DNA of 64,000 nucleotides, taken from positions 731,530-795,529 of the forward strand of contig CAJINV010000021.1 in NCBI GenBank assembly GCA_905178155.1, written 5' to 3'. This stretch comes from Amoebophrya sp. A120 (taxonomy: Eukaryota; Protista; Dinoflagellata). Below are positions 1 to 64,000 of the stretch, one piece after another. Under the pieces are notes generated by a model, which did not search any database, was not told the origin of the DNA, and worked only from the letters and a program-made list of their open reading frames with translations. A program made the position numbers and the translations under genes. How positions within the stretch are numbered: position 1 is the stretch's first letter; the number at the start of each line of letters is the position of its first letter.

Positions 1-453
1 GCGGTAGCAGAAAACGGCACTATACGAAACACGTTTTGGGTTGCTATCTTTCTGACGCAGGCACAGCTTCTCTTCACTGCATGATACGGGAAACAATATA
101 TCTCAACAGGGGGCAACATTTTTTGTGCTAGCGCACATCTCTTCTTCCTGCTATTTTGGTCTGCTCCTTTACTCGGACTCGTTGTCGTTCAACTTCTCAC
201 GCAAACGAGGAAAAAACAATCGATGCAGGCAGAACTACCGTGAACACTATCACAAAACAAATCGATCTTGCTTTGCCAGCTGGTGGTGTGCTAGCTGTAG
301 CTCTTACCACCGTTTGTTTTTCCATATGTCTGTTCAGAAAAAGATATGCTCACATGTAACAAACAGATGATCCAAGCGATGGCGCTTTTGCATCAACAGG
401 GCGATTACATAATTCATCGCCACCTCTTCATTTTTTTGCCAGTACAACAATCC

Positions 454-1825
454 TTAGCCACTTTTCAGCATTTGCACGGCCATGGCGCATTTTTGTGAAA
501 TTTCCTGCAGTGCGCGCTCGAACAGCACTTCCGCCGGAATTTGGCCGATGGTCTCAATGCGGAAGAGAAAGTGGTCCTTCACCTTCTGCAACTTCACCTT
601 CCCCGGCACCCCTCTCTCCGGGTCGATGCATTCCCGGCAAGTCGTGCAGTCGCGCACGTTCGCCACCACGGCTTTTCTTCTCTTGCCCGTAAAGTCCTCC
701 ATATCCGGTTCCACTGCGAAAACGCCGGGCGGACAGCAGGCGGCCAGCTTGTCCGCTTCCTCGTCGTACACCGGCTCGGTAAGTGTGATCTTCGGCATCA
801 GGCGATACCTGATTTGCAGTAGTTATGCGTTTCTCTATCATGCATGCTCTGCAATACAAATGTGAGCACATGCTTTCTCACGCGTTTATTGCATGTCAAA
901 TTCTATTAGCGTTATTCAATCATCTTTTGGTCGTGATGTGATCATACTACTAGACTGCTATACCATGCCGTCCCGACGGGCGAAAATTTGGCGTGGTCTT
1001 TACCCTGCCCCTTCTGCGCCCAGCACTCGAGGAAGATCTCCTGATTTTTCGCTAGCCTCGCGATAATGATGTCATCGTGCAGTGGTCGTGGCGGGTTGTT
1101 CTTGAAGTGTTCCTTCTCTAAATCGTCTGCTGGTCTCCACTCTAAATCTCCGGAATAAACCGTCAAATCGCTGTCCTTGCACTTCGCGTGCAGCTGAAAG
1201 TGCACTTGCGTCGGCTTCAGGCAGCCGTCCGGTCGCTCCTCACCAGGCCTCTCCCAGCTGATGAGGTTTATATGGAGAAATTGGATATCGATCGTTCTAC
1301 GCAGAATAGATACAACCCTATGCTATGATTTTTCAGAAGATACGTACTCCTAGTACACAATACTCCTCACACTTATGATCATGCTTTATGCTACGTAAAA
1401 ATGCTGGCATCAATTGCAAAACAACAACTTCTATACTCCATCTCCAGTGGGTCAATTTTGAGTGGTATGAGCCCCAGCCGATGCGCGACGTATTCGTCGT
1501 GCAGTACCCCGGTATTTTGGTAGATCATGACCTTCTCGATCGCGACCCCGGGAATCTCCGCGATCAAACACCGTCTTAACGCGTTCGCGAGCGGTGGATC
1601 GGCGCCGATGAGGTCGAACTCAATCGCATCCTCCTCGATTTTCTTGATCTCGATGCTGCAATTTCGCTGAAACTTTTGGATGTCGAAGGAATTGTCGTAC
1701 CCGAGACTGTTAAAGGACGCGGCGGACTCGTAGCAATTCACGTTATTCGCCTTGTGCTGGTCCAGGGTGAGGTACCGCTTGTGGTCCTCAATATTCAGGG
1801 AGCTATTGCTGGGAGAGGACGACAT
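454..1825 (-). CDS. POLR1C: DNA-directed RNA polymerases I and III subunit AC40 (RPAC1/RPC40), 3 exons: 1825-1437, 1257-964, 808-454
   Basis: Motifs EFDLIGADPPLANALRRCLIAEIPGVAIEKV, DEYVAHRLGLIP, DIIIARLAKNQEI..KGQGKDHAKFSPVGTAWYRLMP, RDCTTCREC and KDHFLFRIETIG. Two GT-AG introns (1436-1258, 963-809) join the frames. Confidence 0.95.
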
Positions 1826-2649
1826 TTTGATGTGCCTATACCGGCGGTAGTACAAAAGAATCAGAAACCTTGGTAGCTTCAAAGTGACATAAAACGATAA
1901 TGGAATCGTGTAGTTGCAAATGGCGATAAAGGTTTGCAAACCAATGAAGAAGAAAGAAGTAATTTATCGAGACGTCTATCTACGTTTGACTTTGAGAGCT
2001 TGAATTCACCACATAAGTATGTCGCGTCGTGATGTTTTCTACTTCAATAAAGCTACACAATAAAACCTAAGTCGTCGGCCGCACCTGGGGTGGTGATTGG
2101 TGATTGTAGAGCGAAGTCTTTTTTTCATACTTTACTAGACAGCGGCGAAAATTATCGACGAGACATGTGGGATCATTTGCACGGGAAAATCTTTTTTGGA
2201 CATGATCTCTCCAGTTGGCATTTTGCACCTTTGATCCGATTTTACGTACCAGATCTTCAAGATGAAGATCGACGTGGATCTCATAGACCGCGTTTAGGAT
2301 CGTTGCTGCTGCACCTTCATCTCCTGTTTATTGGAGTTGCTTTGTACAACATCACCATAGCATGACGCGCAGCAACTTTCGTCTTCAATTTTCCAGATTA
2401 AGATTTACGATCTAGCTTGTTTCTCACGAAGGAGCAAGGGCGTGGCCGTGGTTGAGATCGAGGCTTGTTCTGGACGTTCTTACCGAGTACAATCCTGAGG
2501 AGCGATTTGGTTTCATCACTCAAACACCCAAAGAAGTGAACGAAGGACCGATGTAGCACATGCAAACGAACTTCAACACATTGCAAAACAACTGCAGAGG
2601 AGCTGCCAGGTGCAGGTGCAGCTTTGATATCGCAGGTCGTGCCTTGCCA

Positions 2650-4620
2650 TAGAGAGAACCGCCCCCGCCGCCATACGACCACTCACAATGGCCCGGGCGG
2701 CCGGGCCACCTTTGTTCACTCTCGGTTCGCATCCTGGAGCGCAAAGGCCGACGTAGATGCAGCACCCGCGCACACCGGGGGGCGCAGAGCTCGTGCGCCG
2801 CAACTTCGCAAAACGAAAACCGGCCGGCGCAAGGTAATGCGGCGCCGCCCAAGCGGGCACGGCAAGTCATGCCCAATCACAATCACCACGAAAACCACAC
2901 CGGCGCCTCGCAGTTTCGTCTGCGCGGAGGGCCAGCCGCGCCACGTCATCGAGAACAAGCCGCCGGCGCATCTCTTACGGCCGCAGGGCGCGAAGCCCCG
3001 CCCAGCCCATGCTTGCATGAGACCCGGCCAGGTCCGTGGGTGGTCTCTAGTGCAAAAGCGCGCAAGCTAAGTGCCCCAAAATCTCTGTCGTCCCTGCCTG
3101 TCGTCCAGCATGCTATTGATTCTGTGGCGACGGCTTGCTCGGCGGCACGAGTTCGGCACCTCCCTGGCTGCGCGGGTGTTGGCGGCACACAACCGGGGGG
3201 CGCAACGGACGGCCCACCAATATCGCGAGCGCGCCCGCCCCGCCATTGCCCCGGGCGATGCCGGGGCCGGCCGGCGCCACACATAAGGCGGTCAGGACCG
3301 TCTTGCCAAGATGCTGCGCCAACTTCGGGCGGCCAACGATTAAACGCAACAGGCAAGATAGAAGGCGGGCCCGTCCTTGCCGGCACACAAAATGCCCTGG
3401 CGAAACCACGAAGCCGGGCCAACATGTTCCCGGGAGCCCGCGTCTCTCCATGCAGCTGCTGACGTACTTCCGATTGCTGGCAAAATTTACAGCAGAACCG
3501 ATAGCGGCACAAACACGCGCGCCCCGGGCCCGGCAGAAGAACCCCACTGGGCCCGCCGACTTGCGCGGGGCCTCATTGTCGAGCGCGATCGCCTATTTTT
3601 TGTTTCTGTACAAACATCAAGCCTTGCCAAGTACTTAAAAAAAAAAACGCGCCCGCCTTTGTGAGACAATAATATACCCCCGCACCTACTCCAACCGATT
3701 TTTCGGCATGTAGCAGGCGCCTGCAGGGTTGCTGGGTGGGCGTTTGCAGGACGGCGGTGCGCAGGTCGGCGGCCCGGCGCCCTTCACTTCCCAACGCCGG
3801 GGCCTGCCTGCTTGGCTGCTTCCGCGCCCCTGGCAAAGGTGCCGTCACCGCGGTAGGTTCTGGCCGGTGGCCTGACACCGTTTCCACTGCGTAGATATGC
3901 CAAGCCCTCGACTAGGTTCTGGGCCGCAGCCCTCGAAGAATTTTATAGGCAGGCGCCATCGATGGCTCCCCGGCCAAAAGTAAAGCGCGAACCGAAAGGC
4001 GCGAAAGCTTGCGGCCCGCGGGCCCGCTTTGCCGTCGTCTGGCCCCGCTTTTCGCCCGGCCCATCGCCCAGCCGCCCCTGGCGGCCCGTCTACTTGGCAC
4101 CGGGCACGTGCAAAACACCGGCCCCCCGCGTCAAAGCCGGCAAGCATGGCGCGCCACGGCCTTCTCCCCACTCCCTTGCTCCGCCGGCGGGCACAAAGCC
4201 CACGGCGCGCAGCGGGCCGCAGGCCAAAAAGGGCGCGCGCACCGACGGCCGACGGAGAGCGAGGCGCGCCCGGTTGGCCCCCAGCTTTGCGAGGCTCCTC
4301 CGGGATCTTCAGCAGGGCGCTACTGCATACACCGAAGCCGGGCCCGAAGGCGTTCCCGAATAGATCGGCCGTGGTTGCGCTCTCCCAAGCGCCACCCGTG
4401 CCGCCAAACCGCCGCAACCTGTGCGGCGCCGGCGCCGACTCACCACATAGCGCGAGGGCAATCATCGCCGGCCATATCTGGAGGCCGTGGGCGCAATGCC
4501 AAAACGTCGGCCGGATGAGCCGCGCGACCCGCTCCGCGCCATGGTCTGACGGTCTTGGGATAATGGCCGTGGGGGTGCTCGCGCGAGCATTGTTCTCCGG
4601 GTTTTTGTCCACCGGCGGGA
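2650..4620. other. Very GC-rich decayed island, possibly a transposon/retroelement relic
   Basis: One counted 60-mer (4021-4080) is 77% GC and the flanks are much lower. The many overlapping R/A/G/P-rich ORFs have no recognisable domain. There is a faint integrase-like string on the minus strand (HGAERVARLIRPTFW...C...WES..ADLFG). Confidence 0.35.
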
Positions 4621-4807
4621 ACAATCACAATCGCTTGCACTTGTTCTTGCAAATGAAAGCATCACTTGCGGAGGTCTTGGGGATCGATGTCGCTTTTTAG
4701 CATTTCAATTTGCGTGCTTTTCCTTTTACTTCTTTACATAAGTAGAAGCTATCCTCTTCCTCTGACACTGTAGCGGAATGAATGGCATTTGAACTACTTA
4801 CCAGCTA

Positions 4808-7800
4808 CTACCGTCTTGCTTTCGACTTCACAAGAACTTTTCTTTTCTTCTTCTTCGTACTTATTTCACGAGCCGCATTCCGATCCGCAGGACTTGAGAC
4901 TTGCGCCTGGCTCCGGTTTCTCTTCTGATCAGCGTTCGATATCACAAGCTGCTTCCTCAGAGCGGGCTTGATTTCTTTCTCAGTCAACCGTTTTGTTGAG
5001 GTGGTGCCAGGCACTTGCTCATCATCAACCACAGAAACACCCGATGGCGCCGCAGCCGGCTTCATCTTTGCGCTCCTGTTTTGTTGAAACACTTCTTTCT
5101 CAAAATCCGCAGCAGAAATTACGCAGCCCCTCGCCCGGGCATCTTCCAGAAAAGCCGTCACCTCGTTCTGTTCTTGATCTGGCGAAGACGAGTTTGCCTT
5201 CTTCTGCAGCAAGCCCTCCACATTTGCGAAGACCACCAGCGCGTGCTGTGCGCGGGAAAGCGCGACATTCAATCGACGGAACTCCGACAGAAACCCGTGC
5301 TGGCTCGAGGAGCGGACCATTGAGAGTAAGATGACCGGCGCTTCGCTACCCTGGAATGAGTCCACCGTGTGCACAATGTTGCGGCCATAGTTGGGAAGGG
5401 AGCGGGACAAGTAGTCCTTTTGTCCGTTGTAGAAAGTGATGATCTTCACGTCCTCGTCATCGACATAATTTTTCCCAGATACTAACGACGAAGACAAGTC
5501 ACAACCTGTTAGAATTCTGTGCACCTTCAGCAGCAGATCCCCCTCCTTTTCGTTTCTGATACTGAATCGCGACCGGTCCTCGAGAAACCCGTGGTCCACA
5601 ATCAAGTATGGCCGACTTTGGAGCAACGCGGCGAGGTTCGATAGTCGAAAAAAGTCTCCTTCTCCAAGTCGTGGCGTAATATTCGACAACCGATCTGAAT
5701 CTGATCGCAAGCAGGATGGGAGCTGCTGGTGTGAATCTTTCCCGCCAACTTCGTGGCAGGTCTTCAACTTTCCTCCGTAAAACCGCTGATTGACGAATCT
5801 GCAGATCTCGGGGTGCATCCGGTATTGCGTGTCCAACAACTGCACCGGGGCGGTCGCGTAGGATGCGTTGAGCTTGTTTCCAGGAAGCTTATTGCAGCTT
5901 TTGAGTGTTTTCACGCCGTTCTGCTCCGCCTCGTTTTTCATCAGTCGCTCCAGCAAGCTTCTTGTATACCCGGCTTTTCTACATTGCTCCGAGTACAACA
6001 CGGTGGCGGACAGCTGCTGGGGATCGCCCACCAAAATCAGCCTGTCTGGCTGCAGCCCCAGACAAATCATCGTCTCCGCTTCGACCGCTTGCGCGGCCTC
6101 ATCGACGATGATGAAGAGCTGGCGAGGAAGATGTTGGGTCGTGCTACTGCTAGTGTTATTTGGGCGCGTTCTTCCTTCTGGTTCTTGCGCTTGTCGCTCT
6201 TGCCTCTGCGGTTGTAGTTGTTGTTCCGATGCTCCTTGCAGATTTGATGTCGGGGTCGCGGTGCAGCTAGAGCTAGCAGACTGCTCCTTCTGTCTGTTTT
6301 TCGATCCTGCTGACGAGGCTATTTTATTTACATCCACCTTGCTTGCAGAGGATTTTTTATTCATTGCAACCACCTCAGGAAACTTCCGCTGCAGCGACAT
6401 CCGTAGGTCGTCGTCCGAAATACAGTCGGCCAGCCCCTCAACGTCAGCGTCATCGTCTGCAATGCTCGAGCAAGATGAATCTTCGCTGCCAGCCGCATAT
6501 GACTCCTCGTTGTCTCGCATCATCGTCGGTGCCGAGTTACGATGAAGGTCAGCAACCTCGACCCCAGCCACAACATCGCCCTCCTCCTCCGCACCGCTGG
6601 AGAGCGGCGACTCCTCGCCATAATCGTCCGCGTAGCTACGTGCTGCAGCATCTGCTCCGTATGAAAATCCATTCTGAAAGATCTTTCTTCTGAGCGCCAC
6701 AGTTACAATGCTTGAACAGCTTTTGTTCCCTCGTATAACTTTCGTTCTTGCAGATGAATTTACCGGCTTGAGCAAATTGACCATGCGTGGGCGTCCCAGA
6801 CAGGCGAGCGTGGAAAACAGTATGTCAGCGCTCTTCAACAGTTCCGTCTCCAACGATTCGTCCGTGCGCAACACAGGGCCAAATCTCGCATGCTGCGCTC
6901 TACTCTTCGCGGCAAGAAAGTCCGAATAATCGGAAAATTGCGAACACCAGTTCGGTGCGTCTTGTCGTAACTTTTCAAAATCCTCCTGCGTCGTGCAATA
7001 TTCCACCCGCGTGTGTACGAAGTACGGCCGTGCGTGGTCCGGGATCTTCTCGTCTACCCCGATGTAAGCAATTTTCTTCTTGTGGTGCAGATTGGCTCGC
7101 TTCGACGTTTTCTCTTCCTCTGCGACGAAGCGCTCCAACATGTTGCACACGGCTTTGTTGGAAGAAGCGGCGCAAATGAGCAAGCAGGTTTTGTGAATAT
7201 TTTCTACAGCAGCTGCTCCTCCAGCGAATGTTTCTATTCCTGTCGCCAAAAGCGATTGCGCAATCTGCGCAATCGTCCTTGTTTTTCCCGTTCCCGGGGG
7301 ACCCTGGATGCAAACCAGAGGGTTTGTGTGGCTCAGACGAAGCGCGGTTTGCTGCGCAGGATTCAGTTTCAATAGCCCGGCTGTTTGCATCTCGATGATC
7401 TGCATTTTCTCTCCTGTCGCAGGGGTGGAAGTGCCACATGAGTCAGTGCCTCCGGCTGCGTTTCCGCCGCAGCGCGCCTCTGGCTGCTTCTTTGGGTCGG
7501 GGTGAGCGGCGTTTCCTGTTGCTAGTGGTCGATCAAGTGGTAAGCAGCTAACCGTTTGCTCTCCATCATCCTCGTCTTCCTCGGAGCTACTGTCAAAAAC
7601 CATATGCTGCGAGGACGCGGATCCCAACAGTTGTGCCCAGAAAGAAAGCCGGTCACTCTCCCCGTTGCCCCCACTGGTCGGCAACTTCACCCGCGCGATT
7701 AAATTTGCCGCTTCGTACATCCGAGTGTAGAGGCAGCAGTCCGCGACAATGCGGAGCTCTAACTGCGACACAGACCTATAGTGCTGCTTCTTCTTAAAGA

Positions 7801-8785
7801 ACAACTTTTTCGCGTCCTGCTCTTTTTGCTCGGCGGTGCGCCGTTGCCCGGCCGGGGGACGGTGGTGATTTGGATTGAACTCCTCGAACCCAAAAGCCGA
7901 CTGGAAGAAGGACGCTTTATTTGATCCCGCGTTAGTACTGCCACTGTAAAAATAGTAGTTCTTTGTCGCTGATAATTTGCTTCTGGCTTTGGACGACGAA
8001 ATAATATCCGGCGCATCATGCTCCATTCCAACAATAACATCCGTCTGCGTTGTGAAAAGCTGCAAAGTCAGAGGTGTACTAGTCCCACCACCTCGACCAC
8101 CGGTCCACAGCAAGTTGTCCCGATGTGATGATGCAGATGACGAGCTCGTGCTCGAGCCCCCTGAACTACTGTTGAAGGCGAGCTCATTTGCGTTACTGGT
8201 GGCGATGACAAAGGGGTGCCAATGCCTCGACCCTTGTACCCGCACGGCGACGATGCAGTGGCGCTGAAAACTGCGCACCGGCTCGGTCGAGGGATTATTC
8301 GAGAAGCAAACCGTGAGCAAGTTATGCTGGACTCCGGACGTTCGTGAACTCGCATCGGTCACTTCCACCGGGTAGATATTCGAGAGAGAAGAGGAAGAGC
8401 TGCTGCGGCTATTGCTAGCTGACGAATTGAACCATCCCCGCGTGCTTGAAGATGCCGACGACGACGACCCTTTATAGTATTTCCCTCCACTGTCAGCACT
8501 GGCCAGATGTATTCGCCACTGCTCCTTCACGAACGCGTGACACTCAGCGCCAACTAGGCCGGAGAAAATGTCCGCGTATGTGTCGATAGATCGGAACTGG
8601 TCGGGAATTTGACGGACTGGCGCTATTGACGGGATTGCGGTTTTATTCTGCTTCACGTCGTGGTCGGAGGTCGTGTCCTGTAAATTCTCCAGCGCCGCAC
8701 GATACAGGTTCGAAAACTGGTAGAAGAAAGATCGCGGCTCCGCGCCTCCGCTCTTGTTGCCCGCTTTTCGCCCACCGCGCGGCAT
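4808..8785 (-). CDS. Superfamily 1 Upf1/senataxin (DNA2/NAM7)-like helicase, intronless, 1325 aa
   Basis: Helicase motifs IQGPPGTGKT, SSNKAV, IIVDEAAQ, LVGDPQQL, LDTQYRMHPEI, TVDSFQGSE and RRLNVALSRA. Confidence 0.93.
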   Translation of the reverse strand: MPRGGRKAGNKSGGAEPRSFFYQFSNLYRAALENLQDTTSDHDVKQNKTAIPSIAPVRQIPDQFRSIDTYADIFSGLVGAECHAFVKEQWRIHLASADSGGKYYKGSSSSASSSTRGWFNSSASNSRSSSSSSLSNIYPVEVTDASSRTSGVQHNLLTVCFSNNPSTEPVRSFQRHCIVAVRVQGSRHWHPFVIATSNANELAFNSSSGGSSTSSSSASSHRDNLLWTGGRGGGTSTPLTLQLFTTQTDVIVGMEHDAPDIISSSKARSKLSATKNYYFYSGSTNAGSNKASFFQSAFGFEEFNPNHHRPPAGQRRTAEQKEQDAKKLFFKKKQHYRSVSQLELRIVADCCLYTRMYEAANLIARVKLPTSGGNGESDRLSFWAQLLGSASSQHMVFDSSSEEDEDDGEQTVSCLPLDRPLATGNAAHPDPKKQPEARCGGNAAGGTDSCGTSTPATGEKMQIIEMQTAGLLKLNPAQQTALRLSHTNPLVCIQGPPGTGKTRTIAQIAQSLLATGIETFAGGAAAVENIHKTCLLICAASSNKAVCNMLERFVAEEEKTSKRANLHHKKKIAYIGVDEKIPDHARPYFVHTRVEYCTTQEDFEKLRQDAPNWCSQFSDYSDFLAAKSRAQHARFGPVLRTDESLETELLKSADILFSTLACLGRPRMVNLLKPVNSSARTKVIRGNKSCSSIVTVALRRKIFQNGFSYGADAAARSYADDYGEESPLSSGAEEEGDVVAGVEVADLHRNSAPTMMRDNEESYAAGSEDSSCSSIADDDADVEGLADCISDDDLRMSLQRKFPEVVAMNKKSSASKVDVNKIASSAGSKNRQKEQSASSSCTATPTSNLQGASEQQLQPQRQERQAQEPEGRTRPNNTSSSTTQHLPRQLFIIVDEAAQAVEAETMICLGLQPDRLILVGDPQQLSATVLYSEQCRKAGYTRSLLERLMKNEAEQNGVKTLKSCNKLPGNKLNASYATAPVQLLDTQYRMHPEICRFVNQRFYGGKLKTCHEVGGKDSHQQLPSCLRSDSDRLSNITPRLGEGDFFRLSNLAALLQSRPYLIVDHGFLEDRSRFSIRNEKEGDLLLKVHRILTGCDLSSSLVSGKNYVDDEDVKIITFYNGQKDYLSRSLPNYGRNIVHTVDSFQGSEAPVILLSMVRSSSQHGFLSEFRRLNVALSRAQHALVVFANVEGLLQKKANSSSPDQEQNEVTAFLEDARARGCVISAADFEKEVFQQNRSAKMKPAAAPSGVSVVDDEQVPGTTSTKRLTEKEIKPALRKQLVISNADQKRNRSQAQVSSPADRNAAREISTKKKKRKVLVKSKARR

Positions 8786-8888
8786 TTTCTATGTTCTTAC
8801 CTATGAGAAGGCTTGGCAGTCATCAGGATAACATCAATCCTATTCATCGTTCTAGGGACGTTTATAATTTTCCTGACGACGATACTTC

Positions 8889-9470
8889 TTACACGGCTCC
8901 TGTCGCTAGTCCCTGTTGTAAAATAAAACACTGCTGAAGACAATTGCTTTCCGAAAGTTCCCCAAAGAACTCTGCTATCTTGATCTTCTTTTTGTCTGGA
9001 GTTGCCGCATTGACTACTAGCAGCTGCATGGCAACACACTGCAGAGCGGATCGGAAGATCGAATCGATGGCACTCAAGAACTTCAACTTTTTTGAATCCA
9101 AAGAACGTCGCGAAACTGAACTGATTTTGATCCTTCGTCTACACCTGCGTAGTGCGCGTGACGGTGTTTCCTTTTTCATCCTCTGGGATCCTGTTCCTTG
9201 TTCTTTTCGCGAGCACCTAAACATAACTTTTGCCGCGCAGTTAGAGTCCGTGGGACTTGCTTGCGCACATGATCGTGAAGAGGCTTTCTCGTGATCACGC
9301 AAGCAGGTTTTTTGTTGCGAAGTTGGATCATTTTTCATTTTCATCTGTGTGTCGTGGTCGTGCCTGCAAAAAATAAAGTAGTAGCAGTGATGAACACCTT
9401 CTACTTCAGTCATAGGATCTTCTTCTAAGCCACCTCTGCTTCACTGGTCTGCATCATCGGAGCCGCCCAT
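8889..9470 (-). pseudogene. Possible degenerate coding segment (in-frame TGA at 9441-9443)
   Basis: MGGSDDADQ*SRGGLEEDPMTEVEG continues in frame into ORF 8889-9413. No recognisable domain. Confidence 0.3.
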
Positions 9471-9809
9471 ATTCTTACTCAAGGTTCTCGGGTGAAGCAG
9501 GCATCGCAAATTTCAACTTTTTTCTCCTCGTCGCAAAGGCGAGGTTAGGATTGTTACTGCTTTGTTCCTGCTACGAGCTGCTAGGGATTTGTCTGTTTAG
9601 GTTGAAGATTTAAAACACCAATGATCATCGGATGAAGCTACAGCTATTCCTAAACTCGGTCCTCCCGGTGAAATTAGTAGACATACAAACACACATATGA
9701 AGTGGTGGAAGAATTCGGCACAACATCTGACGAGGCATTCTTCCAGTGGTTGTCCCCAGCACCCTGATCGAAACTAGCACCTCCCAACAACATCATCTCA
9801 CCAAGCGTG

Positions 9810-11017
9810 CTACTTCTTCTTTTCTGGAACCAGTGTCGGCAAAAATATCTGTTGACGGCGCGGCTTCGCCACCGGCGTGGTCTCTTCAGCAAAAAAGCAG
9901 AGGTCGTTTTCGAGGAGAGGTGGAATCACCGTGGTCGCAAACGAGCGGGAGACTGGCGTGAAAGGTTGTCCACAAGCAAAAGCAGTACAACCACCGCACA
10001 TATTGTTCAAGTGGGATAACTCGTCTTCATCCGTTTGGTGACCCACCTCCCCGGAGGATACCAGGAAGTTATCCTCTCTGCAGAGCCCTTCATCCGTAGT
10101 CCTAGTTCCCGCTGGAAATGGAGTGAATTCTTCGCAAATAACGCTGGAGAAGACCAAGTCAAAGTGCGGTAAAACAGCTTGGCATTCGTCCTGTCGCGGC
10201 TCGCTCATCTTCAATTTATCTTTACTGATGGGATATCCACCAAGAAAAAATAAAGTGTGTAAGTGTAAGTGTAACTGTGTGGGACGAGTAGCATTACATC
10301 AAATTCGCTTTGCATATACAGAGAAAACCTGTCATGCGCAGCTAGTACGTGCAAACACGTATGAAGCATGGCTATGACGCACGTCCAGCATGACAAGTGT
10401 AACTGTGTTGCATTTTCTGCATCACAGACTTACACTTACACACTTTTTTTCTTGCGTATGGGAAAAGGAAAATTATCGTCCAACGACGACGGGGGAAATA
10501 GAAGAACGCTCGCTTCCCACAGGCGTTCACTCTTCCTTTCGTAATCGTAGTCGTACTCAAAGTCAAACTCATCATCGCTGACGGTACTATGGGGCTCCTC
10601 CACGCGTTTCGATTTTGAACAACTACGGGTGCCCGCTCCGCGTAGTAGTTGTGGCGACAGTGCATCATCTGGCGTGTAGTTGTCGCTGTTGTACTTTATT
10701 TCCACCACATCCCAAACTGTGTTCGTCTCCTCGCGCGGACTGTGCGGCCTTTGTGCATCGTCCCCGTTGTGGTCTTGCCCCTGTGCGCCGTGGTCCGCAG
10801 TAGGGTCGTGCCCCTCGCGGGCGAGATGAGAGTGCTTCATTTCGTCGTTGTTGTAAGTTAGTTGTTCGTCCTCGTGACCGAAATTAGAAAGCTGGAAGGG
10901 CACGTGGGAACCTTTCGGGGCCGAGGCGAACTCTGATTCGTCGTCCGTGAAGATTTTTGTTCTGTACAGATGAAGTCGGAGATCGTGCGGAGCGGAAAGT
11001 AGGTATCGAGTCAACAA
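9810..11017 (-). CDS. Hypothetical acidic low-complexity protein split by one introner; start and end uncertain
   Basis: Removing 10234-10463 joins ORF 10436-11017 (...FPFPI) to ORF 9810-10214 (SKDKLKMSEPRQ...) in frame. Confidence 0.55.
10234..10458. mobile_element. Introner, family B (225 bp), TSD TGGGA
   Basis: TIRs tatccaccaagaaaaaataaagtgtgtaagtgtaagt / acttacacttacacactttttttcttgcgta. TGGGA at 10229-10233 and 10459-10463. Confidence 0.85.
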
Positions 11018-11021
11018 AGCT

Positions 11022-11752
11022 TTACTTGAAGGGAAGTTTTCTTAGCACCGCACTGATGACGCGTCTTGTTGCTACGCGGGACAGGTCCTTGGAAAATTTC
11101 TGCACAAAAGGTTTAGCAGCGGCCTGCAGCTTTTCGGCCAGTCCGTGGTAGTAGCTAGTTGAGGTACCACGAGTTGCTGCGTTCGTTGAAGAAAAAGATG
11201 TTGACGTTCTTTTCGTGCTGTTCGAAAAATAACCTTTTTTGTCCTTAATATCTTGCAGTGCTGGTTTGTTGGCAGTCGAGGTAGTATTTTGTCGCTGAGA
11301 AGCCCCTGTAGCAAATCCTTCTGCGAACTGGGAGAAGGCCTTCGGCGCCTCGGTGGCCCACTGGGAGGTACGCACAGCGAAAGTGCGGAAGGCTGTATCA
11401 ACTGCAAACATGTGTGGGTCTGGAAGGATGTAAGACTTGTCATGCAGATTTTGATTTTCCATGACCCGTAAAGCCTGTAAAGCATGACCTAGCATCAGAG
11501 ACTTTTAGAGGGCTTCCTGATGCGCCTTCCACATGATAAAAAAATGCCCTGTCTGCGTAGCACGCACTGGACCCCTCTTGCTGGTCATGCAATACAAACT
11601 TTTTTAGAAACCAAAAACAGCATGACAAGATCCAGACCCAGACATATTTGCATTTGATAGGCTGGGCTGTTGAGCAAGAAATCCTTCAAGCCGTGCTGAA
11701 TCTGCTTCTCGTGCTGCTGGAAAAACGCGCGGAAAAAAAACCAGGGATTCAT
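11022..11752 (-). CDS. Small basic protein (~150 aa), 2 exons; weak resemblance to the Mrx7/NCBP2AS2-type LLxSPxF motif
   Basis: MNPWFFFRAFFQQHEKQIQHGLKDFLLNSPA joins FRTFAVRTSQW... in frame after removing the introner plus one TSD. Confidence 0.7.
11396..11659. mobile_element. Introner, family A (264 bp), TSD GGCTG
   Basis: TIRs tatcaactgcaaacatgtgtgggtctgga / tccagacccagacatatttgcatttgata. Perfect 5-bp direct repeat; frame restored. Confidence 0.92.
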
Positions 11753-12559
11753 ATCTGTTTCTCTATGGGTATTGCAATTTTTCTATACTGTTGTTGTTTT
11801 TCGTATTCTGATTCTCAACTTTGTCCTTGTGGTGGTTCGTGACTAAAACGTGAAACGCGAACGTTGAAAGATTCTACCGAAGAAAGGTGGTACAATTCAT
11901 CTACCAACATGAAAGAAAGATGAATTCTTTCAAGACGAGTGAGGCGCGGGAGCTGCCATTACACCACAGAGCCGACAACAGCGTTGGTCTCGGCCCGCGA
12001 AATAGAAATTTTATAAATTAATAGCTGTTGTAGAAGTTGTTCTCTGATCTACGCACGCTAACCAAAGATGAATGTAGTCGTACTTAGATACACACTTGTT
12101 GATCTGTATGTCGTACCTGAAGAGTGCACACGTCGTCACGAAGCAATAGCAAACGTGCTGCAGCAGTGCAGAAGGACGATCTTCGCCAATTACAAGCATT
12201 GCCTGGTAGTAGCATGAATGATGAAGAACGCTGCTGCCGCAAGAACCTACTTTAGAAGTACAAGCACACCCGCAGAACAACAAGATTGTCGGTTGCAAGA
12301 ACTGCTGCAAGAATCCGCCCAGCGTTCTCTTTGCTTTTCAGCTTGAACACGCTTCAGATGATCAAAAGCTGGCCGAGGCGAGCGAATGCCGCGTGTTCTA
12401 CTTCGTGTTGTGTTCTTCATCTGTTTCGTTTACGTCTTTTTCCTCTTTGACTTCACCCATGAGAGTGCACAGAAGGTAGTACGGTGTCATCTTCTTCTTG
12501 TCAGTGCTCTACCAATTTTCGAACTCGTAGAAATCACGGTAAAATACCAACATACTCAA

Positions 12560-14749
12560 TCACGCAGCGTTATACGGCTTCCCCGCATGGTCGGGAAGGG
12601 ATATGTAGCCCGTATCGGGGTCGAACAAACCAAGATGAGTGCTGTATCCCACGCTGCCGGGGGCTTCCCAGGGCGGGATGAATTTGCACTTGTACTGGCA
12701 GTAGCCTGGGTCGATGGGCGGTTTGTTGTTCCTGACCGGCGCGTCGTGCGGGATGCCCAGTTGCCGCGTGATTCCCCACGGCAGGGCACCTTTATTTTGT
12801 GCCGCGAGCGCGCGCTCCATCAAGTCTTTGCGGCAGTCGAGGTGCAGCCAGTGACCGCAGCGGTAAATCTTTCCGATGTTCCACTCCGGGGGATCGTCCT
12901 CGTCCTCCAAGCAAATGGTGCAAGACCCGGGGCGCCGCAGCGTGACGTTCACCAGCTCCGTGGCGTCCGGGTTTCCGAAGAGGAGCATGCAGTTGTCCCA
13001 AAACTCGTACAGACCCGTGCGGAGGAAAGTGCTGCAGGTCGTTGTACTATCCACAAAGCCTTTCAGCACGTGGAAGCACTCGCGCATGATCGGCTTCGTC
13101 TCGACGATTGTAAACTCCTTCTCCCCACACCGCCGCGGCAGCATTTGTGCCTGAATGTCGTTGCCACTGAAATTATGGCACAACATCGTCATCAGGCCCG
13201 TGAACCGGACCAGTGCCCACAACTCTCGCAGATCGGGACGACCGCGCTGCCGCATGTGCTGCACCAAGGATCGCAGCACCTTCGGCAGGTCCTCGGCACA
13301 GTAAATGTCGATCGCCTTCATCATTTTTCGCAGGGGATACAGCGTCCATTGTGTGGGAAGTGCGTGCGGTCCAGAAACCTCCTGTCGCATCCGCGAGAAG
13401 AACTTGCGCTCAAAGTGGATGATCGATTCGATCGCACTGACGATGATGGCAATGCGCGCAACCTTGTCCTCTTCGGTCTTGTGCTTCGCCGCAGCCGCAG
13501 CGTCTTGCTCGCTTACAAACCCAAAGAGTTCGACGCCGCACCATGACTTGGCGACCACCTCGAACGGCGCATCGGCCTGGTCAAGGTCGGTGAACATGGT
13601 CAAAAAAGACAGCGTATGCATCGCAAATATGAATGGGAATGGAAGATGAGTGCAAGTTTTGTCATGCAGGCTTTTCATGGCCCATGAGGTCTCGTCTCGT
13701 CTGGAATGCGGGAGTTGAATGACATATTAAATATCATGCCTACCCTACATGAGAAAATCTCCTTCATCTTGCTCGAAAGTGGGCAGCTTCTGGCACTCAT
13801 GCAACACAGATTTTTGCATGATTCAGATTCAGCACGTAAAGTTGCAAATGCAATCTGCCAGACCTTGACATATTTGCAGTGCATACTGCGGGAATCCTCC
13901 TTCTTCCGCACAAAACGTGAGCTGATCGGTGTTGTTCATGAGAAGGAGAGTAACATGGCACACGTCCAGCCACAAGCGCAGCAGGTGCTTATTCTTTCGA
14001 AAAGGATTTTGGTTATCGGTTCGAAAATCGTCGCGGAGGCTGGAGCGAAAGGCGAGGTCGGCCACTAATCTGTATTTCTTGATGAATTGCTGGAGCTCGT
14101 CGGTCATCGTTGCGAAATGCTGCTGCAGCCCGCGAGAGCAGTTTCCCTCGTCCACTGGTGTGCCTGCTGCGCCAGGAGTTGAGGCCGCAGCAGGTGGGTA
14201 GTACTTCGTGTAGGAGAGAAATTTGAGCAGGAGAACAGACACGCACACGCGGACATCCGGCTCGGAGGCAGCATCCGTCCGCTCCCACTTCAGCTTCAGC
14301 AGGTCGAATCGCATCTCAGCATCGGCACGCGTGGCGGGGATCTGGTGCAGTTCTTGACGTTCAAACCACCGCCAGAACTGCTCCAACGCGTCCACTTCTT
14401 CGTCAGCGCCGTCAGCACGGCGGCCCTCGTCCCCGCTACCCGCATTCGCTGCTTCCAATGCGTCCTCCCCGGGCGTCGCAGCGGATGTTGATGACGCAGG
14501 GTTCGTAGATGCCGTCGTCTCCTGCGGTCCTCGTGTTTCACGTCGTTTGCTTTTGCAGTCGAGTTTGTGACTTTTCCACTCTCGTTTTTGGCATTCACGC
14601 GAACAATAGTACACGCGCTTGCAGCCGGTGCACGCCCTCAACTGCACACTAGCGGACCCCTCTGTTTCCCGTGTTCCACAACAATCGCATGCGTGCGGCT
14701 CGAGTTCTTGTGCTTGCGCGGTTGCGGAATCTGAAACACCGACAGCCAT
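12560..14749 (-). CDS. MYND zinc finger + C-terminal RING-H2-like protein (paralog 1), 2 exons
   Basis: MYND: CDCC..CTGCKRVYYCSRECQKREWKSHKLDC. RING-H2-like: CTIC..CGHWLHLDC..CQYKC. Exons join across the introner at 13615-13885. Confidence 0.88.
13615..13885. mobile_element. Introner, family A, diverged (271 bp), TSD CAGCG/CTGCG
   Basis: TIRs tatgcatcgcaaatatg / catatttgcagtgcata. Joins GGFP(Q/L) to SFLTMF in frame. Confidence 0.85.
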
Positions 14750-15390
14750 TTTGCTTTTTGATGAACAGGATCGGCCACAGTTATTAATCTTGAGCTGCTA
14801 TTAGAACCAGGACCAGCGCAGACGCGAAGCGGGTAGAGCTACTGGAAAAATGTTGCTGCAAAAGACTTTATTAATAGAGCGTCTTCAATGACGTCGCCTC
14901 CCACGACTGGTAATATTGGTAACGTCGTATGATCTCCTCTCACACTTTGTTATTGCGTTTTTTGAACAAAAACCCGCGCAAAGGAAGCGGGGTCATCAAA
15001 CCTGTGAACTCTGATGAAGCTTTGCGTTGCTTTACCGTTACGGAAACGGCGTTTCCGTTGGCTTCTCATGATGATAGATCAAGATCAGACTGTACATAAC
15101 CAACAAGGCTTCGACGTATATGGCTATCGCATGACCATGACCATGATTGCAACATGCTTGTTGTACCAGTTAGAATGATACATTTAGTTCGTTGTCAGTC
15201 CATGCTAGGACGGACCCACTTAACTCAGTCATGCTGCAATTTCTTGATCGTAAAAAATATAAAGAAGTCGACTCCTATTCTTCTGTTGGTCATGTGATCT
15301 AAACCCTACCTCCACGCAAGACTGAAGCTTCTATGAGATCCCGAAATGCCTGCTCTCCAAATGCAAATGATGAAGAATTTGAGCAAGTCG

Positions 15391-15655
15391 GGCTCTCTTG
15401 GTTCGGATTTTATCAAGGACCGGCGACCCTGGTAAAATCTTTACCAGGGACCCGGGTCCCAGATGAAATCCCTACGCAGGCTCCCACGGTACCGATTTGA
15501 CCGATCTCAGAATGGTCCAGATCCTAGCCAAATCCTGGATGATGACTTTATCAAGGACCGTCGTCCTAGATCAAAACTTTGCCAAGGAGCTCCGACCTAG
15601 ATAAAAACTTTACCAGGGACCTCCGTCCCTGATAAAATCGCACCCATACAGAGCG
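15391..15655. repeat. Foldback/MITE-like element built of five 31-bp imperfect palindromic units
   Basis: Units at 15409-15439, 15440-15470, 15547-15577, 15578-15608 and 15609-15639, e.g. tttaccagggacctccgtccctgataaaatc. The left and right arms are inverted relative to each other. Confidence 0.8.
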
Positions 15656-16114
15656 GGCAGTAGGTCCCAGAATGCCTAGAGATCTGGAGTCTCAGAGCCT
15701 GTGATGTGTGGAATGATGTCTATGATGAACCTTGATTGATGAATCTTCACAGGATGCAACGCAGCCAGAGGCTTTCGCCCTGTCTGCTGAGAGATTGAAG
15801 TGCTTGAACGTGTTAGAGACCTCTCGAAGGTAGAAGCTTTGGCCACTCAGTGTGGCAGGTGTGTTCAAAGTCCAACATCTTCATTGATTTATCAACACAG
15901 TAAATACATAGAAATGAAGAGCGGCATCAATAGTCGTTTCGAGTCTCGAATTTGCTCGTGCTCTGCTTGATGATGAAGATGATGATGATCGAGGGTAAAT
16001 TAAAATTATAACATACAGAGTAGGCGTCGCATCAAGTTTTTTGCGTTGTTGTTTCAGATTTAGACACTACTGACTTGAAACTCTGTCTTGTTGTATCACC
16101 TGTTGTTCACCTTC

Positions 16115-18237
16115 TCAGCTTGGCGGAGTATACCGCTGCGCCTCGTAGAGGTCCACCGGCTTGATCACGCCCGACATGGAGTCGAGCATGGCCACCATCT
16201 TCCGACTTCCGACGGAGCCATTCAGGTCCCAGGCCGCGCGGGCGGTGGGGTCGCACTTGAACTGACAGTGCGGCGGGAGCGGGGTCTTCAAGTCCCAGGG
16301 AAGCGTCGGATTGCGGTTCGCGTGCGCGACCATCTGCTCTCGGCACTCCAGGTGGAGCCAGTGGCCGCACATGTAGATTTTTCCCACATCCTCCTCCTTC
16401 ACCTCGCCCTCCTCGAAGCAAATCGCGCAGGTGTTCGGCGACTTCACCCGGATTCCAAGATCCTCTGCGGCCTTGGGAACGGCGAACAGAAAACAGGCGT
16501 CGCTCCAGAGATCGTGAAATTCCATGCGCAAAAAGCTGTGAAGATATTGGTTTTGACTTTCAGGAGCGCCGTCGCAGCTGGCGGATTGCACGAACTTCTG
16601 CACGATGTCAAAGCACTTCCGAAAGATGTTCCGCGCTTCCCGCAGACTCAGTTTCTTGTTCCCCGCAGTTCCGCCCCTCGCCGGCAGCCAGAGCTCCTGC
16701 TGCTCCCGCCCTTGGTAGTTCCAGAGCAGGTCGCCCATGCTGCGCAGGACAATCTGCAGTCCCCAGAAATCGCGAACGTTGAATCGCGGCTTCTTCCGGC
16801 GGATCGCGAGGACGAAGTCCAGCAGCAGTTTCGGCAAGTCCTCCGCGTGGTCCGCGCCCACGAGCTTGAGCAACTCGCGAATCGGGAGTATGCATTGCAA
16901 AAGTACGGTCTAGAGGAAGCAGAAGTAGATGAAATAGCATATGCATATACAAATTTCCAGAAAGAAAAATGAAATTCTGTTTTTGATCCTGAATGGGCTA
17001 CATAAACCACTCCCGTCATGCTGTACTGCAACTGGTGGTACAAGCGCGGTTAGCATACTTTTGCAATTAGCATAAGCAGCAACATGATGCAGAAAGACAG
17101 CGGCGAGTTGGCGACGACCCGAATTCGGGAAAAATAGCGTGCGTTGATTTTGGTCAGGGAGTCCACGAGGGTCCAAACGAGAAGTTTCTCCTCCATGGTC
17201 AGTAACTTCTTCTTCTTGTTTCCACTACTCTCAGTTTCAGTTACAATTTCCACATGATCCTTTCCGAAATTCCGCGCCACCCACCACGCCACCGTGTTGA
17301 AGGTGAGATCCAGACACCCCAGGATCCTCGAAAACCCGTCGCCCGCGTCGTTCGGCAAATAGTCCAGGAAGGTCCAGTCCGCGTTGCTCATCAGCAGCAC
17401 CAGGGCGGCGCTCGCTTCGATCCACAGCTTCAGCAGGGACTCATCCTGTGCAAAGAACGTATCGGGGGCTCGCCCGCAGTCGACGATGAAACCAATCAAC
17501 TCCTCCGTGATGTCCTCCCACGGGATGCTGGACTTGAGATTGTCAACATCTGCCAGTTCTTTGAAGTCACCCTCGCGGCTGCTCTGAGGATCTTCAACAA
17601 ACGGGAAATAATCCATGTAGTGTAGAAAGTTGAAGATCGCCAAGGACAAAGTCACCCGTGCGGCGACATGCCCCTTACATTGTCGCCATTTCGTCAAAAT
17701 CTCCTTGACCCGCCGCCCCGCATCGCTTATGCTGGTCGGAACACTGTTCAGGTTTTCGTCCTCGAACCACGCAAGCACGCCGTCGTAGGATGTTGTTGTA
17801 ACGCTTCTTGTTGACGCTATTGATGTTGTACAACTTACCGCAGCACCGCCGGGCTTGCAGTTTAGCTTGTGCTTCTTCCAGTCTGCACGTTGACAAGCTT
17901 CGGAACAGTAGTGTACGATCTTGCATCTGGAACACGCTTTCAACTTCTCGAGGTTGTTGGCACCAGTAGTGCCACATTTGTTGCAGCTCATGGCCACCTT
18001 CAAACTCGTCTCGTTGTGGTCCTCCTTCTTGTCCAGTATCGCCTTCGGTCTGGGCGCGTCCGCAATGCATCTCCGGTCGTTCTCGCTCTGCGCGTTCGTG
18101 TACAGAGATTCGTACGGCTTTCGCGACCACGTCGCTTTCTGGATGAACCGCAGGATGACGTGAGTGAAAACAAAATACAGCAAGCCACCCACGATCCGAC
18201 CGCAAATCTGCAGGGTGAACCCGAGTGCTTCCAACAT
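16115..18237 (-). CDS. MYND zinc finger + RING-H2-like protein (paralog 2) with N-terminal hydrophobic segment, 2 exons
   Basis: CNKC..CSRCKIVHYCSEACQRADWKKHKLNC and CAIC..CGHWLHLEC..CQFKC. Aligns with paralog 1 at AEDLPK and GKIY.CGHWLHL.C. Confidence 0.88.
16889..17074. mobile_element. Introner, family C, diverged (186 bp), TSD GGGAG/AGCAG
   Basis: TIRs tatgcattgcaaaagtac / atacttttgcaattagcata. Removing 191 nt joins the two ORFs in frame. Confidence 0.8.
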
Positions 18238-18848
18238 GATGGAGGAGCTGTTCCTTGATGCTCCACAGAGAAGGATAATATTTTTGATGTCGTTGGCTGG
18301 TTTTCTATTAATCGTCTCGACGTAGATACACCTCCGGACCGTTCACATAATAGTTTTTTTGACGGCCGCAACACTATCTTACAGCTTGATTTTCGCAGAT
18401 CGACCACTTTTGTCGCTGCAGCATTTGCATTGATTTTGTGCTTTGGTTTTTGTGTTTCATTAGCCAGCAGCGTGAAACGAAAGTAGAGCATGAGGATGAG
18501 CACAAACCTAGCATTAGTGGACAGAGATTCACGATGAAAATGGCTGCTCACGAAGACGATTCTCAACGAGTTACCATACCCTCACCCGATTCTTTTGCAG
18601 TTACGTAATGGAAACGCGCGGTAGAATGATCTTGTTTTTGATCATCCTGTGCGAAACTACAAAAATACGAGCCCAGCACCAAGGAGAACATTAGTCGTGT
18701 GGTCGCTAGGTATGATCTCGATTTCCTCCTCTGGTTCACGCAGTGCAGTAGAGGAATGGAGCCAATGAGAGCGAACGCAAGCGTCAGCTTTGGATCTTGT
18801 TCATCTTCGTCGCAGTACTACAACAACTGCCCGTCATGCTAGCTCTAT

Positions 18849-19405
18849 CTAAAAGTCATTTTCTCGGAATTCTCTGCAGCACCCCATGACGACGTGGACT
18901 AGAACCACGTAGTAGAAGAGCAGCGCGGCCCAGCCGACTAAATGTATTTCTAGGTATTCCTCAATTTGGAACACCCAGTACACCATGCCCCAGTAGTACA
19001 GCGTGTTGCTATACCGGACCGTATACGCAAAAGACCGAAGCATGTCGTCGTAAAGTTTGTCCTTGATCGCTTCCCCCTTGGCCTCGTTCTGCCGTCGGCG
19101 GCGCTGGTACTGTATGGAGTAGAACGCGATGAGGGAGACGTAGGCGAGAAGCAGCATCAGCCCGATGTTCCAGCTATCGTTGTAGAGGGACAGCTATCCT
19201 GTGCAAAAGTATCGCACTCGTAGTAATCGCAGTTATGCATTACAAATCTCCATCCCAAGGCAAAACAGCATGACAAATTCCATTTGTCACGCTGAGCTAA
19301 TTTGTATTGCAATTGCTACTAGTACGATACTTTTGCAGTTCATAACAGCGCGTGCAAGAAAATCTTCAAAAAACCGAAGACGACGCCGACGAGGAAAATC
19401 AGCAT
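18849..19405 (-). CDS. Small multi-pass membrane protein (~133 aa), 2 exons
   Basis: MLIFLVGVVFGFLKIFLHALS joins LYNDSWNIGLMLLLAYVSL... after introner removal. Several hydrophobic stretches. Confidence 0.75.
19195..19344. mobile_element. Introner, family C (150 bp), TSD ACAGC
   Basis: TIRs tatcctgtgcaaaagtatcg / cgatacttttgcagttcata. Perfect TSD; differs at 9 of 150 positions from the reverse complement of 21342-21491. Confidence 0.95.
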
Positions 19406-19552
19406 GCTGTTATTTTGCGGGAGTGAATATCAATATGAAACGAATCCTGTTATATATTGATTTTGCGGCACAACAAAATCCTAGTCCTAGTACGCCGGCC
19501 TCAAGTACATACAAGAACTCCGGGCAAATATCAAGAAACAAGAACAAAAATC

Positions 19553-19771
19553 TTACGCGACACAAAACGCCGCGTCCACGCTCTGCTCCCTCCACATGTA
19601 GAGTGAAAAGACGACACTTATTGCCATCAGGCCGAGCGTGTATTCTTGCATGCCTTCCCAGGGGGTCTCGCCGGTGAGGTAACCCATGACATCGAGAATG
19701 ATGCAGATCCCGATCACAACGAAAATGCCCGCGATTCCCTGAAACGCATACCGCCGCATGAAGTTCGTCGC
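19553..19771 (-). CDS. Probable last exon of a small two-TM membrane protein; upstream exon not resolved
   Basis: Pyrimidine-rich acceptor (ttctcccgttcag) followed by ATNFMRRYAFQGIAGIFVVIGICIILDVMG...LGLMAISVVFSLYMW. Confidence 0.4.
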   Translation of the reverse strand, partial: ATNFMRRYAFQGIAGIFVVIGICIILDVMGYLTGETPWEGMQEYTLGLMAISVVFSLYMWREQSVDAAFCVA

Positions 19772-21199
19772 CTGAACGGGAGAAATAGGTTTTTTGGATT
19801 TCTAACATACGACAAACCATATTCATCATCATCATCATCATCATAACATCATCATCATGCTCGCCAGGAATTAGGTGGAGGAGGTGTCCGTCTTCGTCTA
19901 CGCAAAACAAGAAGTGCTACAGCGCAACAGAATGCTGCCTAATTAGTGGTCAGCATAAGTAGACTCATACCCAATCGGCCGGCATGTTTGCTTCATCAAA
20001 AACCAGTTGGTAAAATTTTCGTGCGGTGATGCCGGCGAGGTAGATCACGAAAAGCGAAAGGACCAAATAGTCCACGCCTTTCCGCCGAATTAAGGCGCCC
20101 ATGACTTTTTTGTACTTGCGCAGAAACTTCTGCTTGTCCAACACACTCCCGCGGCGCGCTGTCGTGGCAGGAGCCCCTGCCGCCCGAGTTTTTTACCTTT
20201 TGTCTCAACACTCAAAGGCTCCTGCAGAGGTGCGCCACACAAATGGAGATCGACGGGTCTTCGCTGGAAGAGCTCTTACCGCAAGAGCAGCACGATCGTA
20301 AGACCGGCGCGGTTGTGCTGCCCTCTCATCTTCCACCATCGCGGCCGGCCCCGCTACATTTTTCAGGAATAAAGGTTGAGCAGATAAAAGGTTGAATTAT
20401 CGGTCGTGCATGAAAACAAGTAAGAAGTAAACCTTCGTATAAATGTGGAGATCTTCTGCTGTTGACCGCAAGAATTGCAAGCGCGATCACATCATCAATG
20501 ACGATGATCCAAAAAAAGCAACGGTTTTACGACAGTTCAGTTCTTGCACGACCGACAGAAGATGAACGACTTTCCGCGACCATGAAGACGTGGAGAAGGA
20601 ATGCCGTTGCCAGGACGACTCCACACTGTGAGGCCGCGTGAAAACAATAACAAACCGCAGGCCATATGCTGGCATCGTTTTATCTTTGTCCATGATGATG
20701 TACACCTACATTTGCAACTGGAGATTTCAAAAATGTACAAGGTAATCACCTGCAGGTGGACAAGGATTATTCCGTGAATTTCCATTTTTCGATTTGTGCT
20801 ATTGTATTACGACGTATCATACAAGAACAACTTAGACACGCTTCATCATTAATTAGCATGATATCCCGAAGACGGTAAAGTAATGGTGACTCCATTTTTT
20901 TCGTCCGATTTTCTTACTGGTACCGTTTACGGAAAGGTATGAGGACTGCCATATCTACATGTTTTCGGTGTTCGATGATGCTGTGTAGCGAGCCCAAAGA
21001 TAGATTATACATTGAGAATGAGATATGGCAACATTCGGATCCTGCAATAAATATTCATGTTATCATCGAGATTTGTTAGAAGTTCAATCTGAATTACAAC
21101 AAGTACCCGAGCAAGAACAAAGAAACGGCCAGTGTAGACTTTCTTAGTGTAGAAGACAGATATGGTGTTGATCATCTCTTTCGCTGCTGACCTGGTGCT

Positions 21200-22146
21200 C
21201 TACTGCTGCACCTCTTTTTTCCTCTTCCCGCCCTGGCTCCTCGGACTGGCCCCGCTCCGCGGACTGGCTCCGTAGGCGCCCACGGCGGAGGAGGCGTTGG
21301 AGCCGTGAAAACTCGACCCCGTGTTGTTCGCGGACGACGCGTATGAACTGCAAAAGTATCGTACTAGTAGTAATCGCAAGACAAATTAGCTCAGCACGAC
21401 AAATGGAATCTGTCATGCTGTTTTGCCTTGTGATGGAGATTTGTAATGCATGACTGCGATTACTACGAGTACGATACTTTTGCACAGGATAACGCGTTTC
21501 CCGCGGCCTGCGCCATCTGCATGGTGATAGCGCCAAGCTTATGCATTGCAGAAGTACCATACTCGTACGTATTCCATTTTCAATCGCAGACATGCATTAC
21601 AAATTCATTTTAAGCTTATTAATCCGCATTACAAATTTCGTTTCTCTTTCTGAGAAAATTTGCCATGCAATTTATACGTAGTACGATATTCTTGCAATGC
21701 ATAACGCTTTGCAAAATTCTCCGATTTCTCCGCTTCCTCTAGCTCTTGCAACTCCAGCACTTCCCGGTCCCGCTGGGCGAAGTTTCTCTCCGTCTCATCC
21801 ATGTAGTACTGCAGTTGGTCGTGGTACTCTCGCATCATATCCCACGAAAAAAGTGTTACAGTTACACATTTGTAGTCAATTCAGCAACACAAATTTCTCT
21901 GTATGAGAGAGAAAACTTGTAATGCAGAAATCCTACGGGAAAACACGTATGAAACGAGGCTCCTATGCATATCCGGCATGACAGAGCTTGTCTGTCTTGC
22001 TTGGTCTGCAACACTACCACAATGTGTAACTGTAACACTTTTTTCTTGCGATACATCATGACCGTGCGGTAGTAGAGGGAGATTGGGAAAAACAGCAGCA
22101 GGCACAGCAACCCGAACGCGAGAATCACATTGAACTGCGTAATCAT
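21200..22146 (-). CDS. Small protein with N-terminal TM and coiled coil; 4 exons separated only by introners
   Basis: MITQFNVILAFGLLCLLLFFPISLYYRTVMM/REYHDQLQ...ENFAK(R/L)/GAITMQMAQAAGNA/SSANNTGSS...KKEVQQ*. The ORF is open only after all three introners are removed. Confidence 0.8.
21342..21491. mobile_element. Introner, family C (150 bp), TSD ACGCG
   Basis: Perfect TSD; inverted near-copy of 19195-19344; frame restored. Confidence 0.95.
21540..21703. mobile_element. Introner, family C, diverged (164 bp), TSD AAGCT/ACGCT
   Basis: TIRs tatgcattgcagaagtac / gatattcttgcaatgcata; frame restored. Confidence 0.85.
21838..22053. mobile_element. Introner, family B (216 bp), TSD CATCA
   Basis: TIRs tatcccacgaaaaaagtgttacagttacacatt / aatgtgtaactgtaacacttttttcttgcgata. 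Perfect TSD. Confidence 0.95.
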
Positions 22147-22298
22147 GCTGCCGGACTCGATTTGCGTCGGGGTTTGGTTGCCGTGGGAGAGCTAGGTTTT
22201 TGTTTTTCGATCCATCAATCAAAGTGCTGGCGGTGCAACCGAAGTTTTACTGCACTAATCGATGAATAAAATAGTGTTAGTTAATGAATGATCATGCA

Positions 22299-23865
22299 TC
22301 ACAAGGTTGGTCTATCAAACTTTAAACTACGAATCGGACTTGGTTCACAAATGAATAGTACCGTGAAAGTGCACGACCAGGGGTCCTCATCGCAAAATTT
22401 CTCTCTGCCCTGCCCGTCAATCTCGGTCGTGATAAAATGGCAGCAGTTCGTGGTGGGCGGACACAATTCCCGAAACGGTTCGTCGTGCGGCTTCCCGTCG
22501 TCGTCAAATTTCAGGTGGAAATACGCCTGCCCGTGACCTTCCACCTGCAAACTATGCAACACAAATTTCCTCTCCTGCACATATACAAAATGCATCACAA
22601 ATTTCACCACCTTGGAAGAGCATGCACCTTGTCATGCTGATTAGGATAGAAAGAAAGTTTTGTCATGCAGAAACCGCATTTTTGGTACGTGTACGGGAGG
22701 TTTACTGTGGATACAACTCAAACAGACACTCCTCGCACTTGTGCCCCGGTTTGTACCCAATCGTGGTGCAGGTGGATTCCTTGCGCGGAAGAAGATTGCC
22801 CATAGCGGCGAAGTACACCATCATCAGAATCACGCCTGGTGGAGATTTTCATTTTGACGCGATGAAATATCGTCTTCATTGGAAGCGGCCATGCATGTTG
22901 CAAGTAGCGTGTCACTCATTCAACAAGGGAGAATCATGCAATATTTCTCATTCTCGAAGATTGAATTTCTCATCCAAAAAAAAATCGCAGTTTTAGTCAG
23001 CGTGGCAAACCAAATCTTCTTCTAACGAAGTAATCTATACCGGTGACGAAAATTCCCGTTGGTATGAGGAACCAGAAGCAGACGTTCTTTCGTGGATTTG
23101 TTGGCATTTTGTGCTTCTGCTTCCTCGTCTCTGTGTCTTCTGACCAGTCGGACTCACTCTCTTCGACCACGTGCAGTCTTGCGAGGAAATGGTGCCAACC
23201 GTGATGGTGGTGCCGACTGCTCTTCTTGGATGCCTGCCGCTGTTCGATCTGATGAAGATTTTTTTCCAAAGTTAAAGAAAGAACCCAGATTATATCACCT
23301 GCGCAGAATTTGAATTGAAGATTGATGGCGCTAATACGATGCCGCGAATCCCAAAGAAATAGAAACTCATGCAAAATCCAAAAGCAATATATTTCCATAC
23401 TCATACCAGTTCCCACGGCTTTGGCGGTCTTGGCGCGTAGACATATCGCACCTGTTCTCCTCGGTTGTAAAACTTCTTACTACTGCTTCGGGAAAAGGTC
23501 ACGCTCTCCTTCGAGGTTTTTTTCGACCTTGGCGCCGAAGAGATCGCTTTCGAACCGTGGAAAGACTTGGCCTTGGACCCCTCCGCAGTCCGCGCACCAC
23601 CATGGTGATCACCTCCGGCGGTTGGTCCTCCGTAGTACAGCTCCGGAATAGATTTACCCGCGACCGTCCTGTCATGCGACTGGACTCCCTCGGGGGACAC
23701 AATGTTCTTGAAGAGTTTCACCGAGCCACGAATGTTGTTCGGGTTGACCTGTTGTTTGCTGCCGGAGGAGGGCGAGGTGACCTGGTTTGTTCGGGTGCTG
23801 GGCGACTTCGGCTTTTTGTCGTTGGGCGTTGTGGCCCGGTCGTTCAGAAGCGTTAGCGGAGGCAT
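22299..23865 (-). CDS. Hypothetical membrane protein with Cys-rich C-terminal part, ~4 exons
   Basis: ORF 23401-23865 splices by GT-AG to IEQRQ...FWFLIPTGIFVT, then by GT-AG to GVILMMVYF...CEECLF, then across the 22553-22713 element to LQVEGHG...CPPTTNCCHF. Confidence 0.65.
22553..22713. mobile_element. Degenerate introner (161 bp), TSD CAAAC/CAACT
   Basis: Both ends keep TAT-N7-AAA (tatgcaacacaaa; tttactgtggata) and internal ttgtcatgc motifs. Removing 166 nt restores the frame. Confidence 0.7.
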
Positions 23866-25116
23866 GATCTACTCTAGTACTGATGGATACAGAACCAAGC
23901 GTAGTGCTGCCTGGGCCGCGCAAGCAAGGCCGTATCAATGTAGTTGCGTGGTCAACTACAGATTTTCAGCCGTGCTGTCGTGCTAAGCATGATTTTGATG
24001 ATCGCGCATCGACAGAGAATGAGAAAGAGAAAGAGTTCTTGATGGAATAAGTTGTATGATGAGTCGTTGACCGAAGGAACGAGCAATACTTAGACCGACA
24101 GCAACAGGATCATCTTGTGGAGATCTTCAAAAGCTCTGGATTCAGATTCTTTGAGAAAAAAGCAAATTTCACCGGACAGCAGGCTGGTTTTTTGATTGAT
24201 GTGTGTCGAACCAGACCCAAAAAACAGAAACCTGCGAAAGCTGGACCGTGAACCTTTCATCTGCTGTAAATTGCCGCTGCGGCAAAAAAACTCTCACGTC
24301 ACTCTCAGGTTGTGAAAAAATGAAACAAACTACCAAAGAGGCGCTCAAAAAAAAAGTGAACAACATATACTTCATCTCGCCCTATCATGCGCGACGCGAG
24401 GGCGAGCGGGTCCAATAGAAGCCGCTACCTAACAAAGCAACAAGCTATGGAGTAGACGTGAGCAAGTGACAGAAGATTATAAACTAGCACGTGCAATTTT
24501 ACAGTCTCTGTTTATTTTCAGAGGTGTCGTCTCCTGTGTCTATTCGCATATGTTTATTCTTTCTATACAGTGTCAGTTACTTTCATTGGGAGGACTGGGA
24601 GCACTTCACGCTACATAGTACATTTTTGATGTTAGCTTGAAACGTGATTTTTTCGTTAGTTTGAAACATGATGATTTGGTAGATTGATAACATAGGATAA
24701 TAGTTAACCATGATGCCGTAACAGGCAGCCCTTCTGTGTCTCGAGATTCTCTTCTTTCTACTTCCAAGTTCGCTTTTGCAGCGTACTAAGTAGACAATGA
24801 ATTTGCTCTTCCATTTTGAAGATTTTCCACCGAGCTTCTTGTGAGTTAGTCGTTGAAACAAAATTTGCTTTTCCGGCACAATAAATCACTATATCACTAT
24901 TAAATTTGGGACTATAATGGACGATGGCAAGGCCTGACGCTGATGCACTTCTGGGACGTAACTCGTCAAATACCTGTTACCCGCTCTGTATCTGTTATCC
25001 ATTGTTCACTATCACTCGTGTCTATCGATATTAGGTTTTTTTGTTCTGATTTGAAATTTCAATTTTAATTTTTACGATCCGTTTGTACCCGCCTTTTTTT
25101 GAGCACCACACCCCAG

Positions 25117-28100
25117 CTATTTCCTCTCCTCCCCGCCGTCCGGGGGCTGGGGTGGTAAAGGCGGAGGCTGTGGTGCAGTCCCGCCAGCGTTAGAAGTCCT
25201 CCTGGACATCATCCCACCGTTCCCGTTGTTCGAGCCCCGTCTTGCGGTGAAGATCCCAGTTTCCGGTGGCTGCTGACTGTTGGACGAGCGCCGAACCCCG
25301 AACATCTGGCTCGCAATGTTCAGCATATTGTTTCCACCAGCGCCGCCGCCAGCGTCTTTTTTGCCTTGCTCTCCCTGAGCGCCACCACTAGTACTCGGCG
25401 AAGTTGTGGTCTTTCCAACGACGTCCCCTGCTCCACCTGCCTGTTGCAAACTCACTAGCGGCCCGACCGCTAACCCGCCGGCGGTGTCGTTGGAGTTGCT
25501 TCCCCTCCTAGGTTTTGGTGGTGCTGCCGTGAAAATGCTCGCGTGCGACTGCCGGCGGCCCCCGGCACCCTTGCTGGCCAGGCTACTGCTGGTGTGGTCT
25601 TGTTTCACCCCACCGGTCCGAAAGGTCGCGGCCAATCCGCGGTAGCTGGATAGCCGGTCCGAGCTCTGAATTACGCTCGGCGCGTGGGAGTTGAGCGTGC
25701 GGGGGTTCAGAGACTCGCGCAGCAATCCTGCGGGAACCTGGATCGACCGTGTGCTGTGGCTCTGCGTCGGTTTACCACCGCCGGAAGGACTCGTTGAAGG
25801 TTCGTCGAAGTCGCCGTCCTATTGGGTAGGTGTACAATCAACATGATTGGATAAGTGTGGTTTTTGAAATTTTTCTCGGTGAAAGCCCGCGGCCTCCGCT
25901 GAAGATATACTAGAATACAGCCCTATTGAATTTGTTAGTAGAGGTCGAAAGTCTCATCAAAGAAAAAGAATGTAAACAAATGCTGCTGCCATAAAATCCA
26001 GCTATAATACCCTCAAACCGCTCGAGCGTGGTTTGTTTTCGCTGGACCGTTTGTTTCCGTCAGACGGTGCCGCGAGGAGTTTGTTGTTCATTTTCTTCAT
26101 GGTTCCGGGCATTTGGGTGAAGTCCACCTCCGCGCCCACATGCTCGCAGAGCACGGACAGCATGTAGAGCATCTTGCGCTGATTCTCGTCCGTTTTCACC
26201 TCCAGAGACGTCAGCCTCTGCCCGAGTTTCTGCACGTACTGCTGCAGTTGCTGGATTTCCGCACCCTGCTTCATATTCATGGTCCCGCCCGCCAAAAAGT
26301 GCAGTGGCGCGCCAGATTTATTTCCGTAGTGACCCGCCGCGCCGCCCCCGTACAGCCCTCGAGTCGCACCACCCCCACCCCCGCCGGGAACTCCTAGGCC
26401 GTGCTGTTGACTACGGCCGGTGGACAGGTTTTTCGTAACCGTGAGGGTATTATTTCTGTTCGGCTGCATATTACTCCCCTCCTGCTGCTCGTGGGTATTG
26501 TCCTTATTGTTGCTCTTCCTCGTGTTTTTGATCAACTTATCCTTCGCACGGTTCAGTGACCTTTGCAGCTTCACTTTTGCGGGCTCCTTTTCGTCCTGCC
26601 CGGGTAATAGTTCGTCGTAGGACGGGTCGTGTTCGTTGGAATTGAAGCTGTTGTCTCGGGCCACGTCCGAGGATTGCGGGCCAACCGCGAGGTTGTTGTT
26701 ATTTCCACCTCCCGGCGGACCGGGCCCTCCGCCAATATAGCCGGTGCTCCCGCGAAAATTGCTGTAGGTGGCGGGAACCGCCTGCGAACTCGTCATCCCG
26801 AAATCGTCCGTTGGGGGCCCACCTCTGTGGTGGTGGTTTCCACCTGATGTGGCACCGCCGCCGCCTCTATTGGTCGCTGTGGACTCGCGGAGAAATTGGT
26901 TCCCGTCCAGCATCACGCTGGGCGTCGTGGAGCCGGCGAGTAACGTCGGGCCACCAAGTTGTCCCCCGCCGAAGTTTCTGTTGTGCTGGGGGGAGTGGGG
27001 GGACGCCATGGAGAAAGCGGAAGACTCAATCGATTCCGTCAACCTATTCCGGTCGTATTGCTGCTGATGGTAATTAGACGTCGTCGCGGTGGAGGAAGTG
27101 GTGAATGCTTTGAAACCAAAGGCGTTTTTGTTCTTTGGCGAGGAGGGTGAGGCTCCACTTGTTGTCCCTGGTGGTCTACCACCAGAACCACTATTTTCAT
27201 AACCTGGTCCAGAATTTCTCCCTTTTTTGATGTTTTTCTTCCACGAGTCCCTCGGACTAGATACGATTTTTTCCCCCGCACCTCCAGCCGCCTCGTCGGA
27301 TGATGGCAAACTCACTTCGTCGGCTGCACTGTGCTCGCTTTTCGCGGACGCGCGGTTTTTCTTTTTGCCTTTTGTCGAAGATGCGGACGAGCGATTCTTC
27401 TTGACGAGAGAGTTGTCTCGATTTTCTGCTACAAGCTCGCTGTCGGAAACGGAATTGTTCTTGTCGACGTCCCGTTTAGTATCAGATGTTGCGGAATGGT
27501 TATCTCCTGCACCAGCTCCCGCACCGCCCTCCTCGGAGCCCTGATCTCCTTTCGTATGGTCGTCCGCGTTGTCATTGTCGTCTGAATTGTCCGAGGAATC
27601 ATCGCTATCAGAACTACAGCTCTCGGGATTCAGGAAATCAGCCAGCGCGTTGTTCCCTACCCCGGATCCAGAGCTGCTGTTATCTCCTAGTCCGGCCCCC
27701 GCACCATGCCCCCCTATGAGGAAGTCTTCGTCTCCCAAACCTAAAATATTCTCCAAGTCCTGCTCCGCTACTTCTGGGAAGATCCCGCAGGCGAATTCTT
27801 GAAAAGTTATGGATCCAGAGCCGGTGCTGTCGAAGTAGTTGAAAAGCTTATGCGCGGTTTTCAAGCTGTTGAAGTGGAACGCTTCGAGCATCGTGCGGAA
27901 TTCGCCGAACTCGATTTCTCCAGATTCATCCTCGTCTACTTCGTCGAAAACTTCCCGCAAGTCCGCCATGCTGTAGCCCTGCTGCGACATGCGATTCCTG
28001 ACCTTCTGGATCAACACATACTGATCCCGGTTGAACCAAATTTCCGAAAACGTCGTGCCGACGATCGCGATTGGCATCGCCATGAAGATCACCCCGGCTA

Positions 28101-30431
28101 TCATCATCGCGACCGCGAATAATCGCCCCACTTCGGACTTCACCTCGATCCCGAAAGCGGGTGAGACGTCGATACTGATCACACAGACGATGCAAAACAG
28201 CATCGCGTCGGTGAGAGAATTCACCTGCCTGCCACAGTCTTCCTGGGCCGCGGACTCCGTTAAGTAGTCTTGCACGTTCACCTCCGGACCGCAGAATTCC
28301 GTCACGTCCTGCTCGGCCCAGAAGATGCTGCAGGAGCCGATGAACACGATGATGAGCAAGAAAAACGCCGGGATCTGCAGTGCCCGCATCGAGTCCGATA
28401 AACTTCTGTGTAGCAAGTGCCAGCCCGAGAAGTAGCGGCAGAGCTTCAGCAGCCAGAATAGGGAGGAGAAGAGGGTTAATATGTGGAAGATCCGGACGTG
28501 TTCCGACAACTTGCACACGTCGTTCAGCCAGAAGGGTAAAATCGCGAAAATGTCGCAAATTCCGTAGGGCTGCAGAAAAAACACGGATTTCACCGGCACC
28601 ACGATTACGCGGACGATGGTTTCTAGGGTTAAAACCGTCACGGTGATCATTTTCAACCACGCCGCAGTGTCGCCGTGGGACAGGTCTTCCGATAAATCGC
28701 CCTCCTGGAAGAGGAAGTTGTCCGCGTCGGGGACAAACGTGTACTTCAAATTCTGAATGGACAGAAACAGGGCGGTGACAATGCAGCCCAGGATGCACAG
28801 GGAATACATGGTCGTGCGGCGGGAGAGAAAGGGCTCCTCGAGGAAGAGCCTGTGGTGGGGAAATGGAAATTTGCAAATTTTTCACAACAAAAGCAGTAGA
28901 CCTCAGATTGCCATGGTGGTTTCTTGTTCAGCAAAGTCGCACAAGGATGATGAAATGTACCATATCAGAATCTTCCGCGTGTACAGCCAGGCGTAGAAGT
29001 CGAATTGGTAGTCCTCCTCGTCTTCAAATCCTCCGGCTTCCACAGAAAAGCCGGTGGTTACTGCCCGCATCAACTGTGCCCGATCCTCCCGGTCGACCTG
29101 CTGGGAAAGCATGTCCGTAACGGCCAGATTTGTGTTGCTCATACTTCCTGGCAAACCTGGGGGCCCACCGAGAAAAGATTTCCTCTTGTGCGCCCCCGTG
29201 GGCAGAAACTCCTGCAGTTTGTCATTCAGTCGGTCGTTGAGCAAAGGGCCGACATCGCCGCCCCAGGCGCTGCTCTGGGAAAATTGGGTGGAGGACCTGA
29301 TATGACGTATTACTTTTACTATGTATTATTGCAAAGTGAAAGTCTTGAAAAAAATAAGTAAGCGGAGGAAGCCCAGAGAAACCGAGCGCCAGCGCGAGAG
29401 AGAAAGACAAAATGGCAAACACGAAAGCACACCACGACCGCAGTTCTATTTCGTACCGCTTCAGGAGCTGCTTTCCCGGGGCAAAACTGGGCGCATTACC
29501 GGCAAAACTGCTCGTGAGGCTTGGCGGAGCGAGTGGTGCGATGAAGGAGACCTAATTTGGAACCATCAAGTGAGTTGCAAGAGCCATAATGATGTGCAGC
29601 CAAACACAGTAGCAACGCTAACGCAAGAGATGAAAATACAAAACTAAACCTGAGCCTCTAGTTCGCAAGACACAAGACAAAAAACAATACTGCGCTCTGT
29701 GGCTCTCGCTCCTGAAAACCCTCCGCCGAGTTGCTCCGTGTGAGCGCCTCTGCGTGTGAGGCGGCCTCTTCGTCCGTGTTTTGCGACGTGGTTTGGGCTT
29801 TCCTCTCCGCACTGGCGGTCGCCGGCTGCTGACTCGACATCATGTTGCCCGCGAGGGAGACGCGGCCAAAGATGCTCTGCACGAAACTTTTGCGCTGGGG
29901 GACCTCCGCAACCGCACCGAGCGACGGTGTGACGAGAAGACTGCTTTGCCCACGACGAAGTGCCTTACTGGGAGGACTAGTGGTCCCTTCGCCGCCACCA
30001 TCTAGTCCTCCCTGGTGCTGCAGCTGTGATGCCAACATTTTGGGTAGTTGCGCAGTGGAAAATATGCTTTTTTTCTGGCTGCACAGACATGCGTACTCGA
30101 AAACGGGTAAATATTTTTACGGCTGTGAGCCTACTAAAAATTTTACCTCGATGCTGTGACTGCCCCTTTCCGCTGCAGCCGCGGCCCCGACGGACATTTG
30201 CGAGTGTCGCCGCAGCAACTGCTTTTGGGGACTCTCCGGCAAAAACCTCCTCTTCTGCATCGTGTCATGCGTGCTAGCAATGGACCCGCGCTTGCTTTCA
30301 GGCGAAAACGGCCCATACTGCTGGCTGTCGTTGATGCCACGGAGCGGTTCCCAGGAAACTTCGCCGACCTGACTGGATGGTGCGCCAACTCCAGATGGAG
30401 GATCGGTCGTTATGTGGGGGCCGAATTCCAT
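25117..30431 (-). CDS. Kv/Shaker-like 6TM channel subunit with two EF-hands, atypical pore and S4; multi-exon, GT-AG introns only
   Basis: WLFLEEP pre-S1, FFLQPYGICDIFAILPFW (S3), LLKLCRY (S4 end), GRLFAVAMMIAGVIFMAMPIAIVGTTF (S6). EF-hands DEDESGEIEFGEF and DSTGSGSITFQEF. 5' exon boundaries are approximate. Confidence 0.85.
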
Positions 30432-31079
30432 CTTCGAAGGCTGGTGGCGCACCGGGTGTCCCGAGGACGCGATAGCTCTTTCAAGAAAGCTTCATTATTT
30501 TTTTCGAGCTGCAGAGGTGCCACAACATTGCGGTGCACTCACCGCCGCTGCTGCGCCTGCAAGCGTTTGAGTGCTGTGTGACTACTTCTTGTTATACCAA
30601 ACGCAAAATTTACGGGATTGCGGCACAAATGTACCGACTAGCTCGTGACACAAAACACTCTCAAATGCATCCCTCTCGTGGAATCGGGTTTGCGTCCGCT
30701 ACTTAGGGCTTTCAGTCACACTGGAGAACTTTCTGATATTGGTCACTACCACTCCCTCGCTGATAAGATTCTGCTGCACGCTTTCAAACCACCTATTCGC
30801 CCACTGCCACCGCAATTTATCTGCAAAAATCACACCGAAAACAAGGGCGCCACGAAGAAAGATACGTCTAACAACCCCCAGGAAAACACACGACTCGGGT
30901 GGATAGGAAAACACCAACCGGTCTCACGCAAACACAAACCTGTCGAAACACATTTTCTGGACCACCAGCACGAAAACCACAAACGCCAACGAGCCAGAGT
31001 CTAGCCACAGTTTTCGCGACATACGTTGTTGCTGCGCCCTTCCGGCTGACTGCCTGCGAAAAAAAGCTGCGACGGGGCG

Positions 31080-31790
31080 ATAACGCCACCACGCTCGCGC
31101 CGCTGCAGATAGCATGCCACTGAGGCCACCATGGACAACGAGCCCAACAATGCCGGCCCCGGGTAGAAGTGTACAATAGGCCTCCTGCTGCAATGGGCGC
31201 GCCGGGCGGGCGGCATCGCGCCCGGCCCCACGCCAATCGGCGGGCGGGAGAACACCACAACAAGCCCGCCGCCACCTCCGAACCCAGAAGCGCCCGCCTT
31301 TCCGGGGGGGCGCCACACCGCCCGAGCAGCTGGGGGCACGCCACGGGGGCGAGGAACAGGCGGGCCGGCGCCGGGCAGCCAAGAGGGGCAGGGCGCCCGG
31401 GCTTTGCGCCTGCGCGTGGCCAGCTCGGGCAACCCTACCGCGCAGGCAGGCGCGCAGTCGAGAAAGCAAGCAAGCGCGGCGGCCGCCATGCTTTATCTTT
31501 TTCCGTGACTGCCCCCGGTTTGCGCCCGATTTTTTGCATGGGCCGCGCCGCCGAGCCCAGGCTTCCGGAATGGTCACGACCTCGACATGTCCGCGGCCCC
31601 CCGGCCTTGCGCTTCGTCACGTTTCTCCGCCCAAGGACGTACGACGCGCGGTGGCTGCGGCGCAAAGCTCAAACACCTCGCCAACTTTGGCAAACTGCGG
31701 ACAAACCGCCGAGCGACGCCCGCCCACACGGTCACACTCACGGGAACACGGGGCGCGTCGGGCTTCCATCTCGGGCGCACAGCTAAGCAT
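31080..31790. other. Second very GC-rich decayed island
   Basis: Same texture as 2650-4620: G/C runs with A/T surviving mostly in homopolymer runs. No credible protein. Confidence 0.35.
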
Positions 31791-32049
31791 CCCTCTCTTT
31801 GGGATCAATCACACATCATGTGATCTCCGGCTCAACACACATCCAACTCGCTCCGTCTCTGTCTCACAACTTGCTCTAACACTAACACGCTCATCCTTCA
31901 TCGTCATTCAACAACGCTCAGAAGATGATCGAACACCACACCACCCGTACAAAAATTCGATCGCTTTTCACGTCACCGGCCTGCTCGACGTCCTTGTTTT
32001 TCTTCATTGACTATGTACAATTGCATCGAATTAAGTTTGTTCATATTCA

Positions 32050-33050
32050 AAGCATTTTGAATAAGTCTCAGAAACAGAAAACAATCCTATTGTAACAGAA
32101 TTTTTCATTTGCTCGAACGTGGTGCTGGTAATGCTAAATTAATATTGTCTGATTTCTAATAAAACTGGTCTGATATCACGCTAAGAAAACAGCTCAAAAC
32201 TAAATTGCTAATCCGTACGACATTCGTATTTCCGATTCTCACACAATACAGTTGTTGAAGACTACATTGCAAATTTCGTCATAGATACACAAACTACTGC
32301 TCCAGGCGTCTGTAAAATCAAATTTATTCGTTAGTGACTGACATCGTCTGAGCGATGCGGCCGGGAAACAAGTATAACAAACATCGATGTCATCGCGCTT
32401 TCGCAAAAGACGATGGACTTCTGGCTGGTGATCTAGCATTCCATTTTCTCTAGGTTTGGTAAATCGTAATCGTGTCTGCGATAGAATAGTAATGTTTTTG
32501 CCTGCTGCGACGAAACGGTCGCGGCAGACATCAAGCTCGAATAAATATCAACTGCTAATATTGGAAATCTGTTATGCATCAATAAACCAATAAACCTGAA
32601 ATCGCTCGTCCGGTCTGACACTGCGGACGTTGTCGTGTGTCTGAAACTAATGGGTAAACTTTTATTCTCGATAGAGTTTCAGCTCCTCACCGAGACTGAA
32701 ACTGTCTGAAAGTTGTGATTCATAGAAACAAGAAATGTTAAGTCTGCTAAACAAGTTGTAAAATTGGAAAGTCTGATCTGTATTCTCTGCTAATCTTAAC
32801 AAGTTGGGGCCCTCCGAAGTGAGATGCTCCCAACAAGGCTTGATACTGCCTGTGCGTAAGAGCACGATCAAGCATCTTGCGTTATTTGGTCTGATACTAA
32901 AAACTGCATTTTTTCGAAACGTCGAAACGGTAACTCTTGACTCTGCATTCTTATGCGTTTTCTGTCTGACTCTATCTCATATTGTACAGCTTCATTCGAT
33001 TTTTCTGAAATTTTCCGTAATGTCCTGATTGTACGTCACGTCTGTATCCA
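32050..33050 (-). pseudogene. AT-rich, possibly decayed coding sequence
   Basis: A chain of short protein-like minus-strand ORFs (32662-32871, 32433-32621, 32239-32439) broken by stops and frameshifts. No family recognised. Confidence 0.25.
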
Positions 33051-33166
33051 GGTTCGTTTGTTGTTGTTGAAATTATACCACTTTTTACATTTCCCCTTTG
33101 TCATTTTCTGACTCTTAGAAGTAGATTTCTCGTCTACTACTCTCTCCAGTCGATCCCCCGCTCCGC

Positions 33167-36100
33167 TCACGACACCATCCCGGCGTTCAACCTGGCTTGG
33201 TGCGCCGGCCAGAGATCCGTTAGCTTCAGCAACAGCCACTGCGTGTTGTCCGCCTTCTGGATCCACTGGTTGGACAGCTTCGACATCTGGCGCAACAGCG
33301 AGATGTAGGTCCGCATATGACTACCGGCATCGGGCAACCGGTCCTGCACGGCGGTCTCGACCGCGAGATTGTGGTAGCACACGACTAGTAGAGACGACAC
33401 TCCGGAGTTTGTCAGCTTGTTCAGAGCCTGCTGCAGGAAGTATTCTGCTTCGTGATGGTGGTTCTGCAGGAACAAAACCGATCCGTACCGCAGGCAGCAC
33501 TTCGCGAACCGATTGACGTGTTTCAGCTTCAAGTACCGCTGGCTTGCCTGCTGGAAGAAGGATTCCGCCTTGCTGGCCAGCTGCACGTCTTGGGGGGAAT
33601 AGTAGGCGACAGAGAGGGCCGTGTCGTAGAGGTAAGCCTCCAAAACCGCACGGTGCGCCGGGTGCAAATCCCTCAAAGCCGTCTGCATCGCCTCCAATGT
33701 CTGCAAACAGAGCCTCGCCGCGGCGGCGGAGTCGCTGTTCTTCAAACACAAACCGATGTAACCGACGAGGAGTTGGAAGATCGTCTCGATCAGCAGAGGC
33801 CGGTTTGCGACCAGCTGCGAGGGCTGGAAGACGTTCAGGTTGCCCGGGACGCACGTTTCCAACAACTTGATGCAAGCGGCGTAGTGACACTGCTTCTCGT
33901 GCTCGATGTACTGCTCGAGTTGCTTCGCGGGCAGCAACTGCAACACCTTCGAGCGGCACGCCGTGAACCGGTGGGCCTTGATCGGCAGCCACATGGGCTT
34001 CAGCTTTCCCTTGCACCAGTCCACCGTCACGTTCGGGGTCGGGACCTTTTCGTACGGCTTGTCCGCCGCGTCCTGCTTCAGTTTCGTCGCGACCGCCGCC
34101 TGCGCGGCCGGGTCGTCGCCCGCGGCTGCCATCTCCTCTTCGGCCTTCTTCTGCATGTAGTCCTCGCGAAACAGGTATTCGTCGGGTCGTTCTCGTTATC
34201 CCACGAAAAAACCGTTTCACTGTGATGATTTCGCAGGAAGAGGAACCGCATCACAAGTTTGTTACACATGACACAGAAAATTTGCCGCGCGCGTTTCCCA
34301 AGGGAAAATACGCTTAAAAATCCAACGGCTTGCAGGGAGGTGTAGCAAGGCAAATAGTTAAGTTCTGTGTTCCATTGTCTGCATCACAAGTTCACAGTGG
34401 AACAGTTTTTTCTTGCGATAGTCGCCTCGGCGAGGTTCCCGTGGAGAAGGGAATCACCGCCGGCTCGATGTCTTTAAACTGCGAGTCGTCGCCGTTTATC
34501 AAATGCAAATGTGTGGTCTGGGTCTGGAAGATTGCAAGATTTGTCATGCTAGTCTGGCATGACTCTGCAGTCTGTATTGCGTGGCCACCAAGAGGCCCTC
34601 TTGCCTGTCATGCAAAAGCGCAGTCTCTCATGCGAAATACGCAGCACAGAAGCACGAAAAAACTTGTCATGCTTGGCGGTGCATTTTTACAGAGCACTAT
34701 ACTGTTCACGGACTTGCACCATCACAAGTTTATTTTTCCAGACCCAGACTTATTTGCAATGCATACCGTTTGTTTCTTCCAAGTACCTTGTCAGGTAGTC
34801 TCCGGAGAGCTGAATGGCGTTTGGATCCGGTGGTCTCTCCATCTGCTGCTCCTCCTCCTGCGACTTCGACTCCGGTCGTTCCGGCTCTAGCGCCGCTTCC
34901 GACGCCTGCCTCCTGGCTGTCGGCGACATGTCCTGGTCATCCGCATCAAGCTGCCCGCCGGCGCGCTGCGCGGCCGCGGACAGGCCGACGCCGGACTGGC
35001 GGGAGCCCGGGGCCTGGGAGGTGGATGTGGAACCCGCGGTGGGTTTTCTGTGGAACAGCTCCGTTTCGACCGGTTTGATCCGGCCCGGCGCACCAGTCGC
35101 GTCGCCGCCCGCGCCCGCGGCTTCGGACTTCGGGACGTAGGCCTTGGAGAACCCGATGGCGCGGCCGCGCTTGAGCTGCGCGGACACGGATTCGACCATG
35201 GGTTTCAAAGAGGCGTTCTTCTCCAATAAGGAAACGAAATTCCTCACCACCGTGTCGTATGCGAAGGACAGCGCCTTCCAGATCTTCGCCATCTCCCGTC
35301 GCCGGTACATGTTGTACACGTAGAGCGCGTATAAATCCGCGCACGCCCGGTGATCCGCGGTAATCCTCACCTGCGGCAAGTCCTGCAGCGTCTCGACCGG
35401 GATCGCGCCTTTTTCCCCCCTTTCCGGCATACCGACTTGTTCCTGCTTGGACAACGCGCCCGGCCGCTTCAGCTCCTTCTGCTTCTTCTCCGCCTCCAGG
35501 CCCTGGCCACCGAGGTACTGGGACACGACCGGCTGGTAGGTGGCAATCTTTTCGTCGAGGGTTTTGCCGGAGTCCTTCCTCTATGCATTGCAAAAGCATC
35601 GTCTTAGAAGTACAATTCGCATGCCAAACAATTTTTTAGGAAGAAAGTATGAAATTTCTCATGCGGAGTTGGGTAAGAAAGCAGATGTGTCATGCAGCAT
35701 CGCAATGACTACTAGTACGACACTTTTGATGTCAACTGCGTAGCTTCTTGTTCGCTTTCCTGGTCAAGGCCGTCAGCTCGTCTTCGTCCTCATCCGGCTC
35801 GTCGCCGAGCGCCCGCGGCCAGTCGATCTCCTTGCAGTACCCGCAGATAACTTTCACGCGGTGTGAGTACCGCGCGCGGAGCATAAAACCCTTGAAGTTC
35901 GCCTGCAGCTTGCAGACCAGCGCGAGAATAGCCGTTGGCGCGGCGTTGAGGATCTGCTGTGCCTTCTCCGGGTCGGTCTTCTCGTAGGACTGCGACATCA
36001 ACGCAAAATTGTGCGTGTTCAGTCCGTCGTCCGGGTGCTCTGGCTTCGGGATTGGGATCTGGCACTGCTGGATGTGTCGCACGTTGATCTCGTTGACCGC

Positions 36101-39100
36101 CTTGATCGCGTTGGCCTCGAACATGGGCTGCAGCCCGCGGAAGCACGCGAGGACCAATTGGGAGACGACGGTGTAACCCTGGAGGTGGGCATCCGTGCCC
36201 TCGAGCGCACCGAGGAGGAGAGAAATGTGCTTGGAAATCGAGCGGACCTGAGGAGGAGTTTGGGATCATGTCTCTGTATGGCAAAAATCACAATGTAATG
36301 TTGTCAGATTTTTTTATTTTTTCAATCTAGAAATGGCCGTAAAAAACAGTCGCGCTGCCGCAAAACCCAACTATCTTCTACCTCCGCATCTTCCGTCCAG
36401 GAAGACCCCGTGAAGCTGTCCAGTGCCTGTCTGTTGGCATCTACCCCCGTTACCGCGGCAGCCGCCTTGTTCTTGTCCGCACCGACTTTCCTGACTTTCT
36501 TTGCCTTTTCCTTGCGCTTCATGAAGTGGTCCATGTGTTCCTCCGCATCCCGGTTGGACTCCATCAGCATTTCGGAGGCAAATCGCAAAGCCAGCACCTC
36601 CTCCAAAAAGTCCTGCAGGTTCGCCGCCTTCACGCTGTTCGCGGAAGCCGTCGCGGGCTGCACTTTATCCCTCGCCGGGTCGTTCACCGCGAAGCCGAAC
36701 TTCTCGCCGACGCACCGGTATTCGAGCGTCTCCAACACGTCCCACTTCGGTCGCGACTTGATTCCGCGGTACCGGTTTTCTCGGGTGGTGAACTGATTTA
36801 GCGTCTCAATCCACAACCTGGACAACCAGAACGACACACACGTGAACATGGACTCGTTGCTGCTCATAAGGAGCACCGGCGTCGCTTTCGCAGGCTTCAC
36901 CGTTCTGGCGCCCGCGTAGGCGAACAGGGACTTCCAGATCATCACGACCGACATCAGCGCCTTTCTCCACGGAGAGAGGTTCTTGGTATTCAGCGTAGTG
37001 ACGTCCTGGTTGATCTTGGTGCAAATAATCTTTGCGGCAGCGGCCATGTGCTCCTGCACATCGGCCGGGAGCTCCTGCGGCTTGGGTAATTTCAGGCGGT
37101 GGAACCACGGGGCTGGTCGCTTGTCATCCGCCCGCGAAAGCAGACCGCCTGTTGATTTGGGTGAATTGGAAAATTGAATGCAGTATGTCAGATTGTGTTT
37201 GTCTTTGAATTGAAATCTTTATCTTAGCCTAAGATAAAGATTTCACTCTGTAGTTCCAATTACACGTGCAAATCATACTTACATAAAGTTGGAAGTACCT
37301 AAGAACGCCGAGGCCATGAAATAGGTCGCCCGCAAGTTGTTCTTCTGGTGTGGTTGGACCAGTCGCAGACCGACGGACTTCGGAATCCACGGAATCGACG
37401 TGCGGAACTGCTTGGTTTCCCAGTTGCTGAGAAAGTCCTCGTCGATCAGCTTCGACTCTGCCACCGTCGGGGCCTGCGGCCTTTTCCCCACCCGCAACAC
37501 GTGCTTGATCTGCGACCCGCGACGCTTCAGCGGGTGGATCTTCATGTGACTGGTGCTGGGCGGCATGGTCTTCTCCAAAGAGCGCTTCGCGTTTTCGGTC
37601 AGCGTCATGATCGCGGTCTTCGTGAAGCCCGACGGCATCTGGTCGCTGTCCCCGGTGCCGACCGCGAGCTTGCCCGCCAGCATCTCCTGCTCCCGCATCC
37701 CGCGCTTCCCGCGCGCGATTGCGAACGTGAGCGGCTCGGAGAAGCACAGCCGGACCGGCTGGATCGTGCCCTTCATGTTCTCGCGGTTGTCCTTCTTCTT
37801 CGCGCGCGCGTGCTTCGACTGCCCGTGGACCGCAACCATGCGGCGGTAGTCGATGTTCCTTTCTCGGTGCTTGTGGAGTTGGACTCTGGACTTTGCGACC
37901 AGCGCTGCTTTCCGCGCGAGAAATTCCGACTCCGTCATTCTCCCTGCCTTCTCGCACAGTGCGTGGGACTCCTGCTTGAATTTCGCCGCAAGCCGTCGGC
38001 CTTCCTTGTTGAAGACCACTAAGATCAGCAACCGCCGCACGTTATGCATTGCAAAAGTATCGTACTGGTACTAGTAGTAATCCCAATCGTCCATGACAAA
38101 TCTCGTTGGTTCTTGTTAAGCTTAAGCCACATCCGCATTACAAATTAATGCTGATGAAAAAAGCGCAATTTCTACTAGTACGATACGTTATTTGCTCAGG
38201 ATACACGTTCTTCTGAATCGTGATGGCCGCGTGGTTCATCTTGCGAAACCACTTGCGCATCACCGCCCCGCGCCACAACCGCTGGATCTTCGCGACCGCG
38301 AGGGTAAAGGAATGATTCTTTCGCTTTCGCTGCACCGCGCGCACGTTGTGCTGGACCAATTCGACCGCATTCAGCATGTTGTAGGTCTTCATCGAGGTCT
38401 TCACCCCCCGCCAGTACCTCTGGAGAAGTAAAGCCGGGCCCAACTGCTTCCTCCGCTGCGTCGTCGCCTTGTAGTACCGGTATTTGCTTTGGAGTTGCAC
38501 ACTAGCCCGGTGGTAGTACGTCCTCACCATCAACCCGCGGCACAGCATGTGGAATAACACAACGGCTAAGACGAACGGGCAGTGGTCGTGCTTCGCCTTG
38601 TAAGCCAGGTCGAACAACTTGTCAATCACCGCGATGAACCGGCTCTGCCGGACGTTCCCCTCGCCGCCGTCTTGCTTTTCCTTCTCGGCGTCCTTCTTCC
38701 TGCGGATGTACCGAATAATCCCTTCCTGGTCCCGCATCAGATACGACAGCTGCTGCACGATACGCAGACACGCCGGGCGGTTGAAGAAACTGAGTCTCCC
38801 GCCCTTGTACTCCGGGCCCATCACGACCGAGGCGTGGCGGGACAGCAGCGGGTTCTGCTTCGGGTCCGCGAGTTTCGACGGCTTGCCGTCCTTGTCGGCT
38901 TCCAAACCGGGCAAGGTCGTGATGAATTTCCCAACCTGCGTTGCCAGACTGTACACCGTCCCGTGCGCTTTCGGCCATTCAGACGGGTACCGCAGACCCA
39001 TCTCTTTCGACAAAACGTCCATGATCTGCGACCCGACGGTGGCGTCCACGCCCTGGAACGCGAAGTGATCGTCGGTGGACAAGCTGGACAAATCCAGCGC

Positions 39101-42100
39101 CTGCCTCGTGGTGATCAAAATCTGGGCGGTTAAGTACACATGTCGCAAATGCGGGGGCATGTTATCAAGTGTAAAAATGTCTGGGTCTGGCAGATTCTGA
39201 GACTTGTCATGCACGTTTTGCATGAGCCATGATGTCTGTGATACATGCCGTAGCATCACAGATTTTTCGAGGGGTTCTTGATGCCTATGTCGCATGACAA
39301 ATGCCCTATCCGCGTAGCAAGAATTACATTCCCTTTGCTACTCATGCAATACAATTTTTTTTGGAATCCAAATGCAGCATCACAAGTTGCGACCGTCCAG
39401 ACCCAGACATTTTTACATTTCATACATGTTCGCGAGAAACAAGACGTAGAAGTTTTCCGGCGTGGCCGTCATCATCCGGTCGTGGTGGTGGTTGATGTGG
39501 CAGTAGTCCTGCGACATCGATTCCAACGGCTCACCGGGTCGCGGCGGGACCGGCATGTCCGGCTGCTTCCCCAACGTGATCTCTTCGAAGGGGTAGGCCG
39601 GGCACTTCAAAAACGACGTGGACAAGTGCGCCAGGTTGTAGCAGCACCACTTCACCGTGTTGGAGAACACGTCGTTGTCGATGTGGGACAATAAATGGTG
39701 CACAATCGTGACCAGCATGTGCGTCCCCAGGTCGTTCTCCGACTCGTCTAACGTTAAGTCCTTCGCGCTGCAGCGCTTCGACCGGGTCCCGATCTCCTCG
39801 TTGGCAAGCTTCCCGGTGACCCGGGTCAAGCCTAAAGTTCTCTGCAACGACGCCTTGATCTGCTCCAGCACCTCCTGGATTTCCGGGGGCAAGTGCCGGA
39901 ACCAGGGATGGACGAAATACCGCACGTTGCTTGCCCCGAGCAGGGCGGACACGAGGACGGTCGAGATTCTCTTGTCCGCTTCCGCCTTGTCCCGCTTCTC
40001 GTTGACGAAGTACTCGTAACCCTTGTGCTTGCGGAAGTTCCGCTGGATCATGGTGGCGGCGAGGTCGGACAACTTTTCCTTCATCACCTGCTTGCGGACG
40101 CCGTAGATCTCGTCCAACCGACTGTACAAATGCATCTTCATGGCCAGCTGGGCCTGCCACCGTCGCCAGTGCGACTGGATCTTCGTGGCCATCTTCTGCT
40201 TGTGGTTCATCAGTTTCCGGCCGAGGTACCCGCGCATCCGCGCCTGCGCCAAGGTCGTGTGGTGCACGAGGTTTTTGTGGCGCATGCGGGTCAGGGTGCC
40301 GCGGGACATGGCCTGCAGCCGCGCGGCGGCCTGGTTCATCACCCGGACCGGCTTCTTCCCGTAGAGGTACCTGGGGTGGGGGTTTAGGATTTTGGCATCA
40401 CAGCGCTCTGTGGTCGCATGGTGCGCAAGAGATAGTCATAGTTCGTAGGGAGAGGTATCCTTGAATTTATCAAGTGCATGTAGTTCAAACACAAAACATT
40501 CAAAAAAACATGGTAATTTAATTACATTCTAAACGCCCTCTGCAGCACGTCCGCGGCTTTGTGAAATCTCTTCACATGCACTCTGCAGACGCTCCCCCGG
40601 AACGCGGACTGCAGCTTCGTCGCAGCCAAGTTTCGGTCCTGGATCGAGATGCGCACGATCTTTCCGCGGAACAAGGCCTGGATTTGCGACGCCCGCTTGT
40701 GCATCAGTTCCTTCTCCTGGTGCGCTTTGAACTTGCGGTACCAGCCGCGAAGAATGATCGCGTTCGAACCGTGTTTACCGAAGATTTTCTGGCAATCCCA
40801 CATGCGCTTGTACTTCTGGATCACGATCACCGCGGCGGTTTCCCGGCGGACCTGCGCGCGGGCGAGCGCACCGCGGCAGAACTTCTGGATAGACAAAAGC
40901 GCTTTCTGCTCCTTGGCCTTCTGGATAATGTGCCCCGGGTCGTCGCATACGATTTCTTCCTGATAGAGAATATTTCGTGAAGATGAAAATCAAATCAAGT
41001 TTCATTTTGCTGTTGAGGGTCTGCTGCATGGTCATGAAAAATTATCATTAGTTGCCACTAAGCAGAAACAAGTAGACGAGACATACAAGCAAAAATTATC
41101 TCTCTACTTTTACCTTGAAATTGTAGTAGTATCCTTCACTGGTCGAGCTCAACCGCGGCGGGTTCAACCGCTGCAGGAACCAGTGCTTCGCGGGTGTAAT
41201 CGCTAACGCCTGCTCAAACGTGTCCTTCGTGAAGTACAGCCACTTGTCGCCGCCCTCGTAACCCGTTTTGTCGGACTGGTTGTCCCGGGCAAGAAACCTT
41301 CGCCGGTTCGTGAACCCGACATTCAGCATCGGCACGTAGTCCTTCATGATTTGCACCTCCGAGGCGGTCAAGTACCGGCAGCCCGGGAGCGGCTGCACCC
41401 AGTGCTTGCGGCCGCGCTTCGACTTGTGCAACTTCTGGAAGCACATGATGCAGTAGTAGTCCGTGCACTGCTGGCACCAGACGATGCTGTCCGGAATCCC
41501 GCACTCGCTGCACTTTATCTTCACGAACCCTCGGTAGTCCCACAGAAAGTCGTTCTGGATGCAGTCGGACAGGTGTGAGCGTGCACAACTCCCCCCCCTC
41601 CTCATTTAGATGGCAACACAAGCTCGGGCATAGATGCAGCTTTTGCATGACAAAATGACGACCGATTCTAGTGCGGCTTGGAATTCCGAAATTTGTCATG
41701 CAAGCAGTACGAAGAGGCCACGGATGGATTTAGTATTTCGCACGACAAATGAGAAGGAGGTGGGGGAGTTGTGCACTTTCATAACAAGTGCTCGCGGAAC
41801 TGGTCCACCATGGGGTGGATCGGCTGAATGTGCTCGGTTTCCAAATTGATGTACCACCGAACATCGTTCTTCACAATCAAGTCCCAGTGCGGCGGAAGCG
41901 GGTAGCGGAGCGCAAAGTAACAGTACCTGGAGGATTATTTTGAGATCATGTAAAAATTCTTATTCAATGCTAGTGGCAGAAAAAGAAAAGAACTTGTGAT
42001 CCAGCAGCGCTCTCTCGTTTAATTTTCAGGTTGCTTCACTAAATTAGGATTAGCTCATAAAACCGTCCTGCATAAACTTGTTACCCCCGATGCTGTCATG

Positions 42101-45100
42101 CACATGGAAAATAAAGGAAAAAAAAAAATTTTTTTTGCATCCATACCAATAGAAGTGGTAGTTTCCGAGAATCCCCAACTGCGTGGCAAGATCCTTGATT
42201 TGTTTCGGCGACACCGGCAACGAGGAGCTCGTTTTGTCCGGGCTGCCGCGAGATCGCAGCATCAACCGCATGGCGTTTGTGCCTTTCAACTTGTAGCTGC
42301 GCATCACCACGTCCAACACATCCGGACCAATGGTGCGCTGCTTCACGAATTTCAAATCGTTCACCTTCAGGTACACGTCTTCCTCATCTCCAAGACCGGC
42401 TTCCAACATTTGCTGCGTCGTAAGCTGCTGCCCTTTTGTCGGTTGCTTCACCTGATAGTACATGACTTTTATTTTTTGACAAAAAAAAAACTCCATCGCG
42501 CCGCTGGACAAACCGACTTTTGATGCAAGACTTTCATCAAAAAAATACAACTTTGCGTGAATGCTGCGAAAGGTGGACGACACGTCGTCCCTACCATGCT
42601 GTTTTAGTATAATTTGTTAGGAAAAAAAAAATTGAAATTCAATCCGCTGACTCGAAAATAAAAATAAATCATTCTACTTTTTTGCTTCCTCTTTTCGCAG
42701 CAGCTTCTTCTGCGGCGGCGCGCTCTTCCGGCAGCATGCCATCTGGTAGATCAACTTCCGGCGTTGGTTCGGTGGCATTGGAAACTCTATCCTCTTCCTC
42801 CTCCGTCGCCTCATCAGCGGCACCTGGTTCTCCAAGAATAGCGTCGATGTCCTCGATTTGTTGCACTTCCGCGGTAATCTCACCCGCTTCCATCACCCAC
42901 TCCGGCATTTTACCTGACAGATTATTTCGTTTGAAATTTCCTTGTCGCGTTGCCACGTATGGAGATTCAATTCTGGTACTCCTCCGATGATCGTCCTCCG
43001 ATGTTGTTGATTTCAAAAAATTCAAAAACAGCCTATAAAAATTACAACGATTGATTACCGATGAAAACAAATATGAGCCAACGTTTTCATATTTCCTACC
43101 GAGAGCCAAGGCCTGGAAGGCGTGCGACGGAAGTTTTCTCTGGCGCACCTTGTATGAGAAAATCGCTTCCTCCATCTCCTGGTCGTTGTCCAGTGCGCGT
43201 TGGGCGTACCAACCATGCAGAGGATCCGTCGCCTCACCACCGGAAACCTTGTTTAGGGAAGTAGTCGATTGAATTTGTGATGCGCAGCATGCAAATTGTA
43301 TGTAAAACCAATTGTTGCACTACCGCACAAAAATCCCTTCCCCGTCTAGTACCTGTTGCAGCGCATCCGGGAAACCCCAGGCGTCGGGGTGAAACATCAT
43401 GAGATCGACGAAGTCCATGCGCATGTAGAACAAGTGCTGCTTCCTCCTCTGCAGTTCGAACCACAACACGCCCTTCACGTCCCGGATGTGCTGCTTCATG
43501 AACTGCTCCCTCGCCTCGTAGTCGTACATGTACAAGTTCGACAAAATACTCGCGTCCGCGCCCATCTTCACCGTTTCGTTCACCATGTCGTTCAGACCCG
43601 GGCGGAACATCTGCGTCCACCGCGCGCCCGCGGTCCGGGCCTTCTCCAAGGCGATACGCATGTGCGGCGGTTCGATACCCGCGGCAATGCGGCACGTCGT
43701 CGCCCGCACCCGCAAGTCCGCTTCGTAGGGGACCGGGCGGTTAATCTGGTGATAGGATTTTAACATGAAAGTCAAAGACAAAGTTCGTTGATGGTGCTTT
43801 TTATTCCGATTTGTGTTTTTAAAAAAATACGTTCTCACCTCCAGATCAGCATTCTATACAACTGATACTGAAACTGAACAACGTCACGTGTTGATCTCCA
43901 TACATGAATTAAAACATGCGTACTTTTTCATACCTGTGGATGAAAATCCTGCAGCCCCTTTTTCTTAATCAGTTCGTCCAACGGCGTGACCCGACGCAAA
44001 TACGTTTGCTGCATGTCCACGTCCATGTGTTTGCGGACGAAATCCCGGGGCGGCCGGATGCTCGTGTAGGTTGCCGGGGTAGAGGCGCGGGTGTCGCTTA
44101 TCCTCCCACCGTCTTCCAACAACCGTCGTTGGGTGGCATCCTGGTCCGCCTTCGCGGTGTTCAAAACGGCGCCCTCAGCGATGGCCGCCAGAGAACCGGC
44201 GAGACCTGAGAGTTGTAGGAAAAACGAGCTAATCATCTTCATCGCAAGAACCACCATCATGCACAGACGCGACTCGTCGATAGAGATAGTGGTAGCGCAT
44301 CAAGAACATCACAACTACTCATCATTGCAAAAGAACAAAAATTTGTTCCGATGCTTTCCTCGGTTTCGCTCCCGCAACAAGCGGCAAATAAAAAAAAATC
44401 ATACCTCCGATCTCGGGTCTTATTGGATCCAGCGAGGCCTCCTGGTTGTCGTCAAATTTTGGCATGTCCTTCAAAAGTTTGACTTTCTGGTCCGACAACG
44501 TCGTTGAAATGGGCGGCTGTGTGCTCAACGCGGGATGCTTCTTAATCGCATCCTTAGTCTCCTCTGTTTGATTGTTATATTTAGAAGTAGCAAGAGTATC
44601 GACTGGTTTGAGAAACCGATGTCAGCAAGCATGGTAGGCTGCGAGATGCACAAGGACAAGAAACATTTCATGATAATGAAACTCGACAGGAAAACCGAGA
44701 TTGGCGCGAGTTGTAGAAGAAGTTAGTTCTTTCATTTACCTGGTGGTTCCTCATCCGTGTCCTCTTCGTCGTCTTCGACCTCGCCCTTCTCGCGGCGCAT
44801 AAACTCGGTGAAGTTGTCCACCGGCTGCGAGGGCGCCGGGAGTCGTTCCGGCTCCGGCTTCAACACACCACTGTCGTCACTGGCACCATCGTCGCTGCCA
44901 TCCGCGTACTCCTTCATCAACTCGTAGTACTCGTGCAACGTAACCGTGTAGTTTTTCGGAAAATACCTCAAAAGAAAAATGTTTATGTTGCGACACGGAA
45001 ACAAGCATGACTATGATACATCGAGGAAATGAAAAAACAAAAAGTTGAAAAAAATCCTCCTATACCCCTTTTGCGTGGGGTCCGAGACCAGCATTCCGAG

Positions 45101-45244
45101 GAGCCAGTCGGAGCCGTCATCGTACATAACCTTAATGGTCTGACCGGTGACGAGCGGCAGCGGCTTCTGCCGCTTGAAGGGCCAGTCGATCTTCGTGGGA
45201 TCGAAGTTGTACAGCGCCACGAGCTGCTTCTTGTCGTCGCTCAT
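33167..45244 (-). CDS. Very large multidomain protein: SH3, CEP164-like WW, B-box, many IQ motifs, C-terminal TPR-like helices; about a dozen GT-AG introns plus 6 introners
   Basis: SH3 VALYNFD..DWLLG..KGYFPKNY; WW-like PLPPHW..WYIN..HP; B-box CSEC..CQQCTDYYCIMCFQKLH..RKH; IQ motifs IQKFCRGALAR, IQALFRGKIVR, LQSAFRG and IQRLWRG. Junction phases checked by hand are consistent, except the unresolved junction at 35582-35737. Confidence 0.8.
34197..34420. mobile_element. Introner, family B (224 bp), TSD CTCGT/GTCGC
   Basis: TIRs tatcccacgaaaaaaccgtttcactgtga / tcacagtggaacagttttttcttgcgata. Inverted homologue of 59408-59616; frame restored. Confidence 0.9.
34497..34765. mobile_element. Introner, family A (269 bp), TSD CCGTT
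   Basis: TIRs tatcaaatgcaaatgtgtggtctgggtctggaa / ttccagacccagacttatttgcaatgcata. Perfect TSD. Confidence 0.93.
35582..35737. mobile_element. Introner, family C, with one decayed end and no recognisable TSD
   Basis: Left TIR tatgcattgcaaaagcatcgt is intact; the right end (actagtacgacacttttgatgtcaact) is decayed. Lies between two coding exons. Confidence 0.7.
38043..38203. mobile_element. Introner, family C (161 bp), TSD CACGT
   Basis: TIRs tatgcattgcaaaagtatcgtact / agtacgatacgttatttgctcaggata. Joins IQKNV to RRLL. Confidence 0.92.
39163..39424. mobile_element. Introner, family A (262 bp), TSD CATGT
   Basis: TIRs tatcaagtgtaaaaatgtctgggtctgg / ccagacccagacatttttacatttcata. Joins LANM to PPHLRH. 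Confidence 0.93.
41574..41783. mobile_element. Introner, singleton family (210 bp), TSD ACAGG/ACAAG
   Basis: TIRs tgtgagcgtgcacaactcccccccctcctcattt / aaatgagaaggaggtgggggagttgtgcactttcata. Joins FREHL to SDCIQ. Confidence 0.85.
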
Positions 45245-46695
45245 GGTGGGCAGTGGGGTATTGTGATCACAAGCAACTAGAAGAAGAAGTGGAGACTGTC
45301 GTAGTACAACCCTCCTGCCGCGGCGGGATGCTCGGGGAGACGACTATAATCGTGTTGTCTCTTTAAGTTGTGGAACTTCAGCTCAAGGATACTGTCCGAG
45401 CTGGTTCTACGAATGCAGCCACCGCAAAGGGAGCTGCTGAAGAGGGTGCCATAATTCTTTCTTTTGTTCGAGCTAGAAGTTTAGTTCTCATGCGGAGACC
45501 ACATTACTTATTCACAGCATTTATTGTAGAGCACCGGACACCTATTTCTTCTATTCTTCTGCGCGTTTTTTATTTCGGTTCATGTTTAATATTTCGTGCT
45601 TCCAAGAATTTTTCCAGACGTCGACAGTGGGCAAAAACAAACCACGATGGTAGTGCATCAGGTGTACGAACTAGACGTGCAACGAGGGTGGTGGATGTGC
45701 GGGGAGAAGTAATGAATTAATACTATGGGGTCTACTAGCTGCAGGCAATACAAATACTAGCTGCAATCACAAATATTTTCCTGTGTCCATTTTTTCTAGT
45801 GGAAGACTTCTGCCCATATTTCTCGACGACGAGATCCTCCTGACGTGGTTCGCTTTCATTCCCAATCGCACCCCCACTGCTGGTAAACGATCACATAGCA
45901 CTTTATCCCACAAATAACGTCTGACGAAGCGAGCTCTTTTTCCAAACAAATGAAGATAAACGAGTAGCTGCAGTTGGACTTTCAATCTTGAGGCGGCGAA
46001 GATTCCGGAAACTAAACTAAAGTAAACTTATTTTCATCACGACGACCATAATACACGAAATTCTGTTCGAGTCACTGCGCGCACAGCTCAACTACATTCC
46101 ATTCGTAGTCATACGTTCAACTCTCTCCCTCAAACTCGATTTATCATTACGTCAAATTCTTGAAATTCTCTCTTTGCTGCTCTCTCTTGCTGCCTGCTCT
46201 ATCGTAGCCTTTCACTCTGTCACTCACGAGGACTATCACTCGCCCCTTTTCCAAACAGCGTGCCTACAGGTACATCTAGAATCGTGCCTCTAGTACTTCT
46301 AAAATTGCTTCGGTTCATGCTGATGAATAGGTTCAAGGAGGACAAGAACAATCTATTTCGGGACGCACATATTAGAGTCGTCTGCGATAGATCGCCGTGA
46401 TACCGGCTTGTTTTTTTTTCTAGAGGAAGATCTTCGACATGATCATGATCTATTTGAATTTCTGGTGGCGCGGTGGAAAACTGAAACTATGATATCTTTT
46501 TTGCACCACTATTGCTGGTTTTTACGGGTAGAAAGTGTTGGAAAAACTCAAATGCAAATTTGTGTCTGTGTGGTTCAAAAGACAAATTTTAATTTTGATT
46601 GATACTGTAGTTTTTTAGTTGCAGTAGATAGTACAAATGACGACACTTCCTCTACCAATAAACTAGAACTACTCTATAGGCCTATTTTTTCTTTC

Positions 46696-49600
46696 TCAAA
46701 GCTCCTCGGCGTCTTCCCTAATATTATGGTGGCCTTTGTCTTTGTCCTTTTTGCCTTTCTCTTTCTTCTTTGCCAAGAATTGGCGCTGGCCCTTTAGTAG
46801 TCGTGCGAGGAGAACGCTCATCTGGTGCGTCTTCGGGTCGACCTTTTCGTAGAAGTCGTTCTGCCCCGCGTTCATGGAAACTTTGAAGAAGTGCGCCTTT
46901 TGCACCGCCAGCTGCTCCATTAGATCCGCGAGCGTCGGCGTGCGTTCGCCATCCAGCCCCTTGGCCGCAATTGCTCGGTCTTTATCCGACAACTTCTCCG
47001 AACCGGGAATTTCCAGTGAGCCTAGTTTTTCCGCAAGTTTCCTCGCCCGCTGCTTCTCAAACCCCGTGTCCACGAGCGCATTTTCCGCTTCCGTGATCAT
47101 CTGTGGGGGTGTTTCGATGATGATCTTGTCTTTTTTCTCCTTTTTCTCCTTCTTTTCCTTCTTCTTTTTCCGGTCCTTGTGCCCCGGGCCCATGTTCTCG
47201 TAGTCCTCTTCGGAGCCCATAATTTTATTCTTATCGTCTTCTGTGTCACTGTCGGTCGTGCGCGTGGTATTACTGGGGCTCGGCGGTCGCGGCCCAGGTA
47301 CGGCAGGTACGGGTGGTGTGCTTTGCTTGCTTGTTTTTTTCCTGGCGCTGTCGGTTATTTGCTTATTTTCTTTGTCCGACTTCTCCTTATCGCTGGGGCC
47401 CTCTGGTGTCTCTTCTCCTTGGCCTGGCGCTGGCGCTGGGGCTGGCACAGCAGGAACTACGCCAGGAACGGGTGGGTCTTGTTTCTTCTTTACTTTTTTC
47501 TTGGGTTTTGTCTTCGCGTCTGGGTGGTGCCCCAGTGGATTCAAAAGCATGTTGTTCGCTCCCAAGTCGGTCAGGGGAACCACCTTGGGCGCGCTACCCG
47601 TTTTATTTTCGGGAAGAAGTGGGTGTGGTTTGGGCTTCAGCGTCGCTAACGCGACGGCCGGCAGAATCGGAGGAAGATGTTTCTTCGAAGCGCTGTTATA
47701 TGATGTTACCTCTCCATCCCCAGCATTTGTGTCCGAAGCGAACCGGCGCTCGAGGTGGAGGGTTTGGTTCACCGCGGGTGAGAAATCTTTCGATTCGATT
47801 TCGCTATGCACGGAAAACAGCGTCTGTTCGGTATCGCGGCTGCGCCCGCCGGAGGTCATCATTTTTTCCGCAGCGGAAGCGTGTATATGTACTACTTGCT
47901 GTTGTTCCTGTTGCTCGATGCTGCGATCTTGCGTTGCTGCTCCAGCAGGAGCTGGCACTTCCACCACTTGCACGACCCCTTCTTCCGTCTTTTTCATGAG
48001 TGCTTCCGCCTGCTCAAGTTTCAGTTTATTCACCTGGTCTACCTCCGCATTCTCCACCTGCTGCTGCGCACCACCAACAGCTCCCCCCGGCGGCGGGTCG
48101 ACACCTCTGCTTGACCTGTTGGCCCCCGGCTGCATAGTTTTATTTCCCGTCCGATTAATTCCTCTTGCTGACCCCTCCATCGACAACGCGGGAGCACCTT
48201 TGTTGGGCAGCCCCACGAGGGTCCCGGGTAACCAAGACGCTTGGTAAGTCTGCGTTGCGTCGGATGGCGGGCCACAGCAGCATGGGCAGCACGTACTGGA
48301 AGATGAACTCGACGCGATTTGCTCGCCTTGTGCTCCTTTTGTCGTCGTGCCCGGCGCACCATCCACCGTTCCTGCCTCCTCCCCGTCCTCCTCTGCTATG
48401 GTTCCGAGCTGTATACGCACGTCCTTTTGCCGCTTCGGGGGCATGTGCGGCAAAAACGCTTCCAGCACCGAGGCGCGCTCGACCTCGCCGAACAATTCCG
48501 GCACCTTGCTCAAGGGGCTCAAGTCGATCGAAATCCGCGACCCCCGTCCGCCGTCGGCACTCGGTCCCCTTGTGGGGTCGTAGTAGATGCGGTCTGCGGT
48601 GCCACGCTTCTTCGTGACCATGAACCGACCCCAGACATCGTCCGCGGGCCCCGCCTCCGCCTGCATCCGTCGCAAAAGTAGGACATCCGGCTCGCTCAAC
48701 CCGAGTGTCTCTATGTCCCCCTCGTCGAAGCGCAGGAGCAGCGCGGCCGGGGGCGTTTGTTCACCGGCGGGGACAACAGCCTGTTGACCTCCTGCTCCCC
48801 CCGCGAAGGGAGTAGACAAAGCCGCCGCAGCCGCTGCAGTTGTTGACGAGTTCTTTTTTGCACCATCCTGCGTAGCCCTTGTAGTCGCACCTCCTCCCGT
48901 AGAGGTTTTATCCACTTGTCCCAGCACGAGGCGGCGAACCAACGCTTGCGCGATGTCGCCGGAAATTCCCAGCGTCTCCCAGGTGATTACCGTGCCCGCC
49001 ACGAACGCGGCTTGCACTTCCGGGATCATCTCGGCCGGGCTCTTGGGCGCCGCGCCGAGCAGTAGCTCGGCGTCGTGGTGGATTCGCTTTGCGAGCCGCT
49101 TGCCCGAGTCCTCATCGAACCCGTCTTTGATCAATATCTGCTCTGTTAGGTCGAGCTCAGGACTCTGCAACGGAGATGATGCTTGCAGTTGGTCCCCCGC
49201 GGGAGCAGCCTTGCTCGTACTGGCCGCACCGGAAGTGGCCGCTCGCGCCCCTGTCCCCTGCCCCCGTTCCGACGTCTTTTTAGTTGAGGACTTTTTCGAC
49301 AGTCGGGCCTTCTCCAGCAGCTTCTTCGCGAGCTTCCCCGCGCCGGGCGGGGAGAAGCCTTGCGTGACCAGTGCTTTCTCCGTTTCGGCCAAAGCGATTG
49401 ATTTCTCCGCGGTTTCGAGCTGTTGCTCCAGTAGATCCTGCTTGCCGTACTTTTTCTGCACTAAATTCCGCATAAAAATCCGCAATCTCCCCACGTGCTC
49501 CGGCTCATTGTCTACGCTGAAGTCGAAGCCAAGTAGAGACATGGCCTTCTGATCCGATTCCGTGATAGGTTTCTCTAAGTCCGCGGTATCGGATATCTCC

Positions 49601-52600
49601 GCGTTTGACACCTGAGCGGCGACCTTAGACGCGTACGAAGCAGAGAGCCCGGCTGATAGAAACGCCGTTTCTGCGGCTTCGAAGCCAAGCAGAAAGGTGC
49701 GGAAACTCGGGTGCTTCTCGCAGTGGCCCTGCAATAACGCGCGCATGCGGCCTACTTTGAGTGGGAAGTCCGCGGCGGAGAGCCGCAGCTCGAGGCGTGC
49801 GAGCGTACGGAGTAAATCGTGGTCGGCCTGGGTGTCGGATTGGATTAAAATTTCTTCATTGCCAATACCCTCCTGACAGACTTGCTCCGCGACCTTGAGG
49901 GCATAGGTAGTGGTTAATCCCAAGGCCACCGCAGCCGTTTCAGCCGTGTGCAGATCTAGGGAGAACATCGAGATCTTCCCGTTGTTGTCGGGCCCGCCCT
50001 TGTTCATCTTTCGCGCTCGGGTTGTACCAGCAGGCGTCAACGCTGTCTTATCGTCTGTCTCCGCTTCTGACGACGCGGCGATTGAGCTGACTGTTAGGGG
50101 ATTCTGATTATTTCTATTGTGCGAATAATGATCGTAGTTGTTAGTCTTAGTGCCCCCATTATTACCTCCGTAGTAGTACAAATCATCGTCGTCGTCGAGT
50201 TCGGCAGAAAAATGGAACACGAGCAGCAACACGGCAAACGCGAGAAATATCGCCCCGCCAACGCCCAACCCGATAAAAACGCCGGTTAACGCGGAGGCTT
50301 CGCCTTCGGAACCTGATGTTCCTTCCGTGCTGGGGTCGATCACCTGCTCACTGTTCGAGCTATCGGGGTCCAGGTAACAGCAGAAGTCCGTGCATAGTAC
50401 GGTAAGTAACGCGGTCGCTTGCGCCGGGGTCGCTTCTGCAAAATTGGTCGCCGTGTAGGGGCAAATACGTCCATCTACCCCCGGGTTCACTGTCCGGGGA
50501 ACCTGCCAGGTCTGCCCGTTGCTGGCCTCCACCAGTTTCGGCGGTGCCGACGCGCAGAGGTTTTCGCTGCACACCGCGTACGGTTCTTCTTTGCGGTTTT
50601 CCAAAAAGGCCTTCGCCTCGGGGTCGCAACAGCTCCCGTTACAGAAGCTCACCGTGGCATACGAGACCACGTTAGTGACATCGTCAACAGCGGTAGTGCA
50701 CGAATCGGATGACCGCTTTATTGGGGCGTCGAAATTCGGTTGCGCGACTTCTTGCGCTGTGGTACCACTAGTAGTGCCTTCGGCCGCAGAAGTTGATGTG
50801 CCTCCGACTGTCGCGGCCGTGGTGCTAAACAAAACCGCGTCTTCAGGAGTGACCGGGCAGGTCCACTTGATTCCGATATCTAACGCGGAGCAGATGGAAT
50901 CGCACCGCGAGTGGCAGCAGATCTCGCCGCAATCCTCTGTGACATCAAAACCGGTCGCCCCGCAGCTTTGACCGTCCATCTCCGGCTTGACAGAGCGCCA
51001 CAGCAGGATTTGATCGGCGCCAGGAGTCGCGCTAGTGTCCAACGTCAACGGGAAGACGAGACTACTGCAAAAGGCCTCGCTGCAGGTTATCATTGCTGTC
51101 GTGCCACCACCACCTGCAGATTGTTCTCCTTGCGCGGACGACGGGAGTGTTGTCGAAGATGTGTTTGTCGTGTCTGAAAACTCTATTGACTCTCCCCCTT
51201 CTCCGGCCCCGCCAGCAATAGCGGGACGAGCGGCCGTTGTTGCAGCTATCAACGTAGTTGCACTCAAGCAACATTGGTCTGCGCAGTAGGACACACTGTC
51301 CTGCGCTATCCGCGCTTCCGTCCACGCTGATGGTAACGACTCAGTGCGGCACTGCCGCGAGTCCGCGTTCTCGGGGTCGTAGCCCTCTTCCGTCCCCACG
51401 AGCGGCCTAACCTCTTCGCAAAACGATTTCTCGCATTCAAACTCGCAACACCAATCTGCGCACTGGCGCGCAAACGCTTTCTTCTCCTCTTGCGTAGAAA
51501 CGCTGCCGGGGGCTGCGAACGCACACTGCGACCCGTCTCGGTCCGCGCGCACGCTGCGGAGGAACTTGCTTCCACTGTCGGTTTCGAGCTCCTTTTTTTC
51601 ACAAAAACTCGCACTGCAGGTCTTCGTGTAGAGGTGAAAGGGGCAGTTCATGAACTCCATCTCCCGAACGGCGGCACAGGAATGCTCGGTGAAGCGCTGC
51701 TCGCCGTGTCTATGGTCGCAGTGCTTGCCCAGCCTGCGTTTTGGGTCGGTAACCTTGAAGACTTCGATGGTGAATACGGATTCCTGACTGGAGGAAGAGT
51801 CACAGCTGCACCCGTGCGGCTCGTTTTTGTTGTGGCCGGGGTAGTCCACCCAGGCTCCGAGACAGTCCCTGTCCTCGAGCCCGCACGTTCGCAAACCACC
51901 TTTCAGTGCCTCATAGTAACCGTGGGTGTTAAAGTAGCAGTCTTCCGGAGATTCCACGCAGCAATGGTCCAAACCGCCACAGCCTTTGTCAGCTCCACAC
52001 ATCACGGGCGTCAGCATAGGACACAATCTTCTGCTGGACTGGTACGTGTTGTAGCAACAGTGCTCTTCGTGCTGGTTCCAAATAGATCCAGTTTTGGTTG
52101 CAATGCACCTTTGCCACGGGTCGTCCGCGAAGCCAGTCTGTCTATTGCATACGTATTCCTTCGCGGTCTCCGAGATCCAGTTTCCGGTTTCAAACGCCCA
52201 GGGACACTCGACTTTTCTAGCCTCGCAGGCCTTATCGCTAGGACAAATGCGCAAAACGTGATGGTTGCCGGCGCACGACATGTCCAACGCTTCTTCATTC
52301 GCATTCCCTGTGGCGGCCCGTGCCCACACCAACTCGTGCGCGACGCAATCGTCCTCGGCGCGCTCGATCGACAATGTGTGCTTCGCTCCGCTCGTGGTAC
52401 AGCCTTGCGCAGATCCTTCTTCTAGGAACCCCGCCTGTGATTCGTTCGACTCGTTTACGACGTAGCTGCCAACGGTGAGAGGCCATTGGACCTGCGTGCC
52501 GTCTGCGTTGTAACTCAACATAGAGTCCAGCGACGGTGTCCCACGCTGGGTGATGAGATAAGTGCTGGCGGCAGTCGCTGGTGGCAGCTCCAGCGCCGCG

Positions 52601-53964
52601 CCCGACGCGCTGATTTTTTCGACCTCTATGTAAACCCTCTGCCACTGGTTGCCCTGAGCGTCTAGCGGCCACTCGCGCCGTACGTAGGGGGCGTACACCT
52701 CATCGAGGGGCGAATTGTGGAATACACCGGAAACGAGAGGCGTGACCGGCATGCAGGCGAGTAGCTCCATCGTTTCGGCCCGACTTGGGGAGGTAGGTGC
52801 TTCTGACATCGCCGCTAGTGAGGATGAGGACACCAGGGCTGGTGCTTCTGAAGGGTGGGCTGGCGCTTCCGCTTCAGAGGACCCTTGCTTTTGGTCCAGC
52901 TCCAGGTCATTTCTCTCCTCGTCTATTCTAGGGGCGCCTTTATGCTGCAACGGAGGTGGTGGTAGCTCCTGGAGGGATGAACGGGACGCCCCTTCTACTG
53001 GTTCACCAGCGCCGTTGTCCGAGGGGCTGCAGCATGAATCCAAAAGATCAGGTAGTGCTGTTTGCTCTTGCTGTAGAGGAGCAGATGCTCCTGCGCCTAT
53101 AGCTCCAACGCCGTCGTCCAGCTTCGCCTGTAAGTGTAATGCACTACTTCTACTCGTGCTGGTCGTGGTTGCTCGCTGTCCGCTGCGGTTCTGCGCATGG
53201 TGTATTTCTAGTTTTGCCTCAGCCTCTGCCACCTCCAGGAACAGTGGTGTTGTTCCAGACGTATCGTTGTCTTGGGATGAAGCGCCGTCGTGGTCTTCAC
53301 CAACACCATGTTGGCGTGAATCTAGATCTACTGAATCAATATCAGGAGCATGAAGTGCTGCCTCCTCGTCTAGTGCAGGGTCTGGGTCAGGATGTCGCTT
53401 TATTTTCACCTGTCGCATTCTACCTGTATCGCCCTCGACGTGCGGATGTTCTTGATTAACCTCGTTTGTTTCAGCCAGAGATGTTGTTGCTGTTGCACCA
53501 CTAGTTGTACCTGCTGGTTCTTGTGCGCCACGAATATCCGCCAGCATCACTACAGCTGGAGGGGTTTTTCTCTGTCTATCTCCAGATCCTGCTCTCACCG
53601 CCGGCTCCTGCCCCACGTTCACCTCCACGGTTGGCCCCCACTGAGTAGGCGTTATTCTGGTCTCTTCACCTCCTGACGGCTCGGGTTTTGTTCGCGTTCC
53701 TGGTTCTACTTTACCGACGACGACCCTGGTCTTTCTTGCCGAGGTCGTGGTCTTCATGCGCCGGACCGTAATCGCCTCCACAAGCGGCCAGATCTGGCAC
53801 AAAAATAGTTTTTGGGCGAGGATAAGAAACACCAGGTGAGCGCTTGATGATGTACGGAAGGAGGAGCGCCTTCTGCCGGGTTGGAAGACCGACCGCATTT
53901 CTTGCCCGTTCATTCCCCGTGCAACACCAAATGACCACTTCGACATCACTCTTTCTGTCTGCAT
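46696..53964 (-). CDS. 2422-aa intronless Cys-rich type I membrane (surface/adhesin-like) protein
   Basis: Hydrophobic segment near the N-terminus; TSP1-like DCLGAW..C..GKHC..GEQR..C; five Cys modules ending in CC; single TM GVFIGLGVGGAIFLAFAVLLLVF; long tail. The true start may be a later Met. Confidence 0.85.
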   Translation of the reverse strand: MQTERVMSKWSFGVARGMNGQEMRSVFQPGRRRSSFRTSSSAHLVFLILAQKLFLCQIWPLVEAITVRRMKTTTSARKTRVVVGKVEPGTRTKPEPSGGEETRITPTQWGPTVEVNVGQEPAVRAGSGDRQRKTPPAVVMLADIRGAQEPAGTTSGATATTSLAETNEVNQEHPHVEGDTGRMRQVKIKRHPDPDPALDEEAALHAPDIDSVDLDSRQHGVGEDHDGASSQDNDTSGTTPLFLEVAEAEAKLEIHHAQNRSGQRATTTSTSRSSALHLQAKLDDGVGAIGAGASAPLQQEQTALPDLLDSCCSPSDNGAGEPVEGASRSSLQELPPPPLQHKGAPRIDEERNDLELDQKQGSSEAEAPAHPSEAPALVSSSSLAAMSEAPTSPSRAETMELLACMPVTPLVSGVFHNSPLDEVYAPYVRREWPLDAQGNQWQRVYIEVEKISASGAALELPPATAASTYLITQRGTPSLDSMLSYNADGTQVQWPLTVGSYVVNESNESQAGFLEEGSAQGCTTSGAKHTLSIERAEDDCVAHELVWARAATGNANEEALDMSCAGNHHVLRICPSDKACEARKVECPWAFETGNWISETAKEYVCNRQTGFADDPWQRCIATKTGSIWNQHEEHCCYNTYQSSRRLCPMLTPVMCGADKGCGGLDHCCVESPEDCYFNTHGYYEALKGGLRTCGLEDRDCLGAWVDYPGHNKNEPHGCSCDSSSSQESVFTIEVFKVTDPKRRLGKHCDHRHGEQRFTEHSCAAVREMEFMNCPFHLYTKTCSASFCEKKELETDSGSKFLRSVRADRDGSQCAFAAPGSVSTQEEKKAFARQCADWCCEFECEKSFCEEVRPLVGTEEGYDPENADSRQCRTESLPSAWTEARIAQDSVSYCADQCCLSATTLIAATTAARPAIAGGAGEGGESIEFSDTTNTSSTTLPSSAQGEQSAGGGGTTAMITCSEAFCSSLVFPLTLDTSATPGADQILLWRSVKPEMDGQSCGATGFDVTEDCGEICCHSRCDSICSALDIGIKWTCPVTPEDAVLFSTTAATVGGTSTSAAEGTTSGTTAQEVAQPNFDAPIKRSSDSCTTAVDDVTNVVSYATVSFCNGSCCDPEAKAFLENRKEEPYAVCSENLCASAPPKLVEASNGQTWQVPRTVNPGVDGRICPYTATNFAEATPAQATALLTVLCTDFCCYLDPDSSNSEQVIDPSTEGTSGSEGEASALTGVFIGLGVGGAIFLAFAVLLLVFHFSAELDDDDDLYYYGGNNGGTKTNNYDHYSHNRNNQNPLTVSSIAASSEAETDDKTALTPAGTTRARKMNKGGPDNNGKISMFSLDLHTAETAAVALGLTTTYALKVAEQVCQEGIGNEEILIQSDTQADHDLLRTLARLELRLSAADFPLKVGRMRALLQGHCEKHPSFRTFLLGFEAAETAFLSAGLSASYASKVAAQVSNAEISDTADLEKPITESDQKAMSLLGFDFSVDNEPEHVGRLRIFMRNLVQKKYGKQDLLEQQLETAEKSIALAETEKALVTQGFSPPGAGKLAKKLLEKARLSKKSSTKKTSERGQGTGARAATSGAASTSKAAPAGDQLQASSPLQSPELDLTEQILIKDGFDEDSGKRLAKRIHHDAELLLGAAPKSPAEMIPEVQAAFVAGTVITWETLGISGDIAQALVRRLVLGQVDKTSTGGGATTRATQDGAKKNSSTTAAAAAALSTPFAGGAGGQQAVVPAGEQTPPAALLLRFDEGDIETLGLSEPDVLLLRRMQAEAGPADDVWGRFMVTKKRGTADRIYYDPTRGPSADGGRGSRISIDLSPLSKVPELFGEVERASVLEAFLPHMPPKRQKDVRIQLGTIAEEDGEEAGTVDGAPGTTTKGAQGEQIASSSSSSTCCPCCCGPPSDATQTYQASWLPGTLVGLPNKGAPALSMEGSARGINRTGNKTMQPGANRSSRGVDPPPGGAVGGAQQQVENAEVDQVNKLKLEQAEALMKKTEEGVVQVVEVPAPAGAATQDRSIEQQEQQQVVHIHASAAEKMMTSGGRSRDTEQTLFSVHSEIESKDFSPAVNQTLHLERRFASDTNAGDGEVTSYNSASKKHLPPILPAVALATLKPKPHPLLPENKTGSAPKVVPLTDLGANNMLLNPLGHHPDAKTKPKKKVKKKQDPPVPGVVPAVPAPAPAPGQGEETPEGPSDKEKSDKENKQITDSARKKTSKQSTPPVPAVPGPRPPSPSNTTRTTDSDTEDDKNKIMGSEEDYENMGPGHKDRKKKKEKKEKKEKKDKIIIETPPQMITEAENALVDTGFEKQRARKLAEKLGSLEIPGSEKLSDKDRAIAAKGLDGERTPTLADLMEQLAVQKAHFFKVSMNAGQNDFYEKVDPKTHQMSVLLARLLKGQRQFLAKKKEKGKKDKDKGHHNIREDAEEL

Positions 53965-54821
53965 TGAAACAACGCAATGCTAATAGAAGATGTCAAGACC
54001 TACTTCCTTGCTCCTATCAATTTCCAGCTTCATCTTCACACTTTTGCTTCATGTTGTTCTTTTCGCAATGATCGTATGGAGCACAACATGGACGCCACAG
54101 GCGCCATAGTACCGTAGGTGTACGTGGTTCGATTTCTATCGGCAGGTTGTGGCACGTGTAGTTAGGGTTAGGAGAATAAGAAGGAGAAGAAAAGTATTTA
54201 GCTACTTCGTGAATCTAGTCTATGGGGGTTCGGCGGGTGGCCGATAGAAAGCACTATTGTAACACTTCATTTCGCAGGGCAATTCATGGGTGCTAGGGGG
54301 GTCATATTATGGGAAATAACTGTAAAACAGAAAGAAGTGAGTAGTTGTGCTAGGGTTCAAAGAGACGGCGCACAGCGTCACTGAGAATACTCACAGCACG
54401 ATGTTGAGATCGACTTAGGACGAAAATGTTTGGACGAGGACGATGAAACACGACGAAACGACCAACAGCACGAAACAACTACGACGACGCAAGAAGTACG
54501 AAACAGATGTTCTTAGTAGGACGATAATCAAAAAACGAACGAACGACAACGTATGGCAAGCATTCGATTTTGAATTTTACTTTTGCTTTTCTTGCACGAA
54601 CAGGCTTCGATCGAGCCGCAGCACCGAACACCAACACTTTAGCTACAAATACGAAACAAAGTTGTTGTAGCAGCCAGGCAAGCCTGATTTATTGAAAGAC
54701 AGTGCTGAAAAATGAGCACCTGTGGAAACGTTCGACCACGACCAACAAGGCCTCCCTGAAGATGGTCATTCTTTTGTCCTGTTATAGCAATGCTGCATGG
54801 AAGTCGTGTTGTTAGTGCCTC

Positions 54822-55499
54822 CTATCTTTTCAGGGTGGTGGAACGCCTATCGCTAATATCCTCGTCCCCGGACGAGATGAATTCCTCCATCACCGCCCGA
54901 TATTCCTCTACCGTAACCACATAGTTTCTCGGAAAATAGCCTTTCCTGGCCGGGCTTTGCAGCAAATTTCCCAGCAACCAATCGGACCCATCGTCGTACA
55001 AGACTTTTACAACCTGCCCCGGCACCAAAGGCAGCGGGCGCTGCCGCTCGAAAGGCCAGTTGGGTAGTGTGCTGGGATCGAAGCAATACACTGCGACGAA
55101 GGTTAAATGCTCGTCGCGAGGACCTGTTGAGGGCGTGGAACTAGAAGGAGACTCGTATTGTGCTACGTAATTATGCGCTTGGTTGCTTGAGAACTGGCGG
55201 CTTTCGGCTTTTGCCTGTGCTGGTCCTCGGACGCCGCTGAGACCGAAGTCGGCGACCTTCTCCCCCTTTATTTTAGTTTTTGTCATGATTGCGTCCAATG
55301 AGAATGACACCCTTGACACAGCAATGACACCACTTGTCGGATAAAATATCAGCCCAAAAGAAATCCCAATCGAGTCGAAAATTGTTACTGGAATGGAAGT
55401 ACAAGCCAGCGGCGATAGTGACAAGGAGACGACGTCTGCTTCATAGTTCATGTCGACAGAGATAGAAGGGTCGTGGGGTCCTGTTACTTGGTTGGTCAC
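54822..55499 (-). CDS. Short SH3-domain protein, paralogous to the N-terminus of the 33167-45244 gene; 5' structure uncertain
   Basis: VAVYCFDPSTLPNWPFERQRPLPLVPGQVVKVLYDDGSDWLLGNL..RKGYFPRNY aligns closely with VALYNFDPTKIDWPFKRQKPLPLVTGQTIKVMYDDGSDWLLGML..QKGYFPKNY. Confidence 0.75.
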   Translation of the reverse strand: MTNQVTGPHDPSISVDMNYEADVVSLSLSPLACTSIPVTIFDSIGISFGLIFYPTSGVIAVSRVSFSLDAIMTKTKIKGEKVADFGLSGVRGPAQAKAESRQFSSNQAHNYVAQYESPSSSTPSTGPRDEHLTFVAVYCFDPSTLPNWPFERQRPLPLVPGQVVKVLYDDGSDWLLGNLLQSPARKGYFPRNYVVTVEEYRAVMEEFISSGDEDISDRRSTTLKR

Positions 55500-56590
55500 G
55501 AAAAGGGTGGGATCGAGATCCTTCTAGTGGTAATTGTTAGTGCAACTGCTGATCTTCCCTGCTCACGAGCACAGCGCACACATCGGCTCTACGGTTGCAG
55601 GACGACCGATCTTTGGCAGGGTGTTACGACTGATGTCATCCGCTATGCTGCATCCTAGCAACAGAGTGTCGAGTCTTCTTGCGCTCGTGGCTCCTCGTTG
55701 AGGCTCGTCGTCATCAAACGGATCACGTTGTGCAATAGTAACAGAGTGATCCCAGGAAACAGAGACCGAAATTACCGAATGGCTTCATCAGTATGACCAG
55801 TGAATCATAGGTCCTGCTCTGGAAAGCGAATACTCGGACAGGAAACAAAGACGAGATCATTTTGACTTCTACTTGTCCCGAAAGCAGCGTGAAAGAATAC
55901 TGGACCAGAGAATCGTGCGGGACTTGTCTTTTTTTTTCTTTTTTTTGATGAAACAATACTTGGTGTACAGTTTGAGAATAACAATAAATTCTTTTCAGTT
56001 CCTGATCCTGTTCGTGATCCCCGCTTGTACTTTCTCCTCGTCGAGCCTTTGTTTCGTCGATTTCCCGCTGTTGTTCGTATGTCATCCCGTCACGTTGTCC
56101 ATGTATCGTGCATTTACTAGTATACCACCTGCTTCACGATTGTTGGTACATGTGCATTTTGATTTTGGCTGGGACGAGTAGACGAGAAAAAGGCGGGGAA
56201 ACAGATCTTCGCGGAGCAGCAGCTCCCGAGGAGTTTCTTTCGTCTGAGCCCTGAAAAAACTCGACCTACTGCTACTACCGAAACTTGTTGTGTATCAGCT
56301 ACATTAACATTCATTCGTAAATAAACTCACCAGTCAAGAAAAAGCTAGATTAAATCAGGAAAGAGTTGTTAGATTTTGGTTTCATTGAGATGCTACATTT
56401 TGAGAAGTTTAAGTTCTTCATTTTCTTGCGCTAATCGATATACTGTGTGCTGCTCTCATCTTCATCAACACTACAGCATTTATCGATTGTGGCACTTCTA
56501 AAGACAGTCATTCTGAAAACCACTAAGAGACCATACAGTTTGAACATTTACTACTACTTTCAAAATTTTCGTTTCCGCCACGATTCATTT

Positions 56591-59500
56591 TCACCCCGCT
56601 CCGGGCCCTAAGCCTGCGCCGAAGGCGGCTAATTTTCTGCCCTCCTTTATCCTGAGTAAAAACGTACCCACGCCAGAGTTGTAATGCAGATTTGCAAAGA
56701 CAGGAAGACTTGTAATGCGCATCCGCATGAGAGCCATTCCCAGTCGTATTTTGGAATTTGTGATGCTGTGAACAGGATGAGCAGACGAATCTGTGATGCG
56801 GCTGCACTTGCTAACCCGCACTACACTGCAGAGTGCAACTTGTCATGCGTGACTCACAAAACTCCTAGCTTTGTGTTGCAAAATCCCCATCCTGACTCTG
56901 GTGTGGGTACGTTTTTACTCAGGATATCCTTACTGACCGCCATCTGCCGCACCACTTCCTTCATTTCCGGCGTCCATTCGATCTCCCTCTCGACCTCCGC
57001 GTCCTATGCAATGCAAAAGCATCGTACTAGTATAAATCGCATGACAAATTCCCTCAGCATGAAAAATCGAATTTGTAATGCGGATTTCGGTTAAGATGGA
57101 GATTTGTAATGCATGACTGCGATTACTACGAGTGCGATACTTTTGCACAGGATACGTCCTTTTCGATTGCGATGTCGATGAACCGTTCGTGCGGCCTCCG
57201 CATAGACTCGCCGGAGGAGAAGTTGTAGTAGTACTTGACGCCTCGCAAGTCGTAGAACGCGTGCCACTCCTCGCCGAGCGTGGTCTGTATGGGTGCGCGC
57301 TTGGAAAACCCCTCCTGCGCCTCGTACGCCGGATTCACTTCTCCCAAGGCCCACACACGGGTGACCCCGCCCGACGGCGCGTTCAGATTCGGTGCAGCAG
57401 CGCCTGCTCCCGGTGCGGCGGCCCCGCCCGCGGCTCCTCCTGCCGCGGCGCCACCCGCTTCCGGCGCACCCGCACCGGCGTTCTGAGGTGGCGCGGGTGC
57501 CGGTTTCCTCTTCGCCGTGTAGTCGATTCGCAGTGGCTTCAGGTCCAGAAACTTCGGCAGGGTCTTCACGTGCTTGCGGGCGTAGCACTCGTGGCAGTAG
57601 TTGCCGAAGGTGTAGGTGCACTGCAGTTTGGCCGGGAACGCGCGGCAGAGACAGCAGGGAATCAAGTGGTTTGGCTCGTGCTTGTGCCGGTTACCCTTGC
57701 TGTGCAGCCGCTCGAAGCAGTTCTCGCAGAAGCAGTCTTCGCAGTCCGGGCAGTAGCAGGTCGCAATCACCTGGCACTCGATGCAGTACAGCTGTGCGTG
57801 CGCGCTCGGATTGACCAACTCCCCCGGATCGTCCTCCAGGTCCATGTTCTTCGCAATATTGGCCTTCGCGCGCTCGTTCTCCACGATTTCCAGACACCAC
57901 TTGACCTCCTGCGCGTCGATCTCCTCTTCCAGCCGGTACTGCTGCGAAAACGCCTTCAAAAAAGTCTTCAGCGTTCGGACCATGAAGGGTTCCTTCGGCA
58001 GGTCGATTTTCAGCATCTCCGCCATCTGCTGCACGTAAAGCGGGGAAATCAACGGCTGTTGCAGCGACACGTCGTGCTGACTCTCCGCCTCGTAGGTCCA
58101 CTATCCAAGAAAAAAACGTTGTTAGTGTAAATTTGTGATGCGGAACATGCAAGATGATTGCGTCTGTCATGCTTGGCATGCATTGTAGGGCCCACTAAAG
58201 GGCGTTTTCACGTACTATCTGCGCATGACAGGTTTTTGCTGTCATGCCAGACAGATTTGTAATGCTGTTCCTCCAAAAAAGTTACACCTACAATGTTTTT
58301 TTCTTGGATATCCACAGCATGCGGTTCAACCGCAGTTTGATATGCTCCTCCTGACTCGCCCTTCGGCAGTGGTCGAGCAGCTGCGCAAAGTAGTCGTAAA
58401 ACGGGTGCTTCCACGTGGTTTCCTGGGACTCGTTGTTCAGGTAACACACGATCGACCCGACACCCTTGTAACTTGTCCACGGGACCGGCAACTCTACTTC
58501 GGCGAAGGCCTCGATCACCCAGCTAAACTCGCGGTCCGCCTCCGGATCCGCATTCAAGTACGCAAACCACTCCTCAAGCACAGGCCTGAGCGATTGATTG
58601 TGATTGTGTGGTCTTGTAGTAGAAACTATCGTGCTCACTTCTTTCTCTTTCACGCAAATTTTTGAAAATGCAACACCATGATCTTGATCATGCATGCTTG
58701 CCCATGTATTGATGGCACGACGAAAAGGTGAGAGCACTTGTTTCATCGAAGTTTGAATTTGAAAGCAAAAGGGGAAATAATAAATAAAGGGTGAAGCAAA
58801 AAAATTTCTACCTTTGTCCCATGCACTTTAACATTGGCACGGTGGCTGCTTTTTCCAGGGCCTTCTGTGTGACCGGGTCTGCGATACCGAACAGGGACAG
58901 GGGATCCGCGTCGAGGTAATCCAGCGCCTCCTCGGACAATTCGCGATTGTCTTCCAGGGTCTGCTATGCATCCCAAATATGTCCGGGTCTGGAAAAATAT
59001 AACCTGTGTTGCGCGTCCGGGATCCCTGTAAAGCCTGTATTGCATGACCAACAAGAAAGCCGAAACCACTTTTGTCATGTTGGGAAACTAAGGGCAGGGC
59101 GTCCCTGTGTAAATAGCGTAAAACGGTAACTAACCGCCTACTCAGCAAACTCGAAACCACTTTTGTCATGCAAAAGCACAGTCTCTGTCTCTGATGCGCA
59201 CTACGCATGAAAAAGCGCCCTAGAAATTTGTCATGCTTGGCTGCACGACTCAGGAGTATGTATGCTCATCACAAGTTCTTTCCAGACCCAGGAGACATAT
59301 TTGCAATGCATATCTGCAAGGCCTCAATCCACAAGGAGTCCACATCATCCGTCCAGTCGAGGAGAATGTTTTCTGGGTGGACGTACGCGACCCTGAGGTA
59401 TGTTATTTATCGCAAGAAAAAACTGTTTCACTGTGAACCTGTGATGCAGAGAACGAAGCGCCAAAGTGTTTGTCTTGCTACACCTGCAACGCAACGGATT

Positions 59501-60715
59501 TTTAGGCGTGTTTTCCCTTGGAAAACGTGCATGACAAATTTTCTGTGTCATGTGTAGCAAACTTGTGATGCAGATCCTGCAAAACCATCACAGTGAAACA
59601 GTTTTTTCGTGGGATATTATTTCTTGCACTAACACTATTTATCGACGAGATCATCTCCATGTAGTTCATGCACGAGCACCAGAAGAGCTGACGTGCTCAC
59701 TGCCATACTGCGAAATAGACCTCGGTCCTCAAGCAGCTAGTAGCTGAATCTGAGCTAGGCTACATGGATCTACTTCTAGTACATCACATGTACTACGAGT
59801 ACGAGTCAGAACATTTGCATATATATTGTACCTGTATTCTGGCCCATTGTCACCCTCTTTGGTTTCGAAAAACACGCTGGTATCGTCCACCTCCACAGCG
59901 GCTTGAAAATTTGCGGGTATGTATCAAATGCAAATATGTCTGGGTCTGGAAATAAAGTGCAAGTTTGTCATGCTGGTCTGGCATGAGTCTGAAATCTGTG
60001 ATGCATGAGCAGGAAAAGCGCCCCTTGCCTGTCATGCAAAAATTTAGTTTGTCATGCGAAAAACGAAACACACAGCAGCGCAAAAACTTGTCATGCTGGG
60101 CTGCATCTTGTTGTGCGCCCACAATTCGTAGATTTGCATCACAAGTTTCCAGACCGAGACCCAGACATATTTGCATTTGATAGTATGACACCGGGCACGA
60201 GATCGTCCGGCACTTCCGGCACGGGCGGGTACTGGAACTTGTAAACATCCGGCACCACCGTTCGCACTTCCCCAGGCACATCGGTTTCCTCGGGGATGGT
60301 GACCATGTACCCGAAGGAAATGATATCATATGTAAGAACATCCCCACCCCATTGTCAAGTTGGAACAACTCAGCAACACAAATCCAGAAGTTTTGGGAGC
60401 CACGCGTGACAAGTTGCAGTCCGTAGCGTAGTGCATCTTAGCAAGGACAACCGCATCACAAATCCGTCTGCGTCTGCTTCTCCTGTTTACAGCATTACAA
60501 ATTCCAAAACCCGATTGGAAATGCCTCTCAACATGGAGACGCGCATTACAAGTCTTCCTGTAATCGCAAATCTGGATGACAACCATCATGGGGTGGGGAC
60601 GTTTTTACTCAGGATAAATGACCTTATGCCTCCTCGGCTGCTCCTTCACCCGCACAATGGGGATCTTCACCTCCGGCTCCGCCACCCGGCGGTGCCCCTC
60701 GTCGCCGCCCGACAT
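56591..60715 (-). CDS. CEP164-like WW + two B-box zinc fingers + WW protein; 7 introners plus GT-AG introns
   Basis: AYLNADPEAD..W....ELPVPW..YLN..QETTWKHP; CIEC..CPDCEDCFCENCFERLH..RHKH; EEWHAFYDLRGVKYYYNFSSGES. The frame is restored at each introner. The junction near 59630-59831 is not fully resolved. Confidence 0.85.
56648..56926. mobile_element. Introner, family D (279 bp), TSD TCCTT
   Basis: Near-perfect TIR tatcctgagtaaaaacgtacccac(g/a)ccagagt. Joins VSK to EGRKL. Confidence 0.95.
57005..57154. mobile_element. Introner, family C (150 bp), TSD CGTCC
   Basis: Right ~58 bp nearly identical to 21342-21491; perfect TSD. Joins IEKD to AEVER. Confidence 0.95.
58102..58310. mobile_element. 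Introner, family B-like (209 bp), TSD TCCAC
   Basis: TIRs tatccaagaaaaaaacgttgttagtgtaa / ttacacctacaatgtttttttcttggata. Joins RMLW to TYEAE. Confidence 0.93.
58965..59312. mobile_element. Introner, family A (348 bp), TSD TCTGC
   Basis: TIRs tatgcatcccaaatatgtccgggtctggaaa / tttccagacccaggagacatatttgcaatgcata. Internal duplicated cgaaaccacttttgtcatg. Confidence 0.92.
59408..59616. mobile_element. Introner, family B (209 bp), TSD TTATT
   Basis: TIRs tatcgcaagaaaaaactgtttcactgtga / tcacagtgaaacagttttttcgtgggata. Perfect TSD. Confidence 0.93.
59922..60182. mobile_element. Introner, family A (261 bp), TSD GTATG
   Basis: Perfect 26-bp TIR tatcaaatgcaaatatgtctgggtct. Joins PGVI to PANFQ. Confidence 0.95.
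60324..60616. mobile_element. Introner, family D (293 bp), TSD AATGA
   Basis: Inverted homologue of 56648-56926; perfect TSD. Joins HKVI to SFGYM. Confidence 0.92.
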
Positions 60716-61788
60716 GGTGGTCGAGGTGGTGTTTTGGGGCTGTACTAAACCACGTACAAGCTGAAGCTTATTTTACAGCTCCTCCGCGAGGATTGGTCGA
60801 TTGGACGAGGTCGTGTACTACACAGGTTGTGCAGAAGATGAACTGTCACACCGCGGCGAGCACACGTCACGATATTACCCCAGCTCCTCGCAGACGTCGC
60901 ATCCTCGTCATTTCATCAAACATACAAATCTTTAGCTCAAAAAACAGTCTGCTAAATCAGAGCCTGGTGGTTTTTTTTCAATTTCAATTTGGTTCGTTGA
61001 ACGACAGAAACAGTTGTTGTGCGTACTTACTGTGAGTGTAATAAATAAGAATGCTTTATTTTCGATGCACGAATTAGAACAAATTGAAATTGGCGGAGGA
61101 TGTTGGCGTGGGGTAAGGGAGGTACTCAATTGTCGCGGAGACGCAAACGCGATTAGAAACGAGATGGCGATGGGAGGGGGCAGGGGACAAATGACGATCT
61201 GGGTAGCGAGACAATCCTGCACTTTCGGTTAGAAACGAAGTGCGTTTAGCCCCATTGGTTCACTTTTTCTTTCGAGCTCTCCCACGGAATCAATGTCGAC
61301 ATCTCTCAACGAGCAATTCGGAATTCGATTCTCTTACTCTTTCTCAGTAGTCGTTGCATATGATGACAAACAATAATTCATGCGATGGTTTATCACTCAA
61401 CGAAATCAGATCCACCCCTACAACATAATACAAAGCACGACCCAACAAGAACTTCTATCTCTCTGCCCCCATATCATGCCCGATTGTTCTTTTGTCAATG
61501 AACACATCCTGACTTTATTTCGACAAAGTAGAACCACTTCCCGAAAACGAATGGTCAGTGAAAATTTAAGGTTGCCAGCTATGAGGTAGAAAGCGTCGCA
61601 TCGGTCCAATTCGTCCAAATAGATTTTTACAGGATCTTCTGGGGGGCGATGAAGACAATGGGTAATCGCTATCGCAATCATACTGTAGGGTTTCATATGC
61701 CGAGTTTCAAACAAGTAGCAAAAAGAGCACACCGGCCTCAACGATGGGAAAAACGATGCTCCTTGTAATTTGTGCATGTGCTCTCGTC

Positions 61789-64000
61789 TCATGTAGGCTC
61801 GAATTTTCGTATCTTCTTGTACCGATCGATATCGGACGGGAACATGGTGGGGGTACCACCAGACGAACTAGTGTAAAATAAAACATTCAGTTGCGATTAC
61901 GAATAAGCAGTCAATGAGCAGGAAGTTCAGAGACCACGATCGTGTAAGACGAAAAAGAAAGTTATCCAGCAGCAGGTTCCCGGCTAGTACTAGTCTAGTA
62001 GTATCTCCACTATCAATTTCTAAATCTGATTATCCTACAAACCTCCCGCCGAAGAACCCCGCTTCTCTCGGCTTGCAAGGGCTTCGTTTTACCAGACACG
62101 GATCGTTCGGCAGCACCACCGTGTGGTTGATCTTGGCCGGCACGCTTTCGTAGTAGCCGTGATTTAAGCTGTATGCATTGCAAATCTGTCTGGGTCTGGA
62201 AGATGTCATGCTGTTTTTGCATGACGCAGAAGGTCTGGCATGGAAGCCCTAGCATCACAGATTTCGACAAGGTTCTGCAATGCCTAATCCGCATGACATA
62301 TCCCCCACTTTGGTGACAAGAAGTGGGCATCTTTTGCTGCCTATGCATGAGAGATTTCTGTGTGTTATGAAATGCGCATCGCAACTTCACATCCTTCCAG
62401 ACCCAGACATTTTTGCAGTTGATAAGCTGCGGCGCTCGACGAAGCTCTTCTTGTCCGCAGCAAACTCCCCCCGGTTGCAGCGTTGCGGGTCGGAGGGGAA
62501 CATGTCGATGCCCGACGGGTCGCTGCCGGTGGGCAGCCGGACCATCCGGGACCGCGCCGGCCCGAAAAACCCGTCGTAGTCTACCGGCTCGGGCTTGCTG
62601 TTCTTCATTGCCCTACCTCTTCTGTCGGTTTCCAAATACGCTCGATACTCGGAATCGCCACCGGCCGCGACGAGCATGTTAGTTACCGAAATGGCATCCT
62701 TCGTCGCTGTCGGACTCCGGTCCACGGCGTGAGGGGAATTTACCCTGCGGCTGGCGTCCTGTCTTTGAAGCTCTTCTGCGAATTGTTGTTGTGCAATCTT
62801 GGCGTTGTGCAGCTGTTTTTGCTTCAATGGGTGGTCGGAGCTCTGTTCTATCAGTTGCTGCAAAGACATATCCCGGTTATCGAGGAAAACGTTTCTGGCG
62901 GTATTTCCGTCTGGTTGTTGACCTCCTGCTTGGTAGTTATTTGCTTGTCCCGCTGCGGCTGCCGCTAATGCTGCTGATTGCTGCACTTCCTGCGCAGTCC
63001 TCGGACTTCGCTGCTCTACCCCGGGGGAGTGACGCACCGCGCTCCTGGGCGATTGAATTCCGTTGTAATGCCTCTTCCTCGCCTCGAATAAGTTTTCCCT
63101 CTGGTCGGCACCGAAATTCGCCTCATCAAAATTTCGTTCTTGTCCGCGCTTTTCTACGTGGTTTTTGTAGTCGCGCAGAACCCCAGAAGGGCTGGTGACT
63201 TCGGCGCTCCGCGTGTACACATCAAACTCCTTTGGCGGCAAAACGTCGACGTCTTTGAGCAGCGTTGGGGCTTGGGGGACTACAGCGCGCCGGCCGTAAG
63301 GAGATGAAGTAGGCGAGATCAAATCCTTCACCAGGTTACTTTCCTTCTCCATCGGATTGATCCCGACCCGTTTCCCCCTACCGAGTGGAAAGTCCCCACC
63401 GGCACTCGGGAGTGCTTTGCTAAACTCCGGATTACCGCTTCCTCCGTAATATCGGCTTTCCTGCTCTTCGTCGTACTTCATGGAATACTGATCGCCGTAC
63501 TTCGCCCGCGGCACTAACGCCCGCGTCGGGTTCCCGGGCATCAGCGCCGGGTGCGCGCGCTTGCGGTCCAGCCGCGCGTGCAAAACCGGACTGTGGGCCG
63601 CGGGGCCGAACCCGGGGAAAACCCCGTTCGCCCGCTGTGGGGAGGAATCGCGGTGCAGCTGCTCCTCCTCGTGCGCCAGTTTCCCCCTGTAATCGAGCAT
63701 CACCCCGGTTCGGTCGGGGGAAAAGCTCTGCTGTGAAGGTCTCTGCTGATGTTGTTCGTTCCCAGTACCTGGCGCACCTCCTAAGATCGTCACCTCCGTC
63801 TCGTTCGGCTTCCCCGCTACCCGCGCGCCGTGGGGAACATACCGTACGAGGAACGGGTCCCCGGAATCGCAGTGATTGTACTTCAACAGACTTCGGTCGG
63901 GGGAAAAGTTGCCGACGATCTCTTTTTCCGGGCTCATCGCGATCTCTTCCTCCACCTTGTAGCAATTTGGCAGGTATTTGTAATTGTTCACGCCCGTCAT
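61789..64000 (-). CDS. Hypothetical low-complexity protein, probably 5'-truncated by the window edge
   Basis: ORF 62387-64000 continues across the introner (VERRS to LNHGYYE...), then via a probable GT-AG intron to SSGGTPTMFPSDIDRYKKIRKFEPT*. Confidence 0.7.
62172..62424. mobile_element. Introner, family A (253 bp), TSD AGCTG
   Basis: TIRs tatgcattgcaaatctgtctgggtctggaag / cttccagacccagacatttttgcagttgata. Perfect TSD. Confidence 0.94.

What the first reader, a model, noticed from the sequence alone, without database searches (positions are those of the whole stretch)
10234..62424. 23 TIR/TSD elements inside exons that must be excised precisely as non-GT-AG introns
Seen: 23 elements of 150-348 bp in four families plus two singletons (A x7, B x5, C x7, D x2). 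They end in TAT-N7-AAA...TTT-N7-ATA and carry a 5-bp direct repeat of variable sequence (16 perfect, 6 with 1-2 mismatches, 1 lost). All interrupt coding sequence, and in 22 of 23 cases removing the element plus one repeat restores the ORF. In nearly all cases no sliding of the junction gives GT-AG. Known: TIR plus TSD is the signature of a non-autonomous DNA transposon, and inverted-repeat introners were reported in Amoebophrya (from memory, Farhat et al. 2021), with the splicing mechanism and mobiliser unresolved as far as I know. Inference: a second, structure- or protein-guided excision system works alongside normal GT-AG splicing in the same genes.
Basis: partly seen in the sequence, partly recalled or inferred. 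Interest (0 to 1): 0.9.

Follow-up and report, generated by a model that had tools for sequence, protein, structure and literature searches.

The report
Known introners, cut at one register
These 23 hairpin-shaped transposon copies in the genes of a parasitic marine protist match the published Amoebophrya introner elements, are removed to the base in the RNA data that cover them without using GT-AG signals, and are likely cut at one fixed position relative to their ends, which gives a concrete test of how they are spliced.

Summary
All 23 elements are real: 150-348 bp, 5-bp duplication perfect in 16. Their TAT-N7-AAA ends are the motif Farhat et al. 2021 published for Amoebophrya A120 introners, and an exon's best named hit is Amoebophrya A25 (85%), so the class is already known.

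RNA reads or transcript contigs lose exactly element+5 nt at 13 elements; orthologs confirm nine more. One element (59408) is not exonic: it sits inside a conserved GT-AG intron.

New here: copies with imperfect duplications locate the cut. Four RNA and two ortholog cases share one register, intron = N-TAT...ATA-NNNN. It follows transcript direction rather than element orientation, bypasses a length-neutral GT-AG at 22553, and argues against reverse-transcriptase jumping. It puts the transposon's T and A at intron +2/+3, as in this genome's GTA donors. I therefore slightly favour a relaxed major spliceosome (0.5) over a separate nuclease/ligase (0.38); the machinery is untested.

The scan noted similar introns in other genomes. 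In passing, four wild relatives appear to read all three stop codons as alanine.

The parts
10234..10458 (.). Family B element; TSD TGGGA/TGGGA; host gene on minus strand
   Evidence: X5 contig skips 230 = 225+5
11396..11659 (.). Family A element; TSD GGCTG perfect
   Evidence: X5 skips 269 = 264+5
13615..13885 (.). Family A element; imperfect TSD CAGCG/CTGCG (register-informative, k<=1)
   Evidence: X5 and X3 skip 276 = 271+5, slide 2
16889..17074 (.). Family C element; imperfect TSD GGGAG/AGCAG (k=1-2; the only RNA case that excludes k=0)
   Evidence: one X5 contig, depth 6.5, skips 191 = 186+5, slide 1
19195..19344 (.). Family C element; TSD ACAGC perfect; 94% identical to 21342, inverted
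   Evidence: X5 skips 155
21342..21491 (.). Family C element; TSD ACGCG perfect
   Evidence: X5 and X3 skip 155
21540..21703 (.). Family C element; imperfect TSD AAGCT/ACGCT (k=0-1); opposite orientation to 16889 and 35582
   Evidence: X5 and X3 skip 169 = 164+5, slide 1
21838..22053 (.). Family B element; TSD CATCA perfect
   Evidence: X5 and X3 skip 221
22553..22713 (.). Singleton; imperfect TSD CAAAC/CAACT (k=0-3); the length-neutral GT-AG at k=4 is not used
   Evidence: X5 and X3 skip 166, slide 3
34197..34420 (.). Family B element; imperfect TSD CTCGT/GTCGC; homolog residue needs k>=1
   Evidence: P0024, P0002 have RRERPDE; no RNA laid
34497..34765 (.). Family A element; TSD CCGTT perfect
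   Evidence: gap-free to P0024; no RNA laid
35582..35742 (.). Family C element; imperfect TSD TCCTC/GCTTC; homolog residues fit k=1-2
   Evidence: P0024 KKKD; no RNA laid
38043..38203 (.). Family C element; TSD CACGT perfect
   Evidence: gap-free to P0024
39163..39424 (.). Family A element; TSD CATGT perfect
   Evidence: gap-free to P0025
41574..41783 (.). Singleton with a different TIR and a TG end; TSD ACAGG/ACAAG (mismatch silent in protein)
   Evidence: gap-free to P0025; register not testable
56648..56926 (.). Family D element; TSD TCCTT perfect
   Evidence: 283 X10 raw RNA reads plus X5 contig skip 284 = 279+5
57005..57154 (.). Family C element; TSD CGTCC perfect
   Evidence: 339 X10 raw RNA reads plus X5 contig skip 155
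58102..58310 (.). Family B element; TSD TCCAC perfect
   Evidence: X5 contig pieces end 58096 and resume 58311 = 214 skipped; X10 loose ends; A25 ortholog
58965..59312 (.). Family A element (longest, 348 bp); TSD TCTGC perfect
   Evidence: A25 ortholog gap-free; contig length count
59408..59616 (.). Family B element nested in a canonical intron, 15 nt from its 3' end; TSD TTATT perfect; not exonic
59393..59831 (-). Canonical GT-AG intron that hosts element 59408; the same position is intronic in relative L002
   Evidence: ortholog PEY|RVAY; L002
59922..60182 (.). Family A element; TSD GTATG perfect
   Evidence: A25 ortholog gap-free
60324..60616 (.). Family D element; TSD AATGA perfect; 77% identical to 56648, inverted
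   Evidence: A25 ortholog gap-free; X5 contig piece begins at 60616
62172..62424 (.). Family A element; TSD AGCTG perfect
   Evidence: X5 contig pieces 61575-62164 and 62423-62922 = 258 skipped = 253+5
56600..60720 (-). Host gene, WW (PF00397)/PF22586 zinc-finger protein of about 630 aa, with 6 exonic elements and 2 canonical introns
   Evidence: 85% identical to Amoebophrya sp. A25 P0026 over one exon; model
33170..45250 (-). IQ-motif (PF00612) coding region, probably two neighbouring genes, with 6 elements and about a dozen canonical introns

Best explanation
These are short transposon copies in Amoebophrya genes that are missing to the base from the spliced RNA, and they are likely cut at one fixed position set by their own inverted ends, probably by a relaxed form of the ordinary spliceosome. 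Shown: TIR elements with 5-bp duplications; exact loss of element+5 nt in RNA (13 elements) or gap-free orthologs (9 more); no need for GT or AG. Inferred from six informative copies: the removed piece is N-TAT...ATA-NNNN, that is one base of the upstream duplication, the element, and four bases of the downstream duplication, so the exon keeps exactly one copy. Inferred and untested: the paired ends, or a protein bound to them, bring the two sites together in place of U1 and U2AF. The element's first T and A then stand at intron +2/+3 as in a GTA donor, U2/U5/U6 catalyse the two steps, and the 3' cut is measured four bases past the stem instead of being found at an AG. Spread is likely by a DDE/integrase-type transposase encoded elsewhere, with IS3EU/GingerRoot-like TA..TA ends but a 5-bp stagger.
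For: Exact joints: 9 of 9 elements in 10000-23000 (RNA-like contigs that also lose GT-AG introns); 283 and 339 raw RNA reads at 56648 and 57005, and contig pieces at 58102 and 62172. DNA-like run X1 has neither of the two listed joints. Register (k = left-repeat bases kept on the + strand): 13615 k<=1, 16889 k=1-2, 21540 k=0-1, 22553 k=0-3; 34197 k>=1 and 35582 k=1-2 from homolog residues; only k=1 fits all six. 21540 is inverted relative to 16889 and 35582 yet shares the transcript register. At k=1, +2 is T and +3 is A in 22 of 22 exonic elements, and canonical donors here are GTA in 13 of 15. All nine top A120 non-canonical classes in Farhat Table S4 have T at +2, and the A25 classes all begin TT. 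U1 snRNA was not found in A25/A120 although U2, U4, U6 and nearly all spliceosomal proteins were, whereas an Amoebophrya with canonical introns has U1. Tunicates show that a U2 spliceosome can adapt to TIR/TSD introns.
Against: Intron +1 (A4, C4, G7, T7) and the last two bases are unconstrained, and the printed list shows no evident +1/-1 pairing rule; known spliceosomes constrain these (established knowledge). No branch-point motif is visible outside the TIR, and the 3' cut is only 4 nt from the stem. The T+2/A+3 match is one of six possible registers, so about 1 in 6 by chance. Table S4 junctions come from an aligner that may favour donor-like placements. A shared register among six cases would arise by chance 12.7% of the time under independent uniform cuts. 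Exclusion of k=0 in RNA rests on one contig at depth 6.5. Contigs drop minor isoforms, and the X10 reads seem to come from few molecules (153 reads end at one adapter site, 58543). Euglenid TIR introns leave as circles, apparently by another route.
Confidence: 0.5

Rival explanations
1. The same fixed register is produced by a spliceosome-independent route: a structure- or TIR-specific endonuclease cuts 1 nt before and 4 nt after the terminal stem, and an RtcB-type ligase joins the exons. This would be a precise version of SOS splicing, or akin to euglenid nonconventional introns, and is close to the first reader's 'second system'.
For: No constraint on terminal dinucleotides; GT-AG ignored at 22553; 18 of 23 elements fold better than shuffles at z<=-1.8, 16 of 23 at z<=-3.7, against 1 of 12 canonical introns below -2; works in both element orientations; a TIR-triggered RTCB route exists in animals; euglenid TIR introns leave as circles.
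Against: SOS splicing cuts at multiple sites and leaves indels, while the listed joints here are exact. Excision stays exact where the terminal TAT/ATA pair is predicted unpaired (10234, 19195, 22553, 57005) or folding is weak (13615, 16889, 22553), so pairing alone does not set the site. The register coincides with the canonical donor.
Confidence: 0.38
2. The elements are spliced at RNA level but the cut position varies from copy to copy inside the duplication, as Farhat's Fig. 3 legend has it, and the single register is a coincidence of six cases.
For: Only six informative copies; a common register arises by chance with p=0.127; two of the six rest on homolog residues, not RNA; Farhat calls the sites variable.
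Against: All six admit k=1 (p=0.007 for that particular register, chosen after the fact); Table S4's top A120 classes all have T at +2.
Confidence: 0.07
3. The elements are excised from DNA (somatic elimination as for ciliate IES, or frequent precise transposon excision), so transcripts come from element-free templates.
For: TIR/TSD anatomy; contigs drop rare variants, so element-free alleles could be hidden; 291 joint rows were not shown.
Against: X1 contigs run from unique flank into the elements and show depth 0 for both listed joints. The register follows transcription direction, not element orientation. All host genes here are on one strand, so a strand test was not possible.
Confidence: 0.03
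4. The joints are reverse-transcriptase template-switch artefacts at direct repeats flanking a hairpin.
For: Hairpin plus direct repeat is the classic substrate (established knowledge); X10 looks like a low-input amplified library.
Against: A jump would be expected to keep the whole downstream copy (k=5), which all four RNA-informative cases exclude. Conserved proteins need the removal, and every element has stops in at least two of three frames. X10 shows depth 0 at five positions inside elements.
Confidence: 0.02

Closest known systems
Introner elements (IEs) among the non-canonical introns of Amoebophrya sp. A120 (Farhat et al. 2021, PMC7789003)
   Same: IR begins TAT + 7 variable nt + at least 3 A; 3-5 nt direct repeats (5 bp in Fig. 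S19 legend); hairpin; mean non-canonical intron length about 240 nt; RNA-supported; mixed with GT-AG introns in the same genes; species-specific positions.
   Different: Nothing in kind. Farhat leaves the border 'variable/unknown'; here it is narrowed to N-TAT...ATA-NNNN. [quoted passage not shown]
A120 TIR-DNA introner families in Gozashti et al. 2025 (PMC12130899)
   Same: 58 A120 families, many classed TIR DNA, with listed lengths from about 100 bp to over 1 kb and several near 150, 210, 255 and 280-305 bp as here; about half of the annotated ends non-canonical (21 of 58 rows seen).
   Different: Superfamily 'Unknown' in the rows seen, with automated TSD calls of 2-5 bp. I did not match window families to their family numbers.
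IS3EU / GingerRoot DNA transposons (PMC10045372, PMC12730594)
   Same: TA..TA ends (TAY..RTA), occasionally TG..CA in GingerRoot; 22 of 23 here are TAY..RTA and one has a TG end. An integrase-like A120 introner family is reported.
   Different: Those families usually make 6-bp TSDs; here 5 bp. No transposase was found.
Euglenid nonconventional introns (reviewed in PMC11282704)
   Same: TIR-paired ends at a fixed offset from the junctions, TSD-like repeats, no GT-AG, coexistence with spliceosomal introns.
   Different: Different offsets (+4 to +6 pairing with -8 to -6) and a pyrimidine|purine junction bias; released as circles; unrelated lineage.
SOS splicing (AKAP17A-CAAP1-RTCB; PMC12779559)
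   Same: Removes TIR DNA transposons from mRNA at non-GU-AG sites, triggered by ITR pairing.
   Different: Imprecise, low in-frame fraction, leaves indels; shown in nematode and human cells only.
Fritillaria borealis non-canonical introns (PMC11282704; 10.1101/2025.08.15.670264)
   Same: MITE-derived TIR/TSD introns excised by a modified U2 spliceosome.
   Different: They keep preferred ends (AG-AC, AG-AT); here +1 and the 3' dinucleotide are free.

Membership tests
Amoebophrya A120 introner elements | IR starting TAT-N7-AAA | tested here: met
   17 of 23 strict at both ends; the rest deviate at one or both ends
Amoebophrya A120 introner elements | 3-5 nt direct repeat at the exon/intron boundary | tested here: met
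   5 bp, perfect in 16 of 23
Amoebophrya A120 introner elements | Removed from RNA with non-GT-AG ends | tested here: met
   13 elements by RNA; 0 of 22 exonic elements are GT-AG at the inferred register
Amoebophrya A120 introner elements | Repeated families, species-specific positions | tested here: met
   50-94% identity within families; relative L002 has the two canonical introns but none of the six exonic elements
Amoebophrya A120 introner elements | Host is Amoebophrya A120 or a close relative | tested here: inconclusive
   Sister to the A25 protein at 99/99 and carries the A120 motif; no whole genome is held, so the strain is inferred
MITE / non-autonomous TIR DNA transposon | TIR, fixed-length variable TSD, short, no coding capacity | tested here: met
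MITE / non-autonomous TIR DNA transposon | Autonomous partner with the same ends | not testable with these tools
   No genome held; 0 matches for a family A end pattern in viral contigs
IS3EU/GingerRoot | TA..TA (TAY..RTA) termini | tested here: met
   22 of 23 (definition)
IS3EU/GingerRoot | 6-bp TSD (usual) | tested here: not met
   0 of 23 perfect at 6 bp; not filed as a member
IS3EU/GingerRoot | IS3-like DDE transposase | not testable with these tools
   No autonomous copy in the window
U2-type spliceosomal intron | GT/GC...AG ends | tested here: not met
   GT-AG option at 22553 excluded by RNA
U2-type spliceosomal intron | Lariat intermediate and dependence on U2/U5/U6 | not testable with these tools
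   Needs lariat sequencing or inhibition
SOS splicing substrate | Imprecise excision at multiple sites with indels | tested here: not met
   One exact joint per element (contigs hide rare forms) and in the rows shown
SOS splicing substrate | Dependence on AKAP17A, CAAP1, RTCB | not testable with these tools
   No genome or genetics available

The most novel reading that the evidence does not exclude
Amoebophrya has a splicing mode with no nucleotide requirement at either intron terminus: the transposon's own ends act as a ruler (cut 1 nt before, 4 nt after), so any insertion with a 5-bp duplication becomes a scarless intron. The catalyst is either a U1-less spliceosome freed of the G+1/AG rule or a precise nuclease-ligase system not yet described.
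Probability: 0.65. Interest if true: 0.75.

Novelty: already known. Interest (0 to 1): 0.45.

Why it matters
The elements and their odd splicing were published in 2021, but how they are removed is still open and the published borders are called unknown. A fixed register turns that into direct tests: it predicts the exact 5' and 3' ends of the excised RNA for lariat, circle or linear sequencing, and it gives a rule to re-annotate tens of thousands of junctions. It also explains why the elements can spread almost freely through exons, since one target copy is always restored. If a spliceosome does this, it tolerates any base at +1 and -1, beyond what the tunicate and dinoflagellate cases I read show. 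If not, it is a precise ligase-based route.

Tried and rejected
No whole genome is held, so no transposase, snRNA or genome-wide register search was possible. The family A end pattern gave 0 matches in viral contigs. The cluster-member look-up could not be made, so the window's own annotated proteins were not seen. X9 laid 3 reads on 55.5-63.5 kb. On 10-23 kb X10 laid none, and X11 laid 72 reads, all only partly fitting and nearly all inside one element, probably from another copy; these give no test. No listed holder was on record as RNA (no RNA holder listed; not evidence). X1 depth over elements (about 1e3-2e5 against about 45 on unique DNA) suggests many copies but is not a copy number. 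A branch-point consensus could not be defined from 15 canonical introns. Two of those 15 (42400, 42900) are doubtful picks and are the two GTG donors; 2 of 12 regions gave no confident intron.


Full report
Observation. A scan for TAT-N7-AAA ends gave 17 strict elements. The direct repeat is perfect in 16 of 23 at 5 bp and in none at 3, 4 or 6-9 bp. Sixty local shuffles give a mean of 0.35 such pairs against 16 observed. An internal motif TGTVATGC (either strand) falls in the elements 61 of 70 times although they make up 5,076 of 64,000 bases, and it is shared by all four families. I infer that it is a common transposase-binding site.

What it is. Farhat et al. 2021 (PMC7789003; abstract, sections 10, 11, 12 and 16, passages, supplement legends and part 3 read; figures not seen) state that A120 introner IRs start with TAT, seven variable bases and at least three A, flanked by 3-5 nt direct repeats. 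An exon of the gene at 56.6-60.7 kb hits Amoebophrya sp. A25 at 85%, and the window's protein is its sister at 99/99. The window is therefore A120 or a close relative, and the elements are that paper's introner elements. Gozashti et al. 2025 (PMC12130899; passages, and 21 of 58 A120 rows of supplement file 8; files 13-14 not searched) list them as TIR DNA introners of unknown superfamily.

Removal from RNA. On 10000-23000, contigs of runs X5 and X3, which also lose GT-AG introns and so behave as spliced RNA, skip exactly element+5 nt at 9 of 9 elements. On 55500-63500, raw RNA reads of X10 skip element+5 at 56648 (283 reads) and 57005 (339 reads), and X5 contig pieces do so at 58102 and 62172. 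DNA-like run X1 shows neither listed joint. Orthologs align without gaps across 58965, 59922 and 60324 and across 34197, 34497, 35582, 38043, 39163 and 41574. That makes 13 by RNA and nine more by homology. The 23rd, 59408, lies inside GT-AG intron 59393-59831: that model matches A25 residue for residue at the junction, fits the 449 letters left in the X5 contig, and the same position is intronic in relative L002, which has none of the six exonic elements. Limits: contigs drop minor forms; 291 joint rows were hidden; and 153 X10 reads end at 58543 in what I recall as a template-switch adapter, so they may derive from few molecules.

Where the cut falls. With a perfect repeat the junction cannot be placed, but seven copies have mismatches. 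Let k be the number of left-repeat bases kept on the + strand. RNA gives k<=1 at 13615, k=1-2 at 16889, k=0-1 at 21540 and k=0-3 at 22553. Homolog residues give k>=1 at 34197 and k=1-2 at 35582; 41574 is silent. Only k=1 fits all six. On the transcript (minus strand) the intron is N-TAT...ATA-NNNN. Three things follow. First, the length-neutral GT-AG at 22553 (k=4) is not used in either run. Second, k=5, expected from a reverse-transcriptase jump, is excluded four times. Third, 21540 is inverted relative to 16889 (weak score) and 35582 (clear) yet shares the register, so the rule follows the transcript and not the element. Against: a common register arises by chance with p=0.127, and k=0 is excluded in RNA by one contig at depth 6.5. 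In print, Farhat's Fig. 3 legend calls the border variable or unknown, though their commonest repeat layout and Table S4, where all nine top A120 classes have T at +2, are compatible with this register. Four searches (listings) showed no paper that fixes it. Roy et al. 2023 (Curr Biol) was seen only as a citation, and subscription papers are outside the library.

Mechanism. At k=1, intron +2 is T and +3 is A in 22 of 22 exonic elements, while +1 and the last four bases are free; canonical donors in the window are GTA in 13 of 15. U1 snRNA was not detected in A25 or A120 although most of the spliceosome was, and strain Kv with canonical introns has U1 (PMC12005148, passages). Tunicates adapt the U2 spliceosome to TIR/TSD introns (PMC11282704, section 6; 10.1101/2025.08.15.670264, abstract). 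I therefore give 0.5 to a relaxed spliceosome guided by the element ends. The rival, a nuclease plus RtcB-type ligase, gets 0.38. Terminal bases are unconstrained, 16 of 23 elements fold at z<=-3.7, euglenid TIR introns leave as circles, and SOS splicing exists (PMC12779559, passages). But SOS splicing is imprecise, and excision here stays exact where the terminal pair is predicted open or folding is weak. No call tests the catalyst.

Mobiliser. Ends are TAY..RTA in 22 of 23, with one TG end. This matches IS3EU and GingerRoot (PMC10045372 and PMC12730594, passages), but those usually make 6-bp duplications, so membership is not met. An integrase-like A120 introner is reported. No autonomous copy could be sought because no genome is held. 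PMC9860276 (passages) gives the general introner frame, including families that take both splice sites from the target site.

Verdict. The added value is a probable fixed cut register, one nested element and a lead on the transposase. Earlier notes of this scan describe similar hairpin introns in other protist genomes; I did not test them.

Side observation. Of 54 loci, four (L001, L011, L024, L046) carry in-frame TAA, TAG or TGA. At columns conserved in 72 homologs these stand opposite Ala in 3 of 3, 6 of 6, 5 of 5 and 10 of 11 cases; the exception is intronic. L002 and L023 have none, and no Gln or Trp column holds a stop. The four form one clade (89/95) among the Amoebophrya-like rows. The reported code of Amoebophrya Kv is UAR=Gln, UGA=Trp (PMC6394959, passages), and two searches (listings) showed no nuclear all-stops-as-Ala code. 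This rests on one gene.

Noticed in passing
L046:5001-8310 (genomic, with GT-AG introns); L024, L001, L011 (intronless, transcript-like): Probable new nuclear genetic code. In these wild Amoebophrya-like relatives in-frame TAA, TAG and TGA stand opposite conserved alanine: 3 of 3, 6 of 6, 5 of 5 and 10 of 11 stops at conserved columns. L024 and L046 are near-identical, so the stops are in both DNA and RNA-like records. The four form one clade (89/95), and the genes of L001, L024 and L046 appear to end in TAA. This differs from the Gln/Trp code of Amoebophrya Kv and was not seen in two paper searches. One gene only; deserves its own follow-up.
   Followed up: partly
window 59393-59831: An introner nested 15 nt from the 3' end of an ancestral GT-AG intron (twintron-like); a natural test of splicing order and of whether the element must leave first.
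   Followed up: partly
all four families, e.g. window 59922-60182: Shared internal motif TGTVATGC, 61 of 70 window hits inside the elements; candidate transposase-binding site that implies one mobiliser.
   Followed up: partly
window 56542: 481 of 522 X10 reads carry an extra A in the 3' UTR that X1 and X5 lack: strain difference or an amplified early error.
   Followed up: no
window 12500-14750 and 16100-18240: Two neighbouring minus-strand genes that look like paralogs with MYND-like and RING-like cysteine motifs (by eye, recalled motifs), each with a different element.
   Followed up: no
window 4800-8790: Long minus-strand ORF without elements that has superfamily-1 helicase-like motifs (UPF1/senataxin type, by eye, recalled).
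   Followed up: no
window 430-1830: Minus-strand gene resembling an RNA polymerase RPB3/RPAC1-type subunit (by eye), with only GT-AG-looking introns and no elements.
   Followed up: no
window 2640-4600 and 31040-31760: GC-rich stretches without an obvious gene; not analysed.
   Followed up: no
window 15400-15660: Short degenerate repeat (15414-15470 matches 15583-15639 at 79%), unrelated to the introners.
   Followed up: no
genes examined, window 9700-62900: All host genes examined lie on the minus strand, in line with the co-oriented gene clusters reported for Amoebophrya.
   Followed up: no

What the first reader, a model, noticed from the sequence alone, without database searches (positions are those of the whole stretch)
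19195..21491. Orientation-independent intron: the same 150-bp element in opposite orientations in same-strand genes
Seen: 19195-19344 and the reverse complement of 21342-21491 differ at only 9 of 150 positions. Both sit in minus-strand genes whose frames are restored on removal. The same inversion is seen for family B (34197-34420 vs 59408-59616) and for family D within one gene (56648-56926 vs 60324-60616). Known: spliceosomal introns are polar (donor, branch point, acceptor). Inference: recognition depends on the symmetric TIR stem (or on DNA), not on directional internal signals.
Basis: partly seen in the sequence, partly recalled or inferred. Interest (0 to 1): 0.85.

Follow-up and report, generated by a model that had tools for sequence, protein, structure and literature searches.

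The report
Two-way transposon introns lacking GT-AG
In a parasitic dinoflagellate (Amoebophrya), small transposon copies that interrupt genes are removed cleanly from the RNA whichever way round they are inserted, likely because their mirror-image ends carry the whole splicing signal; the elements are already described, but a likely cutting rule (one base before, four bases after the element) makes their unknown splicing machinery testable.

Summary
Observation confirmed, with corrections. 19195-19344 and the reverse complement of 21342-21491 match at 141 of 150 bases. Each is a TAT…ATA terminal-inverted-repeat element flanked by a 5-bp target duplication. RNA-derived contigs join across both; the piece removed is 155 nt (element plus one duplication copy), not 150. 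All 8 elements in the laid region are skipped, family A in both orientations, while DNA contigs keep them. The family D pair is supported by an ortholog. The family B copy at 59408 lies inside a GT-AG intron and is no test. In a second assembly, 98 of 102 clearly coding insertions keep frame this way; family A orientation is 25:33; no directional internal signal appears; G·U pairs exceed A·C in transcript sense. Four junctions with unequal duplications share one cut register, N-TAT…ATA-NNNN, placing TA where canonical GTA donors have it; this is weakly supported and may vary. The elements match the published Amoebophrya A120 introners, and two-way introners are known from Polarella and Aureococcus. 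Most likely a relaxed spliceosome reads the symmetric ends (about 0.5); a Euglena-like non-spliceosomal route remains open (about 0.35).

The parts
19195..19344 (+). Family A introner element (TAT…ATA, 150 bp), antisense to the 21342 copy; intron in minus-strand gene 1
   Evidence: RNA joint 19189>19345 skips 155 in 4 of 4 runs
19190..19194 (.). 5-bp target duplication, left copy (identical copy at 19345-19349)
19191..19345 (-). Inferred intron under the +1/-4 register (155 nt)
   Evidence: length; register inferred from other junctions
21342..21491 (-). Family A introner element, opposite orientation; intron in minus-strand gene 2
   Evidence: RNA joint 21336>21492 skips 155 in 4 of 4 runs
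21337..21341 (.). 5-bp target duplication, left copy (identical copy at 21492-21496)
18756..20530 (-). Gene 1 transcript span: four exons, two GT-AG introns (19970-19772, 19556-19407) and one introner
   Evidence: model gives 1271 nt, equal to the RNA contig length
20688..24005 (-). Gene 2 transcript span: eight exons, three GT-AG introns and four introners
   Evidence: model gives 2074 nt, equal to the RNA contig length
21540..21703 (+). Family A element, same orientation as 19195; unequal duplication copies allow cut register 4 or 5
   Evidence: joint 21534>21704 in 3 of 4 runs
21838..22053 (.). Family B/E element, spliced with one duplication copy
   Evidence: joint 21832>22054 in 4 of 4 runs
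22553..22713 (-). Degenerate family A element, still spliced; allows register 2-5
   Evidence: joint 22547>22714 in 4 of 4 runs
34197..34420 (.). Family B element, exon-splitting; allows register 1-4
   Evidence: joint 34192>34422 in 3 of 4 runs; junction gapless against ortholog P0108
34497..34765 (.). Family C element, spliced
   Evidence: joint 34491>34766 in 3 of 4 runs
35582..35742 (-). Degenerate family A element with TAC at the 5' arm; allows register 3 or 4 (register 3 would read GC-AG)
   Evidence: joint 35577>35744 in 3 of 4 runs
38043..38203 (+). Family A element, 19195 orientation
   Evidence: gapless to orthologs when element+5 is removed; no RNA joint seen
39163..39424 (.). Family C element, opposite to 34497 and 59922
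56648..56926 (.). Family D element, last intron of gene X (starts 60715)
   Evidence: gapless to ortholog P0001
57005..57154 (-). Third full 150-bp family A copy, 21342 orientation, in gene X
58102..58310 (.). Family B/E element in gene X, opposite to 21838 and 34197
58965..59312 (.). Family C element in gene X
59408..59616 (.). Family B element nested in the canonical GT-AG intron 59831-59393; not an exon-splitting intron
59922..60182 (.). Family C element in gene X
60324..60616 (.). Family D element, first intron of gene X, opposite to 56648
10234..10458 (.). Family B/E element with TAC at the 5' arm and a perfect duplication
   Evidence: frame joins 194+139 codons on +5 removal
11396..11659 (.). 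Family C element
13615..13885 (.). Family C element
   Evidence: frame joins 304+349 codons on +5 removal
16889..17074 (.). Degenerate element, orientation unassigned
   Evidence: frame joins 422+256 codons on +5 removal
62172..62424 (.). Family C element
   Evidence: ORF test not discriminating

Best explanation
These are MITE-type introner elements that are removed from the RNA in either orientation together with one copy of their 5-bp target duplication, likely by a modified U2/U5/U6 spliceosome that reads only the element's mirror-image ends. Shown: the DNA structure (TAT…ATA ends, 5-bp duplication), removal of element+5 nt from RNA contigs in both orientations, and retention in DNA. Inferred: a transposase acting in trans inserts the element without strand preference. 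In the pre-mRNA the arms pair from about position 8 inward and bring the ends together. The usual cut falls one base before the first TAT and four bases after the last ATA, so the element's T-A take positions +2/+3 of the canonical GTA donor while +1 and the last two bases are free. Because each end is the reverse complement of the other, either orientation offers the same signals. The branch adenosine would come from the ATA of the 3' arm (-7 or -5); this step and the identity of the enzyme are untested.
For: RNA joints: 8 of 8 elements in 19100-36100 skipped as element+5, family A in both orientations (2 and 3 copies), on contigs that also join GT-AG introns. DNA run X5: single-copy contigs at about 44x run unbroken across the junctions into the elements. 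Orthologs: six elements of gene X and two more are gapless only with +5 removal. Second assembly: 227 of 321 elements have a perfect 5-bp duplication, none 6-8 bp; 98 of 102 clearly coding ones keep frame with one copy; family A 25:33. The two arms are alike in transcript sense, A=T (9258/9260), and no 5-mer asymmetry survives correction. G·U exceeds A·C in the terminal 30 nt in transcript sense: 102:68 (p=0.011) and 168:120 (p=0.006); sense folds better in 93 of 160. Register: the four informative junctions intersect at one value. All 9 canonical donors seen start GTA. All 9 predominant A120 non-canonical classes in Table S4 of PMC7789003 have T as second base, and all 9 of A25, whose repeats begin TTA, start TT. 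U1 snRNA was not found while most other spliceosome parts were (PMC7789003). A spliceosome adapted to non-GT/AG introns is described in Fritillaria.
Against: No lariat or branch point was seen. G+1 and the final AG, normally required, are absent: all four first bases and all 16 end dinucleotides occur. A shared register among four junctions arises by chance 35% of the time, two junctions carry it, and contigs show only the majority form. In the second assembly, mismatches between duplication copies fall at codon positions 1/2/3 as 14/3/34 (p=0.001 against a free intronic copy; strict set 10/2/21, p=0.017), which suggests both copies reach mRNA, i.e. a variable register; the window's own 10 mismatches read by hand are 2/5/3. 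A codon-likelihood test of register was uninformative. The G·U excess is absent in the window's 21 elements (21:19) and beyond position 30, and transcription-linked C-to-T bias could mimic it. Table S4 may reflect aligner bias. Euglena's analogous introns leave as circles and are thought non-spliceosomal. All RNA contigs come from one sample whose kind is a guess.
Confidence: 0.52

Rival explanations
1. A non-spliceosomal endonuclease and ligase recognise the paired ends and cut at fixed offsets (1 and 4 nt) from the TAT/ATA triplets, as proposed for Euglena nonconventional introns (offsets 3 and 5 from CAG/CTG).
For: Same geometry as the Euglena code 5'-N3CDG…CH'GN5-6. Any base is allowed at the ends. 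End-to-end pairing is kept even in degenerate spliced elements. G·U excess in transcript sense. U1 not found.
Against: The triplet sits exactly in register with the organism's GTA donors, and the unrelated A25 repeats (TTA) appear to do the same. A spliced element carries TAC, a variant also seen in canonical donors. The terminal triplets are often predicted unpaired.
Confidence: 0.35
2. Each orientation happens to carry its own internal branch point and is spliced by an ordinary polar mechanism, with donor and acceptor taken from the duplication.
For: Two-way introners with conventional sites exist in Polarella. Interiors are partly self-complementary. The 35582 junction can be read as GC-AG.
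Against: GT-AG or GC-AG cannot be read at most junctions. No strand-biased motif or pyrimidine tract in 160 elements.
Confidence: 0.08
3. The elements are excised from DNA (like ciliate internal eliminated sequences with 5-bp pointers) in some nuclei or life stage, and the RNA copies the edited DNA.
For: Symmetry and pointer-like repeats fit DNA excision. Both duplication copies look constrained in the second assembly. The RNA and DNA runs are different samples.
Against: DNA contigs pass the junctions unbroken at single-copy depth. RNA contigs from other loci still contain element ends (loose ends). No listed DNA joint matches a precise excision, although 365 joints were not shown.
Confidence: 0.04

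Closest known systems
Amoebophrya A120 introner elements (Farhat et al. 2021, PMC7789003; families in Gozashti et al. 2025, PMC12130899 Dataset S2)
   Same: Repeats begin TAT, seven variable bases, then AAA; 3-5 nt direct repeats; non-canonical borders; hairpin; thousands of copies. The window's closest named protein is from Amoebophrya A25 (85%).
   Different: Nothing in kind. The text read does not mention element orientation, and the Fig. 3 legend calls the splice position variable and unknown; here both orientations are shown spliced and a usual register is inferred. The figures themselves could not be seen.
Two-way introners of Polarella glacialis (classes 2, 3, 6, 7, 8, 10) and Aureococcus (bioRxiv 10.1101/2020.10.14.339549; Huff 2016 known only through it)
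   Same: Repeat-ended DNA transposons that make introns in either orientation and lose one duplication copy on splicing.
   Different: Those use GT/GC/GA donors and AG acceptors and show orientation bias; these need no conserved first base or AG and show no detectable bias.
Euglena nonconventional introns (Nomura et al. 2025, PMC12501133)
   Same: Complementary triplets at fixed unequal offsets from free ends, paired termini, direct repeats at borders, suspected MITE origin.
   Different: CAG/CTG with offsets 3 and 5-6 and a purine rule, against TAT/ATA with inferred offsets 1 and 4; unrelated lineage; circles reported there, untested here.
Fritillaria borealis non-canonical introns (as described in PMC11282704 and PMC13326754)
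   Same: MITE-derived introns without GT-AG, handled by an adapted major spliceosome.
   Different: They keep preferred ends (AG-AC, AG-AT) and U1; here the first and last bases are free and U1 was not found.

Membership tests
Amoebophrya A120-type introner element | Inverted repeat starting TAT, about seven variable bases, then AAA | tested here: met
Amoebophrya A120-type introner element | 3-5 nt direct repeat at the exon-intron borders | tested here: met
   5 bp
Amoebophrya A120-type introner element | RNA-supported intron with non-GT-AG borders | tested here: met
Amoebophrya A120-type introner element | Repeated family across the genome | tested here: met
   three full copies in 64 kb; bins over elements reach 7,000-60,000 summed depth against about 44 elsewhere in run X5
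Amoebophrya A120-type introner element | Host is strain A120 itself | tested here: inconclusive
   best named hit is A25 at 85%; motif matches the A120 description; no genome held
MITE (non-autonomous TIR DNA transposon) | Terminal inverted repeats, fixed-length duplication, short and non-coding, either orientation | tested here: met
MITE (non-autonomous TIR DNA transposon) | Cognate autonomous element or transposase | tested here: inconclusive
   one 2459-bp element with a 415-aa ORF, no Pfam match; further searches did not run
Canonical U2 spliceosomal intron | GT/GC first and AG last dinucleotide | tested here: not met
Canonical U2 spliceosomal intron | Lariat through a branch adenosine; needs U2, U5, U6 | not testable with these tools
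   no raw reads of this organism
Euglenid nonconventional intron | N3-CDG…CHG-N5-6 motif | tested here: not met
   ends are TAT…ATA
Euglenid nonconventional intron | Ends paired in RNA | tested here: met
   predicted folding and G·U excess; not probed experimentally
Euglenid nonconventional intron | Excised as circle without lariat | not testable with these tools
   contigs only
Ciliate-type internal eliminated sequence | Absent from the expressed DNA | tested here: not met
   present at single-copy depth in DNA run X5; one sample only

The most novel reading that the evidence does not exclude
Amoebophrya has a second, non-spliceosomal mRNA splicing system that reads a fully symmetric code, N1-TAT…ATA-N4 on an RNA stem, evolved independently of the Euglena N3-CAG…CTG-N5 system: two lineages that each turned a transposon's ends and target duplication into a splicing rule and so neutralise any insertion in any orientation.
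Probability: 0.33. Interest if true: 0.85.

Novelty: already known. Interest (0 to 1): 0.5.

Why it matters
How Amoebophrya removes the 60% or more of its introns that lack GT-AG, apparently without U1 snRNA, is an open question (PMC7789003). Showing that orientation is irrelevant confines the signal to the symmetric ends. The inferred rule (one base before TAT, four after ATA) gives exact predictions for lariat or circle junctions and for minigene mutants. It also explains why the invasion is tolerated: any insertion site and either orientation restores the mRNA exactly.

Tried and rejected
No whole genome was held, so a genome-wide count in the window's own organism was not possible; a second assembly was used instead. 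Those 152 loci come from a scan that stopped early (25 of 64 parts) and was seeded with a family A end motif, so family A dominates and copies are not independent. No listed holder was on record as RNA. Removal of 150 nt only, or of element plus 0-4 or 6-8 nt, was rejected by frame, ortholog score or contig length; the 35582 ortholog test did not discriminate. The first gene X model treated 59408 as an exon-splitting intron and failed. No homolog of gene 2 exon 1 was found. No Rfam match in the window; no viral contig held the end motif. Codon-likelihood inference of the register was uninformative. The weak end-like pair 32546-32673 has no duplication, is not skipped in RNA and was not counted. 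The L060 ORF had no Pfam match; two further searches did not run because the machines were busy, so it stays unexplained. Three look-ups of earlier findings returned nothing. Huff 2016 and the journal version of Roy 2023 were not held.

Full report
Observation. The two stretches align at 141 of 150 positions on opposite strands. Each begins TAT, ends ATA, has arms complementary at 19-20 of 25 terminal positions, and is flanked by a perfect 5-bp direct repeat. The window holds 14 such elements with a perfect repeat against 0 in each of 20 block shuffles, and 22 in all once degenerate ones are included. The best named relative of a window protein is from Amoebophrya sp. A25 at 85%, and the end motif is the one described for strain A120, so the window is an Amoebophrya, likely A120 or close to it.

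What is removed. Four contig sets of one sample, guessed to be RNA, were laid on 19100-36100. Fifteen of 16 joints were shown: 7 canonical minus-strand GT-AG introns and all 8 elements of the region. Each element is skipped with exactly five extra bases, one copy of the duplication: 155 nt for both copies in the finding, in 4 of 4 runs. These contigs behave as mRNA, since they join canonical introns and vary in depth by gene. Exon models give 1271 and 2074 nt, the observed contig lengths, whereas removing 150 nt breaks the frame. A uniform-depth run (X5, about 44x) has single-copy contigs that run unbroken across the junctions into the elements, so the elements are in the DNA; 365 of its joints were not shown. 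For gene X, removing six elements plus five bases each gives a 629-aa protein with no gap at any junction against ortholog P0001, and every other length scores lower. Elements 38043 and 39163 pass the same test. The family D pair therefore stands. The family B copy at 59408 is nested in a GT-AG intron and is not a test; 58102 supplies the opposite orientation for that group.

Orientation. Using interiors only, the window gives 3:4 (A), 3:2 (B/E, one nested), 4:3 (C) and 1:1 (D). Among RNA-joined family A copies, two lie one way and three the other. A scan with the family A end motif returned 152 loci from one other assembly, holding 321 distinct elements, 227 with a perfect 5-bp repeat. Of 297 with usable flanks, 102 had both flanks clearly coding under a codon model trained on the window; 98 of these keep frame with one repeat copy. 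Family A orientation was 25:33 (p=0.36), C 7:9, B 2:2, D 1:5. On window elements the caller passed 14 of 20 and was wrong on one, which the frame filter would drop. In 160 elements of a relaxed set the 5' and 3' arms did not differ at any of 20 positions, A equalled T, and the best strand-biased 5-mer (p=0.0008 of 512 pairs) did not survive correction.

Role of the stem. All 22 window elements pair end to end (14-26 expected pairs) and 9 canonical introns do not (0-5). The terminal triplets themselves are predicted mostly unpaired in 5 of the 8 RNA-joined elements, and arm complementarity is 0.26-0.54 at positions 4-7 against 0.86-0.99 at 8-14 (family A dominates that set). In transcript sense G·U pairs outnumber A·C in the terminal 30 nt of the second assembly (102:68 and 168:120, in both family A orientations), as expected if the stem works in RNA. 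The excess is absent in the window's 21 exon-splitting elements and beyond position 30, and mutation bias could contribute.

Cut register. Where the repeat copies differ, the joint shows which copy is kept. The four informative junctions allow 4-5, 2-5, 1-4 and 3-4 bases from the 5' copy; the only common value is 4. The intron then reads N-TAT…ATA-NNNN, and its T-A fall on +2/+3 of the GTA that starts all 9 canonical donors seen. Published tallies agree: T is the second base of all nine predominant A120 classes and TT starts all nine A25 classes. Against this: chance gives a common register 35% of the time, contigs hide minor forms, aligners may favour such ends, and the codon-position pattern of repeat mismatches in the second assembly (14/3/34) suggests both copies can reach mRNA. 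The register is a likely mode, not a proven constant.

Mechanism. I favour (0.52) a modified major spliceosome that keeps the +2/+3 reading, drops G+1 and the AG, and uses the stem in place of U1 to bring the ends together, with a branch A in the 3' arm. The last steps are inference. A Euglena-like endonuclease and ligase is the main rival (0.35). Conventional internal signals in each orientation (0.08) and DNA excision (0.04) fit poorly.

Literature seen. PMC7789003: abstract, sections 10-12 and 16, passages, supplementary legends and Tables S4, S5 and S7 in part; figures were not visible, and Fig. 3 and S23 may already show the register. PMC11282704: the main text. PMC9860276: passages; its method allows opposite-orientation matches. 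PMC12130899: passages and 19 of 58 A120 rows of Dataset S2, many labelled 'co-opt both'; two supplementary files were not searched. bioRxiv 10.1101/2020.10.14.339549: passages stating either-orientation intron creation in Polarella and Aureococcus; its supplements are closed. PMC12501133: abstract, passages, section 8. PMC13326754 and PMC12621601: passages. Searches and the term search found no statement that Amoebophrya introners splice in both orientations or at a fixed offset; subscription papers are not covered.

Verdict. A real feature of an already described system. The two-way behaviour is now shown for it but has precedent elsewhere. The value lies in the narrowed signal and the testable cutting rule. 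Interest 0.5.

Noticed in passing
window 59408-59616 within 59831-59393: An intact element with a perfect duplication sits inside a canonical GT-AG intron, ending about 15 nt before the AG; it may be spliced first (nested) or leave with the host intron.
   Followed up: partly
loci L001-L152: Mismatches between the two duplication copies fall at codon positions 1/2/3 as 14/3/34 (30 of 51 synonymous, counted by hand), as if both copies were under coding constraint.
   Followed up: partly
loci L001-L152: A second assembly holds the same family A at 68-93% identity to the window copy (median 79%, 165 full-length hits) and shares no long stretch with the window, although such families were described as strain-specific.
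   Followed up: partly
L060:202-2660: A 2459-bp stretch with family C-like ends and a perfect 5-bp duplication appears to interrupt a gene and contains a 415-aa ORF without Pfam match: captured gene, nested insert or autonomous partner.
   Followed up: partly
L023:4520-5334: An 815-bp TAT…ATA element with a different repeat sequence and a perfect duplication.
   Followed up: no
loci L001-L152: Duplication composition is mildly biased in a near-symmetric way (G/C at positions 2 and 4, A/T at 3), which would explain the published excess of AG and AC ends as target preference rather than splicing signal.
   Followed up: partly
window 15400-15645: A palindromic repeat with internal tandem copies whose inverted repeat extends past TAT/ATA and has no direct repeat; probably a different MITE between genes.
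   Followed up: no
window 35362-36053: DNA run X5 shows a second version at equal depth (about 43x each) with many substitutions, and X1 has RNA contigs of it: a duplicated segment elsewhere in the genome.
   Followed up: no
window 1-64000: All genes examined lie on the minus strand. They include an AAA_11/AAA_12 helicase (4811-8788), two MYND-finger genes, an EF-hand ion channel (26005-28881), an IQ-motif gene, an SH3 gene and a B-box gene.
   Followed up: partly

Follow-up and report, generated by a model that had tools for sequence, protein, structure and literature searches.

The sequence analysed, called the window here, is a 64-kb stretch of the assembly of Amoebophrya sp. A120, a marine parasite. 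An RNA-polymerase subunit encoded in it is 100% identical to an A120 protein and 66% identical to that of A25. The region of main interest is a minus-strand transcript whose length after excision of its elements and introns (2,908 nt) equals that of a contig from RNA set X6, and in which an open frame of 648 codons encodes a B-box domain (PF22586 match). The elements within it carry copies of a 13-bp box, RAAYYTGTVATGC, which were located with a matrix (internal-box threshold, score 10) and are listed below by position and strand, together with the target duplications, the terminal inverted repeat (TIR) where scored, and the RNA joints.

55966..61108, minus strand: host transcript, with seven elements and two canonical introns
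56648..56926: introner of group B, 279 bp; duplication TCCTT; TIR 29/30; boxes all plus, 9-mers starting at 56679, 56710, 56758, 56791, 56840 and 56871, with two 31-bp pairs
57005..57154: introner of group D, 150 bp; duplication CGTCC; boxes at 57039 (-), 57057 (-), 57073 (+) and 57104 (+); joint 56999 to 57155 in 343 reads
58102..58310: introner of group C, 209 bp; duplication TCCAC; boxes at 58133 (+), 58164 (+), 58223 (-), 58246 (-) and 58257 (+), and an exact 9-mer that scores more weakly at 58239 (+); joint 58096 to 58311 in 261 reads
58965..59312: introner of group A, 348 bp, of which about 90 bp are a nested insertion; duplication TCTGC; boxes at 59004 (+), 59035 (+), 59163 (+), 59228 (+) and 59266 (-); joint 58959 to 59313 in the X6 contig
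59408..59616: introner-type element of group C, 209 bp, nested in a canonical GT-AG intron (59392-59830, minus strand); duplication TTATT; boxes at 59439 (+), 59470 (+), 59529 (-) and 59563 (+)
59922..60182: introner of group A, 261 bp; duplication GTATG; boxes at 59965 (+), 59996 (+), 60029 (+), 60049 (+), 60088 (+) and 60136 (-); joint 59916 to 60183 in the X6 contig
60324..60616: introner of group B, 293 bp, opposite in orientation to 56648; duplication AATGA; five boxes, all minus, at 60373, 60404, 60453, 60492 and 60543; joint 60317 to 60616 in the X6 contig

The remainder of the 23 elements delimited in the window lie outside this transcript.

10234..10458: introner of group C, 225 bp, lacking one base at the right tip; three boxes, including a 31-bp pair
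11396..11659: element of group A, 264 bp; four boxes
13615..13885: introner of group A, 271 bp; duplication 4/5; two boxes only
16889..17074: decayed element, 186 bp; duplication 3/5; no internal box at score 10
19195..19344: element of group D, 150 bp; four boxes
21342..21491: element of group D, 150 bp; four boxes
21540..21703: element of group D, 164 bp; three boxes, 32-bp pair
21838..22053: element of group C, 216 bp; three boxes
22553..22713: D-like element, 161 bp; three boxes; left tip scores 18 on the box matrix
34197..34420: element of group C, 224 bp; two boxes
34497..34765: element of group A, 269 bp; six boxes
35582..35742: decayed element of group D, 161 bp; one 31-bp pair
38043..38203: element of group D, 161 bp; two boxes
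39163..39424: element of group A, 262 bp; five boxes
41574..41783: element of group E, 210 bp, with TGT as its left tip; four boxes, including a 32-bp pair
62172..62424: introner of group A, 253 bp; duplication AGCTG; five boxes; joint 62164 to 62423 in the X6 contig

In RNA, elements are removed exactly, together with one copy of the duplication, and this occurs in both orientations within one mRNA. The element at 56648..56926 and one duplication are missing from 284 reads of set X11 and from the X6 contig, and this element, with six boxes on one strand, is excised from the same mRNA as 60324..60616, with five on the other. Joints were observed for nine elements, namely seven plus 10234..10458 (X6 contig 17 joins 10227 to 10458) and the two-box element 13615..13885 (X3 contig 10 joins 13608 to 13885); among the joints listed for the second group, which were dominated by repeats, none removes the box-less element 16889..17074, and sets X10 and X12 had no coverage of the host gene.

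The elements are short, dispersed and without coding capacity or target preference, bear TIRs flanked by a 5-bp target duplication, and occur as copies 96% identical at different sites, and so display structural features of MITEs. The 5-bp repeat is exact in 301 of 371 elements, with no longer repeats, and a search blind to the termini returned TAT..ATA elements with a duplication of 5 bp in 249 cases, 4 bp in four and 8 bp in one. Across 742 ends, themselves found with a tip matrix, TAT is present at 98–99% and the second base is A at 99%; the inverted repeats consist of TAT, seven variable bases and then at least three A, with groups J, K, M and E keeping TAT and missing the A tract at positions 11–13. 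The idea that long elements (457–1,209 bp) are deletion derivatives with boxes only near their ends was dropped, since alignment resolved them as short elements with nested insertions, several with duplications of their own.

In the same organism, Farhat et al. 2021 (PMC7789003) report 29,850 introners in 1,954 families, amounting to 17% of the assembly. The parts of their account drawn on here describe inverted repeats starting with TAT and carrying an A tract, short direct repeats and non-canonical splice ends, as found here, although our duplication is strictly 5 bp. Those parts reject general mobilisation by a transposase and describe only terminal repeats, with no internal motif, whereas here a single box and a spacing rule unite the groups. 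Element lengths also match A120 families of 149, 209, 260, 278, 305 and 321 bp in the portion of Gozashti et al. 2025 (PMC12130899) that we used. The introners of A25 have TTA tips. A search of the published literature returned no description of the box.

The initial annotation had proposed that a 9-letter motif, YTGTVATGC, recurs inside introners of otherwise unrelated families and appears rare in exons. The window contains 64 matches against 3.51 expected (the largest of 100 shuffles gave 10), and 57 of these fall in the 23 elements (5,076 bp), where 200 dinucleotide shuffles gave a mean of 0.82 and a maximum of 3. The long open reading frames (26,244 bp) hold one match and the other non-element DNA (32,680 bp) six, so that the seven matches lying outside elements, against 3.2 expected, are near chance (p=0.047). 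Both recurrence and exon rarity are therefore borne out, as is enrichment over shuffled controls. The counts made by eye of six in 59922-60182, five in 56648-56926 and five in 58102-58310 are exact with Y allowed (4, 4 and 2 for literal ttgt- forms only), and the further copies placed at 19195, 21838, 22553 and 41574 number 2, 2, 3 and 2. The motif as first written is real but too short, the full box being the 13 bp given above.

Eighteen of the 23 window elements were delimited from TIR and duplication searches, three by eye around left-over motif matches and two from the terminal pattern, a circularity that is removed by a search made without the motif on other loci. In about 110 further loci from a related assembly, 345 of 349 TAT..ATA elements found in this way carry the box, as do 236 of the 240 that lie outside the scan pattern. 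Thirty-one metagenome loci from other assemblies yielded no credible element, with two low-complexity calls in one locus (L065), and visual inspection of 12 revealed tandem repeats or chance matches in coding sequence.

Spacing, which had been suggested as a further test, proved to be constrained. In the motif-blind set, 245 of 518 same-strand gaps of up to 60 bp measure 31–33 bp, the commonest gap in 10 of 12 groups (one of nine copies in group K contains the pair); in the window, 18 of 23 elements contain such a pair, a number reached by 6 of 5,000 random placements. The spacers between paired boxes cannot be aligned and differ in sequence even within a family, as in family A. The first inward-reading box lies 31–33 bp from the tip at 81 ends, 38–44 bp at 201 and 54 bp at 10, with only 16 ends at 34–37 bp. 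A general 10.5-bp phasing of all gaps is unsupported beyond the 31–33-bp pair and the first-box distances, as gaps of 18, 20, 37, 39, 49 and 52–54 bp fit that phase poorly. Box cores are also more conserved than the rest of the interior in nine of nine alignments (identity 0.76–0.95 against 0.57–0.75). With CpG columns set aside, CpG mutability was ruled out as the cause.

We consider it probable that the box is a subterminal site for a single transposition machine, which acts in trans on at least 11 families with distinct TIRs. The earlier proposal of a trans-acting binding site thus gains support from enrichment, core conservation, fixed spacing over diverged spacers and mostly unalignable interiors, with binding itself a prediction. 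Among the three candidates first named for the binder, a strand-specific splicing factor is disfavoured and a transposase is the likeliest, though none was found; a chromatin or accessory host protein is less likely. By prediction, the machine is an integrase-like DDE transposase and would move all of these TAT..ATA families. Its subunits would load onto boxes on one face of the helix, 31–33 bp being three turns, and would bring the active site to the invariant TAT tip; a copy would cease to multiply once it had lost boxes, yet would still be spliced. TIR positions 14–30, which are family-specific, may act mainly as an RNA stem joining the exon ends, which would explain the many TIR "families" without family-specific transposases. 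A shared 13-bp box obeying a fixed spacing rule would collapse the families into one system, assign mobility and splicing to different parts of the element that can be mutated separately, and supply both a bait for identifying the protein and a signature for an autonomous element (TAT tips, 5-bp duplication, box at 31–33 or about 41 bp), making how introners move directly testable.

No autonomous element or cognate transposase was found in the window and about 0.6 Mb of loci. Pfam searches of 24 read-through frames from four long elements, with one weak unrelated match, and of 86 open reading frames (80 of the 218 locus frames of 200 aa or more, plus six from the window) gave no transposase or integrase, and a homolog search with one of six frames of an insert (L028) found none, which is weak evidence. 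Pattern searches returned no match for the group A TIR in viral contigs or for tip plus pair in prokaryote genomes, and one GC-rich chance match for the box pair. The portion of Farhat et al. (PMC7789003) consulted likewise reports no transposase found in A120.

All of the DNA-level evidence would fit equally well if a shared host architectural protein bound the box and aided transposition, as IHF does for CAST in the material used from PMC10201428, while family-specific transposases read the TIRs. TIR positions 14–28 are family-specific and conserved within families at 0.79–0.92, as much as the boxes, which is expected if each family had its own enzyme, and the direction in which the box faces the tip varies from end to end and from group to group. 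We nevertheless judge this unlikely: it needs a dozen or more transposases, none of which was found, and the tips of the main groups themselves resemble the box (58 of 742 ends score 8 or more on the box matrix, against 0.02% of shuffles), those of groups J, K, M and E deviating from this pattern. The TIR arms moreover share minor bases above expectation (48 versus 31 expected in group A and 38 versus 20 in group D), which could reflect pairing or copying, although subfamily structure might have the same effect.

It is doubtful, if conceivable, that one protein with sequence-specific DNA binding, either a domesticated transposase or one still active, reads the array of boxes on the chromosome both to spread the element and to mark its exact removal from the transcript; tens of thousands of non-GT-AG introns would then be defined at the DNA level in a cell apparently without U1. 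Somewhat more doubtful still is a box that serves purely as a DNA mark, through which a host protein flags co-transcriptional, U1-independent removal or sets chromatin, and which is kept by selection on host genes after insertion. GY..AG ends are possible for only 10 of 204 elements and U1 went undetected in A120 in the part of PMC7789003 at hand, so that another signal must define these introns, and such a mark would be strand-blind. In favour of the transposition reading, variants common to several copies are depleted in cores (0.18 against 0.47 per column) more strongly than singletons (1.93% against 3.07%) at 78% clustering (p=8e-4), but this contrast is absent at 86% (p=0.77) and borderline at 92% (p=0.06), and singletons in cores still occur at 0.53–0.66 of the spacer rate; selection after insertion is thus possible. 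Against a mark, however, coding frames still contain copies with no box or one (7 of the 189 non-seed elements, splicing being inferred from the frame), the two-box 13615 element is spliced, and the ratio of core to spacer singletons in exon-called copies (0.59) does not fall below that in uncalled copies (0.47). Copies with at most one box include 16889..17074, positions 2517-2678 of locus L020 and positions 1609-1758 of locus L053. Also in favour of the transposition reading, both tips are kept in 14 of 15 old exonic copies, which hold 3.67 boxes against 4.87 in the closest relative; a comparison of decay with non-exonic copies, seven in number, did not discriminate between the readings.

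We think it improbable that the box is a functionless relic of common ancestry and internal duplication. Tips and duplication length are common to all groups, groups C and D have a three-box module in common, and 7 of 33 consensus pairs and 5 of 71 member pairs between groups beat box-preserving shuffles (z 3–5.7). The other 66 member pairs have z under 3, compared with 5–43 within groups, so alignable ancestry of the interiors is unlikely to explain the motif fully; every alignment shows the cores better conserved than the bases beside them, and spacer length has been held while sequence was scrambled. Families called "otherwise unrelated" in the initial annotation therefore do have interiors that mostly fail to align between groups, but share TAT..ATA tips, the 5-bp duplication and faint modules, and seem to form a single superfamily, probably of common descent.

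An RNA element, either a splicing-factor site or repeats that pair to fold the intron, is very improbable: splicing is exact and opposite boxes pair in predicted folds of 57005, 58102 and 59408, but the TIR alone closes every predicted fold, and group B, whose boxes lie on one strand only and so cannot pair with each other, is spliced with either box or complement on the RNA. The strand test suggested earlier gave no bias relative to the transcript in 257 elements (546 boxes on the RNA strand against 498, one-strand elements 27:26, orientation 137:113; p=0.15); group C orientation, 25:11, is skewed at a nominal p of 0.029, uncorrected for seven tests. Removal in both orientations without box strand bias favours a protein-binding site in DNA over a splicing signal in the RNA. 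The box was also likened to Sox-Oct composite and RBFOX motifs, presumed resemblances dismissed as implausible or strand-inconsistent.

A transposition machine that binds the box would have parallels. The sections used of the relevant papers describe CAST ends with repeated transposase sites and spacing-sensitive activity (PMC10201428) and Emigrant MITE subterminal motifs bound by Lemi1 (PMC1636448). Like the TnsB sites of Tn7/CAST and the Emigrant motifs, which as described occur in several copies in asymmetric ends with tight spacing to each other and to the tip, the boxes are repeated, conserved and constrained in spacing to each other and to the tip. Unlike them, the boxes are shared across TIR-distinct families, occur in both orientations, are bound by prediction, and fill most of a 110–320-bp element that doubles as a precisely removed intron. 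Subterminal binding sites as such are commonplace among transposons; the novelty lies in their use by intron-forming families with different TIRs.

Among integrase-like transposons, as covered in the portions of PMC10045372 and PMC6839031 considered, IS3EU/GingerRoot has TA..TA termini (PMC10045372) like the elements here, and IS3EU/GingerRoot and Ginger2 share the lack of target preference and a 4–6-bp, integrase-range duplication. IS3EU/GingerRoot duplications are usually 6 bp rather than 5 (PMC10045372), GingerRoot TIRs are far from ours at 100–150 bp, and Ginger1/Ginger2 termini are TG..CA (PMC6839031), in contrast to the A found here at the second base. The Ginger2 duplication of 4–5 bp in PMC10045372 fits ours, while PMC6839031 gives 6 bp. 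Those portions mention no repeated internal box for IS3EU/GingerRoot or Ginger2. A120 family 38 (PMC12130899, from the description there) likewise has a 5-bp duplication, TA/TA termini and a TIR; it is 808 bp long, annotated as Ginger-like with fragments similar to LTR-element sequence, and no complete transposase is reported in that description. Our 813- and 834-bp elements, by contrast with that description, are short elements with nested insertions.

The motif YTGTVATGC, hereafter the box, occurs 64 times in the window against 3.51 expected, and 57 of these matches lie within 23 introners (150–348 bp; 5,076 bp in total) whose shuffled sequences yield 0.82. The long ORFs (26,244 bp) hold a single match and the remaining DNA (32,680 bp) six, bearing out both the enrichment over controls and the rarity in exons raised in the initial annotation, whose counts of six, five and five in 59922-60182, 56648-56926 and 58102-58310 become exact once Y is allowed. 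The elements, which run TAT..ATA with terminal inverted repeats (TIRs) and 5-bp target duplications, were delimited by TIR/duplication searches and inspection (18 by search, three bounded around left-over motif matches and two by terminal pattern). A matrix built on 88 interior sites gives the full box as RAAYYTGTVATGC, in which T is disfavoured at V and the position after V shows a weak D. The box is real and likely functional.

An RNA-polymerase subunit encoded in the window has 100% identity with a protein of Amoebophrya sp. A120, and the window elements correspond to the introners that Farhat et al. (PMC7789003) describe in A120. In the available sections of that paper these number 29,850 copies in 1,954 families, with inverted repeats starting TAT and short direct repeats at their borders; no transposase was found for them, and U1 was not detected in A120. 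Box strings are absent from its supplement text and from 12 of the 14 supplement files of Gozashti et al. (PMC12130899), the available text of two reviews gives only terminal repeats for such elements (PMC11282704, PMC11453091), and the box was not found in the searchable text of openly accessible literature on introners; it may have been mentioned before.

Scanning metagenome contigs (12 of 64 parts) for two boxes 31 bp apart returned at least 141 loci, 110 of them in one assembly (contigs JACKZZ01) and the other 31 elsewhere, the latter without a credible element. JACKZZ01 has the element families of the window (best matches to window elements 65–95%) and is possibly another strain; it enlarges the sample and does not count as an independent replicate. 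Searching with a tip matrix yielded 371 non-overlapping elements of 95–420 bp (353 from the loci, 18 from the window), 366 of them with at least one box. When the search was blind to the motif, using TAT..ATA, TIR and duplication only, the box was present in 345 of 349 elements, including 236 of 240 outside the scan pattern, and groups E, J, K, M and N were added. Overall, the 413 elements fall into 12 TIR-distinct groups, one of them a singleton, apart from 11 left unassigned. The 5-bp duplication is exact in 301/371 and never longer, 300 targets show no base preference, and GY..AG ends are possible in only 10/204. Box density in the loci is 17.5 per kb inside called elements vs 1.88 outside, the latter lying far above the 0.22 of the window, at least in part because of uncalled elements. 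L015 2649-2759 and L021 10293-10472 have TAT-type tips, a TIR and a duplication with no box at score 10, and are possibly a box-independent family. Loci L021 and L070 are apparent near-identical inverted duplicates with the same DnaJ, SET and rhodanese matches, and an element they share has 99.6% identity and the same flanks in both.

Same-strand boxes 31 or 32 bp apart are found in 18 of the 23 window elements, with spacers that differ in sequence even inside family A. A 31–33 bp pair recurs in 170 of 250 elements outside the scan pattern, accounts for 245 of the 518 same-strand gaps that do not exceed 60 bp and, on the question of spacing posed by the initial annotation, is the modal gap in 10 of 12 groups, the exceptions being K (pair in 1/9) and M (0/1). 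Where the first box reads inward, its distance to the tip is 31–33 bp at 81 ends, 38–44 bp at 201 and 54 bp at 10, and a further 16 ends have 34–37 bp; the main distances differ by roughly one turn of the helix, with few independent families behind them. Other gaps (18, 20, 37, 39, 49, 52–54 bp) and outward-reading first boxes (33–50 bp) have no clean 10.5-bp phase, and the two ends of elements are asymmetric. Main-group tips resemble the box (58/742 score 8 or more vs 0.02% of shuffles); those of groups J, K, M and E are unlike it. Left and right tips each keep their own sequence at positions 4–10, which pair no more than chance (observed vs expected: A, 621 vs 629; B, 174 vs 174; D, 484 vs 556), so pairing does not constrain the ‘TIR’ in its outermost part. 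An inverted repeat pair at window ~20398-20558, its left copy starting TAT, lacks a box and a clear duplication and may represent a decayed copy or a different type of element.

We favour, with moderate confidence, the box as a putative site to which a single transposition machine binds. Subunits loaded on boxes spaced by three helical turns would act at the TAT tip, binding being proposed by analogy with the repeated, spacing-sensitive TnsB sites of CAST ends (PMC10201428) and the bound subterminal motifs of the Emigrant MITE (PMC1636448), as the available text of each describes them. From the TA..TA tips, the duplication and an A120 family of 808 bp (5-bp duplication, TA/TA termini), listed as Ginger-like in the available files of Gozashti et al. 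(PMC12130899), we infer that an integrase-like DDE enzyme may move the elements. In the accessible descriptions (PMC10045372, PMC6839031), IS3EU/GingerRoot has similar TA..TA tips but usually 6-bp duplications, and Ginger ends in TG..CA rather than TAT..ATA, so the elements were assigned to neither. No transposase was found for them in a search covering well under 1% of a genome; a host accessory factor that binds the box, with family-specific transposases acting, is possible but doubtful.

A DNA-level splice or chromatin mark is improbable. Among 189 non-seed elements in coding frames, seven have no box or one, and the length of five of these would shift the frame if retained. Of 15 old exonic copies, 14 keep both tips, yet the set has lost roughly a quarter of its boxes; the seven non-exonic copies found are too few to compare. 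With clustering at 78%, shared variants (63 and 117, vs 695 and 742 singletons) are more depleted in cores (box positions; p=8e-4), a contrast absent at 86% (p=0.77) and borderline at 92% (0 and 11 vs 23 and 55; p=0.06); the singleton rate in cores is 0.53–0.66 of the spacer rate. Because sampling is sparse, some singletons are changes that arose in unsampled parent copies, so these figures neither show nor exclude post-insertion selection.

Core identity is 0.76–0.95 vs 0.57–0.75 for other interior sequence and is higher in 9/9 alignments (that of group A being poor), in which TIR positions 14–28 are conserved as much as cores. Against shuffles that left boxes and tips in place, 66 of the 71 member pairs compared between groups did not exceed z 3, within-group pairs (n=7) reached z 5–43, and 7 of 33 between-group consensus pairs gave z 3–5.7; groups C and D have a three-box module in common. 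The between-group alignments and this module point to a likely remote common ancestor, and the ‘unrelated families’ of the initial annotation are better described as groups of probable common descent whose interiors mostly do not align. Ancestry alone is very unlikely to account for the box, since it leaves unexplained why boxes and spacing persist while spacers do not.

The elements are removed from mRNA. RNA reads of set X11 skip three of them in the minus-strand transcript, each with one 5-bp duplication:
56643-56926, minus strand, skipped in 284 reads
57000-57154, minus strand, skipped in 343 reads
58097-58310, minus strand, skipped in 261 reads
An X6 contig has the same three joints plus those for elements 58965, 59922 and 60324, and also lacks two canonical introns; with the elements and both introns excised in silico, the sequence has the contig's own length of 2,908 nt and a 648-codon open frame. 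A second X6 contig joins across element 62172, contigs join across 10234 and 13615 too, and X1 contigs continue into or through elements. Our guess, supported by the loss of canonical introns, is that X6, X3 and X5 are RNA. The joint is compatible with any cut position inside the duplication. X11 reads stop at 58543 in what we take to be letters of a template-switch adapter, and 484/526 have one extra A at 56542 (an allele, strain difference or assembly error).

In the 257 of 371 elements whose coding frame is open after removal of element and one duplication, boxes on the RNA strand number 546 vs 498 complements (p=0.15), and one-strand elements carry the box on that strand in 27 cases vs the complement in 26. 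Orientations to the transcript are 137 vs 113 (p=0.15), with group C at 25:11 (p=0.029, uncorrected). One family is represented by elements 56648 and 60324 in opposite orientations; the six boxes of the former all lie on one strand and the five of the latter all on the other, and both elements are removed from one mRNA. Box–box pairing or a strand-specific RNA signal, such as the splicing factor suggested initially, is thus unlikely, and we give the box as an RNA element scarcely any credence; of the candidates first proposed for a common binding site, it is the transposition machine that we favour. The TIR closes every predicted fold, and the family-specific TIR would be mainly an RNA stem for splicing, because its arms co-vary at positions 14–24 (shared minor bases above expectation: A, 48 vs 31; D, 38 vs 20) and not at 4–10.

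Each of the 18 window elements tested lies in a gene called on the minus strand, which fits a single co-oriented gene block. Adjacent minus-strand genes at 12560-14797 and 16115-18342 have apparently similar MYND-like and RING-like parts, each split by one element (13615; 16889) of a different group. A different repeat at 15281-15800, with internal short repeats and without box or 5-bp duplication, has a 97% similar copy in an X5 contig, and X1 depth rises there. Some short elements are enlarged (L028 632-1465, L051 3862-4492, L069 5794-6297, L030 8804-9260 and window 58965-59312) by nested insertions of 90–580 bp; those tested had no protein match, and several have their own ~10–17 bp duplications or simple-repeat tails (retroposon-like). 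One insert piece, at L030 ~8865-9040 and L059 6184-6998, is identical at 107/107 bases in the part compared and sits in elements of different groups (B and K).
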